From NCBI GenBank assembly GCA_963700285.1, contig CAVOXA010000001.1, positions 1,728,001-1,792,000 of the forward strand: a stretch of 64,000 bases of DNA. The letters run 5' to 3'. The stretch comes from an uncultured Chloroflexia bacterium (GTDB lineage: Bacteria; Chloroflexota; Anaerolineae; JAAYZQ01). Both the position numbers and the translations under genes were made by a program. Positions within the stretch are counted from its first letter, which is position 1, and every line of letters begins with the position of its first letter. This document shows, in pieces, positions 1 to 64,000 of the stretch. The notes beneath the pieces were generated by a model. It was not told the origin of the DNA. It ran no database searches and saw only the letters and a list, made by a program, of their open reading frames with translations.

Positions 1-1224
1 ACGCAGCCCTTCAGGTTCGTCCGGCCGCAGTCCGGGGCCTGGTCCCCCCAGGGGTAGGTCCGGGCGTTGGTCCCGCGGGCCGCCTTCTCCCACTCGGCCT
101 CGGTGGGCAGGCGCTTGCCGGCCCAGGTGCAATAGTCGCGGGCGTCGTACCAGGACACCCAGATGACCGGATAGTCGGCGTAGGACGGGTTGCCATAGTA
201 GGAGGAGCGCGTATCGGATCCGTAGCTGGTGGGCGGATCGCAGGCGCCGGCAGCCACGCACTGGGCATATTGGACGTTGGTCACCTCGTACCGGTCGATG
301 GCGTAGGCGTCCAAGGTACACGGTGTGCACCGGCTGCTCGTCGCTGTCGCCGTCTTTGCTGCCCATGGTGAACTCGCCGGCGGGCACAGAGACCATGCCG
401 GCGGGCGGGCCGCTTGTTACCGTGACAAAATCCCAAACCGGCCCGGTGGTGGTCGCCCCCCGCGAATCCCTGGCCACCACCTGCCAGTCGTAGTGCGCAC
501 CCTCACCCAGCGCACCGGGGTCGCAACTGGCGCTGGCCACGTCGTTGCACATGAGCGTATCCGGCGTGCTGTCCCCAGCCTCCAGGTAGACGTCATAGGT
601 CACCGCATCGCCATCGGGATCGCCGCCGCTCCAGCTCAGCTTCACATTCACGCTCTGATCCGTGGCGCCGTCAGCCGGCGAGGGAGCCCAGGGGCTGGTG
701 GGCGGCTGGTTCGGGCGGTCCCTGCGGATCGTGGGCAGGTGTGCGCGGTGGATCATGGGAAAGGTGGCGCGCAGGGTGTAGGCGGACCTGTTATTGAAGC
801 CCGTGGGTGTAGTAGATATAGATGTAATAGGTCCCCGGCATCCCCGGTGTAGTCCAGGTGGTAGGGCGCTTCCAGATCAGCGGTCACCCGGTTGGCCGTC
901 GATTGGTAGAACAACTGCAATTGTACGTGCTGACCGGTGTGGTTGGTCAGGTCGACGGCGATCGGCGCCAGCCCGGTAGAGATGGATGGAAAAGTAGTCC
1001 TTCTCGTCGTTGGGATAGCCATAGTAGGTCCGGTGCGAGCGCAGCGGGCCGTTGGCCTGCTGGTAGCTGTTGTTGGGCTCGCTCTCCCACGGCCCCTCAA
1101 AGTAGGCCTGGCTGGCCGCCAGGGGCGCCTGGGACGCCGCCGGATAGGCCGGCACCCACCCCAGGGCCAGCAGTATGGTCATGGCCAGAATCGTTATCCC
1201 CATGGGCTTCATTGGCTGGCTCAC
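1..1224 (-). CDS. Secreted multidomain protein: signal peptide + PPC-like domain + Fn3-like domain + FGE-sulfatase (SUMF1) domain; frameshifted, runs off window edge
   Basis: ORF 877..1224 has a signal peptide and ESEPNN...ANGPL...DYF. Manual minus-strand reading gives [22 protein letters not shown] (~430-490), [13 protein letters not shown] (~360-396), [11 protein letters not shown], and [34 protein letters not shown]...YPWG (~45-175), the canonical FGE-sulfatase motifs. Several indels. Confidence 0.8.
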
Positions 1225-1261
1225 TCCTCCAGTTGTGCGCTATCGCCCCGCTGGGCAGTGC

Positions 1262-3130
1262 CTACGGCGGCGCCACCGTGGCCCCGCCACCCCCGCCACC
1301 CCCGCCTCCTCCCGAGCGCTTCCAGGTCAGCAAGCGCACGGCGCTGGCCGGACTGAGGGGCGTGCCCCTGGGCTTGCCCTGGGCGTCCTCCCCCGTCTTG
1401 AGCATCGCCCGCACCGACCAGCGGAACTCCCCATTCGTCGACAGGTCCGGCAGGTACTTGTGTTCGCTCATGGTCCAGCTCGTCCCTTTGGTCCAGGGCA
1501 CGTCGTCGGTCCAGGTGTCCCCTCCGTGGGGGTAGGTCACCGTGACGGCATAGAAGCCGTCGGCCGGCAACTGGCCCACCGGCGCCCATTCCAGGACGAT
1601 GGGCTCGTCCCCTGAAAACGCCTGGCCGCCGGCCGGGCCCCGCAGCACCGGTGCCGGGAACTCGTTGCCCGTCGACCGGGGTGGCTGCGTCCGCGTCGGC
1701 GGAGGCCGGGTCGACGGCGGCCGGGGCGCCGTTGCCGTTGGCGGTGCCGCTCTCGTCGCGGTGGCCGCCTGGCTAACCGTCGGCCTGGGCGTGCGCGTCG
1801 GCGCTAGCGTGCGGGTTGGTACTGCCATCTGGGTCGCCGTGTCGGCGGGCCGCTGGGTTGGCGCGTCGGTGGGTGGCGTCGTCGACGTTGGCTGTATCGG
1901 CGTTGGTGTTGGCTGGACGCGCGCCGGCGTCGCGCTCGGCGCCACGGCGGGCAGCGACGTCGGGTTCGGCGCGGCCCGCAGCGTTGCCGTCGGCTCCGGG
2001 GCCGGCCGGGTCGCCGTCGGCCTCAGCGTGGCCGTCTCGCCCGGCGGGTTCAGGGCCACTTCCAAGAGCTCGGTGGGCCGGCCCTGCTCCGTCCGTCCAT
2101 CTCTGCCGTTTCCCGTCATCAGGGCCAGCAGTCCCAGCAGGAGCAGCAGCGCCACGGCTACGCCGGCCAGGAACCAGGGCAGTTTTTTGCGATCCAGGCC
2201 CTCCCCCTGGGTCGGGAGAGGATCTGCCCTGCGACCCATCAACCTCGTCGGCGGCAGCGCGGCCGCACGGGCGGCGACGCCCAGGCCCGCAGGGCGGAGG
2301 GCAGCCTGGGCCAGTGCCCGGCGCATCTCCGCCGCTGACTGCCAGCGGTCCTGCTTTTGCAGGGCCATGGCCTTCAGCACCACGTCCTCCACGGCCGCGG
2401 ATACCTGGGCCCCGGGGTTGGCTTCCCGCAGGCCCGGCAGCGGCGCCCCGGCGCCCCGGTTCAGGGATTCCACCGGCGCCACCCCCGTCAGCAGATAGTA
2501 GAGCGTGCCGCCGACGCCATAGAGGTCGGTCCGGGCGTCGGTCTGCCCCCGCGTGGCGTACTGCTCCAGCGGCGCGAACCCCGGCGACAGGGCCAGCGCG
2601 CCGGTCATCGTGTGCTGGCCCTGTACGTACTCCTTGGCGATGCCAAAGTCGACCAGCATCGCCTTGCTGGCCTGTCCCTTGGGCCCGGCCGGCGTGACCT
2701 TGATGTTGGCCGGCTTTACGTCGCGGTGGATCACCGCCGGATCCTGGCTGTGCAGGTAGTCCAGCGCGTCCAAAACCTGGTCGGCCCAGGCCAGCGCCTG
2801 CGCCGAAGGCGCCGGCCCCTGCTGCTCCACCCGATCGGCCAGGTCGAGTCCCTCGACATAGTCCATGACCAGGTAGTAGCGCCCTGTCTGGGCGAAATAG
2901 TCGGTCACCCGCGGCAGGTGCGGGTGGTCGAGGTGGGCCAGGAAGCGCGCCTCGCGCTGGAACTGCTGCTGCGCCCTGGGCGAGACGTCCAGCGTCTCCT
3001 TGACGGCGCACAGCTTGTCCAGGCGCTGGTCGCGGGCCAGGTACACGGCCCCCATGCCCCCCTGGCCCAGCAGCCGCTGGATCTGGTACCGGTTTTGCAG
3101 GATGGTGCCTGCGGGTAGTAGGCTGGTCAT
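1262..3130 (-). CDS. Hanks-type Ser/Thr protein kinase 1 (kinase - TM - Pro/Thr linker - extracellular beta-sandwich)
   Basis: LGQGGMGAVY, AVKE, HRDVKPAN, DFGIA, FAPLEQ; TM LPWFLAGVAVALLLLLGLLALM; start placed at ATG 3130 inside ORF 1262..3187. Confidence 0.95.
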   Translation of the reverse strand: MTSLLPAGTILQNRYQIQRLLGQGGMGAVYLARDQRLDKLCAVKETLDVSPRAQQQFQREARFLAHLDHPHLPRVTDYFAQTGRYYLVMDYVEGLDLADRVEQQGPAPSAQALAWADQVLDALDYLHSQDPAVIHRDVKPANIKVTPAGPKGQASKAMLVDFGIAKEYVQGQHTMTGALALSPGFAPLEQYATRGQTDARTDLYGVGGTLYYLLTGVAPVESLNRGAGAPLPGLREANPGAQVSAAVEDVVLKAMALQKQDRWQSAAEMRRALAQAALRPAGLGVAARAAALPPTRLMGRRADPLPTQGEGLDRKKLPWFLAGVAVALLLLLGLLALMTGNGRDGRTEQGRPTELLEVALNPPGETATLRPTATRPAPEPTATLRAAPNPTSLPAVAPSATPARVQPTPTPIQPTSTTPPTDAPTQRPADTATQMAVPTRTLAPTRTPRPTVSQAATATRAAPPTATAPRPPSTRPPPTRTQPPRSTGNEFPAPVLRGPAGGQAFSGDEPIVLEWAPVGQLPADGFYAVTVTYPHGGDTWTDDVPWTKGTSWTMSEHKYLPDLSTNGEFRWSVRAMLKTGEDAQGKPRGTPLSPASAVRLLTWKRSGGGGGGGGGGATVAPP

Positions 3131-3189
3131 GGTAACTGACACTGAACCTTTCCGAGCGAGATGATGGTAGACGTAGTCTTTCCCCACTC

Positions 3190-4188
3190 CTAGTACTTGG
3201 CTTCCAGGGTATAGGGCTTGGTCAGATCGTCCCCAGCGAAGCGGTAGACCCGGATGTAGTGTTTTCCGCCTGACTCGGGTTTGAACTTGATAGACTCTCT
3301 TTCCCCTTTCCCTGCTGTACTCGATCCGGCGACCAGTTCCCTGTTGGCATCATATACCCACAAGTCCAGATCCAACGGCTCTGGTACTGTCAACGTGAGT
3401 TCGACTCGCTGGTTCTGAACAACGTTGATGTAGAAGTAGTCGCTCCTCTTGTCCTCCCCCCCTTGGCAGTACCCGACATAGGGCACATCTCGAGGTAGCG
3501 GCCCACACGCGGCAGTAAGCGTGTGGTTCGTAGCGCACGTAAAGTACGTTCGCATGACTGCCGGTACGAAGATGCTTTGCTTGACGACCACCTTGGGCGG
3601 CGTTTGATCACTGATCTCCAACGGTGTATTATCACCAACTCCTATTCTCGCTGTGTTGTCAAGTATTGTCTCGCCTACCGGCAGATCATCCAACCCGACG
3701 ACCTGCACCACGAACTTGAGCAGCACCGGCTCCGTCCCAACTTCGCCGTTCCACGTAAGCGTACCGGCGGGTGATTCTGTAAAGTCCTCGGACTGTTGGA
3801 AAGCGTAGAAGTTGCCCAGCACGTCGGTCACGGTAACACTGCCCATGAGCACGCCCGTATTGACGAGTTTGACGGTATATTCAACCAATGAACCCGGCGT
3901 TACTTGTTCGCCGCCTTTGTTGCTGGTTTTCGTTGAACTGCTCAGATTGGGATCTCGCCCGAAATCTGTACCCATCGCGATCAAGTCTCCACCCTTGGTG
4001 GCCGCAGTAGTGTATACCATGAGTGTGATTGCCTGACCTCGAGGAGTGGACATCTGCCCAGTATCCAGGTGTGTGGGTTGACTGGTACCTGCTGCCATCG
4101 CTGGAACTGCAGCGAAGCAAGCCACCACCAAAAAAGCCAGGATGTATTCCGCCAGGCTCCTGTTCAGATGGTCTCCTTTGCTTTTCAT
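3190..4188 (-). CDS. Secreted DUF11-like Ig domain + C-terminal PPC-like domain protein
   Basis: Signal peptide ending AMA; K..VTPGSLVEYTVKLVNTG..VTVTDVL (DUF11-like); DYFYI..LDLDLWVYD..YIRVY..Y.L (PPC-like); GGAGG RBS before ATG 4188; visibly AT-richer than its flanks. Confidence 0.75.
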   Translation of the reverse strand: MKSKGDHLNRSLAEYILAFLVVACFAAVPAMAAGTSQPTHLDTGQMSTPRGQAITLMVYTTAATKGGDLIAMGTDFGRDPNLSSSTKTSNKGGEQVTPGSLVEYTVKLVNTGVLMGSVTVTDVLGNFYAFQQSEDFTESPAGTLTWNGEVGTEPVLLKFVVQVVGLDDLPVGETILDNTARIGVGDNTPLEISDQTPPKVVVKQSIFVPAVMRTYFTCATNHTLTAACGPLPRDVPYVGYCQGGEDKRSDYFYINVVQNQRVELTLTVPEPLDLDLWVYDANRELVAGSSTAGKGERESIKFKPESGGKHYIRVYRFAGDDLTKPYTLEAKY

Positions 4189-4265
4189 TATGGCCCTCCG
4201 TCTTACTCGGAATTTCTTGCGCAACTCGATGGGAAGTGAGAGGTTCTAGTTCCTCAAGCAAGTCC

Positions 4266-5946
4266 TTATGGCCCCGGTGGGGCTTTGTTTTCCTCACTAT
4301 CTTTGCCATTGCCCCCACCACTAGTGTACTTGAACTTGCGTTTTGCTGCCCATTCGCCGGCTATCGTTGGCAGAACAGCTCGTTGTCAGCGCAGCCTTTG
4401 TGCACTACCACCACTGACCAGTAGTAGGTATCTGTCCCATACTTCTTGATGGCGGGTGCCTCCTGCTCAACTCAACCTGAGTTCGTACGCTGTTGTCGGT
4501 GGATGGCCCCCCGCCGTGGACGCCTAGGGGAAGACTGTCCTCGTCCTCGGCCAGATACGAAGGTCAAAGTAGTAGTCATCGGGCAGCGGCTCATCGTGCC
4601 CATCGCCACGCGAAGATCGGCGCGTACCCTCCAGCTCTGAATCGTTCGTCGGTTCTAGCAGCCCCGCAGCCGGGAACGGTACGTCGGCGTACTTGTCGGC
4701 TGGCGGTCCGCGCGTCGTGGGCTGCTGGGGCTCTTGTCGGCTGGCTTTGTGGCCGCAGTTGGTTCTGCGACCGTGGTCGGAATTAAGGTCGCTGTTGGCT
4801 CTCCCGGTGCCAGCTGCCTCTAGACCCGGCGAGCCTACCGGCGCCGGTGGGCACCGGCGTGTCTCGGCCAGTTGACGCGCCCTGGTCAACGGGTACCTTC
4901 AGCGGCGAGTGTAGCCGTGGGCGGGACGCCTGGACCTCCGGTACGTCGGATCGCCGGCAGCTGGCGCCCCGGTTTCGCCGCCTCGCGTAAAGAGGGTAGT
5001 AGATACCCAGGAGGATCAGCAGACCGCCAGCAAGACCCCCGCCACGGCCGCCATGGCCCAGGGCGCTCTGGATCAACGGCCGTTCCTGCGGCGCCGCCAC
5101 CACCGTCGGCACCCTGGACTCCCCGTCCGGGGCGCTGACAATCACCACGCCGATGTTGTCGCTGCCACCCCGCGAATTGGCCAGGTCGATGAGCAGGTCC
5201 GCCGCCTCCTCGGGCGGGTTCCGCCGCACCAGCTCCGCGATCTCTGGTCCTCCACGTGCCCGGTCAGGCCGTCGGTGCACAGGAAGAGGCTCTCACCCTC
5301 GTTCAGCGCTCCCTTCGAATATGTCCACTTCGACCGCAGGCTTGGCGCCCAGGGCGCGGGTGACCACGTTGCGCTGGGGGTGCTTTTTGGCCTGCTCGGG
5401 CGTCAGCAGCCCGGCCCGCATCTGCTCCTCCACCCAGGAGTGGTCGGTGGTGATCCGCTGGATCCCCTGCGGGCCGATGACATAGGCCCGGCTGTCGCCC
5501 ACGTTGGCCACGTACACCCTGCGCCCCAGGATGACGGCCGCTACCAGCGTGGTGCCCATGCCCGACTTGGATGGGTCGGACTGGGCCCAATTGTAGATCT
5601 TTTGGTTGGCGGCCCGAAAGGCGCGCGTCAGGCTGGTGGGAATGTCGTGGACGGCGTCGGGGTAATACTCCTGGCGGACCACCTCCACCGCGGCGCGGCT
5701 GGCCACCTCGCCCGCGCTGTGACCCCCCATCCCATCGGCCGCCATGTATAGCGCGCCCTTGCGCGCCAGCTCGTCCGGCTCCGGTGGGATGTAGTAATCG
5801 ACATAATCCTCGTTGTGGGGCCGGGAACGGCCGACGTCGGTCTTGGCGGCGACAGTCAGGTTCAGCGCCGGCTGACTGCCGGCCGGCCTGGGGGATTTGG
5901 CAGGTTCGGGCTTTGCCGGGGCCTGCGCCCCGCGGTTGCTGCTCAT
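4266..5946 (-). CDS. PP2C (Stp1/PstP-like) phosphatase 1 with TM and extracellular beta-sandwich; multiply frameshifted
   Basis: ORF 5293..5946 has TDVGRSRPHNED, ADGMGG, NVGDSRAY, DHS, TRALG. It continues in ORF 4783..5280 (GGSDNI, hydrophobic GGLLILLGIYY), then 4524..4889 (LPDDYYFDLRIW), then by manual reading YYWSVVVV...KFKYTSGGG...APPGP-TAA at 4266. Confidence 0.8.
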
Positions 5947-5986
5947 AAGCGCCTCCTTCGCTGCGGTGTCACGGCTGGAGAATCGA

Positions 5987-7615
5987 TCATGGCTCTGCGG
6001 TGGGCTGCAGCGTCACAGTTGGCTGCGACGTCGCACGTCCCTTGCTCTCAACGGGCACATAGCGGCCCTGGTCCAGCCGGTAGATCTTTTCCTCGGACAA
6101 CATCATCGGCCGAGCCCCATCTGCCGACACCCACCGGCCATGGGCCAGAATCGGCTCTCCCCTCTGTAGTTCGGGGTGAGCTTTGGTGTGTAAGGGGGTA
6201 TCGGGATACCCGCCGGCCGTGGCATACACCCAGACCGGTTCGCTCCGGCCAACCTCCTGAGCCTGATAGCCGCGCTCCCAGCTCGGATTCCACCACGCCC
6301 AGGTTGGCGGCCATTGTGTCCACAGGGGTTCCAGGAAATCGATCTGCTGGGCGACGACGGACCCCCTTGGTCCCTCCTGGTAGCCAAAGACCCAAACCCG
6401 CTTGCCCGGGAATTCCGTTGTGGCGTCCTGTTCCTCAAGGCTCACCAGAAAGGTCTCTGTGCCCATCCTCAACTGAAAATCGCAACCCCCGGATCTCTCC
6501 CGGCATCTCTGTGCCCGGCCCACCAGGAAGATCCCGCGCCGGGCGGGCCACAGGTCTGCCTCCCGCTGGTTCACCTCGTTCCCTTCCTGGGCCTCCATCG
6601 CCGCCACATCGTTGTAGCCCAGGCTGCTGGCAACTTGGGCCAGCGCCTCCTCGCCCAGCGAATCATAGTGCACAGGATGGGGTTGCGGGGCCGCCTGGGG
6701 CCCGGACCCCACTTTGCCCTGGGCCACCAGGACGGCAGCCGCCAGCGAGGCGATCAGACACAGAAACAAGAGAATGACCATACCCGCGGCCAGGGCCCGG
6801 TGCTCCCTCCCTCCGGCCTGGTCCGCGGCGACGCGCGGGCGGCCGAATAGACCGGTCCCGGGCTCAGCCTGCACCACCATGGCCGTGGCATTGTCTTTGC
6901 CGCCCAGCGTGCTGGCCTGGGCCACCAATTCGGCCGCTGCGGCGCCGGGCGGCTGGGCCTGGAGGATCTCGGCCATCTGCTTGTCCGAAAGCTCTCCGCT
7001 CACGCCGTCGGTGCACAGCAAGAGCGCATCTCCCTTGCGCAGCTTGCGCTCAAAGATGTCCACCTCCACCGTGGGCCGGATGCCCAGCGCCCGCGTGATC
7101 AGGTTGCGTTGGGGGTGCTTCTGGGCCTGCTCCCGGGTCAGCAGCCCGGCCCGAAACTGGGCCTCCACCCAGGAGTGGTCGACGCTGATCTGGGTCAGGC
7201 GCTTCCGGCGCAGCAGGTAGGCCCGGCTGTCGCCCACGTTGGCGATGGTCGCCTGGGGCCCCTTGCCCTGGAGGACGGCGGCCACCAGCGTGGTGCCCAT
7301 GCCGGCCAGGGCCGGATCGGCCTGGGCCCGTTCATAGACCTCCAGGTTGGCGACCTTGATGGCCCGCTCCAGGCTGTCGCCCACGCCGGGGCTGGTGTCC
7401 GCATAATAGGCCTCTTTCACCCGCTCCACAGCGGCCCGGCTGGCCACTTGCCCGGCCCTGTGGCCGCCCATGCCGTCCGCTACCAAAAAGAGCGCGCCCT
7501 TCTCCCGGCGCTGATCCTCATCCTCGGGCAGGCAAAAGCTGGTATAGTCCTCGTTTCTTTCACGCGTCGGCCCGGTGTCGCTCTTCTGGCCGATCTCCAA
7601 GTACGGTTCTGTCAT
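5987..7615 (-). CDS. PP2C phosphatase 2 with TM and large extracellular domain
   Basis: RERNED, VADGMGG, NVGDSRAY, LCTDG, GGKDN motifs; TM ALAAGMVILLFLCLIASLAAAVLVA; ~240 aa C-terminal domain of unknown family. Confidence 0.93.
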   Translation of the reverse strand: MTEPYLEIGQKSDTGPTRERNEDYTSFCLPEDEDQRREKGALFLVADGMGGHRAGQVASRAAVERVKEAYYADTSPGVGDSLERAIKVANLEVYERAQADPALAGMGTTLVAAVLQGKGPQATIANVGDSRAYLLRRKRLTQISVDHSWVEAQFRAGLLTREQAQKHPQRNLITRALGIRPTVEVDIFERKLRKGDALLLCTDGVSGELSDKQMAEILQAQPPGAAAAELVAQASTLGGKDNATAMVVQAEPGTGLFGRPRVAADQAGGREHRALAAGMVILLFLCLIASLAAAVLVAQGKVGSGPQAAPQPHPVHYDSLGEEALAQVASSLGYNDVAAMEAQEGNEVNQREADLWPARRGIFLVGRAQRCRERSGGCDFQLRMGTETFLVSLEEQDATTEFPGKRVWVFGYQEGPRGSVVAQQIDFLEPLWTQWPPTWAWWNPSWERGYQAQEVGRSEPVWVYATAGGYPDTPLHTKAHPELQRGEPILAHGRWVSADGARPMMLSEEKIYRLDQGRYVPVESKGRATSQPTVTLQPTAEP

Positions 7616-7653
7616 GGTTGCTCGTCATCTCCCATCGGCGCCGGCGCCGCCCC

Positions 7654-8907
7654 TCAAGGGGCTGGGCTCGGCGCGGATGGTGGTTCGGCCAACGGCGTTT
7701 CGGTGGTTATTGCCGTGGGTTCCGCTGTCGGCCGCGGCGTGGGCCGCGGTGTCCAGGTCGATGTGGCTGCCAGGGTGGCCGTGGGCTCCTTGGTGATGGT
7801 TGGCGTCTTTGTGATTGTCGGCGTACTCGTCGCTGTGTCAGTCAGGTTCACCGGCAGCACTGTTCCCTCGGTGCTTGCCGCTGCCGGCACCTCGCTTCCC
7901 GGCGCCATGCCGGGCGCAACCGGCTGATTGGAGAGCAATTGGGGCCAGAGCACCCAGCCTATCAGGGCCAGCAGGGCCAGCAACAGGGCCAGCGTGGCGC
8001 CCACCAGCACCAGGCGCGGCGCATAGCGCCGCCATGCCGACGGTCTCCGTGCGCCCTTACCCGCCCCATCCAGGACGCCCGACGCCACCGGATCGTGCTG
8101 GAGCATGGCCTGGATCAGCTCGCCGGCGGTGCGGAAGCGCGCTTCCGGTGGCTTGGCCAATGCTCGAAGGAGCGCCTGCTCCTGCTCCGGGCTGAGCTTG
8201 GGGTTGGCGTTCCGCGGCGAGGGCGGCGTCATCTCCAGGTGCTGGTTCAGCAGCACGATGTCGTGGTCGCCGCGCACCGGTGGCTTCCCGGCGATCATTT
8301 CGTACAGAACCACCCCCAGGGAATAGATGTCGCTCCAGGGACCCACCGGCCGGTCACCGGCCGCCTGCTCGGGCGAGGCATAGGTGGGCGTGCAGGCCTG
8401 GGTACAGGTGCCCTGGCGCTGGGCAATGCCAAAGTCGGCCAGGCTCGCCCGGCCTTTGCCGCTGATGAGGATGTTCTGCGGTTTTATGTCCAAATGAACC
8501 CAACCCAGGCTGTGGATGGCATCCACAGCCTCGGCCACCGGCTTGAGTAGCTTGGCCGCCGCTGCCGGATCGAACCGGTTTCTGCCTTCCTTGGCCCGCT
8601 GCAGCATGTGCCACAGCGAATCGGCCACATACTCCAGGGCCACAAAGAGGTTTCCCTCCGGCGTGCGGCCCACCTTGTACAACTGCCGGACGTTGGGCGT
8701 CCCCTCCTGGTTCAGGTAGGCCGTCAACCGCGCCTCGGCCTGGAACTTGGCATAGGTTTGCTCATCGCGGCGGTGCAGGACCTTCAGGGCCACGTACCGT
8801 TCCAGCGACTGGTCCCAGGCCTTGTAGACCACCGAATGGCGGCCCCGTCCCAACTCGGCAACGACCTGGTATTGGTCAATGGTGCGTCCGATCAGCGAGT
8901 TGGCCAT
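7654..8907 (-). CDS. Ser/Thr kinase 2, non-RD type (kinase - TM - Pro/Thr-rich tail)
   Basis: LGRGRHSVVY, VALK, HLDIKPQN, ADFGIA, YASPEQ, SDIYSLG; TM LVLVGATLALLLALLALIGWVLW. Confidence 0.92.
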   Translation of the reverse strand: MANSLIGRTIDQYQVVAELGRGRHSVVYKAWDQSLERYVALKVLHRRDEQTYAKFQAEARLTAYLNQEGTPNVRQLYKVGRTPEGNLFVALEYVADSLWHMLQRAKEGRNRFDPAAAAKLLKPVAEAVDAIHSLGWVHLDIKPQNILISGKGRASLADFGIAQRQGTCTQACTPTYASPEQAAGDRPVGPWSDIYSLGVVLYEMIAGKPPVRGDHDIVLLNQHLEMTPPSPRNANPKLSPEQEQALLRALAKPPEARFRTAGELIQAMLQHDPVASGVLDGAGKGARRPSAWRRYAPRLVLVGATLALLLALLALIGWVLWPQLLSNQPVAPGMAPGSEVPAAASTEGTVLPVNLTDTATSTPTITKTPTITKEPTATLAATSTWTPRPTPRPTAEPTAITTETPLAEPPSAPSPAP

Positions 8908-8922
8908 GCTCGTCTCTGCTCG

Positions 8923-10515
8923 CTATTCCCTGGCAGCCAGGTACAGGTCGGGGTTCAGGCCCGGCTGCCATGCTCCACGGCTGTGCGTCACGGCGCCGCT
9001 CTCCAGGGTGACCGTGTAATCATACTCGCCCGCGGGGAAATGGATGGTTCGCCTCTGGCCAGCCCTCAGGCTCCAGGGCCGGTCTCCGATCTCCAGCTCC
9101 AGGCTGTAGTCAGTGTCGTTGATGACCACCAGTTCGGCCAGGTTTCCTGTGGCTGTCCCCGGTGAGCTACTCGCGGGCCCGTCGCTGGCCTGCTGTCGAC
9201 CATCCTCTGTTCTGCCTGTGAGCTGAAGGGCGGCCGCAGCGATGACGAGCAGGACCAGCACAATGCCCCCGCCCAGCAGGGCGAGCGCGCAGGAGCGCGG
9301 GTTGGCGCGCAGCCTCCGCCACAGCCCCGAGAGCGGGAATGCCCTGGCTCCCGCTGGCCCTGGCCGCTCGCTGGTGGTATCCACGGCCACGACTGAGACA
9401 AACTTGGGTCCCAGGCGCACCTGATCTCCGGGCCGCAGCGTATAGGGATGGTTCGGGGCCAGCGGCTGGTTGTTGATGAACGTGCGATTGCGACTGCCCA
9501 GGTCCACGATCTGGCACCGCGCTCCCTGGCTCCGGATCTGGGCGTGATATCTGGAGATGAGGGTGTCCGGGATCTGGACCTGGTTATCAGATGCGCGCCC
9601 CAGGCCGACTATGCCAGCCAGCGGATATGCCCGGCCGTCGTTGGCGAGGAGCTTTAGCCTGGATTCGCCGCTCCGCGCCAGCTCGCCTGCAGGCTTGGGC
9701 AGCGCTGCTTGCTCCAGCGCCGCCGCCAACTGGCCCGCCGACCCAAAGCGCTTGCTGGGCCGCTTGGCCATGGCCCGCAGGATGACCTTTTCCACCCCGC
9801 GGGGCAGATCGGGCACCAACTGGCTGGGGGGTGTTGGATCCAACTGTACGTGGCTCTGCAACACCTTGTGCGACGAGGTCGCCTGGAAAGGCACCCGGCC
9901 CACCAGCAGCTCGTAGAGGACCACGCCCAGGGAATAGATGTCGGATCGGTAGTCGACCTGGCGCCCACTCGCCTGTTCGGGTGACATATATTCCGGGGTT
10001 CCGATGCGCACACCCTCTCCGGTGAGGTTCAGGCCCGCCGCGGCCTTGACGATCCCAAAGTCCATCAGCGTCACCCGGCCATCGGGAGCGATCATCACGT
10101 TGCTCGGTTTCACGTCCCGGTGAACCAGCTTGTGCTGATGGGCATAGTCCAGGGCGTCCGCCAGGGCGCGGATGATCTCCACGGACTTTTCCAGGCGGGG
10201 GGCTCCCCGCTGGCCGATCTCCTGCTGCAACGTACGGCCTGGCAGGAACTCCATGACGATATAGTGCGTCCCGCCCTCCTGGTCCACGTCGTAGATGGTC
10301 ACGATGTTGACGTGCTTGAGCTGAGCCGCAGTCTGTGCCTCCCGGTGAAAGCGCTTCACAAACTCATCGTCGGCAGCCAGCTCGTGCTTCAGGACTTTTA
10401 GCGCCACGGTACGCTGCAGGTCCGGGTGGTAGCCCTTGTACACCACCGCCATGCCGCCCTGGCCGAGTTGCTCGACGACCTGGTATTTTCTCAGAGCGCT
10501 GCCCACCAGACTCAA
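8923..10515 (-). CDS. Ser/Thr kinase 3 (kinase - FHA - TM - small extracellular domain)
   Basis: LGQGGMA, HRDVKPSN, DFGI, GTPEYMSPEQ; FHA GLGRASDN..ISRYHA..DLGSRNRTFIN; TM ALALLGGGIVLVLLVIAAAAL. Confidence 0.95.
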   Translation of the reverse strand: MSLVGSALRKYQVVEQLGQGGMAVVYKGYHPDLQRTVALKVLKHELAADDEFVKRFHREAQTAAQLKHVNIVTIYDVDQEGGTHYIVMEFLPGRTLQQEIGQRGAPRLEKSVEIIRALADALDYAHQHKLVHRDVKPSNVMIAPDGRVTLMDFGIVKAAAGLNLTGEGVRIGTPEYMSPEQASGRQVDYRSDIYSLGVVLYELLVGRVPFQATSSHKVLQSHVQLDPTPPSQLVPDLPRGVEKVILRAMAKRPSKRFGSAGQLAAALEQAALPKPAGELARSGESRLKLLANDGRAYPLAGIVGLGRASDNQVQIPDTLISRYHAQIRSQGARCQIVDLGSRNRTFINNQPLAPNHPYTLRPGDQVRLGPKFVSVVAVDTTSERPGPAGARAFPLSGLWRRLRANPRSCALALLGGGIVLVLLVIAAAALQLTGRTEDGRQQASDGPASSSPGTATGNLAELVVINDTDYSLELEIGDRPWSLRAGQRRTIHFPAGEYDYTVTLESGAVTHSRGAWQPGLNPDLYLAARE

Positions 10516-10712
10516 CGCGGACTGTCCTTTCCCCCTCTATCCGATCGTGGGGTGCACCGTATCCAACGGTTGACATAACATACAGGACTCAGGAGCACAT
10601 AACATGGCACACATCCTCGTGCAACTGCATGGTCTCTGCGGGCCGTGTTCTGGTGTACAACGCCACGGTACAGAGAGGGCAATTGGGCATTGTGACTTGT
10701 ACAGGGGCCTTG

Positions 10713-13700
10713 CTACGGCCCGTACCACCAGGCGCCCTGCGCTGTTCCGGCGTGCATTATACCACAATTCGCCGGGTGGCGCAATGCCTTGACGTTCAGG
10801 TTGCCCAGGCCTCGGTTCACCGGATTCCAGTCTTTCCCCCCATTCGTTGTCGCGTATACGCCGCCGCCGTTGGTCCCGGCGTACAGCGTCTGGCTGTTGG
10901 CTGCGTCGATGACCAGAGCTCGCAGATCGCGGTGGGCCAGGTTCCCGTTGGCCGGGGACCAGTTCGCGCCGCCGTTTGTGCTCTTGTAGACTCCCCCACC
11001 TCCCAGGCCGGCGTATACCGTCTGCCCATTGCCCGGATCGATGGCGATGGCCCAAGGATATCCGTTGCCCGGTTGGCTGGCGAACTGCCACTGGTTGCCG
11101 CCGTTGGTGCTCTTGAAGATGCCCCCCTGCGTGCCGGTGTAGACCACGTTGCGGTTGCGGGGGTCCACGGCCAGGGCGTGGACGTTGCGGTTGCTCAGGC
11201 CGCTGACCACCGGGAACCATGACGTACCGCCATTGGTGCTCTTGTACACGCCGCCGCCCTGACCTGCCGGATGCTCGTGGCCGCCGGTGTACAGTATCTG
11301 GCTGTTGGCAGGATCCGTGGTGAGGCCATACAGCCACAGGCAGCCCAGCCCGTTGTTGATCTGCGCCCAGGAGGCACCGCCGTTGGTGCTCTTGTAGACG
11401 CCCTGGCCCCAGGTGGTGGCATAGATCACCTGGCTGTTGTTGGGATCGATGGTCACTGCCGAGACGAGCGTCGAGCTCGCGGAGCCGCCGTCGGCCTTGG
11501 CGAAGGGTGGGGCGGCGACGCCCGGCGCCTGGGCGGCGAGGACGCTGTTCAGTCCTGAGGACCTCCATGAGTTGCCACCGTCCGTTGACTTGTAGAGGCC
11601 CCGGTCCGTGGCTGCGTACAGGGTGTTGCAGTTGGCTGGGTCCACGGCCAGGCCGTAGACGGCGCGGGCTTGGATGCCCGTGCCGACATGCCACTGGGCT
11701 GCCGGTGGCGCCGCCCCTTGGTGTCTCAAGGCAGTTGGCAGGAAGGCCTTGACTGGACGGAGGCGAGCTGTCGCCCAGCCCTCGTTCCCTGTGCGGTCCG
11801 TCGCCTTACCTACAACTACTGAGACCTGCTCCGCCGACACAGTGAACGGTCCGGAATACACCTTTACTGTTTGGCCAGAATCGGTTGAATAACTGACCTT
11901 TGCCACGCCAGACTGCGTGTCGGTGGCCGTAATCGTGACCTTGACCGCACCTACGTACCACCCATCGGCATCCTTCGTCCCCTCTGGGTCTATGGATATG
12001 GAAGGTGGAACCACATCCTGGCTGCCACCTGGACCCACATCGCCTGTCGGTGGCATTCGAAGATCCAAGGTTCCATTGCCGTCGGTATCCAGTTGCGAGA
12101 TCGGGTGCAGCAGCACTACTACCAGGGTCATAGGTCAGCTTTCCGGAGCCATCTGGGTGTATCGGCGCATCTGCGTACACGACCGTCCGTCTAATCAGGT
12201 CCTCGTCCAGACCCTTCAGATTGCGGATTCGAAGGTCGAAATCCTGAGCGCCATCTGATTCAATCTCCACTGTGTAGATAGAACCTGTGGGCACGCCAAT
12301 GAACATGGCGTCCTCTACTACAAGGTAATCACTGCCAGGGATGCCGAGTTCCAGCCTGCCCTCGTTGTCCAGACCAGTATGTCTTCCTGACTGATCGTAT
12401 ACGTGCAATGCCACGGCCCCAAAGACTGCAATCTGACCGCCGTTTAGCTCAAAGGGCGTATCGGACATTTCGGGAGGGGTAGGCGGTACCGTTGCCCTGT
12501 GTCGAGGCTTGGGGAAATCACTGGGCGAACCTAGATACAGGGCAGGGGTAGACGGATCGGGGCGTTGCGTGCTAGCATAGACGCCAGTTGACGCCGTTGT
12601 GTCAGGTGGACTCGCCAAGAGGAATCCGATATAGTCCGTTACATACGGCGTGTTGATGAGACCCGTGTGGTCTACGTCGGTAGGGGTGTACACGGTGTGC
12701 GCATCGCCCGAGTAGTCAAGACCTCCCGGAACCTGCAGGTCAGCGCTATGCGTCGGTACAGTTCCATCGCCGTTGATCATCTCCATGTCAAGCATGGATT
12801 GCGTCCGACCCGTCCAGTCGAGCCTCTCTAACTCGTGAAGGATGCCAGGCGTATTTAGACCCCCACTGCCAACGATCAGGTGGAAGGTAACATCAAGCGG
12901 CTTGCTGCCCCAATCATCCATAGCCGCGCTGTGGAAACTCTCGGCGTCACCGGCCAGGTAGGCATTGTTCTTGTCCAGGATGACATCGCGTGTCTGTTGC
13001 CTCGTCTGCATCTTACCATTCACGCGATAGTAGCCATCCTTGTAGACTCCAAAGTAACGCTCGGTGGGCAGGATCTGGTACATGGCTGGAAGGTTCTGGG
13101 ACACGGCGCGTACCGTCGGCGGGTGGACGGGACCGACCATGATCCAGAATGTCTCGAACCACCCGGCATCGCCCCAACGCAACACTTTGAGCGCTTTCGG
13201 GGCACCAAGGTAAGGGGTGCCGAGGGAGATGACCTGTTCCACCCTTGCAGCTCGATCCGACTGAGAGGTGACATAATATCGCGCCAGGAGGCCACCCAGG
13301 CTGTGGGCTACGATGTTCACTTGCTGCGCTCCTGTTTCCTTCTGTACTTCCCTGACCTTCGTGTCCAGATCCTCGGCCGTTTTCCCGTAGATCGAGACGC
13401 CAGTCGTAGTCAAAGGTGTACACATTGAAGCCCGCCCGTTTCAGTTCCTCGATCAGAGGGCCGTAGACCTTGATGAACCCACGAAGCTCCCAATCAATGA
13501 TCCCCTTCGCCCGGATGTCGGCACATGGTGATGCCGCTCTCATACCCCATTTGTCCAGTTTCAGGACATTGAGATGCAAATCAAAGGGGAGTGCTAACAG
13601 CGCCGGACTAGGCCAGACTTCATACTCGAAACCCAGACAGGAGTCTTTGTTCCACAAACTGCTGCCAAGCAGGCCTGGGATGATGATCACCGGTGGTCTG

Positions 13701-14257
13701 GTATGAGGCACACCAGAGGCATCAGTACTCAAGTCATCGATGAGCCAATAATTTCCCGTATCATGCAAGATGACATACTTCAACAGTCTTCCAGGGGGTG
13801 CATCCACGCGTAGACGAGCCAATTGCCCGGTCCACAGATTGCCTCCTACCGAAGCTGTGGCCGCTTTGGTGTTGTCCTCGTAGTAGCCGTCCATGGTGAG
13901 TCCTTCCGCACTGCTCACCGACACCTGGAGATAGGTCGCACCCGCTCCAGTAAAGTCGATCCGTCCAGCACCCTGGTTGGGGCCAAGCCAGGCGAAGAAG
14001 TTGCCATTGCTGTAGTAGGCGTCCTGGGGGTAAGGCCCGTGGTACTGGCCCGTGCGCCAGTCTCCATAGAGCCAATCTTGGCCTGCTGTGGTAGTAAACT
14101 GCAGCCCAGGAATGGAGCTTCTGATTGCTTGGCCATCGACACCATTTTCGAAGTCAACAAACCCGTCAGCTCGGGCAGTGGGCACGGTGGACAAACCAGC
14201 GCTCCCAGCATTGACAAGAATGGTCAGGATAAGAGTGATTGCCAGGGATCGTTTCAT
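10713..14257 (-). CDS. Large secreted protein: N-terminal beta domain + LCAT/PGAP1-type alpha/beta-hydrolase + Ig-like domain + BNR/Asp-box beta-propeller; two frameshifts
   Basis: Three overlapping ORFs form one continuous architecture. 13013..14257: signal peptide, PVIIIPGLLGSSL, YDWRL. 11806..13425: VAHSLGGL nucleophile, LGTPYLGAPKA, GDGTVP, DH. 10713..12131: repeated YKSTNGG.SW Asp-boxes. Confidence 0.82.
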
Positions 14258-14410
14258 GATACCTCCTGTCTCAGCCCGGTCATAGCGGCGGAGAGCGCAG
14301 CCAGGTGCCCCGCCATCATGAGCAGAAGACCAGTGCTCCGTCGCGAGCAGCCGCTACCTCCGGAGGTTCGCAAGCTGTCGAAGCGGCCCGTACATGGTCT
14401 CTCATGAACC

Positions 14411-15601
14411 TCATCCTCCGGCCTTCGACGCCCTACTTTCGAAACTCCGGCGTCGGGTCCTTCGGTTGTCCGGCTTGTCCTTGCTCTTCTCCGTCCACAG
14501 GAAGAACCGCGTCTCGCTCTTGGGGCTCAGGGCCGGGCCCTCCTTGGTGTCGCCCTGCATGGCGTTCTCTTGCCGTACCGTCACGTCCCACTCAAAGCGC
14601 CCCTGGTCCGCCTGGCCATAGAGCCACTCGGGCACGCGCCACTCCGTTGCCTGCGTCCAGGTGCCCTGGAACTGGGGCTGATCCTGCTGCATGTAGCGCA
14701 GCGAGACGTGATAGTACTCGTTGCCCTGCAGCTCGCCCACAGCTTCCCAGGTGAGCAGGATCATGGCACCCTCGCCGTGAAACGATGCCCCATTCCCGGG
14801 CGCGACCAGCGTTGGCGCCGGGTAGCGCTCCGATCCAGCCACGGCGCCAGGCGTGCCGATGGGGAAGAGCGGGGTCATGATTTTTGTCCAGTCCTGGATG
14901 CCCTGGAGGACGTCCTGCCATTTTACTGTCTGCCCGGCTGCCTGGCCTCCGGCGACTGGCTGCCCGCCTCCCGCAACCTGCCCTCCTGCTGCCGGCTGCC
15001 CCCCGGCTGCTGGCGGTATTGGAGTGGCGAGCGCGGGCACCGTGGCTACCACCGCCTGGGCCGTGGCTGCAAGCTGGCTGCCGGCCGTCGCCACCTGTGG
15101 GGGCAGCGCGATCGCCGGCGCGGGCGTGCTGGCCGCAGCGGCCGTCTTGCCGTCGGCCGCCCCTCCCAGGACAACAACAGCCAGCACGATCAGGGCTAGC
15201 AGCAGCACGGCCGCAAGGCCGCCCAGCGCATAGATCCAGGGCGAGACACCGGCGCCAGCGCGGGGGGCTTCCGCTGCGTATTCGTCTCCGAAAGGCTCTG
15301 CCCTGTCATAGTCCTCTCGGACAGAGAAAGCATGCTGCCCACCCATGGCGATGACGCTGCCAGGATGGATGGGCAAGGCCTGGTGGGCCGGCAGACTCTG
15401 GCCGTCGAGTGTGGTTCCGTTGGTGCTGCCCAGGTCCTCCAATAGATAGTTGTGGCCATCGTACTGGATCGCGGCGTGGTAGCGCGAGACTTGGGACAGG
15501 CTCAACACAATGTCATTGTCTGGACCGCGACCCAGGATGGTGCGCCCAGGGTAGAGCGGTACTTCCCGACCGTCGTAGAGGACCAGTTTCAATCGCTCCA
15601 T
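14411..15601 (-). CDS. FHA - TM - linker - extracellular beta-sandwich protein
   Basis: ILGRGPDND..VSRYHA..DLGSTNGT; TM WIYALGGLAAVLLLALIVLAVVVL; C-terminal YPAPTL...WDV domain. Confidence 0.9.
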   Translation of the reverse strand: MERLKLVLYDGREVPLYPGRTILGRGPDNDIVLSLSQVSRYHAAIQYDGHNYLLEDLGSTNGTTLDGQSLPAHQALPIHPGSVIAMGGQHAFSVREDYDRAEPFGDEYAAEAPRAGAGVSPWIYALGGLAAVLLLALIVLAVVVLGGAADGKTAAAASTPAPAIALPPQVATAGSQLAATAQAVVATVPALATPIPPAAGGQPAAGGQVAGGGQPVAGGQAAGQTVKWQDVLQGIQDWTKIMTPLFPIGTPGAVAGSERYPAPTLVAPGNGASFHGEGAMILLTWEAVGELQGNEYYHVSLRYMQQDQPQFQGTWTQATEWRVPEWLYGQADQGRFEWDVTVRQENAMQGDTKEGPALSPKSETRFFLWTEKSKDKPDNRRTRRRSFESRASKAGG

Positions 15602-15736
15602 TTCTTTCCTCCTCGCCCTGGATTGCTGGCCAGGGCCTTGTATTGCTCGCGGGACATTGGCTGCGCTCGTCCGGCGCAGGTTCGGGCGGGAACGGGGGGC
15701 TTGCTGTAGGTGTCTTCAGCCGGCAACCCGCTCGCT

Positions 15737-16432
15737 CTAAGCCAAGGCAAAGACCAGGAGCACGCCCAGCGTCATCAGCAGGATCACGGTCAGAATGGCC
15801 ATGATAATGGCCAGGGCCCATATTCCCCTTTCGTTCGAGGGACCCCCGGCCGATCCGCTCCTTGTCTGGGGGAAAGGCCGGGCAACGATCGGCTCGGTTG
15901 GTGTCGTACGCTGGACCGGCCTTACCTGCTGTTGCTCCTCTCTCCATTCGGACCCGGCTGGCGCTGTTCCTGGCAGAGGGTGGCCGCAGCGTACGCAGTA
16001 GACTGAGGCCGGGTGGTTGGCAGTGCCACACTGGGCGCAGAATGTCTGGCTGACCATCAGGTACTGGAAGCCCATCGGCGGCGTCCCATCGCCATTGCGC
16101 CAGGACTGGCCCCCGGGTGGCAAGGGGCCCGGTCGCACACAAGTGTCTCGCTGCGCAAGGTAGGTCAGCCGGGCGTCGCCCATGGCGATCACGTCGTTGT
16201 GATGCAAGAGAAGGGGCGCCCGCAGGAGCTGGCCATTTACAAACGTTCCATGGGTGCTGCCCAAATCTTCGATGACGACTTGATCGCCGTTGTGCCAGAC
16301 CCAGGCGTGGCGCCGGGAAGCAAGGCCCGATCGCAACCGCAGATCGTTGTCCCAGCCCCGGCCGATCATCATCTGCCAGCGGACCGGCTCCCAACGGATT
16401 CCACTGCCATCTTGTACGACAAACTCGCCCAT
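15737..16432 (-). CDS. FHA - zinc ribbon - C-terminal TM protein
   Basis: IGRGWDND..ASRRHA..DLGSTHGTFVNG; CAQCG..YCVRCG; C-terminal TM; ATG 16432 preceded by GGAGGGGAAGG. Confidence 0.88.
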   Translation of the reverse strand: MGEFVVQDGSGIRWEPVRWQMMIGRGWDNDLRLRSGLASRRHAWVWHNGDQVVIEDLGSTHGTFVNGQLLRAPLLLHHNDVIAMGDARLTYLAQRDTCVRPGPLPPGGQSWRNGDGTPPMGFQYLMVSQTFCAQCGTANHPASVYCVRCGHPLPGTAPAGSEWREEQQQVRPVQRTTPTEPIVARPFPQTRSGSAGGPSNERGIWALAIIMAILTVILLMTLGVLLVFALA

Positions 16433-16572
16433 TGTCCTTCCCCTCCAACCTGAGCCAACGCCTATGCCGCAGGCGGTCACCCATGCTTCAGGTCGTCGTT
16501 GCCTGCTGCCGTCCGAACAGAGCCCCCAAGACGCGGCTCCTGCACGGCAGCCAGGAAGATGCCAGGGCCGGC

Positions 16573-17115
16573 TCAGTACAGGTGGATCGTGAACACCGTG
16601 TTGCTGACTCTTATCTGTTCGCCGCCGCGCAGGCGTATCTGCGTGATGCGGCGGCCGTTTACATAGGTGCCGTGGGTGCTGTTTGTGTCTACCAGGTACA
16701 GCCCGTCCCTCTGCCATTCCAGGCGCGCGTGTTGCCGGGACGCTTGCGGATCTGGCAGAGTGATGTCGCATCTGCTGCTCCGGCCCAGGGCGATCATCGG
16801 TCGCGCCAGCGGAAACTGTGCGTCCCGCAAGGGTCCGCTGCGGATCAACAGCATGGCAGCCGGCACGCCTGCGGACTGGTACTTTGGTGGCTCGGGCTGG
16901 TGCGTTGGTGGACGGGGTAGCGACGATGGAGTGAAGCTGCGGTAGGCAACCCCGCCCCTTACTGGCTGCCTCAATGGCACTGGTGTTGGTGTCGCCAGCT
17001 TGGTCTTGGGCCGCTGGGCAAAGAGTACCAGCACGAGCAGCCCTGCTACGATGGCCAGCAGCGACATGAAGACCAATAGTACGATTACTGCAATCTCAGA
17101 TTCTGGCATACCCAT
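16573..17115 (-). CDS. N-terminal TM - FHA protein (FhaB-like topology)
   Basis: TM IAVIVLLVFMSLLAIVAGLLVLVLFA; LGRSSRCD..ASRQHA..STHGTYVNG. Confidence 0.9.
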   Translation of the reverse strand: MGMPESEIAVIVLLVFMSLLAIVAGLLVLVLFAQRPKTKLATPTPVPLRQPVRGGVAYRSFTPSSLPRPPTHQPEPPKYQSAGVPAAMLLIRSGPLRDAQFPLARPMIALGRSSRCDITLPDPQASRQHARLEWQRDGLYLVDTNSTHGTYVNGRRITQIRLRGGEQIRVSNTVFTIHLY

Positions 17116-17317
17116 CCTCTCTCAACATTGGCCGCGCACTCCCCCCCACGGGGTATGCTCTCAGTTCTTCCGTCAAGAAACTGCGACTCAGTGGAAAACC
17201 CTTGTCTCCAGACGCAGCGGTTCTCTCCAAAGACGCCCCCGTAGCGAGCAGGATCACGCCGCCCAGGGCCAACGCCAGAAAGGCTAGCCCGAAAACGAGC
17301 AAGATCCGGGTGCGCAC
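17096..17317 (-). CDS. Small membrane/secreted protein
   Basis: 73 aa with a hydrophobic N-terminus; GAGGAGG RBS before GTG; fills the operon gap. Confidence 0.5.
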   Translation of the reverse strand: MRTRILLVFGLAFLALALGGVILLATGASLERTAASGDKGFPLSRSFLTEELRAYPVGGSARPMLREDGYARI

Positions 17318-17392
17318 TTGTCCCTCCTCTTCCGATCAGGCGGTTCTCGAGTGGCAGCCCTGGCTTTGGCGCTTCCTGCGATGGGTCTGTCC

Positions 17393-18700
17393 TCATTTAG
17401 GCGCGGCTACTTCCTGGCGGAGGTTCAGGTACACGGCGCAGGCACTAGCCAGGTAGAGCAGGCGCGGGATACTCAGGGTCAGCACCAGCAGCGCGAGCAA
17501 CCACAACCCAAATAGAAAGCGCGAGATCTTGTAGGTCGCCGGCAGCCCAGGCCCGCCAGCGATGCCAAGCAACCAGAAAGATAGGCTCGACATCAGGTCC
17601 TCAATGTTTAGCGGCAGGCCGCTCAGGACCGTCACAAACTTGCCCGTGCCCATGCCGGCGGAGGTCAGGGTCAGGGTGGTATACGCCGCAACGGACAGTA
17701 GGTAGAGGCTAAACAGGAAGAGGAGCAGCGCCGCCAGGCCTGCCAACATCATGTAGCCAACCAGTCGGATCGGAGCGCGGCGGACCATGTCCAGCACATG
17801 GGTCAGTGTGTCGCCGATGCCCATACCACGGTCGGCAACGGTTGGGGCAATCAGCGCTGTTCCGAACCAGGCGACGAGGATGATCACCAGGTTCAGGGCC
17901 AGCAGGGGAAGAAAGGCCAGCGACACCAACAACTCCCCCAGATAGTCAATGCGCCCAACGAGCAGCAGCATGAATTCTGCTACCAGGGCCAGTACCAGAC
18001 CCAGGCTCAAGACCACCGGGGACAGGAGAAACGAGAGATAGGTCTGCCTGACATAGCCTGCTGCCTCCCGGAGGTCCTCCTTTCTGCCTTCCCTCAGTTG
18101 GACCAGGATCAACCGGCTGATGACGGCCGTCACAAAGGTGGAGCTGAGCCATACGGTGCCCAGACCAACCAGGCCGATGGCGGCAGCGATCGCGGTACTT
18201 TCAAAGAGGACCTGGGTTGCGATCCAGAAGAAAAGCAGCCCTACCACACCCGTAACCAGGAAACCAACAAACAGCAGCCCCAGTTTTCGGTAATCCAGTG
18301 CGACGTCGATCGCCCGCAGGATCATGTCCAGGCCTCCAGCCGCAGGGACGGACGATGGGGCGCCTGCCGCGGCGGGCCGGATCGCGAGCCGGATGGCGTC
18401 GGCCGTGACGGTGACGGTCATGGTTGGACCAAAGCGCAAAGATGCGCCCGGAGACACCTGCGCGGCCTGACCCGGCGGCAGCCGTCTGCCCCCAAGAAAG
18501 GTGCCGTTCGTGCTGCCCAGATCGACGACCACGCACTGCTGCCGCCCGTCCCAGTGTAGTTCCGCGTGCCTTCGGGACATGGACCCATCGTCTAGTACAA
18601 TGTCATTGTCCGCTGCCCGGCCAACGGTGTTCACGCCGACCCTCAGCGGATGGGTCTGGCCATCGTCCGTCGTCAGCCTCATCGGTTCTCCCCCACCCAT
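17393..18700 (-). CDS. FHA + multi-pass membrane domain protein
   Basis: VGRAADND..MSRRHA..DLGSTNGT followed by ~6-7 hydrophobic helices. Confidence 0.9.
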   Translation of the reverse strand: MGGGEPMRLTTDDGQTHPLRVGVNTVGRAADNDIVLDDGSMSRRHAELHWDGRQQCVVVDLGSTNGTFLGGRRLPPGQAAQVSPGASLRFGPTMTVTVTADAIRLAIRPAAAGAPSSVPAAGGLDMILRAIDVALDYRKLGLLFVGFLVTGVVGLLFFWIATQVLFESTAIAAAIGLVGLGTVWLSSTFVTAVISRLILVQLREGRKEDLREAAGYVRQTYLSFLLSPVVLSLGLVLALVAEFMLLLVGRIDYLGELLVSLAFLPLLALNLVIILVAWFGTALIAPTVADRGMGIGDTLTHVLDMVRRAPIRLVGYMMLAGLAALLLFLFSLYLLSVAAYTTLTLTSAGMGTGKFVTVLSGLPLNIEDLMSSLSFWLLGIAGGPGLPATYKISRFLFGLWLLALLVLTLSIPRLLYLASACAVYLNLRQEVAAPK

Positions 18701-18701
18701 C

Positions 18702-19685
18702 TCACTGTATTGGCGACGGGCCGGAATTCAGGACGGTCGCCAGGGCCCATCCCAGCCCCATCACCGCCACGGCGATCAGCAGTACGGCCAGGATCAGCAG
18801 CGCCCGCCGCAGGCGCTCATCTTCCACCGGCACCAGGTCCTGCAGGTCTTTAGCCCAGTCCAGCCAGGCGTCGGGCCGCGTCAGCCTCTCCAGGGTGCTT
18901 GGGAACGTGGGCTCATCCACCTCTGCCCCTTGCCCGAGAACCCGGACCACGATCACGCTGATGTTGTCTGGGCCACCCTTCTGGTTGGCGGCGGCCACCA
19001 GGGCTTCCGCCGCCTGCTGGGGTGGATGTCGAAGCATGATTGCGTTGATCTCGGGATCGGACACGGGAGTAGTCAGACCATCCGAACAAAGGAGAACCTG
19101 ATCGCCCTGGCGCAGCGTCCGGAAGTGGTTCACGTACACCTTTACGTCAGGTTTCAAGCCGAGCGCCCGGGTGATGAGGTGGCTGCCAACCCACTCCCCT
19201 GACGGCTCCCCGCCCCAATCGGCGGCCCAGCTATGGTCCTCTGAAAGCTGGCGCAGCTTCCCATGCCGCTGTAGATAGGCCCGGCTGTCACCCACGTTGG
19301 CGATCCACAGTTCGTCCTGCCGCACGACGGCGGCGACGATGGTTGTGCCCCAGCGCGCTCTGCCCTCTGCGCCCACGCTGGCCGCATAGGCGTAGAGGCT
19401 GGCGCTGGCTTTCCGGATGGCCCGCCCCAAGCTGGCGTCCACCCGGACATCTGGGTCCTGCATATAGCTTCGGATGACCTGGTTTACAGCGCGCCGGCTC
19501 GCCTCGTCGCCGCTCCGGTGACCACCCATCCCATCCGCCACCAGAAAGAGAGATCCTTTCCGGGCCAGCACCTCCGGGTTTTCGTGCTGAAAGGTTCCGA
19601 TCCAGTCCTCGTTGTTTTCTCTATGCAGTCCAGGATCGGAGAACTGGCCAACTTCCAGCTCCAAGACGGGATGGGATCTAGTCAC
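18702..19685 (-). CDS. PP2C phosphatase 3 with C-terminal TM anchor
   Basis: RENNED, VADGMGG, NVGDSRAY, LCSDG, GGPDN; C-terminal TM ALLILAVLLIAVAVMGLGWAL. Confidence 0.93.
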   Translation of the reverse strand: MTRSHPVLELEVGQFSDPGLHRENNEDWIGTFQHENPEVLARKGSLFLVADGMGGHRSGDEASRRAVNQVIRSYMQDPDVRVDASLGRAIRKASASLYAYAASVGAEGRARWGTTIVAAVVRQDELWIANVGDSRAYLQRHGKLRQLSEDHSWAADWGGEPSGEWVGSHLITRALGLKPDVKVYVNHFRTLRQGDQVLLCSDGLTTPVSDPEINAIMLRHPPQQAAEALVAAANQKGGPDNISVIVVRVLGQGAEVDEPTFPSTLERLTRPDAWLDWAKDLQDLVPVEDERLRRALLILAVLLIAVAVMGLGWALATVLNSGPSPIQ

Positions 19686-19730
19686 AGGCTCCCTCCCTCA
19701 CTGCCTGCCTGGTCGAGAGGATGTTTCGAA

Positions 19731-20333
19731 TCATTGGGTCCCCGTCACATCCCAGATTGTGATCACCAGGGGTGAGGTTGCCCCACCGATCTTGGGGCCC
19801 GCCGAGACCGAGATACCCCAGATGGTTGGATCGGGTACCGGCGCGGCGACGTTGAACGTGTGGGGCGTAAAGCCCTCAATGAACTCGATCTGGGGCGCTG
19901 CGACCTTGCCGCTGGCGCTGGTTGCCGATTGGCTCCACTGTCCGTTGAACGCCGCTCGTGAGCCATTAGCGGTCGCGATCTCTACCCGGTAGTTGTGGCC
20001 GCCGCGCAGCGGATGGCTGGCGACAATGACCGGGGCCAGCGGACCCACGCTCTGTTGGCGGGCGACGGCCACCGGCTCGCTGCCGGTTGGGCCGGCGGCT
20101 GGCTCGCCAAGGTTGTCCAGCGAGGGCGGCGGGATCAGCGTGACCGTCGACTCTACTGCGGGGGCCACGGCGGTCGGATTCCCTTGATCCATCGAAATCC
20201 CCGTGTCCCCGCCATCCCCCTTGGTGAGCAACTGGTATCCCAGAAAACCGATCCCGCACAGGGCAACGACGATGACAACGGCCAGAATGCCTACGATGGT
20301 CTTTTCCTTGGAGCTCATCTGAGAAAAAGACAT
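19731..20333 (-). CDS. Membrane-anchored extracellular protein of unknown function
   Basis: N-terminal TM, Pro-rich linker, beta-rich C-terminal domain; AGGAGGAGGTG RBS before ATG 20333. Confidence 0.75.
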   Translation of the reverse strand: MSFSQMSSKEKTIVGILAVVIVVALCGIGFLGYQLLTKGDGGDTGISMDQGNPTAVAPAVESTVTLIPPPSLDNLGEPAAGPTGSEPVAVARQQSVGPLAPVIVASHPLRGGHNYRVEIATANGSRAAFNGQWSQSATSASGKVAAPQIEFIEGFTPHTFNVAAPVPDPTIWGISVSAGPKIGGATSPLVITIWDVTGTQ

Positions 20334-20450
20334 TTCACCTCCTCCTTTCACCTGCTGTTACCCTCTTTCACTTCCGATGTGCCGAGCGATCCTACGCTTC
20401 GCATCGATTCGACGGAACGGCGTCAGTTAGGGTATCTCCCGGCTGCTCCT

Positions 20451-21206
20451 TCAAAACGTTTCCCGCAGTTGGACCAGCATCTCCCGGATGGGTCCGAACA
20501 ACTCCTGGATCGCTGGGTCGTTGGGTTGAATGTTTATGGGAATGGTCAGGTCCAACGGGACCTCCGTCTCAATGTGAAAAGTCTCGTCTATGCGGACCGG
20601 GACCGCAGTCTTGATGGGCACGGTCGTATTGATCGGCACCGAGATCTTGAATGGCGCGCCAATTCCCAGGTCGATGGGGACCTGGACCGTGGTATTGATC
20701 GGGAAATTCCCCTCGAATGGAAAGTCAAATTCCTGTTTGAAGGGGATATCTCCCTTGAATGGGACCGTCTGGGCCAGATGATAGTCGTACTGGAAGCCCT
20801 GCCCGCTCAGGTTGTCCAATGCGGCTATTGCCGCGTCAAGTCCGCTCACGGCCGTCTGCCGCACCGACAGCAGTCTGTAGATCAGGAAGCCGTTCAGAGC
20901 AAGGGACAACAGGCTCATGGCCAGGCTGGCAAGCACCAGCGTCCAGAGGACACACGGTGTATGCCGCGGTGGCATTTCTGCTTGGACCGGCTCCAGACGG
21001 TTCGGAAGTGGCTCCGGCGTGGGGATCTCATCCTGGCTCCCCAGGTTCAGGGTGTCTACCTGCCCGGCTTCCTCTCCATCGACAAGTGTAACCTCGTTGT
21101 CCTTCACGGGCGGCGCCGGCACGTGGTGTGCCGGGCGGCCCTCCTGCCAATTCGGCGGCACCAATGGCTGTGTTATGCGCTCATGTCGGTCCTCGGTGCT
21201 TGGCAT
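20451..21206 (-). CDS. Single-pass membrane protein with VP(I/F)-repeat beta region
   Basis: Disordered N-terminus, TM VLWTLVLASLAMSLLSLALNGFLI, then VPF/IPF/FPF/FPI/VPI repeats; AAGGAAAGG RBS. Confidence 0.75.
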   Translation of the reverse strand: MPSTEDRHERITQPLVPPNWQEGRPAHHVPAPPVKDNEVTLVDGEEAGQVDTLNLGSQDEIPTPEPLPNRLEPVQAEMPPRHTPCVLWTLVLASLAMSLLSLALNGFLIYRLLSVRQTAVSGLDAAIAALDNLSGQGFQYDYHLAQTVPFKGDIPFKQEFDFPFEGNFPINTTVQVPIDLGIGAPFKISVPINTTVPIKTAVPVRIDETFHIETEVPLDLTIPINIQPNDPAIQELFGPIREMLVQLRETF

Positions 21207-21406
21207 CAACGATCCTTTCCTTGGCTTTTTTGCCTGCTCTTTCTGATGTGTTACGCTCCTCCAACCTCCGGCCAAACCTTCTTCGTCACTGGCGGTCTGG
21301 CCCGGTGAAACCGCCCTACCCTACATGATGGCCTATCGCCGTCAGTTTTGCATCTGCATGTCATTTCTGCGGCTGGTCGTACCCCTCTCCAGACCTTCCC
21401 TGCTCC

Positions 21407-22430
21407 TCAGACGTCCCCTAGCATCGCCCGCACCTTTGCTTCGGCCTGGGCGATGGGTTGGGCCATCGGACTCTCTTCGGCTGTCATCGCCTGGGCCTGG
21501 GCCAATGCTGGATAGCCCGCTTCCCGCTCAGCCTGGAACTGGCGGGCAAAGGCGCCGCTCTGGATCTCCGCCAGCGTCTCGCTGAACCGCGTACCGATGT
21601 CAGACATCATTAGTTGCATCGTGCGCAGGAACCCGCCGTACAGGGCTGTTGGGCCATGACTGTCAGAGGCGCGGTAGAACCCCTTCTCGCGAAATGCCTG
21701 CCACACCGTCTCCATCTCGCCCGACATGTACATCTCCATGACCATCGCCTCGGGCGGGATGCCGGCCTCGACACCCAGGGTAAAAGCGCTCATCACCGCC
21801 ACCCCGATCGCCGCGCCCAGCGTCTGCTCGACAAACAGATCCAGGTCTGCCTCCCGGCGGGCATCAAGCTCAAGCGCGCCAGCGTACAGTACGCCCACAG
21901 CGCCCGCAATGCCGAGCAGCCGGTCCCAGGCCCTACCACTGGCATCCTGCTCCACCGAGACGTAGGCAAAGAAGCCCTGCCGGTTCAAGAATCGCTGCCG
22001 GGCGTGCTCCCCACCCATGCGCGGGGCCAACAGCAGAACGTCCACCCCTGGCGGGTGGTTGGACCAAGCCGTAGGCCAGGTTGTAGCCCGAGGCAAAGAT
22101 GACGGCCGAGCCTGGCCTGAGGTTCGGCCCCAGGTCGGATGCAAATACCTCCGGGATCACCTCGTCTGGCAGCAGGACCAGCACGATGTCCGAGGCGGCC
22201 ACGGCCTCGCCGATCTCCAGGACGGCAAAGCCATCGCTGCGGGCCTGGTCGGCGTATTCGTCGGATATGTTGCCTACCACCAGAGGTTCTACACCCGAAT
22301 CGCGCAGGTTCAGGGCAAGGGCGCTGCCCAGGTTACCATACCCCACCACGCCTACCCGCTCCCCCTCCAGGGCACGGGGGTTGGCGTCGGCGGCCGAAAA
22401 GAAACGGTACAGGTTGTCGTTCGATGTCAC
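21407..22430 (-). CDS. ilvC: Ketol-acid reductoisomerase (IlvC)-like protein, divergent; one frameshift near 22060
   Basis: GVVGYGNLG..ALNLRDSG Rossmann fold, LLPDE, FASGY (ORF 21933..22430), joined to DVLLLAPRM..DLFVEQ..E.IQSG.FA (ORF 21407..22144). Confidence 0.8.
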
Positions 22431-23849
22431 AGTGATGATTCTCCTTCCTGGTGATCAGTGCTGGATCGCTGATTCTGCCTGGTCGCGGGTCCCTCCACCA
22501 CCCGCTGGTACAGGCCCGAGCGGTTCCAGCGGTAGGCGATGGCCGCCATCAGCGGGTTCTCCGTCTCGCGCCAGGTGTTCCATGCCCGCCGGGCCGCGAC
22601 AGCTCGCGAGCCCACGGCCTGCGTCGCCCACACCAGGCCCTCTTCTAGTTGCTCTGACGTCATGTCGCGGGGCCGAAAGACGGCCGTCCGCAGGTCGTAG
22701 CGGCCATAGTCCTCCGGAAAGTCGGTGTAGAGTAGTCGATCTTCCTGGGCCAACCGGTCGTACAGGTCGGTGCCCGGATAGGGTGTCAGCAATCCAAAAT
22801 GGGCCACGTCCATCCCTGATTTTAGCACAAACTCTGCTGTTCGCTCAAAAATATCGGGTCCGTCGCCGTCGTTGCCAAAGATGAAGGTGCCTGACGAGGC
22901 CAGGCCGTGATCGTGCAGTTTGGCGATCCTGTCCCTGTACCCGTTCACGCCAACCTTCAGATTCACCCCCTTGCGCATCAGGCGTAGGCTCTCTTCGCTG
23001 ACCGACTCGAAGCCGATCAGCACCGTCATGCAACCACTGCCTCTCAGCGCCGCCAGTACCTGGTGATCGTCGGCGATGTCCAGTGAGGCCTGAACCGCGT
23101 AGGGCCTGTCCTGGCCCTGTTCCGCGATGCCCTCAAAGAGGGACAGCGCCCACTCGCGGTCGGTAAAGACGTTCTCGTCGGTGAAGAGGAGCGGCCGCTT
23201 GTTGCCAACGCCCGCCATCTCGGCCAATACCTCTTCGGGCGGGCGCTTGCGGTAGTGCCCGCCGTCCAGCTTCCACAGCGTACAAAACTCGCAGCGGTAG
23301 CGACAGCCCCGCGAAGCCAGAGATCAGTTGCAGAAAGTAGCGGTGTTGGTATAGATCTCGCCGTGGCCAGGGCAGGTCACGCAGAGGGATCGCGGCCCCG
23401 TTGTAGCGCCGTTTCAGCTTCCCGGCCTCGAAATCGCGGATCAGAGACGGCCAATTCCGTTCCGCCTCTCCCTGAAAGACGACGTCCACATACTTGGCCG
23501 CTTCGTCGGGTCGCAGGGTGGCATGGACCCCGCCCATCACGACTGGTACTCCCCGATCCCGATAGCCCTGGGCAAGGGCATAGGCCTGTGGAGCAGTGAT
23601 GCTCAGCGACGTAATGCCTACCAGGTCTGGCCTGCCCCAAGCCCCGTCGGCGGGGACATCCTCGCCTACCTCGTCTACGATCCGCACTTGCCAATGGGGC
23701 GGCGTCAGCGCGGCGACGTAGGCCAGGCCCAGGGGCTCCATGGTCGCCATGCCGCCAGCGTTGCGCAGCCGCTGGCCGTTGGCCTTCATGGCTGGGTTGA
23801 CGAGTAGCAGCCTTGGTCCCACGGTTCGCCTTTCGCCCCTGAGCGTCAC
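22427..23849 (-). CDS. B12-binding domain radical SAM protein; one frameshift near 23320
   Basis: EPLGLAYVAA, VVMGGVHAT, GEAE (cobalamin-binding domain); ASRGCRYRCEFC after removing one base; IGFES, TPYPGT. Confidence 0.9.
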
Positions 23850-23851
23850 GC

Positions 23852-26800
23852 CTAAATCACATCTTTCTGTTTCTGGAACAGCAGCGTCACCCCAAAGAAC
23901 AGGAGGCTGAGGACTCCCAGCGCCAGCCAGGAGGCTTTGATATCTGCCTCAAAGGCCGTCTTGTATCGCGTAAAAATCTCGTCGATCTTTTCCTCGGCTC
24001 CGCGGACAGCTCCCTCCCGTGTTCCCTGCCACTCCTGACGGTCTGTGATGTACCGCTCCATCTCGTTGTTCTGCCAATCCTCCATCTGATCCTGTCTTCT
24101 CTCTCCATCTTTTTTGCCAGCAGCTTCGCGGGTTGCCTGCCATCCCTCCAGTTTTCTCTGGTCCTTTGGCTTGGGAGGCGGCGTGGAGCTTGGCAGGGGC
24201 GTCGGCGTGGGCGGCTTTGCCGGCTCTAGTGCGGCGAGGGCTTTACGGGCTTCAGCATCATAGAGATCTGGATTCTGGATCCCGGGGAAATAGCACAGCC
24301 TGAACAACTGCTCGCCCATACACTGGCATTGCCGCCGATCCTTGTCATCTTGATCCCAGTTCTTTCCGTTCCTCCTTGGGCAGGTCCCAGCAGGGGTCTT
24401 CCACGACGTTCTCGCCGATGCCCGTGATGCGCACCAGTCCCTCAAAGGCCCACCGGGTGGACGTAGCGGCGCTGATAGAGTCTCCGCCGGGGATGAGGTC
24501 GCGGGGCAGCAGCGCGCCGGCAAACAGGAACTGGGGCACCAGCACGATCACGACCAGAAAGAGGGCGATGTTCTGGTTGGGCGACGCCGCCGAAATGAGC
24601 AACCCGAGCATATAGCCCGACAGGGTGCACAGAAAGATGGTGATGTACATGGCCGAGTAGCCCCACTCGCCGCCGTAGAACTGGGGATCGACAAAGACCT
24701 TCTTGGCCAGGACAAAGATGACCGACTGGTAGGCGGCCAGGATGACGCCCACCCACACCTTGGACAGGATGTAGGGCATCAGCTTGAGCACGACGGTCCG
24801 CTCCCGCCGGTAGATGTCGACCTCTTTGACGATCTCGCGCACCGAGCTGAGGGCGCCGGTCAGGATGCCGATGAGGCCCATCATGAACAGCATGGTGATG
24901 ATCTGCGCTGCGTCGCCGTTCACCGACGTCGAACAGCTCCTTGCCCCAGATAAAGTCCATCAGGCCGATCAGGGGCGCCACGGCCAGCATCAGGGCCAGG
25001 CCCACCTTGTCCTGGGCGATGATGCGCAGGTTGCGGGCCGAGAGGATCAGGAACTGCCGGAAGGCCGATACCTGCCGCTTCTGCGGGCGTCTGGCGGGCC
25101 GGCAGTGGACGTGGGCGTGCGCTGCTGTCTCCTTCAAGTTCTTGCAGGCGGTCGACGACGTACTCCTGGTACTGGGCGGAGCGGCGGAAGCGCTCGCCCC
25201 ACTCCTCGGGCGTGCCGCGCGTTTCCATCAGCCGGTAGATGTCGTCGAACTCGACCTGTTCCTTGTAGCGGCGCTCCTCGGCCGTCCGGTATTGCTCAAA
25301 GTACTCCAGCGCCTCGTTGGGCGGGCCAAAGATAGGCCAGGTAGCCGCCCTTGGCCAGGAACACCACCTGGTCGCACATCATCACGTTCTTGGTGGCGTG
25401 GGTGACCAGGATGACCGTGCGCCCGCCATCGGCCAGGTCGCGCAGCAGCTCCATCATCTCGGTCTCGGTGCCGGGGTCCAGGCCCGAGGTGGCCTCGTCC
25501 AGGAAAAACAGGCCCGGCTTGGTGAGCAGCTCGACGCCCATGGACACCCGCTTGCGCTGCCCGCCACTCAGGGCGCGTGATGAGGTTGTTTCGCTGCGCG
25601 CTCCAGCCCCAGCTCGTCGAGCACCTCCATGATGCGCCGGTGCCGTTCCTCCTTGGAGGTGTCGGCCGGCATCCGCAGTTGAGCCGCATAGTCCAGCGCG
25701 CTGTAGACCGTCAGCTCGCGGTGGATGATGTCTTCTTGGGGCACGTAGCCCATCTCGCTGCGGTACTCGTCCATGTGGGTGTACAGGTTCTGGCCGTTGA
25801 CCAGCACCCGTGACTTGGGGCCGTTGGCCGGATTGAAGCCGGTCAGGGCGTTCATCAGCGTCGACTTGCCGGCGCCGCTGGCCCCCACCAGGGCCACGAA
25901 CTCTTTGGGATAGATCGAGATTGAGACGCTCTTCAGGATGTTGACCGTCTTGCGAGTACCACTTTTCGATGCGCAGGGCATCCAGCCGGATGTTGCCTGC
26001 CTCGTCGAAATGGCGTGATGCCGTCCTCCTGAAAGACCAGCCGGAACGATGCGATGTCGGATCTCGTCGCCTTCCTGGATCCAGGCCTCCTTCTTCACCC
26101 GTTTGCCGTTGACAAAGGTCCCGTTGTCGCTGTTCAGGTCCCGCAGCCGGAAGCGTGCGCCAAACTGCTCGATGACGGCGTGATAGCGGGACACGCGGGG
26201 ATGTTGCAGCGCAACGACGTTGCTGCTGTGCCGTCCGATGGTGATGCGCCGGCTTCCGCCTGGGCAGGTCTGCGCATGTCCAGGTACTGGGTCTTGGGGT
26301 CTTCGATGCCGCTTTTCGGCCTCGCTCCGGCAGAAAGCCGATGTGCGCCCGGTACTGGAGGGCGATGCGTCTGTCCAATGTACAGCACGTCGCCGTCGGC
26401 CAGGACATGCTGGGCCACCCGCTGACCCTGGTAGGTCAGGCCGTTTGTGCTGCCCAGATCGACGATGCGGTAGGTGTTTCCCAGTCGCTCCAGCCGTGCG
26501 TGATGGCCCGACACCAGCGGGTCGTTGAGCTGTACGTCGTTGTCCGACCCACGCCCCACCGTCACGACTCCTTTGTCCAGGGGGTATTTCTCCACACGGC
26601 CGCTCACATAGACGGCCAGTCCTGGCGCCGGGTCTGATGAGATCTGCACTTTATCGCCAAGTCGTGGCGGAACATGATCCTTTGCCTGGGGCGATTGGAT
26701 CTGGAAGGTGAACTCGTCGATCCGGACCGCGTCGCCGGGGCGCAGGGGGGTCGCTTTCCTAGGTGGGAGCCGCTGGCCATTGAGGTAGGTACCATTGCTG

Positions 26801-27000
26801 GAGTTCAGATCCTCCACGAGCCAGCCATCACGGCCCCAGACAAACTGGGCGTGTCTGCCTGAGACGTTGGGGTCCTCCAGGACAACGTCGTTCTGCCTGC
26901 CCCTTCCCAGCCTCAAAATCGATTGGTAGATGGGCAGCTCATCCTGGCCGCCCCTGGCAATCTGGACTTGTAGGATACCATGAAGCTGTTGGGCACTCAT
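23852..27000 (-). CDS. FHA-FHA-FHA - ABC ATPase - ABC2 permease fusion (Rv1747-like exporter); multiple frameshifts
   Basis: Three FHA motifs (SGRHA..SSNGT; SGHHA..STNG; SRYHA..SDNGT); Walker A GASGAGKST, LSGGQRKR, FFLDEATSGLD, VTH; permease motifs REIVKE..IYRRER and PQFLFAG. Confidence 0.88.
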
Positions 27001-27053
27001 TCAGAAGGAATCTCCTCGCAAAAGATGGTACGAATCACTGTCCAAGACAGGCC

Positions 27054-28688
27054 TCATTTCTGTTGGTCGGACGCCTGTCTCAGGGCTACGATGAACTCCC
27101 GCGTAGTGGCATATCGCCGCCCGGGATCAGGTCGCAGGGTCTTCAGGACGACATGGTCCAACGCAGGCGCGATGCTCGGCTTTAGATGGCTCGGCGGGGC
27201 GGGAGTCTCCAGGCCAAAAGCAGGTGGAAGCTGGGCCGTCAGCATCTCATAGAGGCAGACGCCCAGTCCATACTGGTCGCTTTGCAGCATGGCCGCTCCG
27301 TTGAACTGCTCGTAGGCCATGTAGCGCGGGGTGCCGATGCGCGTGCGCGCCACCTGGCTCTCGCCTAGCATGGCGACGATGCCAAAGTCCGCTACCTTGG
27401 CCCCTCCTGTCTGGTCCAACAGGATGTTGGCTGGCTTGATGTCCCGATGGATGATCCCTTTTCGGTGGGCATGGTCCAGCGCCTCGGCTATCTGGAGGGC
27501 GATGGCCGTGGCTTGCCTGGGCTTCATGGGCCCCCAGTGGCTCAGGCCCTGTGCCAATGTGGGCCCTCTGACCAGTTCCATGGCCAGATAGTAGCATCCC
27601 TGCGATTCTCCTGCGTCAAAGACCGTCACGATATTCGGGTGCGAAAGCTGGGCCAGGATGCGTCCCTCGCGCCGGAATCGCTCCACAAAATCGGCTGTGG
27701 CAGTCAACTCGGGGGCCAGCAGCTTCAAGGCGACTTCCCGGTGCAACGCTGTGTGGCGTGCCCGATAGACCACGGCCATTCCCCCATGCCCAAGTTCCTC
27801 CTGGATCAGGTACCGGTCAAGCACAGTGCCGGGGGCCGGGCACCTGGCCGGTGGTGTCGGTTGCTGGCGCCTGGTATGCACCGCGGGCTGGCGTTGTTTG
27901 GCCCTCGTCTCCTGTCTTCCACCGTCACCCAGGTATTGGCGGCGCTGCGGCTTCCGGCTGGTGCGTTTGCCCGCTACTTTCCATAACAATGCGCCTATCG
28001 CGGCGACCAATGCTATCGTCAGCAGGAATATGGCCCCATAGGAGACAAGGTCTGCCCCTGGTACGGCGGGCTTTTCTGCCCGGACCGTCAAGATATATTC
28101 CGTCTCAGCATCGTCGCCCTCGTACGATGTAAAGTACCAACTTATGCGGTTCTTTGCTTCCTTCTCTGTGCGGGCCCGTGTGGTCTGTAGGTCAGTGTAC
28201 TCTGTGATCCTCCCGGGCATGGTCACCCGGTATAGCATGGGCTGGCCCTCGACCAGCCATAGCTGCTGGGGGCTTATTCGGGTCTGGATGGTGTAAGTGC
28301 TCTTCAAGGTTTCTTCTTCGTACCAGCCGTCGATTTGCAGGCCTCCTGCGCTCCCCACAAAGCATGTGATCTGGCCCGGGATTTCGCTAAAGCTGCGAAA
28401 ATCGAACACCGCCTGGATCCCGGTATACTGCTCGTCTTCGTAGGGCAAGGTCCGGGCACCGCACGCTTCGACTTTGCGCCGAGCCTCTTCCAGGTCTTGT
28501 TCCTCCGCTGCGGCTTCTTGCGACCCTTCTTCTGCCCTGGCTGATGCGAAGAGAAAGACGTTGCGCCCACTGCCATCGTCCCATACTTCGGTGGTGACCT
28601 GCTTGATGCCACAGCCCAGCACAAAAAGGGCCAACCCCATGACCAATAGGAGGAGTGCTTGCGCCAGGCGGTCCTTAAGGTTGCTCAC
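27054..28688 (-). CDS. Ser/Thr kinase 4 with inverted topology: lipoprotein signal - extracellular LppM/DUF3153-like domain - TM - C-terminal kinase
   Basis: GTG start at 28688 overlaps the upstream stop (GTGA); lipobox VLG-C; TM GAIFLLTIALVAAIGALLW; LGHGGMA, VALK, HRDIKPAN, ADFGI, GTPRYMAYEQ. Confidence 0.9.
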   Translation of the reverse strand: MSNLKDRLAQALLLLVMGLALFVLGCGIKQVTTEVWDDGSGRNVFLFASARAEEGSQEAAAEEQDLEEARRKVEACGARTLPYEDEQYTGIQAVFDFRSFSEIPGQITCFVGSAGGLQIDGWYEEETLKSTYTIQTRISPQQLWLVEGQPMLYRVTMPGRITEYTDLQTTRARTEKEAKNRISWYFTSYEGDDAETEYILTVRAEKPAVPGADLVSYGAIFLLTIALVAAIGALLWKVAGKRTSRKPQRRQYLGDGGRQETRAKQRQPAVHTRRQQPTPPARCPAPGTVLDRYLIQEELGHGGMAVVYRARHTALHREVALKLLAPELTATADFVERFRREGRILAQLSHPNIVTVFDAGESQGCYYLAMELVRGPTLAQGLSHWGPMKPRQATAIALQIAEALDHAHRKGIIHRDIKPANILLDQTGGAKVADFGIVAMLGESQVARTRIGTPRYMAYEQFNGAAMLQSDQYGLGVCLYEMLTAQLPPAFGLETPAPPSHLKPSIAPALDHVVLKTLRPDPGRRYATTREFIVALRQASDQQK

Positions 28689-29452
28689 AGGGATGGCTCC
28701 AGGCCCTGTGCGCTGCGCCATACCTGCAAGGCAAATAGAACACCTGCGGTACCCAGGAGCGCCAGATCCAGACCAAAAAACAGCGCCAGCCCCTGAGAGG
28801 TTGCATAGTCTCCCCGTAGCAAGCCGATAGCCGCGCGGCTGGCGCTGTAGATCGAGACATAGGTCAGTACCAGAAAACCAGGATAAGGCTTGTTCTTTCG
28901 CACTTTCCACAAGAAGGCAAACAAAGTCAACCCGACGGTGCTGTAGAGGAGCTGGGTGGGGTAGCGCACGGCCCAGCTACCATCTATGTCGGGCAGGAAC
29001 GCCCCGAGCATGCCGCTGGTCTCCCGGCCGTAGCAACAGCCATTCAAAAAGCAGCCCCAGCGCATGATCCCCTCCGCCATGGCCGCTGCTGGCACGAGCA
29101 GGTCGAAAAAGTGCCAGGTGTTCAGACCCGCACGCCGGCCGTAGGCGTAGGTCCACAACAACAGGGCTACGATCGCGCCGCAGGCGGCTTCGCCCTCCCC
29201 TTGCCAGAAGGGCAGGACCCGTCCCAGATCGCCACCCTTCTCCTGCCAATGCAAAAGCACGTAACTCAGGCGTCCCCCAAGCAGGGCGCTCACAATGGCC
29301 CCAGCGCAGAAGCCATACACGGCTCCTGGCCGCAGTCCAGCCTCTCTCCAGCCCCGGCGCAAGAGTAGATAGCCAGCGATCATCCCCAGCAATAGGAAGA
29401 TGCTGTAGGAGCGGATGGCGTATGGACCGACGTGAAACAAAACGGGATGCAT
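28685..29452 (-). CDS. lgt: Prolipoprotein diacylglyceryl transferase (Lgt)-like protein, divergent
   Basis: MHPVLF..G..IRSY, LLGGRL, RWGCFLNGCCYG, YPTQL, R....LRGD; ~7 TM; ATG 29452. Confidence 0.85.
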   Translation of the reverse strand: MHPVLFHVGPYAIRSYSIFLLLGMIAGYLLLRRGWREAGLRPGAVYGFCAGAIVSALLGGRLSYVLLHWQEKGGDLGRVLPFWQGEGEAACGAIVALLLWTYAYGRRAGLNTWHFFDLLVPAAAMAEGIMRWGCFLNGCCYGRETSGMLGAFLPDIDGSWAVRYPTQLLYSTVGLTLFAFLWKVRKNKPYPGFLVLTYVSIYSASRAAIGLLRGDYATSQGLALFFGLDLALLGTAGVLFALQVWRSAQGLEPSL

Positions 29453-29569
29453 CGCTGCTATTCCAGCTTGAACTCCTGACCTTGATGAAAAAGGCTGTGT
29501 TGGGATCGGCTGGCGGCCCACGCTGCGCTGCGCTGGATGCGTAGCCTGACGGCTTCGCCTCCCTTCTCC

Positions 29570-29840
29570 GGAATCCATTGGATTTTGAGCGAGGTATCGC
29601 CGATCCTCACGCGACTCCTGGAGCTCAAGCGGCGCGGAGAGCGATCTGGCCTCGCTCACATAGGCGCCGATCTCACTGCCAAGGTCCCCAACCGCAACCG
29701 AGTTGCCTTCGGGCCAGATCGCGGCAGCCTACCGCGATGCCAGCGTGTCCTGGATGCCAACACCAGTATTGGCCGACTGTCCCCCAATTGCCGGATGTCT
29801 CAGCTCAACCCAACGCCCCTCGGAGACCGCCAACTCCCGC
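29570..29840 (-). pseudogene. Decayed FHA-domain gene fragment
   Basis: Manual translation: IGGQSANTGVGIQDTLASR*AAAIWPEGNSVAVGDLGSEIGAYVSEARSLSAPLELQ, then a frameshift, then RVRIGDTSLKIQW. This is collinear with the FHA consensus; in-frame TAG at 29729-29731. Confidence 0.7.
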
Positions 29841-29959
29841 GTGATTGCCGTTGCCTCTCTTTCCCCCCAGTGCTAGGCGCTGACCCCAACCTCCGCCTCC
29901 CTAGCGCGAGTGAGACAATGGGTCTCAAGACCATGTGCGCCAAAGCAGTCGGCCCTTTC

Positions 29960-31054
29960 TCAGCCAGGATGCTGCCGCACCCGCTTTCGATTCAGCAATG
30001 ACAGCGTCAATCGCCCGATCCCGCCCACGATCAGTAGTACAAGCCCAGAGATTGTGAGCCAAACTCCAGGCAGAATGGCCATCTCTATGTCGGTGAGATA
30101 GTCAACGCCTTTCATGATCTGATCCACTTGAATGTCAAAAAGAAGGTTCAGGGCTCTTGCGTGGTTGTAGAGTTGGAGAAACGTTCGCAGGTCAAGGGCA
30201 ACCGCCACGATGGCAAAAAGACCGGCGAGTAGGTATACGATCCCCGGCACCACCCACGTACGGTGGAAGAACATGTCTACGATCAGAAAGACCAGGCTGA
30301 TCGCGGCGATGGCAAGCGTCAGTGTCCCATAGGAGTCTATTCCCATGATCTCGCGCGTGAAAAGGCGGCTAGGATCGGTCCCAAACAGGCTGGAGAGTAT
30401 GCCTACTCCTGCCTGAATAAGTGGGTCTAGCTCCTTGGACACAGTTCCAGTGATCCTCACCCAGGGTAGAAAGGCTCCGCTCGCAAGGAACACCACTGCT
30501 GCTGCCACGAGCCCCTGTACGAACCAGAAGGCCACTGCTCGGCCCTCCCAGGCACCCTTGCTGGCGGGAGACTTGGCGGCCGGCGGCCGGGATGCGGGCC
30601 GAGAGGCGCCTCCGGGCTGTCTGGCGTGTACGGCCGGCGGCGCCGGTACCAGATGCTGCATCTCTGCTGTTTTCTCTCGCTGGCTGCTGGGTTGTGCGGT
30701 CCGGTTGGCGGGCTGGCCCGCTGCTACCGGGGAAGGGGGACGCGCGCCAGACTCACGCAAGACCATCGTTGTCTCGCCGATGGTGATCCGATCCCCCAGG
30801 CGCAGAGCGTATGGGTGGTGGACCTCCAGTCCATTCACGTAAGTGCGATTGGTGCTGCCGCGATCCACCACGAACCACGTCTGTCTCTGGTCATCCCAGC
30901 GGATGTCGGCATGGCGGCGCGATGCCCGTACGTCATTCAGGACAATGTGACAGTCCGAGGAGCGGCCCACGCAGAGTCGCGTTTGTCTCGTTGGGTCCAG
31001 GGGATACGAACGACCTGCCGTTGGGCCTTCCTGAAGGATTAGCGTAGCTTTCAT
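29960..31054 (-). CDS. FHA + multi-pass membrane domain protein
   Basis: VGRSSDC..ASRRHA..STNRTYVNG; Pro-rich linker; ~4 TM with G.FLPW motif. Confidence 0.9.
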   Translation of the reverse strand: MKATLILQEGPTAGRSYPLDPTRQTRLCVGRSSDCHIVLNDVRASRRHADIRWDDQRQTWFVVDRGSTNRTYVNGLEVHHPYALRLGDRITIGETTMVLRESGARPPSPVAAGQPANRTAQPSSQREKTAEMQHLVPAPPAVHARQPGGASRPASRPPAAKSPASKGAWEGRAVAFWFVQGLVAAAVVFLASGAFLPWVRITGTVSKELDPLIQAGVGILSSLFGTDPSRLFTREIMGIDSYGTLTLAIAAISLVFLIVDMFFHRTWVVPGIVYLLAGLFAIVAVALDLRTFLQLYNHARALNLLFDIQVDQIMKGVDYLTDIEMAILPGVWLTISGLVLLIVGGIGRLTLSLLNRKRVRQHPG

Positions 31055-31146
31055 TGTCAGTTCCTATCACGTAGCGGCCGGCTGAGTGGGTGTGCAAGAA
31101 AACCCAGGGCGCTGGCCGATCGTGCACCAGCACCCCACACTGCTCG

Positions 31147-31617
31147 CTACGGTGAGATTACGACCAAGGTAGCTAGCACACCTAGCACCAGTAGCAGCAC
31201 GGCCGTCACGCCAATCATGGCGAATATCAAAGGGTGAAGAGCGCCATCCGCCGGCCCCGCGGCTGCGTCTGAATAGCCAGGCTCGTCGATGGGCGCCATG
31301 CCTGCTTCGTCGTACAGCGCGTAGAAGGCAAGTACCGTACTGGCCAGTCGAACGCGGTCGCCGGAAGAGAGCAGGTGGGGCACGTGCGGCTGAATCGCCT
31401 GCTCGTTGACAAAGGTACCGTTCCGGCTGTTCAGATCTTTGATGATCCAGTCACCGTTCTCGTAGCTGACCCTCGCGTGTTGGCGCGAAGCTAGCTCGTC
31501 AGCCAGTACAATGTCGCACTGCAAAGAGCGCCCCAGCGTGGCCTGACCGTCGGCCACCAGGTGTTCCTGACCAACATCTGGGCCATCCATTACCACGAAC
31601 CTGGCAACTGGAGACAT
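31147..31617 (-). CDS. FHA - C-terminal TM protein
   Basis: LGRSLQCD..ASRQHA..DLNSRNGTFVN; C-terminal hydrophobic helix. Confidence 0.92.
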   Translation of the reverse strand: MSPVARFVVMDGPDVGQEHLVADGQATLGRSLQCDIVLADELASRQHARVSYENGDWIIKDLNSRNGTFVNEQAIQPHVPHLLSSGDRVRLASTVLAFYALYDEAGMAPIDEPGYSDAAAGPADGALHPLIFAMIGVTAVLLLVLGVLATLVVISP

Positions 31618-31714
31618 GAAACCTCCTCCAAGGCCACAGCGTTTTGAATCTGCTCAGCCCTGCCGTTCTGCGGCCGTCGGGTGCGACACTCGGCGATGTC
31701 TTGGTTCGGCTGCC

Positions 31715-33535
31715 CTACTCGACCCAATCCATCCGGGTCCAGGTCCACTCTGGTCCGGTCTCGCCGTCGAACATCTCAAAAGCCCCGCCGCCGATGCCTG
31801 ACGTCACCCAGACCGCCCCCTGCCCGCCCCGGTCAGAACGAAAGGCGATCCGCAGGCCACTGGGTGACCATACCGGCATGGTATCGGTGGCTGCGTTAAG
31901 TGTGATACGCCGCAACCAGGACCCGTCCGAGTTGATAACATAGATCTCCCAGTTCCCATCCCGGTCGGACATGAAGGCGATCTGCCCGCCGTTGGGCGAC
32001 CACCGGGGCGCTGCATCGTTGGCATGGGTCGTGATCTGTCTCGGATTCGAGCCGTCGGCGTTGGCCACCACCACTCCACACCTGCCCCCGCTCACACAAC
32101 CCCGGTATACGATCTGATCGCCCGCCGGCGACCAGGCAGGATACTCCCCCGAGCCAATGTCCCGGCGCCCGGTCCCATCTCGATTGATGACGTGCAGGGA
32201 CTTTAGATCGTCGTTGAAGAATGAGATGCGCTCGCCATCGGGGGCAAAAGAGGGGTAGCCGTCCTTGTCCACAGCCGTCAGCGGCTGGTCGTCGTTGCCA
32301 TCGGTGTTGACCACCCGTAGGCCGGCCGTGTCGGCGCCCCAGGAGTGATAGACCAGGCGCTGGCCATCGGGTGAAAAGTCCGGATCGCCAGCCTCCTCGA
32401 TAAAAAGAGAGACCTGCCCATCCGCAGCATCGGCCAGATAGAGGTCGTATTCTTCCCTATCCTTGTCATAGATGCCCAGGGCCATCCGTCCCTCGACCGG
32501 CCCCAATTTTGGCAAAGCGATCCCCTGGCCCGGAAAGACGAGGTTCAGCAGCGCCTGGGTATCCTGCTCTGAAAGGCCCGGGAAAGAGGCGGCGACCACC
32601 TGAGGTAACCGTGCCGGAATCACGCCAGGGAACAGAGAGCCGATCATACCCTGCGCCTGCTGAGGCGTGAGCGTCTGCATCTGTGCCGCAATGGCCTGGG
32701 GAAGTTGATCGGGTGGTACGCCCGGAAAGGCCGTGGCCACCATGACAGGCAATTGTTCCAGCCCGCCTGCCGGGAGCGCTCCGAGGGCTGGCGCTCCGGC
32801 AGCCGGCGCCTGTGTTGGTTGCACGGGCGGAGGAGCCGGAGCTTTGACCTCGACGGTGGGTTGCAGCTCGACCGTAGGAGCATCGATGTCGACGATCGCA
32901 GTGGCCGCCGAATGCGCTGGTGGCTGCGGCGTTGGCGTCGCGGCAAGCTCGATAGGGGCGGTCGATGCCGTCAAAGCTGCCGGGCCTGCCACGGCTACGG
33001 TGGGCTCGGGCCCGCCCGGGCGCGTTCTCAGTGCCTGAAACAGGACCAGGGCGACTGCCACGGCTAACACGGCAACTATCGCCACCAGACCCCAGATCAG
33101 GTATCGCTGCCGGCTGTCTTCGGCCGCGGGTCCGTCCTCGGGTACATAATACTCCCGTTCCCAGTCAGTCTCAGGCCCCTCCCCTCGAGCTGGTGCAACC
33201 GCTGCAGACGCGGGGAATGCCATGGTGGCATCGCAGCTCAATATCGTATTCCCGATCTGGACTTGGTCTCCCGGCCGCAGAACTCGAGGCCCTGAGATAC
33301 GCTCGTTGTTGACGAGCGTCCCGTTCACGCTACCCAGGTCCCGGATATAGAACTGGTCGCCCTGCTGGCTGATCTCGGCATGGCTCCGGGATGCCTGGCT
33401 GTCCTCCAGGACAATGTCGTTCGCTGATCCCCGGCCCAGCCGCACAGACGGTCGGTCAACGGGGAACTGTATGCCCGCCTGCGGGCCTCTTTGTACAGTC
33501 AGTACCATCATGCAATTCACCGCCTTTCTTAGCAT
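31715..33535 (-). CDS. FHA - TM - FPG repeats - TolB-like (PD40) beta-propeller protein
   Basis: LGRGSAND..ASRSHA..DLGSVNGT; TM; repeated PDFSPDG/PAWSP/PRWSPNG/PVWSPSG; true start may be ~33511. Confidence 0.9.
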   Translation of the reverse strand: MLRKAVNCMMVLTVQRGPQAGIQFPVDRPSVRLGRGSANDIVLEDSQASRSHAEISQQGDQFYIRDLGSVNGTLVNNERISGPRVLRPGDQVQIGNTILSCDATMAFPASAAVAPARGEGPETDWEREYYVPEDGPAAEDSRQRYLIWGLVAIVAVLAVAVALVLFQALRTRPGGPEPTVAVAGPAALTASTAPIELAATPTPQPPAHSAATAIVDIDAPTVELQPTVEVKAPAPPPVQPTQAPAAGAPALGALPAGGLEQLPVMVATAFPGVPPDQLPQAIAAQMQTLTPQQAQGMIGSLFPGVIPARLPQVVAASFPGLSEQDTQALLNLVFPGQGIALPKLGPVEGRMALGIYDKDREEYDLYLADAADGQVSLFIEEAGDPDFSPDGQRLVYHSWGADTAGLRVVNTDGNDDQPLTAVDKDGYPSFAPDGERISFFNDDLKSLHVINRDGTGRRDIGSGEYPAWSPAGDQIVYRGCVSGGRCGVVVANADGSNPRQITTHANDAAPRWSPNGGQIAFMSDRDGNWEIYVINSDGSWLRRITLNAATDTMPVWSPSGLRIAFRSDRGGQGAVWVTSGIGGGAFEMFDGETGPEWTWTRMDWVE

Positions 33536-33677
33536 GCCGGACTGGTGCTCAGGGACTGGAGCTTTTGCGACTGGTCTGCGCAGCAGGCTCAGGAAGCAGA
33601 GCCGGCGAAAGAGGCCTGTACGGCCGACCTGCTATCTTATGCTAGCCGCCCCGTGTTCGATGCAGGATGGCGGCGGC

Positions 33678-34280
33678 CTATTGGGGCACTGGCGTTACCG
33701 TCGCCCCAATACGGAGCTCCAGAAGGTCCTTCGGGATCCTGGTAACCACGCCGGGTACCAATTCTTGGATCTGGGCTGGCATTGGCAGAGTGGTCAGTAT
33801 CCCCTCAATCTGGCCCATGGGTTCCGCCATGGGAGGCGCTGGCTCCGGCTGTAGCATGGTGACTAGCAGCAGTACAATGCCGCTCAACGCGACAACCAGC
33901 AGGACAGCGCCTGCGACCATCAAGACCGGGTGGCGTGCAGTGGAGGCTCGATTCCCTCGATGGACCTCCTTTGCCCCAGGGGCGTCTTCCCGTCTATCCC
34001 GCCGGATAGTCAGGATCGCACTGCCTATCGCCACCCGGTCCCCGGCCCGTAGCAGATACGCGCCATCTATGCTCCGGCCGTTGACGTAGGTACCATTTGT
34101 ACTGCCCAGATCACTCAGCACCCAGCCTTGGGAGCCACGCTCTATGCGGGCATGCCGTCGTGAGACTCCCTGATCGCTTAGCACCAAGTCATTCTCAGCG
34201 CCGCGCCCGATGGCCATCACCGGCTTTTTCAGGGCAAAGCCCTGCCCTGAACTGCTCCCCTGCTCAATGACCAGTTGCAC
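33678..34280 (-). CDS. FHA - TM protein
   Basis: IGRGAEND..VSRRHA..DLGSTNGTYVNG; TM VLMVAGAVLLVVALSGIVLLLV. Confidence 0.92.
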   Translation of the reverse strand: MQLVIEQGSSSGQGFALKKPVMAIGRGAENDLVLSDQGVSRRHARIERGSQGWVLSDLGSTNGTYVNGRSIDGAYLLRAGDRVAIGSAILTIRRDRREDAPGAKEVHRGNRASTARHPVLMVAGAVLLVVALSGIVLLLVTMLQPEPAPPMAEPMGQIEGILTTLPMPAQIQELVPGVVTRIPKDLLELRIGATVTPVPQ

Positions 34281-34340
34281 GCTGCCTCCCGTCGCGACGT
34301 CTACGTCAAGTAGATCCTCGCCCGGCGAAATGTGAGTGGA

Positions 34341-36164
34341 TCAGGTTACCCTGGTGAAAATGAACGCTGCATCGCCAAATCGGACGATGTCCCCATGCTC
34401 CAGGCGGCGGGGATCTTTGACCGGCTCGTCATTCACAAAGGTCCCGTTGGCACTGCCGATGTCAAAGACCACAAAGTCCTGGTCCTCCAGCTTGATCCAG
34501 GCGTGATTGCGGGAAATGGTGGGATCATCCAGGATGATCTGGTTGTCCCGTGCGCGACCGATGTTCGTCATCTCCTGAAGATCGTACTTTTGGCTGGGCC
34601 TGGACTTGTCCACCAACATGGCCACGTACCTGGTCTGGCGTTTGATGAGGCGTGTGCCTCCAGCTTGGGGAATGCCAGGCTCCATAGGGGTGTCAGCGGG
34701 TTGCCCGCCAACAATCGGAGCGGCCGGCGTGGCCCCTGGCCAGGGGGCAGGGAACTGGTCCATGGCACCCTCGGTTGCCGCGTCCATCATCGGCGTCCTG
34801 GGGCCAGCGGTGTCTGCAGCCCAGCCGCCAGCGGATGCACCATACGTAACGTCATATTCTTGGCTATCCAAGTCCTCTTGCTCGTCTCGTCGCCCTCTTA
34901 GCAGAACGATCAGTAGGGCCACGATGAGGATAATGAGGAGCAGGACACCTGCTCCGATCACTATGCCCAGAGAGGGGTTCTCCTGGAAGGCGTCGATGAT
35001 CCTCTCTATCAGGCCAGGCTCTTCCGGAGGCGGTGGCGGGGGGACTGGCTCAACCGGGGCCGTGGTTGGTACCTCTTCCGTGGCCACTGCGACAACTGGG
35101 CCTGTCGTCTGCGCATCTGTTGGCGCCGGCAAGGTGGGTGTTGTCCCAGTTTCAGGCTGCGGGGGTGGTATGGGTCTCAGCGGGTCCTCACTGAACGTGA
35201 ACTTGACCTCGCCGTAGCCTTGTCCCTGGGGGATCTGGGCCCGCACAAGTAGGCTGTGGGGGTTGTCATCCTCCTGTATCCTCGACTGGTAGGTCAGGAC
35301 ATACTGCTCCTTAAGCTGGTTGACGACGTTTTCAAAGAGTGGTGTCAGTTCCTCAGGCTCGGGCGCTTGTTGATAAACCGCTCCCGTTCGTTCGGCCACG
35401 CGATTCAGATACTTTGTGTCAATCCCCCCCAGCCCCACCAGGCCAATGGTAAAGATAGGGATGTTTCGTCGGTTGGCTTCGTTGATGGGATCGTCGGGGG
35501 AGACCTGGCTACCAGCATCCTTGACGGGTGTACCCTGCGCGTTGTCGCGCTCGTCCCGGCCGTCTGTCAACACGACCACCGCCCGCTTGCCCGGCGGTTC
35601 TGCGGCAACCCACTTGACCCCCTTGTAGATGGCATCGTACAAGGGGGTGTCCCACCCGATCTTTTGGTCAAGAAAGTTCACCACATTGCGCACGGCGTTC
35701 TTGTCGGTGGTGAACGCAAGCTCCTTGCCCTCTTCGATATTGGCGGGATCGATGTCGACTTTGTCAGTAAAGGCGATGATAGCTACCCGATCCGTAGGTG
35801 ACAACTGGTCGAGCAGGGCATTGGCTGCCCTCATAGCCTCCTTGATCGGTTTGTCCCTCATGCTGCCACTGATGTCGATCACCATGACAACAGAGATGCC
35901 AGCATCAGGGTTCACTTGGGTCGACACCTGTGCGGGCGGGAATGAGGCCATTCCGTCTTCGACGATCTCAAAGTTCTGCGTGCCTAGACCGGGGATGGGG
36001 ACACCGTTTTCGTTGCGGACCGTCACCCAGGCCTCAGTCACCGGGTGCTGATCCAGGGTCAGTTCGTCGACGGAAAGGTTCACCACACCCTGGGCACTGG
36101 TGGGCAAGGCGCTGACCAGTATCGTCAACAGAATGAGCGTGGCGGCAATCCAACGTTTCTTCAT
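34341..36164 (-). CDS. Signal peptide - vWA (MIDAS) - TM - cytoplasmic FHA protein
   Basis: Signal ending TSA-Q; DISGS..TPLYDA..LTDG MIDAS; TM LGIVIGAGVLLLIILIVALLIVLL; C-terminal IGRARDN..ISRNHA..SANGTFVN; GAGGAGGAG RBS. Confidence 0.93.
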   Translation of the reverse strand: MKKRWIAATLILLTILVSALPTSAQGVVNLSVDELTLDQHPVTEAWVTVRNENGVPIPGLGTQNFEIVEDGMASFPPAQVSTQVNPDAGISVVMVIDISGSMRDKPIKEAMRAANALLDQLSPTDRVAIIAFTDKVDIDPANIEEGKELAFTTDKNAVRNVVNFLDQKIGWDTPLYDAIYKGVKWVAAEPPGKRAVVVLTDGRDERDNAQGTPVKDAGSQVSPDDPINEANRRNIPIFTIGLVGLGGIDTKYLNRVAERTGAVYQQAPEPEELTPLFENVVNQLKEQYVLTYQSRIQEDDNPHSLLVRAQIPQGQGYGEVKFTFSEDPLRPIPPPQPETGTTPTLPAPTDAQTTGPVVAVATEEVPTTAPVEPVPPPPPPEEPGLIERIIDAFQENPSLGIVIGAGVLLLIILIVALLIVLLRGRRDEQEDLDSQEYDVTYGASAGGWAADTAGPRTPMMDAATEGAMDQFPAPWPGATPAAPIVGGQPADTPMEPGIPQAGGTRLIKRQTRYVAMLVDKSRPSQKYDLQEMTNIGRARDNQIILDDPTISRNHAWIKLEDQDFVVFDIGSANGTFVNDEPVKDPRRLEHGDIVRFGDAAFIFTRVT

Positions 36165-36338
36165 AGTAGTCTCCTCCTCTCAAGAGCCATAGCTACCCAA
36201 TTGGGGCTTGGCCTTTCTAGGACTGGATATCGCTTCTGGGGTCTGGAAAGCAGCGCTAACTACCGCACCCTGGCAGTCATAGCTATCCAGGAAGCGGTCG
36301 CGACAGACCGCCAGCGCACCAGTCAAGACGACGGATTG

Positions 36339-36920
36339 CTACAGTCTCTTGAAAACCAGCGTAGTCTCGCCCACGAGCAAATAGTCGCCATCCTGGAGTT
36401 CATGACGGTACGTGCGGTTTTCCTCGCTCTTGTAGGATTCCTTGTCGCCGATGAATGTCCCATTTCGGGCGCCCATATCGTACAACACGAAAGTGGGCTC
36501 CTTGCCCTCCATGGGCTCGGTACGGATCCTAGCGTGTTGTGCCGAGCATGTCTCATCGCGCACTATGATGTGGTTGCCTGCGACCCGACCCAGGGTTGTG
36601 TTGTCAGGCTTGAGTACGTGTACCGTTCCGATTGAATGGCGATCCGGGCCATCGACCACGACCAGCCAGGCAAAGACGGGAGTTGGCCGCTCACTGATGA
36701 CCATGGTTTGATCCTGGGCCGCCCCCGGATCCTGGTGAGGGGGAGCAGTCGGCGCAAAGCCTTGCCTGGCTCCTGCGCCCCATCCACCCTGATCGCCCAA
36801 CGGGAGGGTGGGCGGCGTCGCCCCCTCCATATTCGCATACTCTGTCTCTCGGTCATCCAGATCAGTTCCCGGCTGGAGCCACGGTTCCTGCCGATTGGGG
36901 GTTGTACGATCTTCTGACAC
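36339..36920 (-). CDS. Soluble FHA protein with disordered Thr-containing N-terminal arm
   Basis: LGRVAGN..CSAQHA..ARNGTF..ELQDGDYLLVGET; no TM; GGAGGAGG RBS before GTG. Confidence 0.88.
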   Translation of the reverse strand: MSEDRTTPNRQEPWLQPGTDLDDRETEYANMEGATPPTLPLGDQGGWGAGARQGFAPTAPPHQDPGAAQDQTMVISERPTPVFAWLVVVDGPDRHSIGTVHVLKPDNTTLGRVAGNHIIVRDETCSAQHARIRTEPMEGKEPTFVLYDMGARNGTFIGDKESYKSEENRTYRHELQDGDYLLVGETTLVFKRL

Positions 36921-37001
36921 TGTGTCCTCCTCCCTGTCTCATTGTTGTTCTGTCTGACTACATTCTGGGCAGAAAAGCTCCACCAACCTGCCCTTGCCCG
37001 A

Positions 37002-38684
37002 CTATGGACCCACATCTAGCCTCAGGACATTGTCTCCGATGGCGATCATGGCCCCGGTCCTCAATGGGATCTCGCCATAGACCCTCTGGCTGTCTACCCA
37101 GGTGCCATTCATGGACATGTCCTCCAACCAGTAGCTGCTGCCCCGTAGTACGATTCTTGCATGCTGGCGAGAAATCGCTGGATTCGCTGGGCCAAGGTTC
37201 ATCCGCCCAAGGACCAGGGTCTGATTCGAAAGGGGGATCTGTTGTCTTTCTCGTGGGCCCTGCACGATGGTAAGTCGTGCCTTTTGTGATCCCTTGGGCG
37301 GCACCGAAAAGTCTCCAAAGACACTATGCCCAAGGGCCTTGCCCATCTCTTTGGCCGAGCGATAGCGTTTGCTCCTGTCCTTTTCGAGTGCTCGCATCGC
37401 GATGTGTTCCATCTGCCTGGATACTTGGGCATTCGGGTTCCGCCTCCGGATCGGTTCAGGCCGTTCTTGGAGGTGCTGGCGAATCACTTCCATGGCAGCC
37501 TTGACGTGGTTATCGGTGCGCGGCCGACGGAAGGGAACGCTGCCCGCGAGCATTTCATACAGCACAATGCCCAGGGAGTAAACATCGCTGGCAGGCCACA
37601 CCGGCTCGCCCCGAGCCTGCTCCGGCGAGATGTACTCAGGAGTGCCCACAATCCTATCCCGCGTAACCGTGGAGGCTGAAGTCAGTTTGGCGATACCAAA
37701 GTCCAGAACCTTAACCTTCCAGTCGCCCAGGACCAGGACGTTCTCAGGTTTGATGTCGCGGTGGACTATATCGTTCTCATGGGCAAAGGCCAGCGCTCTG
37801 CACACTTGATCCACGATTCTCAAGATCTGTGGTTCTGGCAATGGTTGTTGCATGATCTTGCGCAGAGACGCGGCATCGACGTACTCCATAACAAGATACA
37901 GTCGGTTGTCCTGACTCTGGCCAAACTTGTGGACATACACAATGTTCGGATGGCCTCTCAGACGAGGCCCGATGCTGTTGCCCTCTTGGACAAATTTGTT
38001 CACCAGATATGGGTTGGTTTCCTGAAGGATCTTGATGGCCACCGTCTCGCCATTTGGGTCGCGTGCCTTGAATACCTCGGACATTCCGCCTCGACCAATC
38101 AGGTTCTCCAGGTAGTAGCCATCAAAGAGTTCTCCCATGACATGTGGCTCTACGGTACGGATAGGTGAGGGAGGAGGTGAAGGCAATGATTTGCCGATGG
38201 TACCAAAGACGAACTGTGATTGCCAGATCTGAATGCGATCGCCGGGTACCAGGACATGGCGCCCTACCCGTTCATCGTTGACCCAAGTTCCATTGGCACT
38301 ATCGCGATCGTAGAGGACGTGCTGCCCGTGCTCTTTCACGATGACTGCGTGGTAGCGCGAGACCATCAGTTCGTCCTCTAGCACAATGCTATTGTCGGGG
38401 TGCCGCCCAATCGTTAATCCCTGGGAGGGGATAGAAAAGCGCTGTTGAGCCAAAGGACCCTGTGTGACAGCCAGCTCGACCGGACTTGCTTCCTGAACTG
38501 CCTGGCCTTGGTTGCTACAGGTAGAACACACGGTGAAACCATTAGGAAGTCGAGCGCCGCACATGGGGCAGCGGTTTGCCCGCTTCTCTCGGGCAAAGAT
38601 CACACTTGCGGCCACAATTGTGGCTAGGAGTGTTGCCGCGGCGAAAATGAACATGACTGTGGATGGGCTGAGCCGTGCCTCCAT
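37002..38684 (-). CDS. Ser/Thr kinase 5 (TM - zinc ribbon - FHA - kinase - FHA)
   Basis: N-terminal TM; CPMCG..CSTC; FHA IGRHPDN..SRYHA..SANGT; IGRGGMS, HRDIKPEN, DFGIA, GTPEYISPEQ; second FHA LGR..ISRQHA..SMNGT. Confidence 0.93.
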   Translation of the reverse strand: MEARLSPSTVMFIFAAATLLATIVAASVIFAREKRANRCPMCGARLPNGFTVCSTCSNQGQAVQEASPVELAVTQGPLAQQRFSIPSQGLTIGRHPDNSIVLEDELMVSRYHAVIVKEHGQHVLYDRDSANGTWVNDERVGRHVLVPGDRIQIWQSQFVFGTIGKSLPSPPPSPIRTVEPHVMGELFDGYYLENLIGRGGMSEVFKARDPNGETVAIKILQETNPYLVNKFVQEGNSIGPRLRGHPNIVYVHKFGQSQDNRLYLVMEYVDAASLRKIMQQPLPEPQILRIVDQVCRALAFAHENDIVHRDIKPENVLVLGDWKVKVLDFGIAKLTSASTVTRDRIVGTPEYISPEQARGEPVWPASDVYSLGIVLYEMLAGSVPFRRPRTDNHVKAAMEVIRQHLQERPEPIRRRNPNAQVSRQMEHIAMRALEKDRSKRYRSAKEMGKALGHSVFGDFSVPPKGSQKARLTIVQGPRERQQIPLSNQTLVLGRMNLGPANPAISRQHARIVLRGSSYWLEDMSMNGTWVDSQRVYGEIPLRTGAMIAIGDNVLRLDVGP

Positions 38685-39011
38685 GGGCTTGAAGCCGGAC
38701 CCTTTCAAAGCTGCCATCGACATGCCGAGCCTGAGAACCGCGAGGTTGCGTCCAGTGGGCTTGTTCCTTGAGCACATGCTGCGCGGTTGGCAAGCCGGTG
38801 GCAGGTAGGTGATTACTGACAGTCGATGTGAAACAAGGGCGCCCTTGCCCTAAGCAGCAGTTGGGGACGTTTTGCAGGCATGGACGCCTTTTTTCAAAAA
38901 GGTGGGTGCCTCCCCTCCTTCTCCCGAGAACTGCACATACTCGGGCCGCATCATTCGCTCGTCATCAGGGCGATACGTCAAGAAGAAAAGTGCTCTTGTT
39001 GAGTGATGAAG

Positions 39012-39040
39012 ATTATACCATCGATAATGAGCGTTGTACG
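39012..39040 (-). promoter_or_regulatory. Putative extended -10 sigma70 promoter for the signalling island
   Basis: Minus strand TGG-TATAAT (TATAAT at 39017-39012); weak -35 (CGTACA) at 17 bp; ~330 bp upstream of the kinase 5 start. Confidence 0.55.
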
Positions 39041-39220
39041 GCTGTTGCAAAGTCGTCATCGCGAGTGTCAGCGCCTGTCCCGAGCATGTCCTGAGTCCGC
39101 GAAGGGCCTGGAGGGAAAGCGATCTCCACTTGTGCCCTGGGGATTGCCACGGCGCAAACAGCGCGCCTCGCAATGACAGATCTGACTGGCAGTGCACGTC
39201 AAGGGACAATGCAACAGCCG
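39039..39220. mobile_element. MITE-like element with nested palindromic repeat
   Basis: Perfect 11-bp terminal inverted repeat CGGCTGTTGCA (39039-39049) / TGCAACAGCCG (39210-39220). Inside is GTCATCGCGAG (39055-39065) / CTCGCAATGAC (39167-39177), one mismatch. No transposase. Confidence 0.6.
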
Positions 39221-39308
39221 CATTTTTGCGTTGCGCCAAGAAGCGCAATACCAGTGATGGATCATGATCCTGGTACCTGGCACCGGTTTCGGCAGGGACA
39301 GGGTCTGT

Positions 39309-41252
39309 TCACTCCCAGGAGACGTCGAGCTCTTGGTCCTCGTCCAACAGGCCCTGCCATACTGCCGTCCCGCCCAGCCAGCTCCAACCGGCCGGCGAGA
39401 AAGCAGCCGGCTGCTCGCCGCCGGGCAGAACCACACCGACGCGCAGAGGCAGGGCCTCGGTTCCGGGCTGCTTTTGCACGAGGAGGCTATAGCTCGAGCC
39501 TGTGGTGGCCAAGCTGGGCCGGTAGGTGACCTGGATCTGGCGGGCCTGCCCTGTCTCCAGCAGGAAAGACATGGCGATCACGGTTCGCCCTGATTCTTCA
39601 TAGACTTCGACCGCTCCATCGGCGCCAAGGACCTCGTCTACCTCGCTGCCTGCTGGGACGTAGACCCGTACATAGTCCCAATAGCATCGTTCCAAGAGGT
39701 CGTGGTAACTATCCCCATAACGAGACTCGTGGACACAAGCAGGCATGGGCTTTTCAACGAGATGCCGGTAGCCCAGATTCAGCGTGGCCATGGCCTCGCC
39801 CGCGCCGTCGATCTTGACCTGGTAGTCAATGGTCTGCTCGATGCTGGGGTTCACCTTGTTAAAGCCGACGTTGCTATCCACGACCATCAAATAATCGTCG
39901 CTGTAGGGTCTCAGGGCGCCATCCCACGCCATGCTACCCAGGATGGATCGGGCTGCTGGCTCCTGGGCGTAGATCAGTAGATGACGTTCGTCAATGGCCT
40001 TGCCGACGCTCCGTGACAGGGTGGCCAGATCTTTGAGCGTGGCCTGCTGCATCAGGTGTGGGAGCAGCGCTGACAACAGATCTGCCGCAAAATCCTTGCG
40101 GTGAAGCCACCAGTCAGCGCCTTCCTTGCCAGGTGCAGAAGCCCGAGGCGCCTGCCAGTAGGACATCATCATCTCCTGGAGGTTATCGCTGCTCACTGGC
40201 TCTTCATAGCCGGGCACTTGGATCGGGCCCGTGGCCTGGAGCAGAAGGCTTAGCGTTGTCAGATCTACGGCGATGACGCCGTCCACGCTTTCCCCTTGGT
40301 CCTGGTGGTAGAGGTCTGCGATTGCCTGGGCCGATGTGGGAAAATCGGGCCACCAATTCGCGTCGCGCAGCAGCAGCATCCCAGCTCCCATCAGGCGGCG
40401 CAGCGGTGCCGGAGGCGGTGGGTGGGGCTGGGTCAGATCGTCCACCGTGTAGCTATCCTGGAAGCTCAGGCCAGAAATCAGGCCTGCCTCGAGCTGCAAT
40501 CGGCCGACGCCGCTGATGAAACCCCCAGTGGCCCGTAGCTCCTGGTTATTCTGGGCCACCAGCAGATAGGAGCGCCTGCCATCAGCTCCTAGCAAATGGG
40601 GAAGTATGCGGAGTGCCGCCAATGCATCCTCCAGGGGCGGCAAGTAGCGGTCCAAACGGCTCAACATTGCCGCGGTCCTCGGGGACATCTTCTCTGGCTC
40701 CACCTTCTCGCGCGACTCTGCGGCACGCGTCAGGCTGATCTGAGCGGATTCGACTTGAGGCTGGGCATCAGCCAAGATGCGCACAACCTCCGGTGCCAGT
40801 TTGTTGATACCGGCTTCAGATTGATTCACCTGGTCCACCAACGGTGCGAACCCTTCGCTCAAGGCTTGGCCGGCATCGACGGTGTAGCGGGCGATGGCCA
40901 GCAAGTGGCGGGCTGCCTTCATATCGCCACCGATGACCGGAAGCCAACCGAGGTGTTCGCTCAAGGGCAGGAAGGGCCGGGCCAGGTCCTCCATGGCGGC
41001 CAGGTCCGCGTCAAGGGTGTCCAGTGCACCCCGGAGTATGGTCAACTGGCCGGGTTCCCGTAGGATCCCGATGGCGCCGTTACCTCCGCCTGCCAGCGTG
41101 GCCTCCAGTTGACCCAAGGCGAGTTGGGCCGAGCTGTAGTGGTGGCGGAAGCGTCGGAAGCTGGATGCGCCCAGTGCGAGGGCCGCTACAACAGCCATCA
41201 CCAGCGCCAAGATCAGCACTCGTGTGAGAACGCTCTTGTGGTTGCGCGTCAC
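39309..41252 (-). CDS. DUF4012 domain-containing membrane protein
   Basis: N-terminal TM; YLLVAQNNQELRATGGF, RDANWWPDFPTSA, DGVIAVD, N.GFNK, KQPG motifs. Confidence 0.85.
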   Translation of the reverse strand: MTRNHKSVLTRVLILALVMAVVAALALGASSFRRFRHHYSSAQLALGQLEATLAGGGNGAIGILREPGQLTILRGALDTLDADLAAMEDLARPFLPLSEHLGWLPVIGGDMKAARHLLAIARYTVDAGQALSEGFAPLVDQVNQSEAGINKLAPEVVRILADAQPQVESAQISLTRAAESREKVEPEKMSPRTAAMLSRLDRYLPPLEDALAALRILPHLLGADGRRSYLLVAQNNQELRATGGFISGVGRLQLEAGLISGLSFQDSYTVDDLTQPHPPPPAPLRRLMGAGMLLLRDANWWPDFPTSAQAIADLYHQDQGESVDGVIAVDLTTLSLLLQATGPIQVPGYEEPVSSDNLQEMMMSYWQAPRASAPGKEGADWWLHRKDFAADLLSALLPHLMQQATLKDLATLSRSVGKAIDERHLLIYAQEPAARSILGSMAWDGALRPYSDDYLMVVDSNVGFNKVNPSIEQTIDYQVKIDGAGEAMATLNLGYRHLVEKPMPACVHESRYGDSYHDLLERCYWDYVRVYVPAGSEVDEVLGADGAVEVYEESGRTVIAMSFLLETGQARQIQVTYRPSLATTGSSYSLLVQKQPGTEALPLRVGVVLPGGEQPAAFSPAGWSWLGGTAVWQGLLDEDQELDVSWE

Positions 41253-41470
41253 CCTCGATGCTCCTGCCGGGTTCTGTTCCGGACCCGCGAATCTACGCAG
41301 TCAGCAGTTCGTTGGCAGCCCCGGGGGCTGGTTTCCTGGTGGCTGGGAGCAACAGATGGGGCCAATTCTCCTTCGGCCGGCAAGCGAGTGCGCGTCAGGC
41401 GCACGCCGGACTTGCAGGGGAGCGTACGGTCTTGGGCTGCTGGAGGCCGGCGCCGCTGGGGACAGGATAG

Positions 41471-42079
41471 CTATGGCGCCCTCCGATCTCGACCGGTAGC
41501 CGGGAGTTCAGCCGGGGGTAGGCCAGCCGCGCCAACCGCAGAACTTGCCTGGCCGCCATCAAACTCGACTGTAGCCTGGTTCAAGATGATCTGCCCGTTT
41601 CGCGCGCCCGGATCCACGCGTGCCGCGATGACGACCAGCGCTATCTGGCCCGCTTCCATGGTACCAACATCGACCAGTACAACCTGACCCTGAACCCGCG
41701 CTGCACCTTGCGATGCCCTGACCTCCAGTGGCTGAAGACCAGGATCGAGGCGATCGAGGAGAAGGATGCTCGTAACGGGTTCGGCCAGAGTGTTGGTGAC
41801 AACCAACCGGATGTTCATCGTCTGTCCTGGTGTGACATCCTGCGGCGCTATCTCCTGTTCAACGATCAAGTCGGCACCTGCCGTTGCCCCTTCGCCCACC
41901 TGTGGAGAGGTACCTTCTCCCGTTGGCGCGGGGATGGTGCGAGGCGTCGGCGTGGGGATCGTCTGAAACAGGCGGTTGGTTGCCTGTACCTGGGATCCCA
42001 GGGCCAGTACCATGACAAGCACGGTTCCTATCAACCCAATGGCTATGGCTCGGTACTCTTTCGAGGTCAGTTTTCGCAT
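41471..42079 (-). CDS. Secreted DUF11-domain protein with terminal LPATG motif (putative sortase substrate)
   Basis: Signal peptide ending VQA; DL...V.PGQ...VTN...LD.LD (DUF11-like); ends ELPATGRDRRAP. Confidence 0.75.
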   Translation of the reverse strand: MRKLTSKEYRAIAIGLIGTVLVMVLALGSQVQATNRLFQTIPTPTPRTIPAPTGEGTSPQVGEGATAGADLIVEQEIAPQDVTPGQTMNIRLVVTNTLAEPVTSILLLDRLDPGLQPLEVRASQGAARVQGQVVLVDVGTMEAGQIALVVIAARVDPGARNGQIILNQATVEFDGGQASSAVGAAGLPPAELPATGRDRRAP

Positions 42080-42139
42080 ACTACTCGCCCAATCTCTCAT
42101 CAATTGCGTATTCTGACAGGGCGCAGGGGCCAACTACGC

Positions 42140-43204
42140 TCAGGGTCTGGGTTTGAACATGCTTATCACGCCCCAGACCAGGCCCAGTCCTAGTGACAGC
42201 GTTCGCACCAAGATCAACGCTGGAGCGACGAGTGCAACCTGCCAGCCCTGCTGACTGGCTTTGACGATGAGCGGCAATGAACTGGCAAGTCCCAGGAATG
42301 CAGCGAATATGGCCACGGACCAGGGTAGGCCCCCCCAGACGGCGGCGACAACCGCCCCAAGTGTCAGAGGTAGGAGCACAATCTGGGCTTTCTGTGTCCA
42401 CGGTGTGTAAGAGTCGCGAATCGCCCTTGCCGGGTGCCGGATGTGAACGCGGATCTTCCATCGACCCAACCCTATCTTTCGCCGGGCATAGGCCCAGACC
42501 GTGGTCGGATGCTGATGATAGACGACGGCCTTGGGTGCAAACACCAGCCGATGCCCTGCCTGTGCCAGGCGATAGGAGAATTCTTGATCTTCATCCAGAA
42601 GATAATCGGGATCGAATCCTCCGGATTCCAGGAACAACTCGCGGCGGTAGGCAGCCGCGTGCGTATCGACAAAGTCTATCTGATCTGCCTGTGCCAGGCG
42701 GTCGTATTTTTCTTCGTACTCGGCCTGGGTGAAACGTGCCACCAGTGAGCGTTGCCGTGTTCGGTACACGCCTTTGGCCCCAGCAACGGCGTCATCGGAA
42801 AAGGGCTGCAGCATCCGCTCGATCCAGTCGGAGCTGGGTTCACAGTCGGCATCGGTAAAGAGCAGAACGTGGCCTTGAGCGTTCTGCGCACCACGGTTCC
42901 GCGCCGCTGCCGCCCCCGTGTGATCTTGACGGATGACGGTCACGCCCTTCAGGCTGGCAATCTGGGCGGATCCATCGGTAGATCCATCGTCGACGACGAT
43001 CACTTTGTAGCTACTGGCCTCAGTTTCTTGTCCGGACAGTGCCAGCAAGCAGTTCTCGAGGACGGCCGCGCCGTTGAAAACTGGAACGATGACGGATGCT
43101 TTCCGCGCTTCACGGTCGGACCTGCTGCCAGGTTCGTTGATCTCCTGTTGCCTCCTCCTTGGCTTTGGATCGGACTTATTCTGCTGGCTGCAATTCTGCG
43201 ACAA
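42140..43204 (-). CDS. Glycosyltransferase family 2 with C-terminal TM helices
   Basis: SVIVPVFN, VVDDGSTD, AARNRG, FTDADC, ED.E motifs; start uncertain. Confidence 0.9.
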   Translation of the reverse strand: MSQNCSQQNKSDPKPRRRQQEINEPGSRSDREARKASVIVPVFNGAAVLENCLLALSGQETEASSYKVIVVDDGSTDGSAQIASLKGVTVIRQDHTGAAAARNRGAQNAQGHVLLFTDADCEPSSDWIERMLQPFSDDAVAGAKGVYRTRQRSLVARFTQAEYEEKYDRLAQADQIDFVDTHAAAYRRELFLESGGFDPDYLLDEDQEFSYRLAQAGHRLVFAPKAVVYHQHPTTVWAYARRKIGLGRWKIRVHIRHPARAIRDSYTPWTQKAQIVLLPLTLGAVVAAVWGGLPWSVAIFAAFLGLASSLPLIVKASQQGWQVALVAPALILVRTLSLGLGLVWGVISMFKPRP

Positions 43205-44010
43205 CGACGACGCGGTGCGAGTTGCTTTCGTAGGGCCAACAGGTGATGAGCGTCAGGATCGGATCCGTAGTGGGATCCATATAGTGCGCATAGTTGCGGC
43301 GTTCCGTGTCTGGAATGCCTTCTACCTGGAATCGATCCCACGAGACCACCCTGTAGGTGTGTTGGCCTCCATCCGCAGCCACGAGGATGAGGTCCGTCCC
43401 CTCGCTGAGGAGGCTACCAGGCAGGCCGATCTCACTCACTTGGCGGAATACCTCAGCCCCCGTGTTGTGGTGCCCAGAGAGAACGACGTTGCCTCCTTCG
43501 CCCGGGTTGGCGCTGTTGCGGTGATGGCCGGCAGCATCGTCGACGGTTTGCCATTTGCTGTGCCAGGTACCGTCCTCGAGTGCTGCCTCCCAACTCACCT
43601 CCACAACAGGTACATCGAGCCCTAGATCAGGTATGCGTAGCTGGGTGGGACGCGAGCCGGAACCCAAGGCCGCCAGGTTGACCTGGCTCGATGGTGCTAT
43701 AGCCCCCGGCGATGGAATGGGAGTGGCAGGAATTGGTACTGGTTCATCTGTGCTCGCCAAGGTTTCTTCCGGTTCGGCAGTCCACAGGGCCTGGGGGGCG
43801 GCGCTGGGCGTGGGCGGCAGGGTGAGAATGGGCGGTGAAGTCGGCCATGCGGTCAAGGTTAGGGCCATCTCAGGCTGCAACGTCAATCGTTCAGCGATGA
43901 CCGTCCGCTCTGGAGGCTGAACCGGCTGGTCGGTGCAGGCTGCCAGCAGCACCGATGCTAGCATGCACAAAGCCAGCAACCAGCGGTTTCGAAGACCTAG
44001 TCTTAATCAT
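43176..44010 (-). CDS. Sortase (lipoprotein-anchored); probable frameshift just after the start
   Basis: PGEGGNVVLSGHH, LTLITCWPY, R.VV.A; lipobox LAA-C; ATG 44010 joins the frame of ORF 43176..43979 if one base is removed. Confidence 0.88.
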
Positions 44011-44116
44011 GGCATTTCTTTCTTGTTGCTCGCATCTGACAGCCAGGGTTGCTGGCAAATCACAGGCGGGTTGTCTGCACCACCAAGCCTGGAGACACCA
44101 GCTCCGTGTCGAGCGT

Positions 44117-44145
44117 ATTATAGCATGACCACCAGGCTTTGACAA
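44117..44145 (-). promoter_or_regulatory. sigma70-type promoter for the sortase-GT2-LPATG-DUF4012 operon
   Basis: Minus strand TTGTCA-17 bp-TATAAT with TG extension. Confidence 0.75.
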
Positions 44146-44209
44146 ATCGCCTTCTCTCGCCGCAACCGGCAGCTTCTGCCATACCCCCACACAGGCACTG
44201 GGATCAGAC

Positions 44210-44238
44210 TTGCTCTCGGTGCCTGAACATGGTATAAT
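44210..44238 (+). promoter_or_regulatory. Divergent sigma70-type promoter for the glycoside hydrolase pair
   Basis: TTGCTC-17 bp-TATAAT with TG extension. Confidence 0.7.
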
Positions 44239-44279
44239 CGCAGCACTCTGGTCGAAAGCAGGCTCCTCTATCGACCATC

Positions 44280-46793
44280 ATGAAAGGGGTGGCGATGTCG
44301 AGGCAAAACGGGAGTAAAGATGGAGCAGCGCCAATACTGATCCATTGCCTGCTCAAGGGCGCGGGCCGGCTGGCAGGGGTCCTCACGGTCATTGTCGTAG
44401 CAGTTCTTTCAACTGCTGCAGTTACCTGGGCCGACGAGCCGGTTTGTCGCCCACCCCTGGTCGATCGCCAGCGCTTTGGGTACACAACCCATGCCTACGG
44501 GTGGCCCGGTATCTTCGACATTGACCAGATGCGAGCGGGGTGGTATGTGGATCACTCCTATACAGCTACCCATCCTGATGGTATGGATCATACCGTTCTG
44601 GTCAAGGTTCGAAACCCGGTGACCGGCAAACTCATCGATCCTAGCCAGTTCGGCCCAACGGTGGACAGCAATCCTGGGGCCACCTGGCTCATCGGCAACG
44701 AGCCCGACTGTATTTGGCAGGATGATGTCATGCCAGAGGAGTATGCTCGTGTCTATCATGGGTTGTACACGATGATCAAGAGCCGGGATCAAACGGGCCG
44801 GGTTGCGGCCGGCGGCATCGTCCAGCCGACACCGCTGCGACTTGAGTATCTCGATAAGGTCTTGACTTCCTACCGGGCGCAATACGGTCAGGACATGCCT
44901 GTTGACCTTTGGCACATCCACAATGCGATCCTGAACGAAGAGCGTGGAGGCTGGGGCGCAGAGATTCCCCCAGGGAGCAGCGCGGCAAAGGGCGAGGTCC
45001 GCGCTGTTGACGACAATGACAACATGACCATGTTCAAGGGTCAGATTTGGGCTTTTCGGCAGTGGATGGCTGATCGTGGCTATCGCAACTACCCGCTCAT
45101 CGTGACCGAGTATGGCGTTCTAATGCCCGATGACTATGGCTTCACCACAGCGCGGGTCAATGCTTTCATGTCGGAGACTTTTGCGTTTTTCCAGAATACC
45201 AAGGACGTGTCCCTGGGCGATCCTATGGACGGCAACCGGTTGGTGCAGCGCTGGGCTTGGTTCAGTTTGGACGTTCACTCCTGGGACGGCCGCGAGGGAT
45301 TCAATGGCAACTTGTTTGACCCCGACACGGCAGCACTCACGCCCCACGGGCAGAACTATGCTAGTCATACGGGCTCAAATCCACCACTCGAGTACATAGA
45401 TTTGGGCCTGGCCGCTTTCAAGGTCCTGTCGGCGGAGCAGGCCAACCCTGCGGAGGATGTATCGAGAGACGTTCAAGTCAGGGTTGTCAACATTGGGACC
45501 GTCGACGCAGGGGGCTTTGATGTCGAGCTTGACTATGGAGGTCCAACCGCTGGCACGCTGAACAAGCATGTGACTGGCTTGGGTGCTGGTGCTGCGCGTT
45601 GGGTTAGCTTTAGGCTGGACAATCTGGCGCCAGGTGCATACAGGGTGGCCATAGAGGTCGATCCCGCGAATGAGGTGGGCGAGAACGCAGAGTGCAACAA
45701 TGCACGCGAGATGAAGCTCGTCGTTCCAACGGACAGTCTGTATCTGCCCGTGACTGCGATGCGGGGCGGGCGTGTGACTGCCCGTGCCGTCCCGTCCGTG
45801 CGCGATGCTATTCCTGTCGCGGCCAAGGATTCCCCGTCGCGCGAAGAGGAGCCCGGTTTCCAGGAATTCCCGATGCCGACGGGCAACAGCTACCCCGCGC
45901 AGATCGCCCTGGATCTGACCAATCAGGTGGCATGGATCAGCGAACGGGATGGGAACAAGATCGCGCAGTTTGATCTGCAGACTCGAACCTGGGGCCAGGA
46001 GTACACGATTCCGACAGCAGGCAGCCAGCCATGGGGCCTGGCCGTGGATGGGCAAGGGAATGTGTGGTTTGCCGAGACCACGGGCAACAAGATCGGCAAG
46101 CTGGATCGGGCCACGGGCAAAATCATCGAGTATGACGTTCCCACACCAAACAGCCAACCCTGGGCGGTCGCCATCGGCGATGATGGGAGCGTCTGGTTCA
46201 CGGAGCGTTCAGGGAACAAGATCGGCAGGCTGGTACCGGATACGGGTCAGTTCAGTGAGTATGACCTTCTGACTCCAGGCTCCCAGCCGGTTGGTATCGA
46301 TACGCAGGGCATCTATGTCTGGTTTACCATGACCGCGGTGAACAAGCTTGGGCGGCTGAGGGCCAGCGATGGCCGGATCATCGAGTTCACGCCTCCCACG
46401 CCGAACAGCGCGCCCCAAGAAGTGGTACTCAACCCTCGCGGCAAGCCTTGGTTCTCACTGAAGCAAGGGAACAAACTTCTCTTCATCGACATCGAAACGC
46501 ACGGTCTCTATACCGAGTTTCCGGTCCCAACCTCCGGCAGCGAGCCATTTGGGCTGGCGATTGATGGTGATGTTGCCATATGGTTCACCGAGCGGGCTGG
46601 CAACAAACTGGGCAGTTTTACAGGTAGTGGCTGGATGCGCGATTACCCACTGCCCACTGCCAACAGCTCACCCACCGACGTCGCTGTAGACAGTGTGGGC
46701 TGTGCCTGGTACAGCGCCCCTGGCTCCAACCGGATCGGGCAGTTCTGCGCGCCCCCGGTTGAGCTGCTGTTTCTCCCCCTGGTCCAGAGGTAG
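44280..46793 (+). CDS. Secreted clan-A-like glycoside hydrolase + CARDB + Vgb-like beta-propeller
   Basis: IGNEPD and IVTEYG catalytic Glu motifs; CARDB-like VDPANEVGE; repeated E(Y/F).(V/I)PT..S.P..I...G.VWFTE..GNKIG blades; ends LLFLPLVQR. Confidence 0.8.
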   Translation: MKGVAMSRQNGSKDGAAPILIHCLLKGAGRLAGVLTVIVVAVLSTAAVTWADEPVCRPPLVDRQRFGYTTHAYGWPGIFDIDQMRAGWYVDHSYTATHPDGMDHTVLVKVRNPVTGKLIDPSQFGPTVDSNPGATWLIGNEPDCIWQDDVMPEEYARVYHGLYTMIKSRDQTGRVAAGGIVQPTPLRLEYLDKVLTSYRAQYGQDMPVDLWHIHNAILNEERGGWGAEIPPGSSAAKGEVRAVDDNDNMTMFKGQIWAFRQWMADRGYRNYPLIVTEYGVLMPDDYGFTTARVNAFMSETFAFFQNTKDVSLGDPMDGNRLVQRWAWFSLDVHSWDGREGFNGNLFDPDTAALTPHGQNYASHTGSNPPLEYIDLGLAAFKVLSAEQANPAEDVSRDVQVRVVNIGTVDAGGFDVELDYGGPTAGTLNKHVTGLGAGAARWVSFRLDNLAPGAYRVAIEVDPANEVGENAECNNAREMKLVVPTDSLYLPVTAMRGGRVTARAVPSVRDAIPVAAKDSPSREEEPGFQEFPMPTGNSYPAQIALDLTNQVAWISERDGNKIAQFDLQTRTWGQEYTIPTAGSQPWGLAVDGQGNVWFAETTGNKIGKLDRATGKIIEYDVPTPNSQPWAVAIGDDGSVWFTERSGNKIGRLVPDTGQFSEYDLLTPGSQPVGIDTQGIYVWFTMTAVNKLGRLRASDGRIIEFTPPTPNSAPQEVVLNPRGKPWFSLKQGNKLLFIDIETHGLYTEFPVPTSGSEPFGLAIDGDVAIWFTERAGNKLGSFTGSGWMRDYPLPTANSSPTDVAVDSVGCAWYSAPGSNRIGQFCAPPVELLFLPLVQR

Positions 46794-46833
46794 CAATTAC
46801 CATGGACCTATGGGTGATCGAAAGAGTTGGGCG

Positions 46834-48330
46834 ATGAAGCGCCCATCCTTGTCATTGAGAGTCGTCCCTCTTCCAGCGATCGTGTCACTTTCCGTTCTTT
46901 TTGCACTGGTGTTTGCGGTCGTGCTATTGGGAGAGCCAGGGGGGCCGGCCATGGCCAGAGGGGGCGCTGCAGAAGGCATGGCGGCACCCCCCCCGGTTCC
47001 TATCACTCAGGCTGGTCGTACTGATGTTGCCGGGCGAAGCGCTGTGGGCGCGGTTGCTTCCCATGCGGCCCTGCTCCCCTTGGTTTCAAAGGATTCAGGC
47101 GCGACGCCTCCACCTTTTGGCGTACAACTCTTTGCCCTCGATGCCTCCATCGTGGCAAAGGCGGATCAACTCGGGGCCGGTTGGATACGGATACCGTTTT
47201 ACTGGGATCAGGTCGAACCGGTGAACACCGTTCCCGAGAACTATCAGTGGCCCGCTGCCTTTGAAACGCGGCTTGCCGACTTGGCCAGCAGGAATATCCG
47301 GGTGATCCTCACTTTGGGCGGCAATCCGCGGTGGGCGGCCACTCATGCTTCTGGACCCATCGACAATGCTGACATGAGCGAGATGGTCCAGTTCCTCGAA
47401 GCTGCGGTAGCTCGCTATGGCAAGGAGCCCTTTAACGTCAAGCATTGGGAGTTTTACAACGAACCGGACAATGGCGATCCGCTCTATGGTGAGCGCGGAT
47501 TCGGATTCTTTGGGACACAACCCAAGGCTTATGTAGATCTTCTGAGCGCGGTGTATGGGCCGATGAAGGCCGTCGATCCCATGGTTCAGATCGTTTTTGG
47601 CGGCATCGCTTACGACAACTGGACTCCTGAAGGGCCCTTCATCCAAGACTTTTTGGATCGGGTTCTGGAAGAAGGTGGCGGCGCATATTTCGACCTGATG
47701 AATTTCCATTACTATCCGGCTTTTAGCGCAGTGTGGGCTCCCTATGGCAGGGATATCCTCGGCAAGGTGAACTTTTTGCGGAGAAAGCTGGCGGCCTACG
47801 GTGTGGACAAGCCCTTTGTGTGTACCGAGGCAGGTTACTGGAGCGATCCCGCGCATGGCGGCAGCCACGAGAGCCAAAGCCGCTATGTGGTGCAGCTGCT
47901 GACCAGGAGTAAGGCTGCGGATCTGCGAGCCCTGACGTGGTTCTGGTTCATCGACGAGATCTATCTGGGCAGCCGAAAGTACGGCTTGCTCAATCCTGAC
48001 CTCAGTCCCAAGCCTGCCTACTTTGCCTTTCAAACATTCTCAAGAAAGATGTCCTCAGCGGACTATGTGCGAGCCCTTGCGCCAGGCAAGGAAGGCTCGG
48101 ATCAGATCGAGGGCTACGAATTCGATATCCGGTTTAGCCCTGACCACACTGTGGTTGCCTGGACCAATGATGATGCCTTCCACACTCTGATGCTTCAGAC
48201 CGGCCAGGTGACCCTTACGGACAAGTTCGGCAGCGTACATACGGTCTTGGACGGGGATGATGGTTCGGTGGACGGTCGTGTGCTCGTGAGCATTGGCCCC
48301 AGCCCCGTCTATGTGACCTTTGAACCGTAG
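46834..48330 (+). CDS. Secreted GH39/GH5-like polysaccharide hydrolase
   Basis: G.GWIR..F.W..VEP, WEFYNEPD, NFHYY, VCTEAG, YGLL...PKPAY motifs; N-terminal hydrophobic signal. Confidence 0.82.
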   Translation: MKRPSLSLRVVPLPAIVSLSVLFALVFAVVLLGEPGGPAMARGGAAEGMAAPPPVPITQAGRTDVAGRSAVGAVASHAALLPLVSKDSGATPPPFGVQLFALDASIVAKADQLGAGWIRIPFYWDQVEPVNTVPENYQWPAAFETRLADLASRNIRVILTLGGNPRWAATHASGPIDNADMSEMVQFLEAAVARYGKEPFNVKHWEFYNEPDNGDPLYGERGFGFFGTQPKAYVDLLSAVYGPMKAVDPMVQIVFGGIAYDNWTPEGPFIQDFLDRVLEEGGGAYFDLMNFHYYPAFSAVWAPYGRDILGKVNFLRRKLAAYGVDKPFVCTEAGYWSDPAHGGSHESQSRYVVQLLTRSKAADLRALTWFWFIDEIYLGSRKYGLLNPDLSPKPAYFAFQTFSRKMSSADYVRALAPGKEGSDQIEGYEFDIRFSPDHTVVAWTNDDAFHTLMLQTGQVTLTDKFGSVHTVLDGDDGSVDGRVLVSIGPSPVYVTFEP

Positions 48331-48355
48331 CGGATCCGGGCCTGGGTGCGGGGTT

Positions 48356-48397
48356 CCAAGCAAAAGAACCGGCCACGTGGCCGGTTCTTTTGCTTGG
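48356..48397. terminator. Bidirectional intrinsic terminator (perfect 42-bp palindrome)
   Basis: CCAAGCAAAAGAACCGGCCAC|GTGGCCGGTTCTTTTGCTTGG between convergent genes; A- and T-tracts flank a GC stem. Confidence 0.85.
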
Positions 48398-48427
48398 TGA
48401 TGCTTGTTGGCTGCCAGGCCAGCGTAT

Positions 48428-50054
48428 TCAGGAGCTACTGCTGGCGGAAGGCGGCTTGGACCTGCGCTTGCGCTTTCTGCGGCGACGCCCTTTGGTATCC
48501 TGGGCATAGTAATAGTAATAGTAGTTGCCCTCCCCTTGGCCGCGGCTTGACATGCGGTTCCAGGCGACGCCCAGAAGGTTGGCGCCCACCTGCCGCATCC
48601 TTTCCACGGCGTGCTTTGCTGCTGCCTCGCGGGTGCGTCCGGCATAAGTGACTACCAGCACGCCATCCGTCTGGGGGGCCAGCACCGCGGCGTCCGTGAC
48701 CGGCAGGATGGGCGGCGTATCAAAGACCACAATGTCGGCCTCTTCCTTGATCTGCTCCAGGAGACCCCGCATCTTCTGGGAGCCCAACAGCTCTGAGGGA
48801 TTGGGCGGCAGAGGTCCGCTGGGCAGTACCCGGAGGTTCTCGATCCCAGTTTCCTGCAGGTGACCGTCCAGCACGGGTCGATCTTCGAACAGGATGTTGG
48901 TCAGCCCTTCCTTGTTGGAAACCTGAAAGATCTTGTGGACCATCGGCCGGCGCAGGTCGGCATCCACCAGGACCACCCTGCTACCTGTCTGGGCCATCAC
49001 GACGGCCAGGTTGGCGGCCATGGTGCTCTTGCCCTCCAGCGCGTTCGCGCTGGTAACAACGATGGATCTCAGCGGGCGGTCCAGGGACGAAAACCGGAGG
49101 CTGGTGCGGAGCGAGCGATAGGCCTCAGAGATCGGTGACTTGGGATGGCGCGCGGTGATCAGCTTTTCCGGTGGTGCGTCGCCAGGAATGCGGCTGATGG
49201 TGCCCAGCGTGGCCAGGCCCATCGCTTTCTGCGCATCATCGGCAGATCTTCAGGGTATCGTCCAGGTACTCGATCAGGAAGGCCGCGCCGATGGCCAGCA
49301 TCGCTCCCACGACGGCTGCCAGGGCCACCTGCATCATCCAGTTGGATCCAATGGGGGTCGTCGGTACGGGCGCCTCTTCGATGACGGTCAGGACGTTCGT
49401 GCCGGTCTCACCCAGCAGCAACTGGTACTGGGCAAAAGTGGCCTGCCAGTTGTTGATCTGGCTCTCCAGCGTGTTGATGCGGGTCTGGATGTCCTGGATC
49501 TGCCTGGCGCTGAAAGCCTCACTCAACTCGGCCTGCAGTTCCTCGATCTCTTGCTGGGCCGCCTGGATCTTGGGTGGCAGACTGGCGGACTGGGTCTGGA
49601 TGAACTCGCGATTCCTGTCCTGGGGCCTGGAACGCTCCACGGTGGACATCAGTTGTCGCGACACTTCATCCGCGATGAGTTTGGCCCGTTGGGGATCGTT
49701 ATCGGTGACTCGCAGCTCCATGAGCTGGGTGCCAGGGATGAGATTGACGCCGATCTGCCCTCGCAGCCGGGTCCACTGATCCTCAAACCCCAACGCCTTG
49801 GCCGTGTTCTTTAGGATAGGCTCGCGCTTGATCAGTTCCGAGTAGGTCTGGGCCAGGCGCTCGCTGGTATAGAAATCAGAATAGTTGGGATCGACTTTCT
49901 GGATGGCCTGGCCGATCATGAGCGTGGTTGACGTCTGGAAGATATCAGGCTGGTCCTTGACCGTCCACCAAGCAGCAAAACCGGCAATGAGCGTGGCCAG
50001 GACGATCAACCACGACCATTTCCAGATGGTCCCTGCATATTCACGTAGTTCCAT
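48428..50054 (-). CDS. wzc: Wzc-type polysaccharide co-polymerase / tyrosine autokinase; frameshift near 49236
   Basis: ORF 49236..50054 is Wzz-like (MELREY...EYLDDT). ORF 48428..49222 has EAYRSLRT, EGKST, DADLRRP, DTPP and the C-terminal NYYYYYY cluster. Confidence 0.9.
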
Positions 50055-50229
50055 CTTTTACCTCTCCGATCGCTGGGGAGAAGGCCTCACCCTGCCACAA
50101 CCGGACCCGGCACGTTGGCCAGATCACTCTTGGGCTTGGGCCCAGGCCCACTCGTTCTCCCTTGTGTCGCTCAGGTTGTCAGGAACAGGGATGCGACGTG
50201 CGTCGGCGGTGGGTGTTACCCTGTTCCCC

Positions 50230-50258
50230 ATTATAGCATATTCTGCTAGAAAGTTCAA
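50230..50258 (-). promoter_or_regulatory. sigma70-type promoter upstream of wzc
   Basis: Minus strand TTGAAC-17 bp-TATAAT with TG extension. Confidence 0.7.
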
Positions 50259-50266
50259 CCCAGAAA

Positions 50267-52396
50267 CTACTTGATCCAGACAGGATCCCAATCATTGTAC
50301 GGGCTGTCAAGTAGCAGTCGCCGGTCAGTGCCATCGGCATTCATGATCCAGAGCTGGCGAGTGCCTTTTGTCTGGTTGGACCAGAATACGATCTGCGACC
50401 CGTCGGGAGAAAAGGTCGGATGCTTGTCCCACTCCCACGTGTTAAAGGTCAAGCGCTGTTTCTCTGATCCCTGGGGATTCACCCGAAAGATCTCGTCGCT
50501 GCCGCCCTCGGGGCCCATCTCCTGCGAGACGTAGGCGATAACGTCGTCCTGGGGAGACCAAGCCGGATCGTAGCTCAACCTGCTAGAGAAGGTGATCGCC
50601 CATTTGATTCCCGTACTCAACTGGGTCACATAGATCTGCTCTCCTCTCTCTCCGGTTGTTACGCTGGCCATATATTCTCCGTCGGGCGACATACGATCCA
50701 GCCGCAGCGCTTCTTCGTAAGGCCAGCGGTCAGTCAGCAGGGCCACGCGATTGGTCTTGGGATCGAGCAGGTAGACATCGGGTATCTCGCCGCCGCCCCG
50801 GTCCGATAGGAAGGCGATCTTGTCTCGCAGGACACTGGGGATCGGCGGCAGTGCTGTGCCAGTGGCTGTGGCCGTCATGGTCGGAGTTCCCGTCAGTTTG
50901 TCCAGCCAGACCAACACCGGCGTCTTGGTGGGCCGCGGCGTGTTGGTGGCGGTGGCCAGGCTGGGTGGCGTTGGGGTCGGGGTGCCGGTAAGAATGGTAT
51001 TTGCTGTGGCCAGCGCGCGGAGATAGGCAGCGGTCGCCCGGTTTTCCGGTGTCGGTGTGTTGGTGATCACGATATAGTAGGGCGTGGCCGTGGCCATGTA
51101 CTCGGGTGTGGTCGTCGCTGTCCCCGTTGTTTCAGCCCGCGCTGTCTCCCGCACGGCGATGGCCGCAGCGGTCACGGCGTTTTCCGCGGTGGGCGTGCTG
51201 GTAACCACCCAGTATACCGGTGTGTCGGTGGCTGTCGGAGTCAGGCTGGGTGTCGGCGTGAGGCTGGCCGTGGGTGTCAGGCTGGCGGTTGGCGTAAGGG
51301 TAGGCGGCCGGGTGCCGGTCGGGATGGGGGTGCCGGGCGGTGCTCCTACGTTCAGCAGTAGACGAGGGCGGTGACCCTGCGTAGCCGGGCCATAGCCGGT
51401 ATCCCAGGCAAAGACACTGTTTTCCCCTGTCAGGGGCCCATCCAGCCGGAAAGAGACCGTGAAATGCTCGTCGAGCAGGCGCTGTTCCAGATCTTGGATC
51501 TGCTCGCGCGACAGCTCAAATACATTGGTTTCGCCCACAACCAGGTCGCCCACGCCCAGCGCCGGCGGCAAGGTCCACGCGATCGGCGCATTGTGCGCGT
51601 CCTGATAGGTCATCCGGCTCCATGCCTCGTCAGCGTCACGAGCCAAGATCCGCATCTCCCATACGCCGGTGCCATTCATGCGACGGGCGTCCAGCCCGGC
51701 GATCTCTAGGGTGGCGGCGTGGATGGTCGCGCCCCGAGGTATGGCCGAGAGATCAAACTGCATCACTCCGTGGTAGATGATGCCGTCAAACAGGCCGGTA
51801 TAGAGGTAGGAATCGCCCAGATGGTTGCCCCGCTCTTCGTCGCTGGCTACCCAGCCGGCCGCACCCGGATCGGGGGACAATCCGTATACGGCTCCTCCCG
51901 GAAAGGGCGTGGGTGTGGCCGTGGGATCAAAGAACTCGAAGGTGGGCGTTGGCGCGACCGCAATCGCCGTATCCGTCGGCATGGGCGAGAAGGTGGGGGT
52001 GACGGTCGGGACCACGCCGGGCCCCAGCGTAGCGGTGGGGGTCGTGGTTGGTGCCGGGCTCAACAGTGCCGATCCGTAGGTGTAGAGCAAGGCCGCTACA
52101 GCCACGATGCCCACAAACCAGAGGATCACCCGGAGCGCGGGAAAACGGGGCGGCATGGGACCATAGCCATCCTCGTCGTCCTCGGGAACGATGGCCGTGG
52201 GCGGCGGTGGCGCTGACGGTTCGCGATAGAACTGGCAGCCCCGATGCGCGCCCACCAGGCAGAACTGGGCCTGGTAGTCGAGTTCAATATCCGCTTCGGG
52301 CTCCTGCGCGTAGCAGACGTGTGCTTCGTGCGCTTCCATGCCGCGGAGGTCGCGGTCTTCGTCAGAGCCCAACCAGGGGCAGAGGTCAGTGGCCAT
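50267..52396 (-). CDS. Cys/His N-terminal domain - TM - DNRLRE-like domain - Thr/Pro linker - TolB-like PD40 repeats
   Basis: CPWLG..HVCY..CL..HRGC; TM; MQFDLSAIPRGATIHAATL..PRLLL (DNRLRE-like); DPAWSP, HPTFSPDG, WDPVW. Confidence 0.8.
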   Translation of the reverse strand: MATDLCPWLGSDEDRDLRGMEAHEAHVCYAQEPEADIELDYQAQFCLVGAHRGCQFYREPSAPPPPTAIVPEDDEDGYGPMPPRFPALRVILWFVGIVAVAALLYTYGSALLSPAPTTTPTATLGPGVVPTVTPTFSPMPTDTAIAVAPTPTFEFFDPTATPTPFPGGAVYGLSPDPGAAGWVASDEERGNHLGDSYLYTGLFDGIIYHGVMQFDLSAIPRGATIHAATLEIAGLDARRMNGTGVWEMRILARDADEAWSRMTYQDAHNAPIAWTLPPALGVGDLVVGETNVFELSREQIQDLEQRLLDEHFTVSFRLDGPLTGENSVFAWDTGYGPATQGHRPRLLLNVGAPPGTPIPTGTRPPTLTPTASLTPTASLTPTPSLTPTATDTPVYWVVTSTPTAENAVTAAAIAVRETARAETTGTATTTPEYMATATPYYIVITNTPTPENRATAAYLRALATANTILTGTPTPTPPSLATATNTPRPTKTPVLVWLDKLTGTPTMTATATGTALPPIPSVLRDKIAFLSDRGGGEIPDVYLLDPKTNRVALLTDRWPYEEALRLDRMSPDGEYMASVTTGERGEQIYVTQLSTGIKWAITFSSRLSYDPAWSPQDDVIAYVSQEMGPEGGSDEIFRVNPQGSEKQRLTFNTWEWDKHPTFSPDGSQIVFWSNQTKGTRQLWIMNADGTDRRLLLDSPYNDWDPVWIK

Positions 52397-52479
52397 GGTT
52401 ATTTCCTCGCATTTGTACCCATAAAATACACGAAATATGCGAAAAACACAAGAAAAGAACTAGCTTCGGAAAAGATCCT

Positions 52480-53715
52480 TCACAGCAGCGCCAGAGAGTC
52501 ATAGATCTCATCCCAGGTCTGGTAGACTCTGCGCCAATCATATCGTTCTTCGACCCACTCGCGGCCGCAGGCACGAAACTTTGCTTGCAGCCCCTCATCG
52601 GTCAGCAACCGCACAGTGGCCTGGGCAAAGTCACCTGGTGTGTCTGCGATCAGGATATTTTCCCCATCCCGGATCGTTAGCCCTTCCGCACCGATGGTTG
52701 TGGAGACGATGGGCTGTCCCCAACACCAGGCATCCACGATCTTGACCCGCATCCCACCAGCCGCGTGGAGAGGCACGATAAAGACGGCGGTTTCGGCAAG
52801 ATAGCGCTGCAGGTCTTCCACATAGCCCAGGACCTCTACGCCGTCATGTTGATGCCAGGCCAGGAGCTGGTCCGGCGGGTTCTTGCCGATCAGGGTCAGC
52901 CGTGCCTGGGGCGCCTGCTTCCTGACTTGGGGCCAGACCTCCTGCAGGAACCAGAGTAGCCCCTCCACGTTGGGGGGCCAGTACATGGTCCCAATATGGG
53001 TGATGCGAAACGGCGCATCGACCCGAGGCACGGGCCGGACTGCCATCGTGTCCACGCAGATGGGGATGACGCTGGTCCGGCCGTCCAAGGGCTGGCTGTG
53101 CCCGTCTTTCGATGGCTGCGGTATCAGTGCCAACAGGGCCTCGCGATCCTGCTGCGTGACAAAGGTGACGTGATCGAACTTCTGGCAGATGGCCGATTCG
53201 TACCGGGCAAAGGCGCGCGCCTCGCGCTGGAGCAGCCATCGCTTGAGCTGGTTCGGCTCGTGCTGGGCCAGCCGCTCGAGGATCTGGAAGGTGGCGTTGT
53301 GCTGGTCCAGGATCCGCCTGGTCCTCAGCCTTGGTCCCAGGAGCCCGTATTGGGCCATGGGGATCTGGTCGGCGTGGACGACGTCAAAGTCAGTTGCATT
53401 GAGCAGCTCCTCCACCTGGCGGCGCATGGCGCCGATCTCCTCCCGGGCGATGATCGCAGGCTGGCCGGAGAGCAGGCTGACCAGGGCAGCGCGGATGTTG
53501 CGGGGCCAGGACCGCTCCATCGGCACGGTATGGACCTCGTGGACAATCGTCCGCAGGTGGGCCACGTCCTCCGGCCGGTCGTCTGGGCGCACAAAGGAGA
53601 GCAGGGTCACCTGGTGGCGGGCAGCCAGGTGGCGCAGGACATAGTAGGCCCGGATCTTGGCCCCGGATACCAGGGGATAGGAGAGGAGTTCGGTAAGAAC
53701 GAGGATGCGAGCCAC
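52480..53715 (-). CDS. Glycosyltransferase family 4
   Basis: YP..SGAKIR, DQHN, PNVEGL.WF, GGMRVKIVDAW..G.PIVSTTIGAEG. Confidence 0.92.
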   Translation of the reverse strand: MARILVLTELLSYPLVSGAKIRAYYVLRHLAARHQVTLLSFVRPDDRPEDVAHLRTIVHEVHTVPMERSWPRNIRAALVSLLSGQPAIIAREEIGAMRRQVEELLNATDFDVVHADQIPMAQYGLLGPRLRTRRILDQHNATFQILERLAQHEPNQLKRWLLQREARAFARYESAICQKFDHVTFVTQQDREALLALIPQPSKDGHSQPLDGRTSVIPICVDTMAVRPVPRVDAPFRITHIGTMYWPPNVEGLLWFLQEVWPQVRKQAPQARLTLIGKNPPDQLLAWHQHDGVEVLGYVEDLQRYLAETAVFIVPLHAAGGMRVKIVDAWCWGQPIVSTTIGAEGLTIRDGENILIADTPGDFAQATVRLLTDEGLQAKFRACGREWVEERYDWRRVYQTWDEIYDSLALL

Positions 53716-53721
53716 GGTCCG

Positions 53722-55236
53722 TTACCTGCCCCGAAACCTGATCATGACCGCCGCCGTTTTTACCAGAATCGAGGTTTCCAGGTATAGGTTCCGGTGTTTG
53801 ATATAGTACAGGTCGTACTGCAGCTTTATCAGCGTATCCTCAACGCTGCCGCCATAGCGGTAGCGCACCTGGGCCCAGCCGGTGACGCCCGGCCGCACGG
53901 CGTGGCGCGCCTGGTAGAAAGGCACCTCCCGGACGAGATCGGCCACAAACTCGGGCCGCTCGGGACGGGGACCGATGAGGCTCATCTCGCCCTTGAGGAC
54001 GTTCCACATCTGGGGGAGTTCGTCCAGCCGGGTCTTGCGCAAGACCCTGCCCACCGGTGTAATCCGGTCGTCCTCTTCCCGGGCCCAGACCGCCCCACAT
54101 TCCGCCTCCGCATCGGGGACCATCGAGCGGAACTTGACCAGCTCGAAAGGCCTGCCGCCCTTGCCCACGCGGATCTGGTGGTAGAGCAGGGGCCCGCGGG
54201 CCCACAGGAGATTGGCCAGGGCCACCAAAGGGGCCAGGAGGGCGAGCAGCAAAAGGCCAACGACACCGGCAAAGAGGTCTACCAGGCGTTTCAGGGCCAG
54301 GAACGCCCTGTGCATCGGCGAGTCGTTGAGGGGCAGGATGACGTGCAGGTTGCGGCCGGCGTGCTCGACCGGTATGCGGCCGGTCAGGCGCTCGTAGAAA
54401 CTGGTCATGGGCTCGAGGTGGATGCCCTGTTCCTGGCAGTCCAGCAGCGACTGGAAGAGGGTGGGATGGATCTCGGGAGTGTGGGTGATGGCCACGACCA
54501 GAGTATCCACCTCATGCTCCGCCACCAAGGCTCGCAGCGCGTAGCGATCGCCCAGTACAGGCACGCCTTCGACTTTTTTTCCAACCCTGGCCCCGTCGTC
54601 GTCGACAAAGCCCACAATCAGGTAGCCCGAGCCGGCGTGGGGGTTGCCGCTGGGTGGCACATGGACCAGCTCCCGGGCCAGCTCAGAGCCGGATTTGCCC
54701 GCGCCGACGATCAAGCAGCCGCCGCTGAAAGTTGGGCTGGCTGAAGACCGTGGCATACAGGACCCGCCAGGCCGGCACGCTGGTGGAGGCCAGCGCGACA
54801 AAGAGGTAGGCCGATGCGCGAGAGGCGGGAAAGTGCGGCGTGTAGAAAGGGGATGGCCAGGTATACAAGCGCCGTCACGAGGGCGGCACGACCCGCTGTT
54901 CCAGGCGCTCTGGCTGGCCTTGGCCGTGAGGGCCAGGTCGTAGCAGTCAAAAAAGGAGGCCCATATCAGCCACAAGATGGTTAGCAGCACAAAGTAGATG
55001 GGCGCTTCCGCAAACGTGGCCCAGGATAGCCTGTAGCCATAGCGCAGTACCAGAGCCACCAGGAGGGCGCCGTTCAGAACCAGCACGTCGGTGACCACCA
55101 GCATCAGCCGCCGCTCGGACGTCGTCAGGTGCAGCCGGGGCAGCGGGATGCGCCCGATGCGCCCTGGGCGCAAGGGTGTGTCCGGCGCCTGGCCATCGCC
55201 AACAGGAACAGGGGAGGATTGTTCTACCGTTTTCAT
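53722..55236 (-). CDS. Priming polyprenyl-phosphate glycosyl-1-phosphate transferase (WcaJ/WbaP-like)
   Basis: KRLVD, KFRSM, RITPVGRVLRKTRLDELPQ.WNVLKGEMSLIGPRPERP, KLQYDLYY; compensating indels at ~54720-54890. Confidence 0.93.
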   Translation of the reverse strand: MKTVEQSSPVPVGDGQAPDTPLRPGRIGRIPLPRLHLTTSERRLMLVVTDVLVLNGALLVALVLRYGYRLSWATFAEAPIYFVLLTILWLIWASFFDCYDLALTAKASQSAWNSGSCRPRDGACIPGHPLSTRRTFPPLAHRPTSLSRWPPPACRPGGSCMPRSSASPTFSGGCLIVGAGKSGSELARELVHVPPSGNPHAGSGYLIVGFVDDDGARVGKKVEGVPVLGDRYALRALVAEHEVDTLVVAITHTPEIHPTLFQSLLDCQEQGIHLEPMTSFYERLTGRIPVEHAGRNLHVILPLNDSPMHRAFLALKRLVDLFAGVVGLLLLALLAPLVALANLLWARGPLLYHQIRVGKGGRPFELVKFRSMVPDAEAECGAVWAREEDDRITPVGRVLRKTRLDELPQMWNVLKGEMSLIGPRPERPEFVADLVREVPFYQARHAVRPGVTGWAQVRYRYGGSVEDTLIKLQYDLYYIKHRNLYLETSILVKTAAVMIRFRGR

Positions 55237-56522
55237 CAGTTCACACTCGTCCGTAGGCTGGCTGGGCACGAGCCAAAACGAGGTGCTGCCAGCCCCGCAT
55301 ACATTTTCTGGAGCGCCAGGCCCTCAGCCCGGCGCTGCTGCTCGTACCACTTGCGGCCTGCCCGGCCCATGCGAGCGAGGCGGGCCGGATCTGCCAGGCT
55401 GGACTGCATGATTCTGGCCAGGGAGCCGGCGTCGCCGGGCGGCACAACCCAACCGGTCCGGTCCTCGGCTTGAGCCTCAACGTACTCTGGCAGAGCCCCC
55501 ACGCCGGTCACGAGCACCGGTTTGGAGAAACAGTAGGCCGCCGCCACCAGCGCTGACTGGCTGGCTTCAGTGTAGGGCAAGACCAGCAGCCCGCAGCGCT
55601 GGAAGAGATCCACGGCCTCCTCGTCGCCGATGAGCCGGTCCCGTACCTCCACGTTGCCGGGGATGTCCCCCTGGACAATGCCCCCCAGCGCGCCAGGGCC
55701 GGCGATCACGACCTGCGCCCGCCCGGGATCGAGACGGCGTGCCGCTTCAACGAGCACGTCCAGGCCCTTGTACGCCTCCAGCCGTCCCAGAAAGAGGGCC
55801 CAGGGTTCGTGTCTCACTTCAGGCGGCGCCTGCTCCAGCGCCCGTGCCTGGGCATGGCCCACGAACAGGTGGGTCAGCGGCGTGCAGGTCAGTCCAGAAG
55901 GATCCAGACCCTCGCGCACGAGTTCTTGCGCATAGCACTGGCCGTGTACCAGCAGGTGACCGGCTCCGCGCCGGACCCAGCCGTTCCACAGGTAGAGCAG
56001 CCGGCCATAGGCCGCCCCGGTGTGGGGATGCAGGTCGTGCAGGCTGTGGACCGCGGGCACGCCGGCCCGCCGCAGGGCGTTCAGCAGCAGTGGGTTCCAG
56101 AGGTGGGGCCCGGTCATGTGGACCAGGTCGGGTTGCAGGTCGTGGACCGTGGCCAGCAGCCTATTGAGATCCCGCGGCCGCAACGCGTCGGGCGAGAAGC
56201 CGGTATCTCGAGTGTCCACGGGAGTATGTATTGCGATCCCCGGCGTATAGCGGTCCAGAGGCGCCTGCCGGGTGGTGATCAGGTGTACGTCAGCGCCCGC
56301 CGCCTGCTGGCGGTTGGCCAGGTCGGCCGTATACTGGTGCATGCCCCAGGTTGGGGAGGGCAGGACGTAGCAGAGGCGGAGGGTGGAGAGGGGGAGAGGG
56401 GGTGAGGGGGTGAGGGGGAGAGAGGGAGAGGGAGAGGGGGAGACAGGGTGAGGGGGAGAACCGCTGATTCCGTTCTCTCGTTCTCTTTGTCTCTTTTTCT
56501 GCGTGTCTCCTGCGCGGTTCAT
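55236..56522 (-). CDS. Glycosyltransferase family 4 with low-complexity Ser/Pro N-terminal extension
   Basis: FLGRLEAYKGLDVL, LPYTEASQS, KPVLVT.VGALPE; ATG 56522 overlaps the upstream TGA. Confidence 0.9.
   Translation of the reverse strand: MNRAGDTQKKRQRERENGISGSPPHPVSPSPSPSLPLTPSPPLPLSTLRLCYVLPSPTWGMHQYTADLANRQQAAGADVHLITTRQAPLDRYTPGIAIHTPVDTRDTGFSPDALRPRDLNRLLATVHDLQPDLVHMTGPHLWNPLLLNALRRAGVPAVHSLHDLHPHTGAAYGRLLYLWNGWVRRGAGHLLVHGQCYAQELVREGLDPSGLTCTPLTHLFVGHAQARALEQAPPEVRHEPWALFLGRLEAYKGLDVLVEAARRLDPGRAQVVIAGPGALGGIVQGDIPGNVEVRDRLIGDEEAVDLFQRCGLLVLPYTEASQSALVAAAYCFSKPVLVTGVGALPEYVEAQAEDRTGWVVPPGDAGSLARIMQSSLADPARLARMGRAGRKWYEQQRRAEGLALQKMYAGLAAPRFGSCPASLRTSVN
56378..56460. repeat. Purine-rich short tandem repeat tract (~8-nt period, GAGGGGGA/T)
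   Basis: GGAGAGGGGGAGAGGGGGTGAGGGGGTGAGGGGGAGAGAGGGAGAGGGAGAGGGGGAG, read directly. Confidence 0.8.
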
Positions 56523-56906
56523 TTTCCCCCAACGGTCCATTGCTCTGGGTGGCGGATCATGTTGACGAGCTTGCCGATGATGTGGTCATAGGTCCGGTAA
56601 AGGTCGCGAGCTTTGCCGGCGTCCAGGTACTCGCACTTGACGGAGAACTCGAGCCAGATTTGGGTTTCGGCGGCTTCTGCTTCGGAGTCACTGAGCTTGC
56701 TGACAAAGGCTGCCGGGTACCGTCGTTTTCTCCATGCCTCCGCCAGATTAGCACAGATCGATCTGCGAGGAACGACGGATCTGGTCAGTGAGGGCGTATC
56801 GTTCGCTCTTTCGGGAAGCCTTGGTAACCTCAAAGATCTCCATCGCAGCATCAAAGGCCATCTGATAGACATCCAGATCGCGATGGCTCCGGATCCTTTC
56901 TCCCAC
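56519..56906 (-). CDS. Four helix bundle protein (23S rRNA IVS-protein-like family); frameshifted
   Basis: Manual reading MGERIRSHRDLDVYQMAF..ERYALTDQIRRSS joins RSICANLAEAWRKRRY...AAETQIWLEF of ORF 56519..56872. Confidence 0.88.
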
Positions 56907-56967
56907 TCTCCTGCTCTCCCTCTCTCTCCCCCTTGTCGCTCCTGTACAGCCTGAACTAACTCTCTGT

Positions 56968-56976
56968 ATTATAGCA
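56968..56976 (-). promoter_or_regulatory. Extended -10 element upstream of the four-helix-bundle gene
   Basis: Minus strand TGCTATAAT ~60 bp upstream of GTG 56906, in an AT-rich patch. Confidence 0.5.
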
Positions 56977-57009
56977 TAAATTTCGGATTTGCGCTAGTTT
57001 CTACAGATA

Positions 57010-58350
57010 TCATCCAGATTTTGTGGTCAGTTTGGACTCTGAGCAAAGCGGCGGTGGAGGACGCGGAACAATTCGAACCAGGGCCAGGGCGGCAAAGGGC
57101 AGGGCCACGGCGTCCACGGGCAGCCGGTAGCGGGGCATGGCCCAGGTCAGGATGTGCAGCAGGGAGTAAAAGCCCATGAAGAGCAGGACCAGGGCCAGGG
57201 GCGTGGTGGAGAAGCTGAGCCAGCCGGCCGTCGAGCGGCCGGGCCATGCCTGGCGGAGGGCCAGCCACAACCCGGCCAGCATGAAGGGCAGAAAGAGGCC
57301 AAAGGAACCGCTGCGGCCCAGGTTGTGCAGCAGCGTCGTGTCGGGCGTGGGCCAGAACTCGAAATAGTCCCGGACGCGGCTGAGGGACAGGAGCAGGTAG
57401 CGGCCCGGCTCGGCCAGGACAAAGCCGATGCCGCGAGCCATGAGGTCGCGGTCCAGCTGCGCTTCGTTGAGGCCCGCTCAGTTCCGGCGGCACCGGCGCG
57501 GCCTCGAACTCCTGAAAGTCTGGTGCCGTGCATGGGATGCTGGGCCGAGTACATGGCATAGCCGGCGTTGGAGTTGAGCAGCAGGAACTGGTCGTAGACG
57601 ACATAATTGCGGATGGTGAAGGGCAGGATGAAGAGGACCAAGGTCAAGGTTGCGGTCAAGAGGCTGGGGATCATGCGGCGGAGCCGGCCGGAGCGCCAGG
57701 CGACCCAGAGGAGCCAGGCAAAGAGCACGACCACCCAGGGGAGGATGGATTGGCGCAGGAGGGTGGCGAGGCCCAGGCCCAACCCCAGGACCAGACCCTT
57801 GCCCACGGATGGCGCCTCGGCCGCGGCCATGGCCCGCTCCAGCGTCCAGAGCAGGACGATGATGTAGAACGACTCGGTCATCAAGGTGGCACCGTACAGT
57901 ACGAAATAGGCGTACACGGCCGCGCACCCCGCCGCAACCAGAGCGACTGTGCCCCGGCCCGGAAATAGCTGGCGGGCCAGGCGGTAGACCATCAACGGCA
58001 GGAGCAGCCCGCTGACCAGGGCGCCCAGCAGACGCAGGGCCAGGGGGTGGACACCGAAAAGCCCATAGACAGCCGGCCGCATAGAGGGAATAGAGGAAGG
58101 ACCAGTGGGCGGTGGGCGTCTCGGCCGGTGTGAAGGGGTACCAGCCGGTCTCAAAGCTGAAGCCATGACCAGCAGCCAGCCGGGCGCCCAGGGCGTGGTA
58201 GGAGCGCTGGTCGGTGAGCAGCGGCGGCGCGTCCACCACATCGCCCAGGTAGACGGCAACCCCAACCCGCAGCACGACGGCCAGGATCAGAATCCCGACC
58301 AACGCTACCCAATAGGTTTTCCCTTCTCGCCCAATCATCAAGTCCGTCAA
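57010..58350 (-). CDS. GT-C fold (ArnT/PMT-like) glycosyltransferase; frameshifted
   Basis: LRVG..DQRSYH, LM.TESFY, LATLLRQ, PFTIRNY, PRYRLP across ORFs 57478..58350, 57147..58265 and 57010..57441; many TM segments. Confidence 0.8.
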
Positions 58351-58351
58351 T

Positions 58352-58430
58352 ATCTCCCCATCTCCCTATCTCTCCTTCTCCCCCTCCTCTCCTTCTCCCC
58401 CTCTCCTACTGTCTCACTGTCTCACTGTCC
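58352..58430. repeat. Pyrimidine-rich short tandem repeat tract
   Basis: TCTCCCCA TCTCCCTA TCTCTCCT TCTCCCCC ... ACTGTCTC ACTGTCTC, ~8-nt period, intergenic. Confidence 0.75.
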
Positions 58431-58448
58431 CGGCGTGTGCCCTCAGCC

Positions 58449-59433
58449 TCACATCCCCGCCAGCTCAGCCAGCAGCCGCCGATAGGTCCGCGCCTGTGCA
58501 GCCAGCGCGTCAGAGAAGGGCGTGCCCAGCGCAGCCACCGCCAGGCGGGGCCAATAGGCCAGCCGCAGGTAGCACTTGAAGCGATTTGCCTGGCGTGCTC
58601 CGCCAAACTTGCGATAGAATTGCATCTTGCTGCGGTAGAGCTGGACGTACATGCGCTCGGGCATCTGTCGCGTGCTCTGTGCCTCATGGTGCAATACCAC
58701 GGCTTGGGGTACCCACCATAGTTCCCATCCGGCTTGGGCCAGCCGGTAGCAGAGGTCCACTTCTTCGGTGTACATGAAGTACGTACTCATCCAGCAGCCC
58801 GACCTGATCCAGCGCCTCATGCCGCAGCAAAAGACACGCGCCCTTGATCACCTCGACCTGGCGCGGTGTACCGAGATCCCAATACTGCATGGGATAGGTC
58901 GCCTGCGGCCACAACCGGCTCCAGAAACAGCAGCCGCCAGAACTCACGGCCAGGCGTGAGCATCGGGTGGCACGAGGATTGCAGGCTACCGTCGGTGTTC
59001 AGCAGTCGCGCTCCAGCCGCGCCGGCCCGGGGATGCGCGTCGATGAACTCGACAAGGGCCTGTATCGCGCCGGGCTGGATCTCAGTATCGCTGTTGAGCA
59101 GCACCACGTAGCGCCCAGCGAGCCGCGCATGGCCTGATTGTTGGCAGCGGCAAAGCCAACGTTCTCACTGGTTCTCGATCAGGTTCACCCAGGGGAAACT
59201 GCGCTCGCACCATGTCCGCGCTGCCATCGGTGGAAGCGTTGTCGACGACCCAAAGTTCGAGGTTCGAGGTTTTAGGGTCGATGGGCGACGGGAGTGGTGG
59301 GGACGTGATTGGAGACTGTCTGGCCTGCGGCTGGAGCGATGGATTCCAGGCACCGGGCGAGCAGGTCGCGGGTGTTCCAGTTGACGACGATGACCGAGAG
59401 CGCCAAGTCCACCAGCTTCTGGCCCTCCCTCAT
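58449..59433 (-). CDS. Glycosyltransferase family 2 (WbbL-like); multiply frameshifted
   Basis: Manual LSVIVVNWNTRDLLARCL, VVDNASTDGS, LLNSDT, GACLLLR, FMYTEEVDLC across several short ORFs. Confidence 0.82.
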
Positions 59434-59447
59434 CCACCATCACGTAC

Positions 59448-60934
59448 TTACCCCTGGGCCCCTTCTCCGGTACTCCCACTCTCCCCAGCTCCCTCTTTCC
59501 CCCTCTCGCCATCCCTTCCTCTCACCCTCTGCTCCAGCGCCACCAGCCCGCCCAGGAACATCCAGGCCAGTGCGCTGGTGCGAAAGCCGGGAAAGCCAAT
59601 GTTGTAGACAAAGGGCAGGAACCAGTCGGCCAGCATCATGGCTATCAGGGTGCCCGCCAGCCCGCCCACGGCACCATTTAGGTAGCCTTCTTCAAAACCA
59701 GGATCGAAGCAAGACAGCAGCCGCCAGCCCAGCACGCCGACCTCGGCCAGGAACCATAGGAAGAGGCCCAGCCCCACCACGCCCACCTGCGCGTAGAGGT
59801 CGATATAGTTGTTGTGAGACGACACGTTGGGCCGGATCCAGAGAGCGTGACCCACCCCGGATGAAAGCCACTGGGTATGACCATAGTGGCGGTAGGCTGC
59901 CGGGCCCAGTCCCAGGATGGGATGGTCTTTGACCAGATCGAGAACCGATGCGTATAGTGTACGCGCCCTCCCCAACTCACATCCACTTCGGCTTGCCCGC
60001 CTGCGTGGACAAAGACGATGGGGTAGGCAAGAACTGCAAGAGTAACCAGCGCCACAGCCACTACCAGCCCTAGCACGCGGTTGCGGCGCCACATCCGCAG
60101 CCAGATCACAGCCAGGGCGGCGACTGTGAATGGCACCCAGCCCGACACCCAGTCGTTCAGTCTGGAACCACACCACATAGGTCGCTGCGCCGAGCAGCGC
60201 CAGCAGCCACAGACGTATCAACGGCCGGAGCTTGCGATTGAAAGAGCAATTGCCCGGTCGCCAGTGGCCGCCAACCAGGTCCAGAACATGCTCCGGTTGG
60301 CCATTTCGGATCGGACCAGCCCAGGAGCCCGGCGCAGGGGCGGCAGGAAATACTCCAGAACCACCACGCTGGACACAGCCAGGAAGACGAAGGTGGCGAT
60401 CTTCAGCCAGCGCCCCCGCGCGCCCAGGCTGCCGGTCACGAGAAAGATGGCGGCAGAAAGGGCAAAGATGCCCCACTGACCCAGCTGTACCAGCAAGCAG
60501 GTTACTGGGCTGGGGCACCAGTGGATCCCAGTAGGCCCGGCCGGCCAGGAGCGAGAGCAGTCCAACCAGCACAAAGAGCATCAGGGGTAGCATGGTGCGC
60601 GAACGTGGGCAGTCGCAGGCGACGTTTCGCGAAGGCCATCCACCAGCCAGGCGCGACTCACCACCGGGATCAGGAATACCGGCGCGGTCAGGGCGACCTC
60701 AGACCCGGTGCCGAGAGTGAAGGGCAGAGTGAAAGAAAGCCCGGCCAGGGCCACCAGACCCAGCCCAGGGTGCTGCAGCAGCAGTGAACGCCAGGCACCG
60801 GGCACCAGCACCAGGAAGCAGCACGCGAAAGCGGGTCGAAGGTTGGCGGCGCCAGTGCCGCCAGCATCAGCACGGCGCCGATGACAAGCGGGCTCGGCAT
60901 TGCCAGATCCCGGCGACGGACTGCGCATCATCAT
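59448..60934 (-). CDS. O-antigen ligase / Wzy-like membrane protein; multiply frameshifted
   Basis: HPILGLGP..SSHNNYIDLYAQVGVVGL motif; many TM segments; ATG 60934 overlaps the upstream stop. Confidence 0.8.
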
Positions 60935-62140
60935 GTCGCACGCCTCTCCAGGACGACCGATTCGACCAGGTCGACGAACCGTTCTCCGATGGCGCGCCAG
61001 TCATACTGCTCTTCGACCAATGCCGCGGGCGTTGCGGGCCAGTTGTGCTCGCAGGCCAGGGTCGCGCAGCAGGCGGACAACCTGGGCAGCGAATGTGTCT
61101 GGCTCGTCCGCGAGCAGGATGTCGCGTTTCGGCGTCACGTCCAGCCCCTCAGCAGCTTTGGTGGTGGCGACCACCGGCGTACCCAGCGCCATCGCCTCCA
61201 GGATCTTGAGACGGGTGCCGCCGCCCTGACGGATGGGCACGACGCACGCCCAGGCGCCTGCAACCAGCGGCCGCACGTCGTCAACATAGCCGCTCAGCTG
61301 GACGCTGTCATCGAGCTGCAAGCCAGCCAAAGGTCGACGCCCCGGTTGGGAACCGGTGATGGTCAGCGACACGCCTGGGATCTGCCTCCGGATCAGGGGA
61401 TACGTTTCGCTCAGAAAGTACTGCATGGCATCATAGTTGGCGCTATAGGTCAGGGCGCCGTTAAAGACCAGAGTGCTAGCCTTCGGTGGGGCCAGAATCG
61501 GATGGTTGTACTGGCAATCGACACCATTGGGAATGACTTCTATGCACCCTCGGTAGCGGGGCAGCTCTTGTTCACTGACCTCACGGTCCTGGTCGGACAC
61601 CATGGTGACCAGATCGAAACGGTCAAACACTGTCGCCTCGTAGCGCCTGGCCTTCTGCCAACTCACCCGGCATTGCAGCCGCCGCAGGGGCGAGTCCTGG
61701 GCCTGGTACCGATCCCACAACATGCGCGTTAGTGAGTTGTGTTCCTCCATGACTCTTGTACTCTTTGCGGGTGCCAGCAAAGCATAATTGGCCATGGTCT
61801 CGGTTGAAGCAATGACCACGTCAAAGTCCGCCCCGGCCAGCGTAGATCGGACCAGGCGGCTCATCTCCGGGACAGGGCGGACGAAAACCGGTCGCGGCGA
61901 GAGAAATCGCCGGAGGCTGCCAGTCTGATTCTCCTCGAAAGGATTGTACCGAACAACCTGGACATCCGTACAGAACTTGCCCAATGCCTCTGCTTGCTGG
62001 GGCACGGCTGTATCAAAGGCAAAGGAAGCCAGCGTCACCTGATGACTAGCGCCCAAAGCCCGCAGCAAGTGATAGACCCTGATCTTGGAGCCGTTGTCAG
62101 CGGGGTAGGGAAACCAGGTGGAAAGAAAGAGGATGTTCAT
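60931..62140 (-). CDS. Glycosyltransferase family 4 (C-terminal frameshift)
   Basis: FPYPADNGSKIR, IPNGVD, GGGTRLKILEAMALG.PVV; after one indel it ends LVEEQYDW...ERRAT-TGA at 60931. Confidence 0.9.
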
Positions 62141-62910
62141 CACCCGGTTCCTGCCTGCGCCAGCAGGCCGACGCATTGTAGCGTATAGCAGCCCAGCCCC
62201 GTTCGCTCGAAGCGGCGCCAGCCTGTGTCATACAGCTGCCAGACAGCGCTGGGCAGCATCTGGCGCTTCAATATCCGTGTCTCGATCTTGGACAATTCGC
62301 GCAGAATGGCCAGGAAGCGCGGATAGTAGCCTCGCCCGTATGCGTCGAGGATCTGGAATCCCGCTGCCTCCAAAAGAGCGCGCAGCTCAGCGAGGCTGAA
62401 TTCGCGCTCCCAGCCGCCATAGGGCCACTTTCCGCTGCGGATCAGCCGCCGCTTGTGCACCGTGTACCAGTTGTAGCGCTGCGGAACATCGACTAAGAGG
62501 TATCCTTCCGCGCGAAGCACGCGCTTCTGTTCCACGATCAAGCTGGCCGGGTCCTCGAAATGCTCCAGGAATCCCTGGTGAAAGACCAGGTCGAAGGAAC
62601 CCGATTCGAAAGGCAGGTGCCAGGCGTCGCCTTGTGCAACATCGAGGTGCACGCCCGCTTGCCTGGCAGTGACTGTGGTACGCTCAAGTGCAGACGTGGA
62701 AAAGTCCAGGGCAGTGACCTTGGCGCCGAGGGATGCCAGCACGCTGCTAGTACCTCCCGTGCCAGCGCCGATCTCCAGGGCCTGGCAAGACTGCAGGTTC
62801 ACGTGCGATCCAATCGTCTCGGTGATCTGCGGGACATGGTTTACGTAATCTTTTGCCTCGAAATGCTGCCAGTAGGCGTTCCACGCAGAGCGTGTGTTGG
62901 GTGACGTCAT
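62140..62910 (-). CDS. Class I SAM-dependent methyltransferase
   Basis: LEIGAGTG, GDA..LPF....FDLV, G.LEHF, RVL..EG. Confidence 0.9.
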   Translation of the reverse strand: MTSPNTRSAWNAYWQHFEAKDYVNHVPQITETIGSHVNLQSCQALEIGAGTGGTSSVLASLGAKVTALDFSTSALERTTVTARQAGVHLDVAQGDAWHLPFESGSFDLVFHQGFLEHFEDPASLIVEQKRVLRAEGYLLVDVPQRYNWYTVHKRRLIRSGKWPYGGWEREFSLAELRALLEAAGFQILDAYGRGYYPRFLAILRELSKIETRILKRQMLPSAVWQLYDTGWRRFERTGLGCYTLQCVGLLAQAGTG

Positions 62911-63066
62911 AGTTGACTCAATGCTGTTTTCGCCAAGTCTATGATAATCTCGCAGTGTCGCACCGGCCTGGAAGAGCCGGTGCTAGGCATTGAAACCGAC
63001 AGAAACAGGTCTAGCACCGGCTGTTCACGGCGGTGCAGTAATCGCAACCACTTGGCGAGAAGACCA

Positions 63067-64000
63067 CTAAACCTGGGGCCCCAGAAGGTCGCGATAGATG
63101 GTGATCAGTCTGCGGCCGTTCTCCGACCAGTCGAACCGCTGGCAAGCAAGCTGCCGAGCGGCGTAGCCCAACGCTGCGCGCTGGGACGGATCATCCAGGA
63201 GCTGGCAGACCGCGTCCACAGCCTCCTCTGGCTCTGACGTGTAGAGCTTGCGTACCTGGACGTGGTCCTCCAAGCTCTCGCCAATGCCCTGGGCGTAGGT
63301 CACGACGGCCCGGCCTATACTAAGGTACTCGGGCAGCTTGGCTGGCAGGCGCAGGTTGTTGCCCAAGTCCAGGGGATGCTGGAGCAGGACGTCTGCCAGG
63401 CTCAGAAAGCGCGGAACCTGGGAATAGGGCACCCGCCCCACGAGGCGGTAGTGGTTCTGGAGGCCCATGCCCGTGGCGACCCGTTTCGCCTCGACGCGAA
63501 AACCATCGTCTCCCACAAGCAGCAGCACAGCTTTGGGAAATCTGCCAACCACACCGGCCAGAACCCTCATGAACCAGAAAAAGATCTCGGTGTTCATGGC
63601 CCCCGAGTACACCAGGACCTGGCGATTGTTCAGGCCCAATTCCTCCTGAAGGCCATCGGCGGTCACATGGGGACCGAAAAGCTGCAAATTGGCGCCTGGA
63701 TACAACAGATGGACCGGTACGCCGGGCCACTGGGACTTTGCCCAGGCGGTGAGGTTTGGAGATATGGCGGTATGGGCGCTGGCTGCCCGAGTCACCTGCC
63801 GGTAGGTCACCGGTTCCTTTGCCATTCTCGAGACGGCGCCGTCGCTCCGTACGGGCATCACCCAAGGCCACAGGGCGTCGCGAAGTAAGGCAACAGGCGC
63901 CGCAAAGCGCCGGGCTCCGTGCTGCCACCTTGCCATCGTCGCCTGGCGGAGAGAGCAGACATGATAGTCCTCGTCATCTTCGTGATCCATCACTAGCGGG
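63067..64000 (-). CDS. Glycosyltransferase family 4 (5' part outside window)
   Basis: YSG, GRVPY..VP..L..ADV, RLPAKLPEYL..G, FDW motifs. Confidence 0.85.
   Translation of the reverse strand, partial: PLVMDHEDDEDYHVCSLRQATMARWQHGARRFAAPVALLRDALWPWVMPVRSDGAVSRMAKEPVTYRQVTRAASAHTAISPNLTAWAKSQWPGVPVHLLYPGANLQLFGPHVTADGLQEELGLNNRQVLVYSGAMNTEIFFWFMRVLAGVVGRFPKAVLLLVGDDGFRVEAKRVATGMGLQNHYRLVGRVPYSQVPRFLSLADVLLQHPLDLGNNLRLPAKLPEYLSIGRAVVTYAQGIGESLEDHVQVRKLYTSEPEEAVDAVCQLLDDPSQRAALGYAARQLACQRFDWSENGRRLITIYRDLLGPQV

Follow-up and report, generated by a model that had tools for sequence, protein, structure and literature searches.

The window, the whole 64,000-nucleotide stretch of Chloroflexota DNA analysed here, contains a block of phosphothreonine (pThr) signalling genes. 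Pfam annotation of the 64 window ORFs identifies five kinase genes (ORFs 1262-3187, 7654-8907, 8923-10515, 27054-28910 and 37002-38777), three PP2C phosphatase genes (5293-5946, 5987-7615 and 18702-19685) and 13 FHA genes with 16 FHA domains, exactly as originally predicted; the FHA matches occupy 14 ORFs because the ABC gene is frame-split. All of these genes are on the minus strand. The block had been proposed as an island of at least 38 kb reaching the window edge, and although it is real its size was missed: it continues 11.8 kb beyond the left edge, to C1:1,716,178 on the contig, giving ~51 kb with eight kinases and all genes on one strand. The added portion contributes three kinases, a secreted PPC protein, a ZnR-TM-PD40 protein and the remnant of a diversity-generating retroelement (DGR). 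At the other end the minus-strand run extends to 43,979, the extra genes being flank and not block. The predicted single strand holds, but the claim that genes often abut was overstated, with 4 of 34 junctions overlapping, 15 of 34 at most 60 bp and 3 of 34 above 300 bp (best-guess starts). The predicted arrangements of FHA domains and transmembrane (TM) segments agree with a hydropathy scan. From the island head, the genes are:

37002..38684, minus: K1, TM-zinc ribbon-FHA-kinase-FHA, island head
36339..36920, minus: F3, soluble FHA protein; tail rich in Thr, with T6 and T72 conserved
34341..36164, minus: F4, signal peptide-vWA (MIDAS residues intact)-TM-linker (T504 invariant)-FHA
33678..34280, minus: F5, FHA-TM
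31715..33535, minus: F6, FHA-TM-stalk-PD40 (TolB-like) propeller
31147..31617, minus: F7, FHA-TM
29960..31054, minus: F8, FHA and four TM segments
28685..29659, minus: Lgt, prolipoprotein diacylglyceryl transferase, overlapping the likely K2 start
27054..28688, minus: K2, likely lipoprotein; LppM-like ectodomain (below cut-off), TM, kinase
23852..27000, minus: ABC exporter with three FHA domains, ATPase and ABC2 membrane domain (Rv1747-like), frame-split
22427..23849, minus: B12-binding radical SAM enzyme, frame-split
21407..22430, minus: KARI-like reductase paralogue, frame-split
20451..21275, minus: TM274, conserved single-pass protein of a Chloroflexota hypothetical family
19731..20351, minus: TM206, conserved single-pass protein, no family
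18702..19685, minus: PP1, PP2C-TM
17393..18700, minus: F10, FHA-polytopic membrane protein
17085..17396, minus: 103-aa ORF, no family match
16573..17115, minus: F11, TM-FHA
15737..16432, minus: F12, FHA-zinc ribbon-TM
14411..15601, minus: F13, FHA-TM-FN3-like ectodomain
10713..14257, minus: secreted LCAT-type lipase/acyltransferase with OmpL47-type domain and BNR propeller, one protein in three frames
8923..10515, minus: K3, kinase-FHA-TM-small ectodomain
7654..8907, minus: K4, kinase-TM-stalk (HLD for HRD)
5987..7615, minus: PP2, PP2C-TM-ectodomain
4524..5946, minus: PP3, PP2C-TM-stalk-FN3-like ectodomain; several frame breaks, 3' end uncertain
3190..4224, minus: secreted DUF11-like and PPC protein
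1262..3187, minus: K5, kinase-TM-Pro/Thr stalk-FN3-like ectodomain
1..1218, minus: secreted PPC-FN3-like-FGE-sulfatase (CLec) protein, frame-split, running ~290 bp beyond the left edge; the first in a tandem pair of DGR target genes
L001 17957-19617, left of window: second CLec gene
L001 16913-17953, left of window: truncated DGR reverse transcriptase (RT)
L001 15271-16437, left of window: ZnR-TM-PD40 protein
L001 13261-15168, 9885-11918 and 8178-9878, left of window: three kinases
L001 11978-13186, left of window: secreted MAM/PPC protein

The block makes up 0.72% of the genome (89% complete) and holds 16 of its 21 FHA matches, 8 of 23 kinase matches and 3 of 5 PP2C matches. The presence of 13 of 18 FHA genes in the island has a binomial p of ~1e-24, a statistic that ignores tandem duplication. 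Signature residues are retained throughout: VAxK, HxD and DFG in all eight kinases (the K4 variant being HLD), DGMGG and GDSR in all three PP2Cs, and GR and SxxH in all 15 aligned FHA domains. The island FHA domains have a mean identity of only 38% and a maximum of 49%. Recent tandem expansion is rejected, the only close long repeats being the CLec pair (85%) and PP2/PP3 (72%), with kinase pairs at ~65%. A recent foreign island is not supported, as the GC content of 63.4% is near the ~61% of the contig, there is no integrase match and an internal gene persists in the relative G001. An Rfam search of the block gave no match, and promoter-like sites occur in it at chance level only.

Frame breaks affect the ABC, radical SAM, KARI and lipase genes, one PP2C and both CLec genes. 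They also occur off the island, in 13 of 100 conserved non-island loci, and a near-identical contig (depth 4.2) is one base short at the KARI break; breaks appear denser in parts of the island, which may be read as pseudogene decay. Orthologues are intact in relatives for the exporter (1070-1090 aa) and for the LCAT-lipase/BNR protein (1215 aa in G115).

Orthologues of the island genes are co-located in related genomes, not scattered. The recurring head comprises a kinase-FHA protein, an FHA protein, a vWA-TM-FHA protein, an FHA-TM-propeller protein and the triple-FHA ABC exporter, supporting the predicted dedicated, membrane-anchored pThr locus with an FHA-bearing exporter. F3 adjoins F4 in 23 of the 26 genomes with an F3 match (six families); full-length strong F4 is found in 13 of 22 family genomes, and an F4 match in 39 of 401 class genomes. 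Six long loci keep to one strand across 22-63 kb, the exception being 1 of 23 matches on the opposite strand in G394. K1, F6 and the radical SAM gene are missing at the locus in G014 and G020, and K1 in G372. Among 27 locus rows, many on short contigs and one a duplicate, the radical SAM gene is present in 8 and KARI in 5, and neither K2 nor Lgt has an orthologue. The genome has a second KARI at another site, to which the KARI-like reductase is 31% identical; in G011 the island reductase is replaced by LuxE/LuxC-like genes. Another contig of the genome bears a kinase-kinase-LuxE-LuxC satellite.

Locus flanks differ between genera. In G001, of the same genus and 90% complete, both flanks are kept 1.05 kb apart with one phosphatase between them; PP2 is the sole island gene with an orthologue at this site. 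The block is therefore old and dispensable. This comparison, together with the relatives' loci, rejects a chimeric assembly and points to a genuine region. TM274 was discarded as an island marker, because it has 11 matches among 400 across the phylum, stands alone outside the island in other lineages, and six fetched loci lack the island. Distant vWA relatives outside the class do not mark the same locus: in the ten such loci fetched, the neighbours amount to a kinase, a PP2C or an FHA gene at best, and the island order is not seen. An F4 relative is present in a record titled Candidatus Amarolinea aalborgensis, an activated-sludge filament.

The original prediction overlooked the DGR, the radical SAM and reductase module, and the contrast between a core that is conserved and an arm that varies. 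One ectodomain family is common to island kinases, PP2Cs and FHA proteins; its predicted structure is an FN3-like sandwich (pLDDT 84.8) with weak Foldseek matches. Ectodomains are swapped in the distal arm, which carries CBM9, CBM96, SH3, PD40, LVIVD, Kelch, LRR, TSP3, PPC or FGE domains depending on the genome. PDB sequence searches with the shared ectodomain, TM206, TM274 and the K2 ectodomain returned nothing significant.

A DGR adjoins only two of the islands examined. In G394, RT, avd, template repeat (TR) and adenine-specific mismatches between TR and variable repeat (VR) are all present beside the island, with 15 of 17 mismatches at TR adenines and a kinase-SH3-CLec gene as the target. 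The DGR of our genome is broken: its RT runs into a 33-nt VR-like end, and the assembly contains no full TR for either CLec VR and no complete RT/avd/TR set. Differences between the two CLec genes fall at codon positions 1-2 in 22 of 26 cases in the VR, compared with 17 of 32 upstream (p=0.013). Reports on DGR-diversified kinases and sensors (PMC7517822, PMC10907252, PMC7159879) describe the same target-RT-avd-TR layout, a CLec variable region and a kinase-CLec fusion; the examples there sit with MoxR/STAND systems and are mostly cytosolic, whereas the island DGR has an FHA/kinase array around or next to it.

T-x-x-[ILMV] motifs are conserved directly ahead of FHA domains, in 21 of 22 F3 orthologues and 12 of 12 scorable F4 orthologues; among other linker threonines the motif occurs in 30 of 133 (F3) and 6 of 58 (F4). 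In the exporter, T-x-x-L precedes the third FHA domain in 6 of 10 orthologues, with three rows mis-anchored by the pattern and one differing. The motifs lie only ~7-12 residues upstream of the first FHA strand, so binding to an FHA domain in trans should be easier than to the protein's own. The threonine could instead be structural. The top FHA matches in a PDB search were GarA, OdhI and EmbR, with 8s05 (ArnA/ArnB) in the same search.

The general logic of vWA, kinase, PP2C and FHA proteins is already known from smaller systems. The bacterial pThr clusters described so far mostly comprise a single kinase-phosphatase pair plus one or two FHA proteins. GarA and OdhI are soluble FHA proteins with a Thr-bearing N-terminal tail, as in F3, and the mycobacterial pstP-pknA-pknB-fhaA-fhaB cluster, as far as is known conserved in all relatives, includes a PASTA kinase, RodA and PBP genes. 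The block differs from these in that its conserved Thr lies close to the FHA domain, in being dispensable and in lacking cell-wall synthase genes, PASTA kinase, RodA and PBP having no match above cut-off in island ORFs.

The block also resembles Esr, Rv1747-PknF and vWA-kinase-FHA-PP2C operons, and is a member of none. Esr of Actinomycetes (10.64898/2026.09.08.750141) senses threat through a pathway that terminates in pThr on the disordered linker of an FHA protein, and both systems have surface propellers, vWA, Ser/Thr kinase and phosphatase, variable sensors and an FHA protein whose disordered segment bears Thr. Esr belongs to another phylum, however, and has one pair where the block has eight kinases and 13 FHA genes; the block lacks a MoxR match, a transglutaminase match and an Esx link, joins its vWA domain via a TM segment to its own FHA domain, and apparently has an ABC exporter as output. 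No Pfam match to the transglutaminase EsrD or the long Ig-repeat EsrA filament was found in scanned island ORFs, and MoxR (PF07726) matches lie off the island in five of five genomes. A MoxR-vWA ternary conflict system, defined in PMC7159879 by a MoxR-vWA pair with a third component, is rejected since the island has no such pair.

In M. tuberculosis PknF-Rv1747 (PMC8339232), linker phosphorylation gates a single-chain FHA ABC exporter encoded beside a kinase, with a conserved linker Thr. The island exporter likewise combines tandem FHA, ATPase and ABC2 in one chain, but has three FHA domains to two and sits with radical SAM and reductase genes in a 51-kb array. Deinococcus DRA0331-0334 (10.64898/2026.01.23.701218) and Sulfolobus ArnA/ArnB (PMC6509490, PMC12852372) are also reported as vWA/kinase/FHA/phosphatase phospho-switches but of about four genes; the block's vWA is extracellular and nearly all its parts are membrane-anchored and carry outer domains. 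A PADLOC scan of 22 proteins for known anti-phage systems gave only generic kinase, RT and one PP2C matches, with no system-specific components. A search of the open literature found no description of the locus.

Our leading reading, to which we give about an even chance, is that the membrane receptor kinases, phosphatases and FHA adaptors of this conserved, dispensable block form an array that surveys the surface for foreign contact and switches on its own triple-FHA exporter. Surface ligands would be bound by three kinds of domain: the variable ectodomains of distal-arm kinases, the vWA domain and the propellers. The clustered kinases would phosphorylate T-x-x-[ILMV] in the F3, F4, TM274 and exporter tails. 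These motifs may then bind the FHA domains of other proteins, cross-linking the parts into a membrane patch. By the Rv1747 precedent, pThr in the exporter linker would activate export of a product, probably lipid-like, made by the enzymes of the neighbouring radical SAM and reductase genes. Membrane PP2Cs, sharing their ectodomain with some of the kinases, would reset the signal at that spot. The block has no match to MoxR or WXG100. No effector toxin, secretion machine or transcription-factor domain was matched either, so 'defence' is argued by analogy. A bolder version, which we hold tentatively and consider doubtful, is an innate-immune-like receptor field: a fixed pThr/FHA scaffold polymerising under the membrane, export of a lipid that defends or signals, and exchangeable, sometimes DGR-hypermutated receptor kinases directed at epibionts, predators or non-self neighbours, with the adjacent vWA and propeller receptors pairing like an integrin with FHA tails.

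Glycan-binding ectodomains suit foraging equally well. A system that detects polymers or dead cells at the cell surface and regulates adhesion and secreted hydrolases would account for CBM9, CBM96 and SH3 among the ectodomains and for the secreted lipase, S8 peptidase-vWA protein and BNR propellers of the islands. It is nonetheless unlikely, because the block contains no uptake system or TonB/SusC-like match, the exporter and radical SAM module have no obvious feeding role, and DGR hypermutation is usually tied to conflict (PMC10907252). That the locus merely collects independently acting pThr modules with no common output, as the highly variable content and order of the distal arm, the unmatched K2 and Lgt and the LuxE-LuxC satellite might imply, is quite unlikely in view of the single strand of the six long loci, the fixed head order, the ectodomain common to writers, readers and erasers, and block loss in G001.

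A housekeeping controller of envelope or filament growth, like the mycobacterial pstP-pknA-pknB-fhaA-fhaB cluster, would share the block's domain classes and fit Lgt and a neighbouring polysaccharide gene cluster. Absence from a sister genome with intact flanks, the lack of a match in most class genomes searched, the unmatched PASTA, RodA and PBP and the differing flanks make this very unlikely. Kinase, PPM, FHA and vWA genes do occur in type VII (Esx) secretion loci (PMC11217815), and the G224 copy has a WXG100 match below threshold ~16 kb upstream of it, but a regulatory arm of such a system, as for Esr2, is extremely improbable and was rejected for want of a WXG100 protein and an EccC/EssC ATPase. 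WXG100 was not found in our genome (at its 89% completeness), occurs in 1 of 23 family genomes and in none of the 14 that match F4 strongly, and is absent from G394 and G144, the latter near-complete (99%) and so pointing away from an Esx link; nor does our genome have a large multi-domain FtsK ORF.

With up to ten kinases, three phosphatases and 17 FHA domains on one strand, the island keeps its order from family to family within an abundant class that is mostly uncultured. G001, in effect a natural near-null strain, and the candidate residues F3 T72, F4 T504 and the Thr of the exporter linker put two questions within reach of testing: how one bacterium maintains specificity among many Hanks kinases, and whether Chloroflexota detect contact or parasites along a route that parallels Esr.

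The phosphothreonine (pThr) signalling island is real and conserved across relatives. Pfam finds five Hanks kinases, three PP2C phosphatases and 13 FHA genes (16 domains between them), every one on the minus strand; these counts agree exactly with the original prediction, and the motifs for catalysis and for pThr binding are intact in the island proteins. The genes had also been described as often abutting or overlapping; the gaps are indeed short, but overlap occurs at only 4 of the 34 junctions, and three junctions exceed 300 bp. In the source genome (7.05 Mb, 22 contigs, 89% complete) the island takes up 0.72% of the length and holds 16/21 FHA, 8/23 kinase and 3/5 PP2C matches. It overruns the left edge of the window, which spans C1:1,728,001–1,792,000, by 11.8 kb.

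Features in the 11.8-kb part left of the window
three membrane kinases
secreted PPC protein
zinc-ribbon-TM-PD40 protein
two CLec genes in tandem
reverse transcriptase (RT)

Orthologues are co-located across relatives. The vWA-TM-FHA protein F4 has strong matches in 13 of 22 family genomes (E <= 1e-129), with weaker ones in two more; at class level, 39 of 401 genomes, its own among them, have a match (E <= 1e-40). Its soluble FHA neighbour F3 is matched in 26 of the 401 and, by manual comparison of match coordinates, directly precedes F4 in 23 of these 26, across six families; the two lie 2.2 kb apart in one genome, and F3 occurs without an F4 match in two. Longer loci in G005, G008, G009, G011, G018 and G019 follow a common order: the head kinase K1, F3, F4, F5, the FHA-TM-PD40 propeller protein F6, F8, a three-FHA ABC exporter, a B12 radical SAM gene, a KARI-like gene, the single-pass proteins TM274 and TM206, a PP2C, F12, and finally kinases and phosphatases. 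Most of these parts are present in G394 and G115, from other families, with the distal ones reshuffled, and the arrangement is looser in G226, G144, G277 and G348. Kinase/PP2C/FHA domain counts are 8/3/16 in the island itself, 10/3/17 in G115 (63.5 kb), 9/2/12 in G394 and 8/3/7 in G144, with nearly all domain genes of these four loci on one strand. Among eight loci with F4 relatives, seven are from Anaerolineae, Anaerolineales, Ardenticatenaceae and Candidatus Amarolinea aalborgensis records (best identity 57%) and one is a weak archaeal match. The island order was absent from the 10 loci fetched for vWA relatives outside the class (31–38% identical).

In G001, of the same genus (90% complete), the island flanks lie 1.05 kb apart on a single contig (identity 89% left, 83–86% right). 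The only gene between them encodes a 300-residue PP2C-TM protein, its DNA 76% identical to window 6860–7616. A chimeric assembly, raised as a possible refutation of the original prediction, is thereby ruled out, and the joined flanks place the limits of the unit at about C1:1,716,180–1,766,800 (51 kb). Most simply, the site carried the island ancestrally, and G001 lost it by deletion on either side of the remaining PP2C-TM gene. At the island's right edge, window 39036–39219 is a MITE-like 185-bp element with many genome copies, up to 97% identical. Beyond it, window 39309–64000 is a surface polysaccharide cluster (DUF4012, GT2/GT4, Wzz, ParA-like ATPase, sugar transferase, O-antigen ligase, PMT and a sortase), in which a DUF11 gene (41471–42133) ends in a C-terminal LPATG; we treat it as flank because its first 11 kb also occur in G001.

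The island head is conserved, with a distal arm whose outer domains are swapped between genomes (CBM9, CBM96, SH3, PD40, LVIVD, Kelch, LRR, TSP3, PPC and FGE). A 113-residue ectodomain is common to kinases K5 and K6, the FHA-TM-ectodomain protein F13 and PP2C orthologues of four relatives (19 matches, six of them elsewhere in its own genome); its predicted fold is an all-beta sandwich (pLDDT 84.8) that matches FN3 weakly (best E 7e-4, TM-score by query 0.32–0.49). F4 residues D97, S99, T173 and D201 are invariant in 20/20 aligned sequences. FHA domains prefer a hydrophobic residue at pT+3. A T-x-x-[ILMV] motif stands shortly N-terminal to the FHA domain in 21 of 22 F3 orthologues, the sole miss being a shortened ORF, and in 12/12 scorable F4 orthologues (2 of 14 stop before the FHA), against 30/133 and 6/58 of the other linker threonines in F3 and F4, respectively. 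In 6 of 10 exporter orthologues, T-x-x-L precedes the third FHA domain.

In several secreted proteins, the border of a PPC or BNR module bears a short hydrophobic-LP-x-x-x-R motif, possibly a sorting or cleavage signal; a similar pattern occurs in 54 of 9,244 six-frame ORFs of the genome.

Proteins with the LP-x-x-x-R motif
window 3190–4224
window 10713–12131
L001 (own island beyond the window):11978–13186
L001:18523–19617
L006:4808–6667
L024:3147–7910

LIM-domain plus DA1-like proteins, whose domains are of eukaryote type, lie near two island copies (L041:10360–11514, L028:9397–10422).

The G394 copy has a diversity-generating retroelement (DGR) 4.4 kb upstream of the island on the opposite strand: a kinase-SH3-CLec gene, then RT, avd and a template repeat (TR), with 15/17 mismatches at adenine sites. 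In the island under study this layout appears broken, the RT running into a 33-nt stretch resembling the end of a variable region (VR), and neither avd nor a full TR was found for the VRs of the two island CLec genes; the apparent break may be real or a slip of the assembly. These VRs still differ mainly at codon positions 1–2 (22/26 sites versus 17/32 upstream, p = 0.013). Elsewhere in the genome are an apparently complete second DGR (L073:8740–13666; 1,075-residue CLec target, RT and a repeat with 11/14 mismatches at A) and, in L074, a third RT that is fragmented and accompanied by CLec genes. Seven island genes are frame-split, and there are intact orthologues; 13 of 100 conserved loci outside the island are also split. 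At the KARI break, one near-identical contig (depth 4.2) is one base shorter. The island breaks are likely to be assembly indels, local decay being the less likely reading.

The B12-binding radical SAM gene adjoins the exporter and scores under the cut-off of every named family; the KARI-like paralogue after it has a second KARI, 31% identical, elsewhere in the genome. LuxE-like and LuxC-like genes occupy the KARI-like position in G011 and the island end in G394. The non-signalling genes, which also include Lgt and an LCAT-type lipase that is secreted, tend towards a putative lipid chemistry. Separate clusters occur in G009 (L019:9491–17167; three-FHA ABC exporter, kinase, FHA-FHA-LCAT lipase fusion) and on another contig of the source genome (L069:7119–16361; two kinases, then heavily frame-split LuxE-like and LuxC-like genes). 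Another cluster, in this genome and G001 (L071:7845–15635, L060:6620–14507), encodes kinase-FHA, FHA-PP2C, vWA, FHA and kinase proteins; paired FHA matches suggest that it is common in the family. An Ardenticatenaceae record has an FGE/CLec ORF (L067:15900–17246) straight after a kinase fragment, within a vWA-PP2C-kinase cluster.

In its working the island resembles Esr, Rv1747-PknF and the vWA-FHA switches of Deinococcus and Sulfolobus; having no MoxR, it belongs neither to Esr nor to the ternary systems. PADLOC returned generic matches only. The literature searched gave no description of the locus, which is apparently undescribed at such scale.

An arm of a T7SS is scarcely credible, as the island fails membership of that system. 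The joined G001 flanks show the island to be dispensable, and envelope control of a housekeeping kind seems improbable. The core is not obligate: the loci of G014 and G020 are without K1, F6 and the radical SAM gene. That the island consists of loose modules is doubtful, and a sensor for feeding is unlikely. We favour, at about even confidence, a pThr array triggered by contact or threat. Its variable outer domains would bind ligand and so cluster the kinases, which would phosphorylate the conserved T-x-x-[ILMV] motifs; FHA domains would then cross-link island parts beneath the membrane and switch the exporter on, and the co-located PP2Cs would reset the array.

Follow-up and report, generated by a model that had tools for sequence, protein, structure and literature searches.

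A predicted Fn3-like terminal domain family on a kinase, a phosphatase and an FHA protein of an Anaerolineae gene cluster

Related signalling systems and the gene cluster

The closest described systems are the PASTA kinases (PknB, PrkC, and Stk1), in which a cytoplasmic Hanks-type kinase is joined by one transmembrane (TM) helix to an extracytoplasmic module common to cell-wall proteins, and whose genes are clustered with PP2C (PPM) and FHA genes. In mycobacteria, the pstP/fha/pkn genes form a cluster, and Rv1747 is an FHA-bearing ABC transporter phosphorylated by PknF. The window, i.e., the whole stretch of 64,000 nucleotides analyzed here from an uncultured Chloroflexia bacterium, resembles these systems in its kinase, PP2C and FHA genes, its TM-anchored PP2Cs and FHA proteins, and a gene with the order FHA x3-ABC_tran-ABC2_membrane. 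The features of the cluster are as follows.

1262..3130, minus strand: kinase 1, intact (Pkinase E 1.7e-37, catalytic motifs present); Hanks-type Ser/Thr kinase, TM (2117-2173), Pro/Thr stalk, Fn3-like domain
1313..1663, minus strand: Fn3-like domain of kinase 1, placed by alignment to the FHA-protein domain and by a predicted model
4266..5946, minus strand: PP2C-1, placed by PP2C Pfam matches, intact orthologs and frameshift-aware alignment; PPM phosphatase, TM (about 4984-5065), Pro/Thr stalk, Fn3-like domain
4320..4685, minus strand: Fn3-like domain of PP2C-1 (PP2C-type subfamily), spread over three frames
5987..10515, minus strand: PP2C-2 (different ectodomain), kinase-TM and kinase-FHA-TM genes of the same cluster, in which the Fn3-like domain was not detected
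14411..15601, minus strand: FHA adaptor, intact (FHA E 2.3e-19); FHA (15341-15538), TM (15161-15217), linker, Fn3-like domain
14486..14830, minus strand: Fn3-like domain of the FHA protein; its closest sequences are domains of LysM carriers (41-46% identity)
15737..19685, minus strand: FHA-zinc ribbon-TM, FHA, FHA-multi-TM and PP2C-3-TM genes of the same cluster
24255..38777, minus strand: upstream cluster part with a frameshifted FHA x3-ABC exporter, TM-kinase, Lgt, FHA-TM proteins, FHA-TM-PD40, vWA-TM-FHA and FHA-kinase-FHA

Unlike the mycobacterial cluster, that of the window is much larger, with more than 10 FHA proteins, three PP2Cs, a vWA-TM-FHA protein, and a series of kinases whose ectodomains vary. 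Kinase 1 differs from the PASTA kinases as well: it gave no PASTA match at E values up to 0.1, the predicted fold of its tail domain being all-beta instead, and it has one Fn3-fold domain on a long stalk, a domain also found on the phosphatase and the FHA protein. PASTA domains are described as binding muropeptides (PMC6213207). FNIII proteins also occur in GAP1-N2 GTPase conflict systems (PMC7159879); no GAP1-N2/GTPase match was present among the 58 window ORFs scanned with general Pfam, several of which gave no match at all.

Homology and predicted fold of the three tail domains

The tails of kinase 1, PP2C-1 and the FHA protein are, by sequence comparison, members of one unannotated domain family. 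The domains of kinase 1 and the FHA protein lie where the original prediction had placed them and share 36 of 114 residues (32%) in a pairwise alignment with an E value of 2e-16. The PP2C-type domain is more distant, being about 18% identical to the kinase type, and its profile matched that of the kinase/FHA type significantly (HHalign probability 96.2%, E 2.4e-9). The motif skeleton proposed for all three tails reflects homology, but "the same" domain is too strong a term for copies with pairwise identities of 18-32%. In kinase 1 and the FHA protein, a single hydrophobic helix (Kyte-Doolittle 2.8 and 3.1, respectively) precedes the domain, followed by a low-complexity linker, which is rich in Pro/Thr/Ser in the former and in Ala/Gly/Gln/Pro in the latter. 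Hydropathy predicts the extracytoplasmic placement that had been suggested for the domains, and an N-in/C-out topology for the carriers in general.

The fold was predicted for two subfamilies. The model of the kinase-1 domain (pLDDT 85, pTM 0.78) is all-beta, and that of the PP2C-type domain, built from an ortholog, reached a pLDDT of 96.6. Both are predicted to be seven-strand sandwiches of the fibronectin type III fold, as had been proposed, and their top Foldseek and VIA rows are nearly all Fn3 domains. The best structural matches gave Z values of 9.2 and 10.0 with an rmsd of 2.9 Å over 89-95 aligned residues; CbhA modules (3pdg/3pe9) matched with Z 9.1-9.2 and rmsd 2.8-3.1 Å over 84-89 residues, and Atlas leads of 0.84-0.87 pointed to fn3 and Ig_Rha78A_N clusters. 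Database families captured little of this: among 99 members, four matched Pfam fn3 (PF00041) weakly (best E 0.0072) and one matched Ig_Rha78A_N (PF25788; E 0.0047), in neither case reaching the gathering threshold; none matched NCBIfam, and PDB sequence searches returned nothing significant (best E 0.27). Bacterial Fn3-like modules such as PF00041, PF25788 and those of CbhA share the predicted seven-strand sandwich, whereas the present domain is nearly confined to one class and sits almost always at the end of bitopic membrane proteins rather than on secreted glycosidases.

Structural neighbours include the Fn3 domains of Dscam, RPTP and cytokine receptors (Foldseek E 7.7e-4 for EpoR and 2.1e-4 for IL-27). 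The "metazoan-like receptor logic" originally proposed holds insofar as the predicted Fn3 fold tips both a kinase and a phosphatase, as in metazoan receptor tyrosine kinases and phosphatases and cytokine receptors. It fails in that there is no significant sequence similarity, Ser/Thr kinase and PPM phosphatase replace Tyr chemistry, and usually one domain stands in place of tandem Ig/Fn3 arrays. The resemblance is an analogy, and a shared fold by itself shows no function.

PP2C-1 is interrupted by at least six frameshifts, which are likely assembly errors. Its orthologs are intact single frames of 510-616 aa with the order PP2C-TM-linker-domain, and a profile of six intact ortholog tails recovered the PP2C-1 tail at 37-51 bits against background maxima of 26 bits (496 random stretches) and 21 bits (581 stretches). 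An 18-sequence profile gave 68 bits, a score without background comparison. An eight-sequence kinase/FHA-type profile missed the tail in a frameshift-aware search (19.6 bits, i.e., background: 640 of 641 random stretches scored at most 20.8 bits, and the one at 83.9 bits is probably a real copy). The claim of a PP2C copy hidden by frameshifts is thus sustained by the ortholog profile and by the fusion to the phosphatase domain in intact orthologs. Its repair by reads succeeded in part. Short-read contigs from two studies carry an extra base at 5244, next to a predicted break at 5245, and near 5310-5314, close to a predicted break at 5304, one base is missing from two contigs of a single run. 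All six runs contain at most 10% of the words, and the region 4100-4970 (tail, linker, and TM) is uncovered, so this support extends to those two breaks and not to those of the tail itself. Frames are broken elsewhere in the same assembly, in the FHA-ABC, ketol-acid reductoisomerase and radical SAM genes. A close PP2C-1 match was not found in a same-genus genome. PP2C-1 is unlikely to be a pseudogene, though this is less sure for its tail. Pfam PP2C and PP2C_2 matched PP2C-1, and the catalytic motifs are visible in its frames. The neighbouring PP2C-2, the one protein on which NF033484 was run, passed the cutoff of that model.

Distribution, carriers and subfamilies

The domain was present in 40 of 41 relatives, in about 11 copies in this genome, and in 1,767 matched protein clusters. 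All 35 genomes of the nine same-class families carry it, mostly once, in a frame some 400 aa long, compared with 7 of 265 other Chloroflexota. This class-wide spread is consistent with an envelope ligand specific to the lineage. The carrier that occurs almost universally appears to be a zinc-ribbon-TM-LysM protein; a scan of named genomes with a LysM carrier found five loci and covered the domain in Thermoflexus (93%) only, and a word-indexed protein search that yielded 2 proteins among 236 candidates was superseded by a later search.

Architectures were listed, as the original prediction had suggested, over 113 carrier ORFs; their shares are not those of a random sample, as the 100 regions fetched were drawn from the best matches, from two genomes with several copies and from operon loci. 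The domain lies last, no more than 40 aa from the C-terminus, in 107 ORFs (and in 140 of 151 database proteins), and as a single copy in 111. Of the 83 database proteins that have 170 or more residues upstream of the domain, 75 have a TM helix ahead of it. Kinase, PP2C or FHA domains occur in 29 of the ORFs; the others include LysM, SH3b, Wzz, HlyD, FecR and zinc-ribbon proteins and lipoproteins. LysM is present in 31 of the 113 ORFs, and SH3b is the main partner in 4. Fusions to Wzz (4 of 43 scanned), HlyD, FecR, PD40, vWA, the NBR1 Ig domain and a caspase domain also occur, and one carrier is a lipobox lipoprotein without a cytoplasmic part. Since most carriers are already anchored by a TM helix or lipid, the domain is not needed for their retention.

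Only W28 and W84 are invariant and P7, P12, L34 and V86 nearly so, and both sets look structural. Such conservation would suit a passive cap or spacer, i.e., a stable terminal fold without a specific ligand that shields the disordered Pro/Thr stalk against proteolysis or determines how far it extends. Fn3-like modules of cellulases, often described as spacers, are among the best structural matches (CbhA), and the domain is attached to very dissimilar proteins. Yet spacers normally lie between domains, not in the terminal position seen here, and retention in every same-class genome tested, together with conserved polar or aromatic positions that by look appear non-core (D37, E38, aromatic 39, W59, T60, R90, and R112), makes a cap or spacer unlikely. 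The net charge is acidic (median -4), in which the domain differs from many binders of anionic wall polymers.

Identity between subfamilies is only 13-30% and many conserved positions differ, so that one common ligand is not assured. An AU test (LG+G4; 42 rows, comprising 41 of the 99 from the joint alignment and the PP2C-1 tail read through with X, which forms a long branch and was fitted to the profile of the PP2C type) rejected a single clade of the three window copies (p 0.00027) and, with it, a local duplication of one domain among these genes. The trees were quick ones, built from about 120 columns, and many of their forks are open. In favour of repeated gain, the PP2C-type domains have two FHA-Fn3 proteins and a kinase-Fn3-PD40 protein nested among them, with the window FHA copy outside. 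The subfamily of kinase 1 includes C1:1282k, the C1:1721k kinase and HlyD proteins of relatives. Gene contexts are fixed for the PP2C type, for a lipoprotein between atpA and atpG, and for LysM carriers, and zinc-ribbon or FecR carriers sit behind rseP. Together with the rejected clade, the well-supported subfamilies and fixed contexts would agree with divergent sensors, each subfamily having its own ligand and kinase 1, PP2C-1 and the FHA protein reading different cues despite common ancestry. This is rather unlikely, as one subfamily (10 rows, support 97) mixes kinases, HlyD and zinc-finger-like TM proteins, which a generic ligand fits better.

Proposed function as an envelope contact module

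The original prediction held that the domain co-localizes kinase, phosphatase and adaptor through homotypic contacts or a shared ligand. In the form of mutual binding, the domains would assemble the three proteins into one receptor complex similar to metazoan adhesion receptors. The shared cluster and the Dscam, RPTP and cytokine-receptor neighbours are compatible with this, as is the conservation of PP2C-Fn3: the domain is whole or partial in 12 of the 14 closest PP2C-1 matches (one of the remaining two was cut by a contig end and one was not fetched), and adjoining kinase and PP2C genes both carry it in genome G014 and probably in G008. A dedicated code for the three was not supported by the wider survey, in which 84 of 113 carriers lack kinase, PP2C and FHA domains, the three copies belong to different subfamilies, and the trio is not conserved in syntenic operons. 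Of the 19 kinase ORFs that lie beside a PP2C-Fn3 gene in seven relatives, only one carries the domain, a count in which some ORFs are truncated and distant copies are missed by the profile; the neighbouring kinases bear CBM9, PD40, FlaA-like and other ectodomains, and an FHA-Fn3 gene is absent from these loci. A second detected carrier lies within 7 kb of only 2 of the 29 signalling carriers, and in this genome three of the 21 kinase ORFs bear the domain, as do one frameshifted gene and one of the 17 FHA ORFs. Given also the low identity among the copies, mutual binding is very unlikely. A complex prediction for the kinase-1 and FHA-protein domains (alignments of 31 rows each) scored 0.00 and counts neither for nor against such binding.

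As the domain also tips many non-signalling membrane proteins throughout the class, it is likely a general envelope contact module and not a private code. The reading we favour, with our confidence evenly poised, is that of a terminal, stalk-borne Fn3 family on single-pass membrane proteins that binds a component of the cell envelope. The envelope of one Chloroflexota species is described as having peptidoglycan, an outer layer and an S-layer-like lattice in addition to an inner layer whose composition is unknown (PMC13319060). With an N-in/C-out topology, the stalk would carry the domain into the peptidoglycan, or across it, in the direction of the inner layer. The domain would attach its carrier to a glycan or a layer protein of the envelope, or sense either, in the manner of PASTA and LysM domains. 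Binding of peptidoglycan or muropeptides in particular would be guilt by association with LysM and SH3b only. Clustering of kinase 1 driven by ligand would promote autophosphorylation, PP2C-1, kept in the same zone, would reset the kinase, and the FHA protein would bind the phosphothreonines. An envelope ligand shared by the three proteins is plausible; any co-localization through it would be indirect and shared with the LysM, SH3b, Wzz and HlyD carriers. Repeated shuffling is the likely route by which kinases, PP2Cs and FHA proteins acquired the domain, one ectodomain among several that can replace each other.

The domain is small and, judging from its models, folds well; it has no Pfam or NCBIfam model, is found in all same-class genomes tested but seldom in the rest of the phylum, and no description of it was found in the main text of the open-access literature. 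It adds a bacterial PP2C with a conserved ectodomain, predicted to be folded, that is homologous to kinase ectodomains, and it marks a likely core envelope protein with the order zinc ribbon-TM-LysM-Fn3. For the Anaerolineae, which are common in sediments and digesters, it offers a direct handle for finding an envelope ligand by pull-down. More speculatively, and with low probability, the domain may be the Anaerolineae equivalent of PASTA, a signature Fn3 module of the class, reading an envelope layer particular to this lineage and, through one ligand, gathering receptor kinases and a receptor phosphatase at the same envelope sites as FHA scaffolds, RseP-linked regulators, Wzz and LysM wall proteins. 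If so, it could serve directly as a probe of inner-layer chemistry in the Chloroflexota.

The C-terminal domain of three signalling proteins

The domain considered here forms the C-terminus of three proteins encoded in the window:

Kinase 1: 1262–3130, minus strand; domain at 1313–1663
PP2C-1: 4266–5946, minus strand, frameshifted; domain at 4320–4685
FHA protein: 14411–15601, minus strand; domain at 14486–14830

The tails of kinase 1 and the FHA protein align directly (32% identity, E 2e-16), and comparison of the kinase/FHA-type profile with the PP2C-type profile is significant (probability 96.2%, E 2.4e-9, 18% identity). Independently of this comparison, both types match the same two unnamed Atlas protein clusters at 0.91–0.94. 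The PP2C-1 tail was missed by a profile of eight kinase/FHA-type sequences (19.6 bits, the background level); a profile of six ortholog tails matches window 4320–4673 at 37–51 bits, the maxima in 496 and 581 random stretches being 26 and 21 bits. These PP2C-1 orthologs have intact frames of 510–616 aa in relatives, with PP2C, one TM segment, a Pro/Thr linker and the beta domain. In the window, alignment of the full-length PP2C profile to the gene crosses six frameshifts. Two predicted breaks agree with short-read contigs, whose coverage of the gene does not reach the tail: an extra base at 5244 is present in contigs from two studies, and one base is absent near 5310–5314 in two contigs of one run. 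Given the significant profile match and the intact ortholog fusions, the shared domain of the original prediction stands; the joining of tail and phosphatase in this strain is taken from the orthologs, not from reads. The source genome (7.05 Mb, 22 contigs) has numerous broken genes, and the further frameshifted genes at 21407–27000 (ketol-acid reductoisomerase, B12 radical SAM and FHA-ABC exporter) indicate indel errors in the assembly.

Predicted models of the kinase type (pLDDT 85.4, pTM 0.78) and the PP2C type (pLDDT 96.6, pTM 0.88) are all-beta sandwiches. Fold searches with both returned Fn3 domains throughout, including EpoR (E 7.7e-4), POMGNT2 and CbhA modules (Z 9.2) and IFNAR1 (Z 10.0, rmsd 2.9 Å over 89 residues). 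Since none is outstanding, the models support Fn3 as the fold class, from which no function follows. NCBIfam matches none of 99 family members; with Pfam, fn3 is hit weakly by four of them (best E 0.007) and Ig_Rha78A_N by one. PDB sequence searches gave nothing below E 0.27. The family comprises 1,767 clusters (50% identity) at E up to 1e-3 and 859 at E up to 1e-10. No description of the domain was found in searches of open-access text.

Distribution, architectures and gene contexts

The domain is a real, unannotated, class-signature Fn3 family. Besides the PP2C-1 tail, the source genome has 11 matches, spread over 10 places, and 40 of 41 relatives' genomes contain it. In a phylum-wide sample, with 15 candidates scored per genome, it is present in 35/35 genomes of nine families marked as the same class and in 7/265 others (two of them weak), with the tally of families used to infer how the unlisted genomes are related. 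In the majority of same-class genomes a single copy is seen, its frame measuring ~400 aa. Such frames in loci fetched from other families, a set separate from the phylum-sample frames, encode (zinc ribbon)-TM-LysM-domain proteins. Atlas clusters put the source genome in the Chloroflexota, and its class is probably Anaerolineae: the cluster of a homolog includes a member labelled 'Anaerolineae bacterium', and one LysM-type carrier of a same-class genome is 93% identical to a protein of Thermoflexus, which NCBI taxonomy places under Thermoflexia and GTDB in Anaerolineae.

Architectures were surveyed in a non-random sample of 100 regions (top scores, two multi-copy genomes and operon loci) plus seven from the source genome, yielding 115 domains in 113 ORFs: 15 kinases, 11 PP2Cs, 3 FHA, 31 LysM, 4 SH3b, 5 with a zinc ribbon only, and 44 others or fragments. 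Additional partners are Wzz, HlyD, FecR, PD40, TPR, vWA, an NBR1 Ig domain and a caspase domain. The Fn3 domain comes last in 107 of these ORFs and in 140/151 database proteins; 83 of the latter are long enough for a preceding TM segment to be judged, and 75 have one. A passive cap at the protein end is a rather unlikely reading.

Several carriers lie in conserved contexts. The F0F1 ATP synthase operon includes the gene for a lipobox lipoprotein that bears the Fn3 domain and a Pro/Thr stalk, at L005:5647-6657 (contig C9:323646-324656 of the source genome) and at 11 relatives' loci, all 12 from the window's family; atpG follows in 12/12, atpA precedes in 11/12 (the twelfth meets a contig end), and mreB comes after atpC in 8. 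Nearly every genome of the class seems to have one copy of the gene for the zinc ribbon-TM-LysM(2-3)-Fn3 protein found at L003:5648-7021 (C1:85647-87020). Its downstream neighbours in family f1 (14–16 of 31 loci) are genes for a small membrane zinc-finger protein, an unannotated membrane protein of 550 aa and a radical SAM/SPASM protein. The site-2 protease gene rseP immediately precedes the gene for a bitopic carrier at 10 loci, which come from several families:

L007:4037-6309, L020, L040, L042, L048, L081, L101, L104, L106 and L116: rseP-adjacent carrier loci

The arrangement holds for 8 of the 10 zinc-ribbon-type loci, and the remaining two are a zinc ribbon-SH3 and a FecR carrier; these proteins may be RseP substrates of anti-sigma-like design.

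The signalling cluster and its carriers

The three window genes belong to a larger cluster:

~38.8 kb down to 1.3 kb, minus strand: Ser/Thr signalling cluster with kinases, three PP2Cs, more than 10 FHA proteins, a vWA-TM-FHA protein and an FHA x3-ABC exporter

Three further kinases adjoin it immediately beyond the window edge, and its core gene order recurs in family relatives (loci L058-L069). The whole supercluster spans ~50 kb (window 1262-38777 plus L001:8181-16440); its conserved core (FHA-kinase, vWA-TM-FHA, FHA x3-ABC exporter and PP2Cs) is followed by a kinase array whose ectodomains vary from genome to genome. The ectodomain of PP2C-2 (5987-7615) is of another kind, Trp-rich, unannotated and ~240 aa long; relatives keep it (45% identity to L061 over 549 aa). 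A second unannotated kinase ectodomain (~150 aa, Cys/Trp motifs, zero matches in a Pfam scan) recurs at kinase C-termini (L058:5780-7570, L061:1370-3157, L067:3094-4914, L067:5000-7108 and L004:7912-9945). Secreted-looking proteins are scattered within the cluster (1-1224, 3190-4224 and 10713-14257), namely an FGE-sulfatase/Fn3-like, a PPC-domain and a frameshifted lipase-like/BNR-propeller gene; a short hydrophobic motif resembling 'F/Y-L-P-x-V/I-x-R' is common to several of them. Directly upstream lies a surface-polysaccharide cluster (39309-64000) with Wzz, a ParA-like ATPase/tyrosine kinase, a sugar transferase, Wzy_C, several glycosyltransferases and a sortase.

The trio at this locus is not special. 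The kinase-1 domain shares a group of 10 rows (support 97) with HlyD adaptors, zinc-finger-like TM proteins and another kinase of the source genome; the FHA-protein domain is nearest in sequence to LysM carriers (41–46%), and the PP2C-1 tail falls in a PP2C-type group of 14 rows (support 97). That these subfamilies are each specific sensors is unlikely. A single clade for the window copies was rejected (p-AU 0.00027; LG+G4, 42 rows, quick trees, the PP2C-1 tail entering as an X-read-through long branch fitted to the PP2C-type profile). The PP2C fusion is conserved: 12 of the 14 nearest matches to PP2C-1 show the domain, complete or partial. At the PP2C-Fn3 loci of seven relatives, the profile detects the domain in only one of 19 adjoining kinase ORFs and finds no FHA fusion; neighbouring kinases have CBM9, PD40, FlaA-like or other ectodomains. 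The profile misses distant copies (one was spotted by eye on locus L075), so these neighbour counts are lower bounds.

In the tree, FHA fusions trace to two gains or more and kinase fusions to several. Recurrent recruitment onto signalling proteins thus survives from the proposed writer, eraser and reader with a common ectodomain, but the single clade is rejected and, by profile, the trio is not conserved at the relatives' PP2C-Fn3 loci. Assembly of these receptors through homotypic contacts would fit such repeated gains and the adjacent kinase and PP2C genes that both carry the domain in one relative (G014) and probably in another (G008); we consider it improbable. The likeness to metazoan Fn3 receptors, from which a receptor logic was once suggested, is one of analogy.

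A possible role at the cell envelope

Homology, position, spread and partners are consistent with an envelope-contact module, a reading to which we give about an even chance. The carriers would be oriented N-in/C-out, with the stalk lifting the domain into the wall, where it may bind an envelope glycan or layer protein. The envelope of one Chloroflexota species is described in PMC13319060 as having, besides peptidoglycan, an outer layer, an S-layer-like lattice and an inner layer of unknown composition; the source organism is assumed to have the same layers. For the window cluster, the model is the PASTA kinases, for which PMC6213207 reports dimerisation-dependent activation and muropeptide binding: the kinase would be activated by clustering, PP2C-1 would reset it and the FHA proteins would read it out. 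FNIII proteins also occur in GAP1-N2 conflict systems (PMC7159879), which seem a different setting; among 58 window ORFs scanned with Pfam, no component of such a system was hit. No mention of fibronectin, LysM or kinases was found in PMC4877987. By its predicted models the domain folds like Fn3, and it lies outside every curated family tested; on the envelope-contact reading, it would work like a PASTA or LysM ectodomain.

Follow-up and report, generated by a model that had tools for sequence, protein, structure and literature searches.

Lgt is regarded as a general enzyme for all lipoproteins. The reference protein is Lgt of E. coli (5AZB/5AZC; PF01790), in which six residues are essential, namely Y26, H103, R143, N146, G154, and R239. 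The region of His103 has been proposed as the lipobox-binding site of the enzyme (PMC4728403), and the C-terminus of the protein is cytoplasmic (PMC8048626). AlphaFold also docks ordinary signal peptides on Lgt (PMC8689077). According to the accessible part of a survey, position 103 is occupied by Tyr, Trp, or Phe in other phyla, with Tyr or Trp in Firmicutes and Actinobacteria, and distant natural Lgts have Cys at position 146, for which a stabilising disulfide has been proposed (PMC13251419). Second lgt genes are found on plasmids and mobile elements as extra copies, some of them N146C, beside lipoproteins (lgt with lit2; MSMEG_5408; S. coelicolor) (PMC8689077, PMC13251419). Low activity is presumed for the second Lgt of M. 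smegmatis, which is N146C, Anaerolinea thermophila is listed with three lgt copies in the supplements, and the role of many divergent Lgt paralogs, including those of Anaerolineales, has been posed as a question (PMC13251419). For these second genes, the available portions of the two sources describe no coupling to a single substrate, no fusion, and no kinase (PMC8689077, PMC13251419), and the word “kinase” is absent from the text supplements of PMC13251419. A comparable arrangement has been predicted for the Skillet-1 Lipocone (bioRxiv 10.1101/2025.01.14.632903), a dedicated lipidating enzyme in the same operon as a downstream gene bearing an atypical (GS) lipobox, but the accessible part of the preprint describes an enzyme of unrelated fold with a Ser acceptor and without a kinase, and that system is itself a prediction only.

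On the receptor side, Hanks kinases with an extracellular domain at the N-terminus are already known, for instance the cyanobacterial CHASE2 Ser/Thr kinases, whose sensor domain is N-terminal to the kinase (PMC2176072), and it is the lipoprotein version that is unusual. LppM (Rv2171; 2NC8; PF21946) has a signal peptide, a putative lipobox, and a C-terminal helix (PMC5217060), and binds phosphatidylinositol mannosides (PMC6151718). The locus reported here, located in a window of 64,000 nucleotides of DNA from an uncultured Chloroflexia bacterium (the whole stretch that was analysed), joins these known parts, Lgt, LppM, and Hanks kinase, in a coupling that is real. The new and strongest element is that, in related proteins, a single chain combines an Lgt-like domain with the lipobox and the ectodomain. 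Full-text literature searches, which covered few subscription papers, returned no description of an Lgt dedicated to a lipobox receptor kinase or of an Lgt-lipoprotein fusion, in agreement with an earlier reading of the sequence alone (hereafter the sequence-only reading), which had put forward the lgt-kinase pairing as one not known to be described.

Both genes are on the minus strand. The Lgt-like gene (28685..29452; ATG at 29452, TGA ending at 28685) codes for a protein of 255 aa, referred to below as the Lgt paralog, and the gene for the lipobox-LppM-like-TM-Hanks kinase (27054..28688; GTG start at 28688) codes for 544 aa. As the sequence-only reading had claimed, the GTG of the kinase overlaps the TGA of the Lgt-like gene; the 4-nt overlap, GTGA, can be read directly on the minus strand at 28685..28688, and translational coupling of the two genes through it is likely. 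An automatic list of open reading frames had the kinase begin at an upstream GTG (618 aa); the starts of the kinase homologs coincide with the 28688 GTG, and most of them have Cys at 26. The idea that the two-gene form is a fusion broken by a sequencing error was rejected, because independent sources also contain the Lgt and the kinase as separate proteins with the same lengths, and the two-gene form is therefore real. Genes neighbouring the pair are split by frameshifts in this assembly, and FHA genes and PP2C-type phosphatase genes are present in the surrounding cluster. A search for a sigma-70-like promoter and a search for a plasmid match both returned nothing.

The Lgt paralog, which carries the Cys-type signature RWGCFLNGCCYG, belongs to the Lgt family by its PF01790 score (141.7 bits, cut-off 24.9), scores under the cut-off of the TIGR00544 equivalog (95.7 bits, cut-off 118.9), and shares full-length homology with E. 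coli Lgt (clade profile E 1.1e-13). Four of the essential residues are kept as Y16, R131, G142, and R206 (E. coli Y26, R143, G154, and R239), together with the equivalents of R73, D129, Y235, and R246. Essential H103 and N146 are not kept and correspond to C91 and C134, and other residues of the E. coli enzyme are replaced as well (G142 by M, E243 by G, and E151). Alignment thereby confirms three observations of the sequence-only reading, that is, the retained arginine of R.G.F.NG (R131, equivalent to R143), AACGA in the place of SFHGG (Cys91 aligned with His103), and YPTQLLY for HPSQLYE. Its emphasis on His103 stands in that this residue is replaced here and essential in E. coli Lgt, but the residue is not universal, since Tyr or Trp is found elsewhere. 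Among the 10 clade Lgts that cover position 103, Trp is present in eight, Gly in one, and Cys in the protein of the window; as Trp is also found there in actinobacterial Lgt, loss of His103 is no proof of inactivity. Of the 109 other Lgt homologs examined, 107 have Cys at the 146 position. Within the clade, C134, C139, and C140 are invariant (11/11, and also in the fusions), and R143, R239, R246, Y26, Y235, and D129 are kept in every member covering those sites. The lipid-holding arginines are kept and the changes sit in the region proposed to bind the lipobox, a residue pattern that fits an enzyme retuned to one substrate. The check for a separate housekeeping lgt proposed by the sequence-only reading gave a clear result: the genome has three PF01790 genes, one of which is a canonical Lgt (234 bits; Tyr at 103; R143, N146, R239, and E243 kept) and another a third paralog that has lost R143 and R239. 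Since a canonical Lgt is encoded elsewhere in the genome, the Lgt paralog is an extra copy.

The leader of the kinase, MSNLKDRLAQALLLLVMGLALFVLG-C26, ends in FVLG-C26 and is predicted, by motif and conservation, to be a Sec/SPII lipoprotein signal peptide (residues 1-25) followed by lipobox Cys26 with Leu at -2 (28611..28688, minus strand; Cys26 at 28613-28611). It has the traits of a prolipoprotein, a basic n-region (K5/R7), a hydrophobic h-region (residues 8-25), and an invariant Cys, F-[VI]-L-G-C being unchanged in 9/9 kinase/ectodomain homologs; the LALFVLG-C lipobox pointed out from the sequence and the conservation of its Cys are both borne out. The tripeptide before the Cys departs from the consensus lipobox [LVI][ASTVI][GAS]C in that V-L-G-C has Leu at -2, and lipobox variants are known. 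Among 139 heuristically predicted lipoproteins of the genome, 96 match the consensus and 14 have Leu at -2 (the kinase and 13 others); the same residue is found in 1 of 20 stand-alone LppM-like proteins. Given 13 other such lipoboxes and only three Lgt genes, Leu at -2 alone demands no private enzyme, and its constancy in the kinase family may reflect common descent. An LspA gene is present in the genome. A C-terminal Cys tail was considered as the substrate and rejected, such a Cys being found in kinase-less fusions and not conserved before the membrane helix of the kinase.

The ectodomain (residues 26-206; 28071..28613, minus strand) is present as claimed by the sequence-only reading but slightly shorter than the ~200 aa then proposed, at about 181-190 aa. 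Its conserved Cys76 and Cys109 may form a disulfide. An AlphaFold2 model of the ectodomain built on 36 sequences reached a pLDDT of 93.9 (the full-length kinase model is poor in this region, with 63.7) and was matched by Foldseek to LppM 2NC8 (E 6.8e-8). By VIA, 2NC8 aligned with the model over 149 residues (Z 12.1, rmsd 3.3) and was the sole match with a Z of at least 8 among 48,161 chains, the next having a Z of 7.3. The models thus predict that the ectodomain shares the LppM fold over the whole domain. At the sequence level, the Pfam LppM profile (PF21946) gave 20.1-23.1 bits, under its cut-off of 27, and was matched weakly by all eight ectodomain members scanned (E up to 1; best 1.2e-5); a PDB sequence search with the ectodomain profile returned chance matches only. 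The kinase also has the layout of LppM, an N-terminal lipobox and a C-terminal membrane helix, and on the modelled fold would be an LppM-like protein to which a cytoplasmic kinase has been added. Because LppM already combines a lipobox, a domain, and a C-terminal helix, anchoring at both ends is not new but inherited. The differences from LppM are an identity of 12-13%, the continuation into a cytoplasmic kinase, and the private Lgt. In pattern scans of contigs from genomes and metagenomes no relatives of the ectodomain turned up, and the LppM-like proteins in samples of 401 genomes of the class and 401 of the phylum were distant and stand-alone only. The class genomes were sampled twice in largely overlapping samples, and the searches were not exhaustive, one LppM-like protein (G118) being found in one class-genome search and missed in another. 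No Lgt was found in the flanks of stand-alone LppM-like loci at the six loci checked (6/6).

A single transmembrane helix is predicted from hydropathy and charge at residues 218-236 (27981..28037, minus strand; helix 214-241 in the full-length model), and the 20 residues that come after it include seven K/R and one D/E. Beyond the helix and a linker, the cytoplasmic Hanks Ser/Thr kinase domain (27069..27821, minus strand) has a Gly loop, VALK, the alphaC Glu, HRDIKPAN, DFG, and AYE, and the Pkinase profile matches residues 295-488 (E 1.6e-46). Hydropathy, charge, and the Pkinase match uphold the order lipobox, ectodomain, TM, and C-terminal kinase, reversed relative to PknB, that the sequence-only reading had described. 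Its AYE for APE is likewise found at residues 458-460 (27309-27317) and is common to 10 of 11 adjacent-type kinases examined, the other having SHE; Hanks catalytic motifs are complete in 15/15 sequences listed, with AYE, SHE, or PPE at the APE position. With the PknB/Stk1/PrkC-type kinases (NF033483) the protein shares kinase homology (282.7 bits over the kinase part, far under the family cut-off of 450), a single membrane helix, and nearby FHA and PP2C-type genes; unlike them, it has the ectodomain first, no PASTA match, a lipobox leader, and AYE for APE. Compared with the CHASE2 kinases, the sensor fold is different, and neither a lipobox nor a dedicated Lgt is mentioned for CHASE2 in the accessible part of the source (PMC2176072). 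A heuristic scan of 20 Hanks kinases in the genome found only this one with a lipobox and a membrane helix before the kinase, and an architecture found once among 20 is therefore not ascribed to chance. Another of the 20, encoded at 37002-38777, carries one N-terminal helix and lacks a lipobox.

The pairing recurs. The ectodomain is common to eight other proteins with 50-61% identity, seven of them with a kinase and one a fragment, and those close homologs to which NCBI gives a name belong to Anaerolineae, which is thus the probable class of the window. Identity to the Lgt paralog is 55-72% for ten Lgts and 41% for the next match; the ten form with it one branch of 11 sequences (SH-aLRT 99) that mirrors the kinase family; all trees here are quick trees with SH-aLRT support only. 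The question of lgt-kinase adjacency across genomes, raised by the sequence-only reading, is answered by five other contigs that carry an Lgt/kinase pair, on which the two genes are presumably adjacent: for two pairs the accessions are consecutive (MBN1659354/5 and MBN1657678/9, on contigs 41,983 and 3,652 bp long) and three are matched only by equal longest contigs (8,002, 4,068, and 13,777 bp). Five of the 10 other Lgt clusters were thus matched to a kinase; the remainder are unmatched and mostly on short contigs. Pairwise identities of Lgts and kinases rank together over six pairs (Spearman 0.86), which is no independent test since the pairs are kin. Absences also coincide. The ectodomain was found in none of the 60 relatives searched and no clade Lgt was found in 22 other family genomes (best 107 bits vs 431), many of the genomes in both surveys being incomplete; in one relative (G012), where the FHA genes on either side show synteny, the slot of the pair is taken by an unrelated gene, and in the cluster of another (G014) the pair was not found. 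Among the matches listed by an Lgt scan, distant relatives only (<=40% identity) were seen. This is a rare module, and its two genes behave as one unit.

When 1.84 billion representatives were searched by profile, 26 matches were obtained, two single-chain fusions among them. P0149 (822 aa) runs from Lgt through a signal-like helix, VLG-C, the ectodomain, and a helix to the kinase, and P0147 (497 aa) has the same order minus the kinase. A search restricted to 369-2000 aa, in which 7,998 candidates were scored, yielded 13 proteins, of which seven have ectodomain and kinase, two have Lgt, ectodomain, and kinase, and four have Lgt and ectodomain. The fusions amount to six clusters with 24 sequences, two clusters including the kinase, and come from four sources (NCBI, JGI, ENA, and Logan), on which grounds the candidate explanation that they are artefacts was rejected; an ESM Atlas search with a fusion gave no usable match and is uninformative either way. 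L-G-C-G-Y comes after the internal hydrophobic helix in 24/24 fused sequences, and the six cluster representatives all have Tyr at R239 and Pro at 103. As the C-terminus of Lgt is cytoplasmic, the tethered helix would presumably cross the membrane like a normal signal peptide. The kinase domains of the adjacent forms, the fused forms, and distant P0138 form one branch (SH-aLRT 99) apart from the other 19 kinases of the genome. The adjacent Lgts are one branch and the fused Lgts another, and both group with an L011-type sister set (support of 84 in a 61-row tree and 99 in a 40-row tree); exclusive sisterhood of the adjacent and fused Lgts, with a p-AU of 0.337, is neither established nor rejected.

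The proposal of the sequence-only reading that the Lgt-like protein is a dedicated lipidating or chaperoning partner gains support from co-location, congruent divergence, joint absence, and single-chain fusions. On sequence grounds, the receptor is likely lipid-anchored by its own private Lgt, and we put at about 50% the probability that this enzyme lipidates the atypical lipobox (Leu at -2) of the kinase. With the kept Arg143/Arg239/Arg246 lipid site, the Lgt paralog would attach diacylglyceryl to Cys26, its remodelled peptide site in the His103 region suiting a Leu(-2) lipobox, and LspA would then remove the leader, by which, in the fused forms, the receptor would be freed from the enzyme. 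The lipidated Cys26 and the membrane helix would pin the ectodomain to the membrane at both ends, where the LppM-like domain would bind an envelope lipid or glycolipid, and ligand binding would drive autophosphorylation, from which a signal would pass to the cluster's FHA proteins and PP2C-type phosphatases. Private lipidation is favoured by the extra gene copy, the tight Lgt clade, the same-contig pairs with their tracking divergence, the fusions, and the joint absence. It is further favoured by the presence of LspA, by Trp103 and Cys146 in natural Lgts, by changes placed at the proposed lipobox site, by stand-alone LppM-like loci without an Lgt (6/6), and by other accessory Lgts beside lipobox genes. 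It is weakened by the replacement of H103, N146, G142, and E243, with Cys rather than Trp at 103, by Tyr at R239 and Pro at 103 in the fused forms, by the low activity presumed for the N146C second Lgt of M. smegmatis, by the 13 other proteins with Leu at -2, and by the lack of support for adjacent and fused Lgts as exclusive sisters.

These same fused forms give weight to a somewhat unlikely alternative, in which the Lgt paralog, catalytically inactive or very slow, acts as a membrane co-receptor or chaperone whose lasting complex with the receptor gates the kinase, for example by sensing membrane lipid. The signal helix and lipobox would then be held in the Lgt cleft, possibly uncleaved. A stable partner is a better match to a 1:1 fusion than an enzyme able to turn over once, the fused Lgt domains are without R239 and H103, a canonical Lgt is available in the genome, and Lgt and kinase diverge in step. 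However, the adjacent Lgts keep R143, R239, R246, Y26, Y235, and D129, whereas the third paralog of this genome has lost R143 and R239, and even the fusions show no change of the acceptor Cys (24/24).

The cysteines of the paralog raise the question of whether Cys26 might be modified by another chemistry or donor, such as a non-phosphatidylglycerol lipid or acyl transfer via the invariant cysteines. C134, C139, and C140 are constant in 11/11 clade members and in the fusions, and for Anaerolineales Lgts without R143/R239 a different acyl substrate or mechanism is suggested in the available part of PMC13251419; yet Cys at 146 in 107/109 other homologs marks a general subtype trait, for which a disulfide is the proposed role (PMC13251419), and this chemistry appears improbable. 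In a further arrangement the pairing would be loose, a spare Lgt being kept in the cassette for dosage while the housekeeping enzyme does the work, with no specific relation to the kinase. Some 1,300 genomes carry lgt in duplicate and plasmid lgt travels with lipoproteins according to the accessible part of the survey (PMC13251419), and Anaerolineae have several Lgt paralogs. Against it stand the single-chain fusions, the joint absence, and a link retained across the kinase clade in both adjacent and fused forms (SH-aLRT 99 vs 19 other kinases), and we consider it highly improbable.

Private lipidation of the kinase may also have counterparts. When 401 genomes of the class were searched with a profile of related accessory Lgts, 12 new top-scoring loci emerged, nine of which have a co-directional neighbour with a lipobox-like Cys; at one more a neighbour of the same family is cut by the contig end, and two have none. 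Such a neighbour was present at one of eight lower-scoring Lgt loci fetched as controls. The neighbours of the accessory Lgts belong to two families unrelated to LppM, and their Lgts form a separate branch. Lipoboxes of two of the 13 listed partners fit the consensus, vs 96/139 in the genome, the 13 not being independent of one another. A bolder and rather doubtful extension would make this a new type of receptor: the Lgt-derived membrane domain, fused or co-translated, would grip the lipobox helix of the kinase, lipidation state or membrane-lipid supply would switch the kinase, and single-chain forms would be self-lipidating, the locus being one case of an Anaerolineae rule by which every accessory Lgt has an atypical lipoprotein of its own to serve.

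Whereas canonical Lgt serves all lipoproteins, the Lgt paralog described here is bound to, or fused with, one partner gene, and the locus thereby names a candidate substrate for one divergent Lgt paralog. Natural Lgt-substrate fusions could open the way to a structure in which Lgt holds a lipobox peptide, something absent from the E. coli structures as described in the available part of their report (PMC4728403). For the LppM fold the locus points to a part in signalling, and it would add a lipoprotein-type architecture to the bacterial receptor kinases.

The accessory Lgts of loci L155-L166, L120, L121 and L123 form a distinct branch (SH-aLRT 100), in which R143 and R239 (E. coli Lgt numbering) are retained and H103 is substituted, chiefly by a hydrophobic residue. 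The genes adjoining these Lgts code for two unrelated families of exported proteins, neither of which had a Pfam match; a lipobox-like Cys is found in most members of the two families, and a YLPL-like C-terminal motif closes every one of these neighbour proteins. Among the 12 new accessory-Lgt loci recovered by a profile search of 401 genomes of the class, nine have a lipobox gene beside the Lgt, a tenth is truncated where its contig stops, and no such gene was seen in the other two.

The third Lgt gene of the genome, besides the canonical gene and the copy paired with the kinase, is L003 (G000:C14:643718-644443), which lacks both R143 and R239. A large gene, presumably coding for a mannose-1-phosphate guanylyltransferase/phosphomannomutase, adjoins the L003-type Lgt in this genome and in 6/8 lower-scoring control loci from the same search. 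At L011:8188-10756, a sister-clade Lgt lies downstream of a neprosin-domain gene and of a small lipoprotein-like ORF bearing an FLTN-C motif, the latter with a weak match to DUF3221. Cys-type Lgt paralogs occur as tandem pairs on two metagenome contigs (L010:9717-11411 and L012:2056-3691).

The fusions of an Lgt-like domain with a lipobox and LppM-like ectodomain that carry no kinase (P0147, P0168, P0169, and P0170) end in a Cys followed by a hydrophobic stretch and basic residues. This C-terminus, which resembles that of some stand-alone LppM-like proteins (L007, L009, P0140, and P0155), may be a sorting signal.

The Lgt-kinase pair itself lies within a large co-directional cluster (window 1200-38800) of Hanks kinases, FHA proteins, phosphatases that we take to be PP2C-like, and one vWA-FHA protein. 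One further kinase (window 37002-38777) also has a membrane helix at its N-terminus; this is followed by a zinc ribbon and then by a kinase domain with an FHA domain on either side, and the protein has neither ectodomain nor lipobox. At window 21400-27000, frameshifts split three neighbouring genes, namely an FHA-FHA-ABC transporter gene and two others assumed to encode a radical SAM protein and a ketol-acid reductoisomerase; their counterparts in the related genome G012 are whole, and the splits reflect either assembly errors or decay. The cluster is partially syntenic with G012 and with a further relative, G014. Because G012 carries a different gene (L117:6641-7552), read here as an NAD+ synthetase, in the slot matching that of the Lgt-kinase pair, this slot is a variable position within the cluster.
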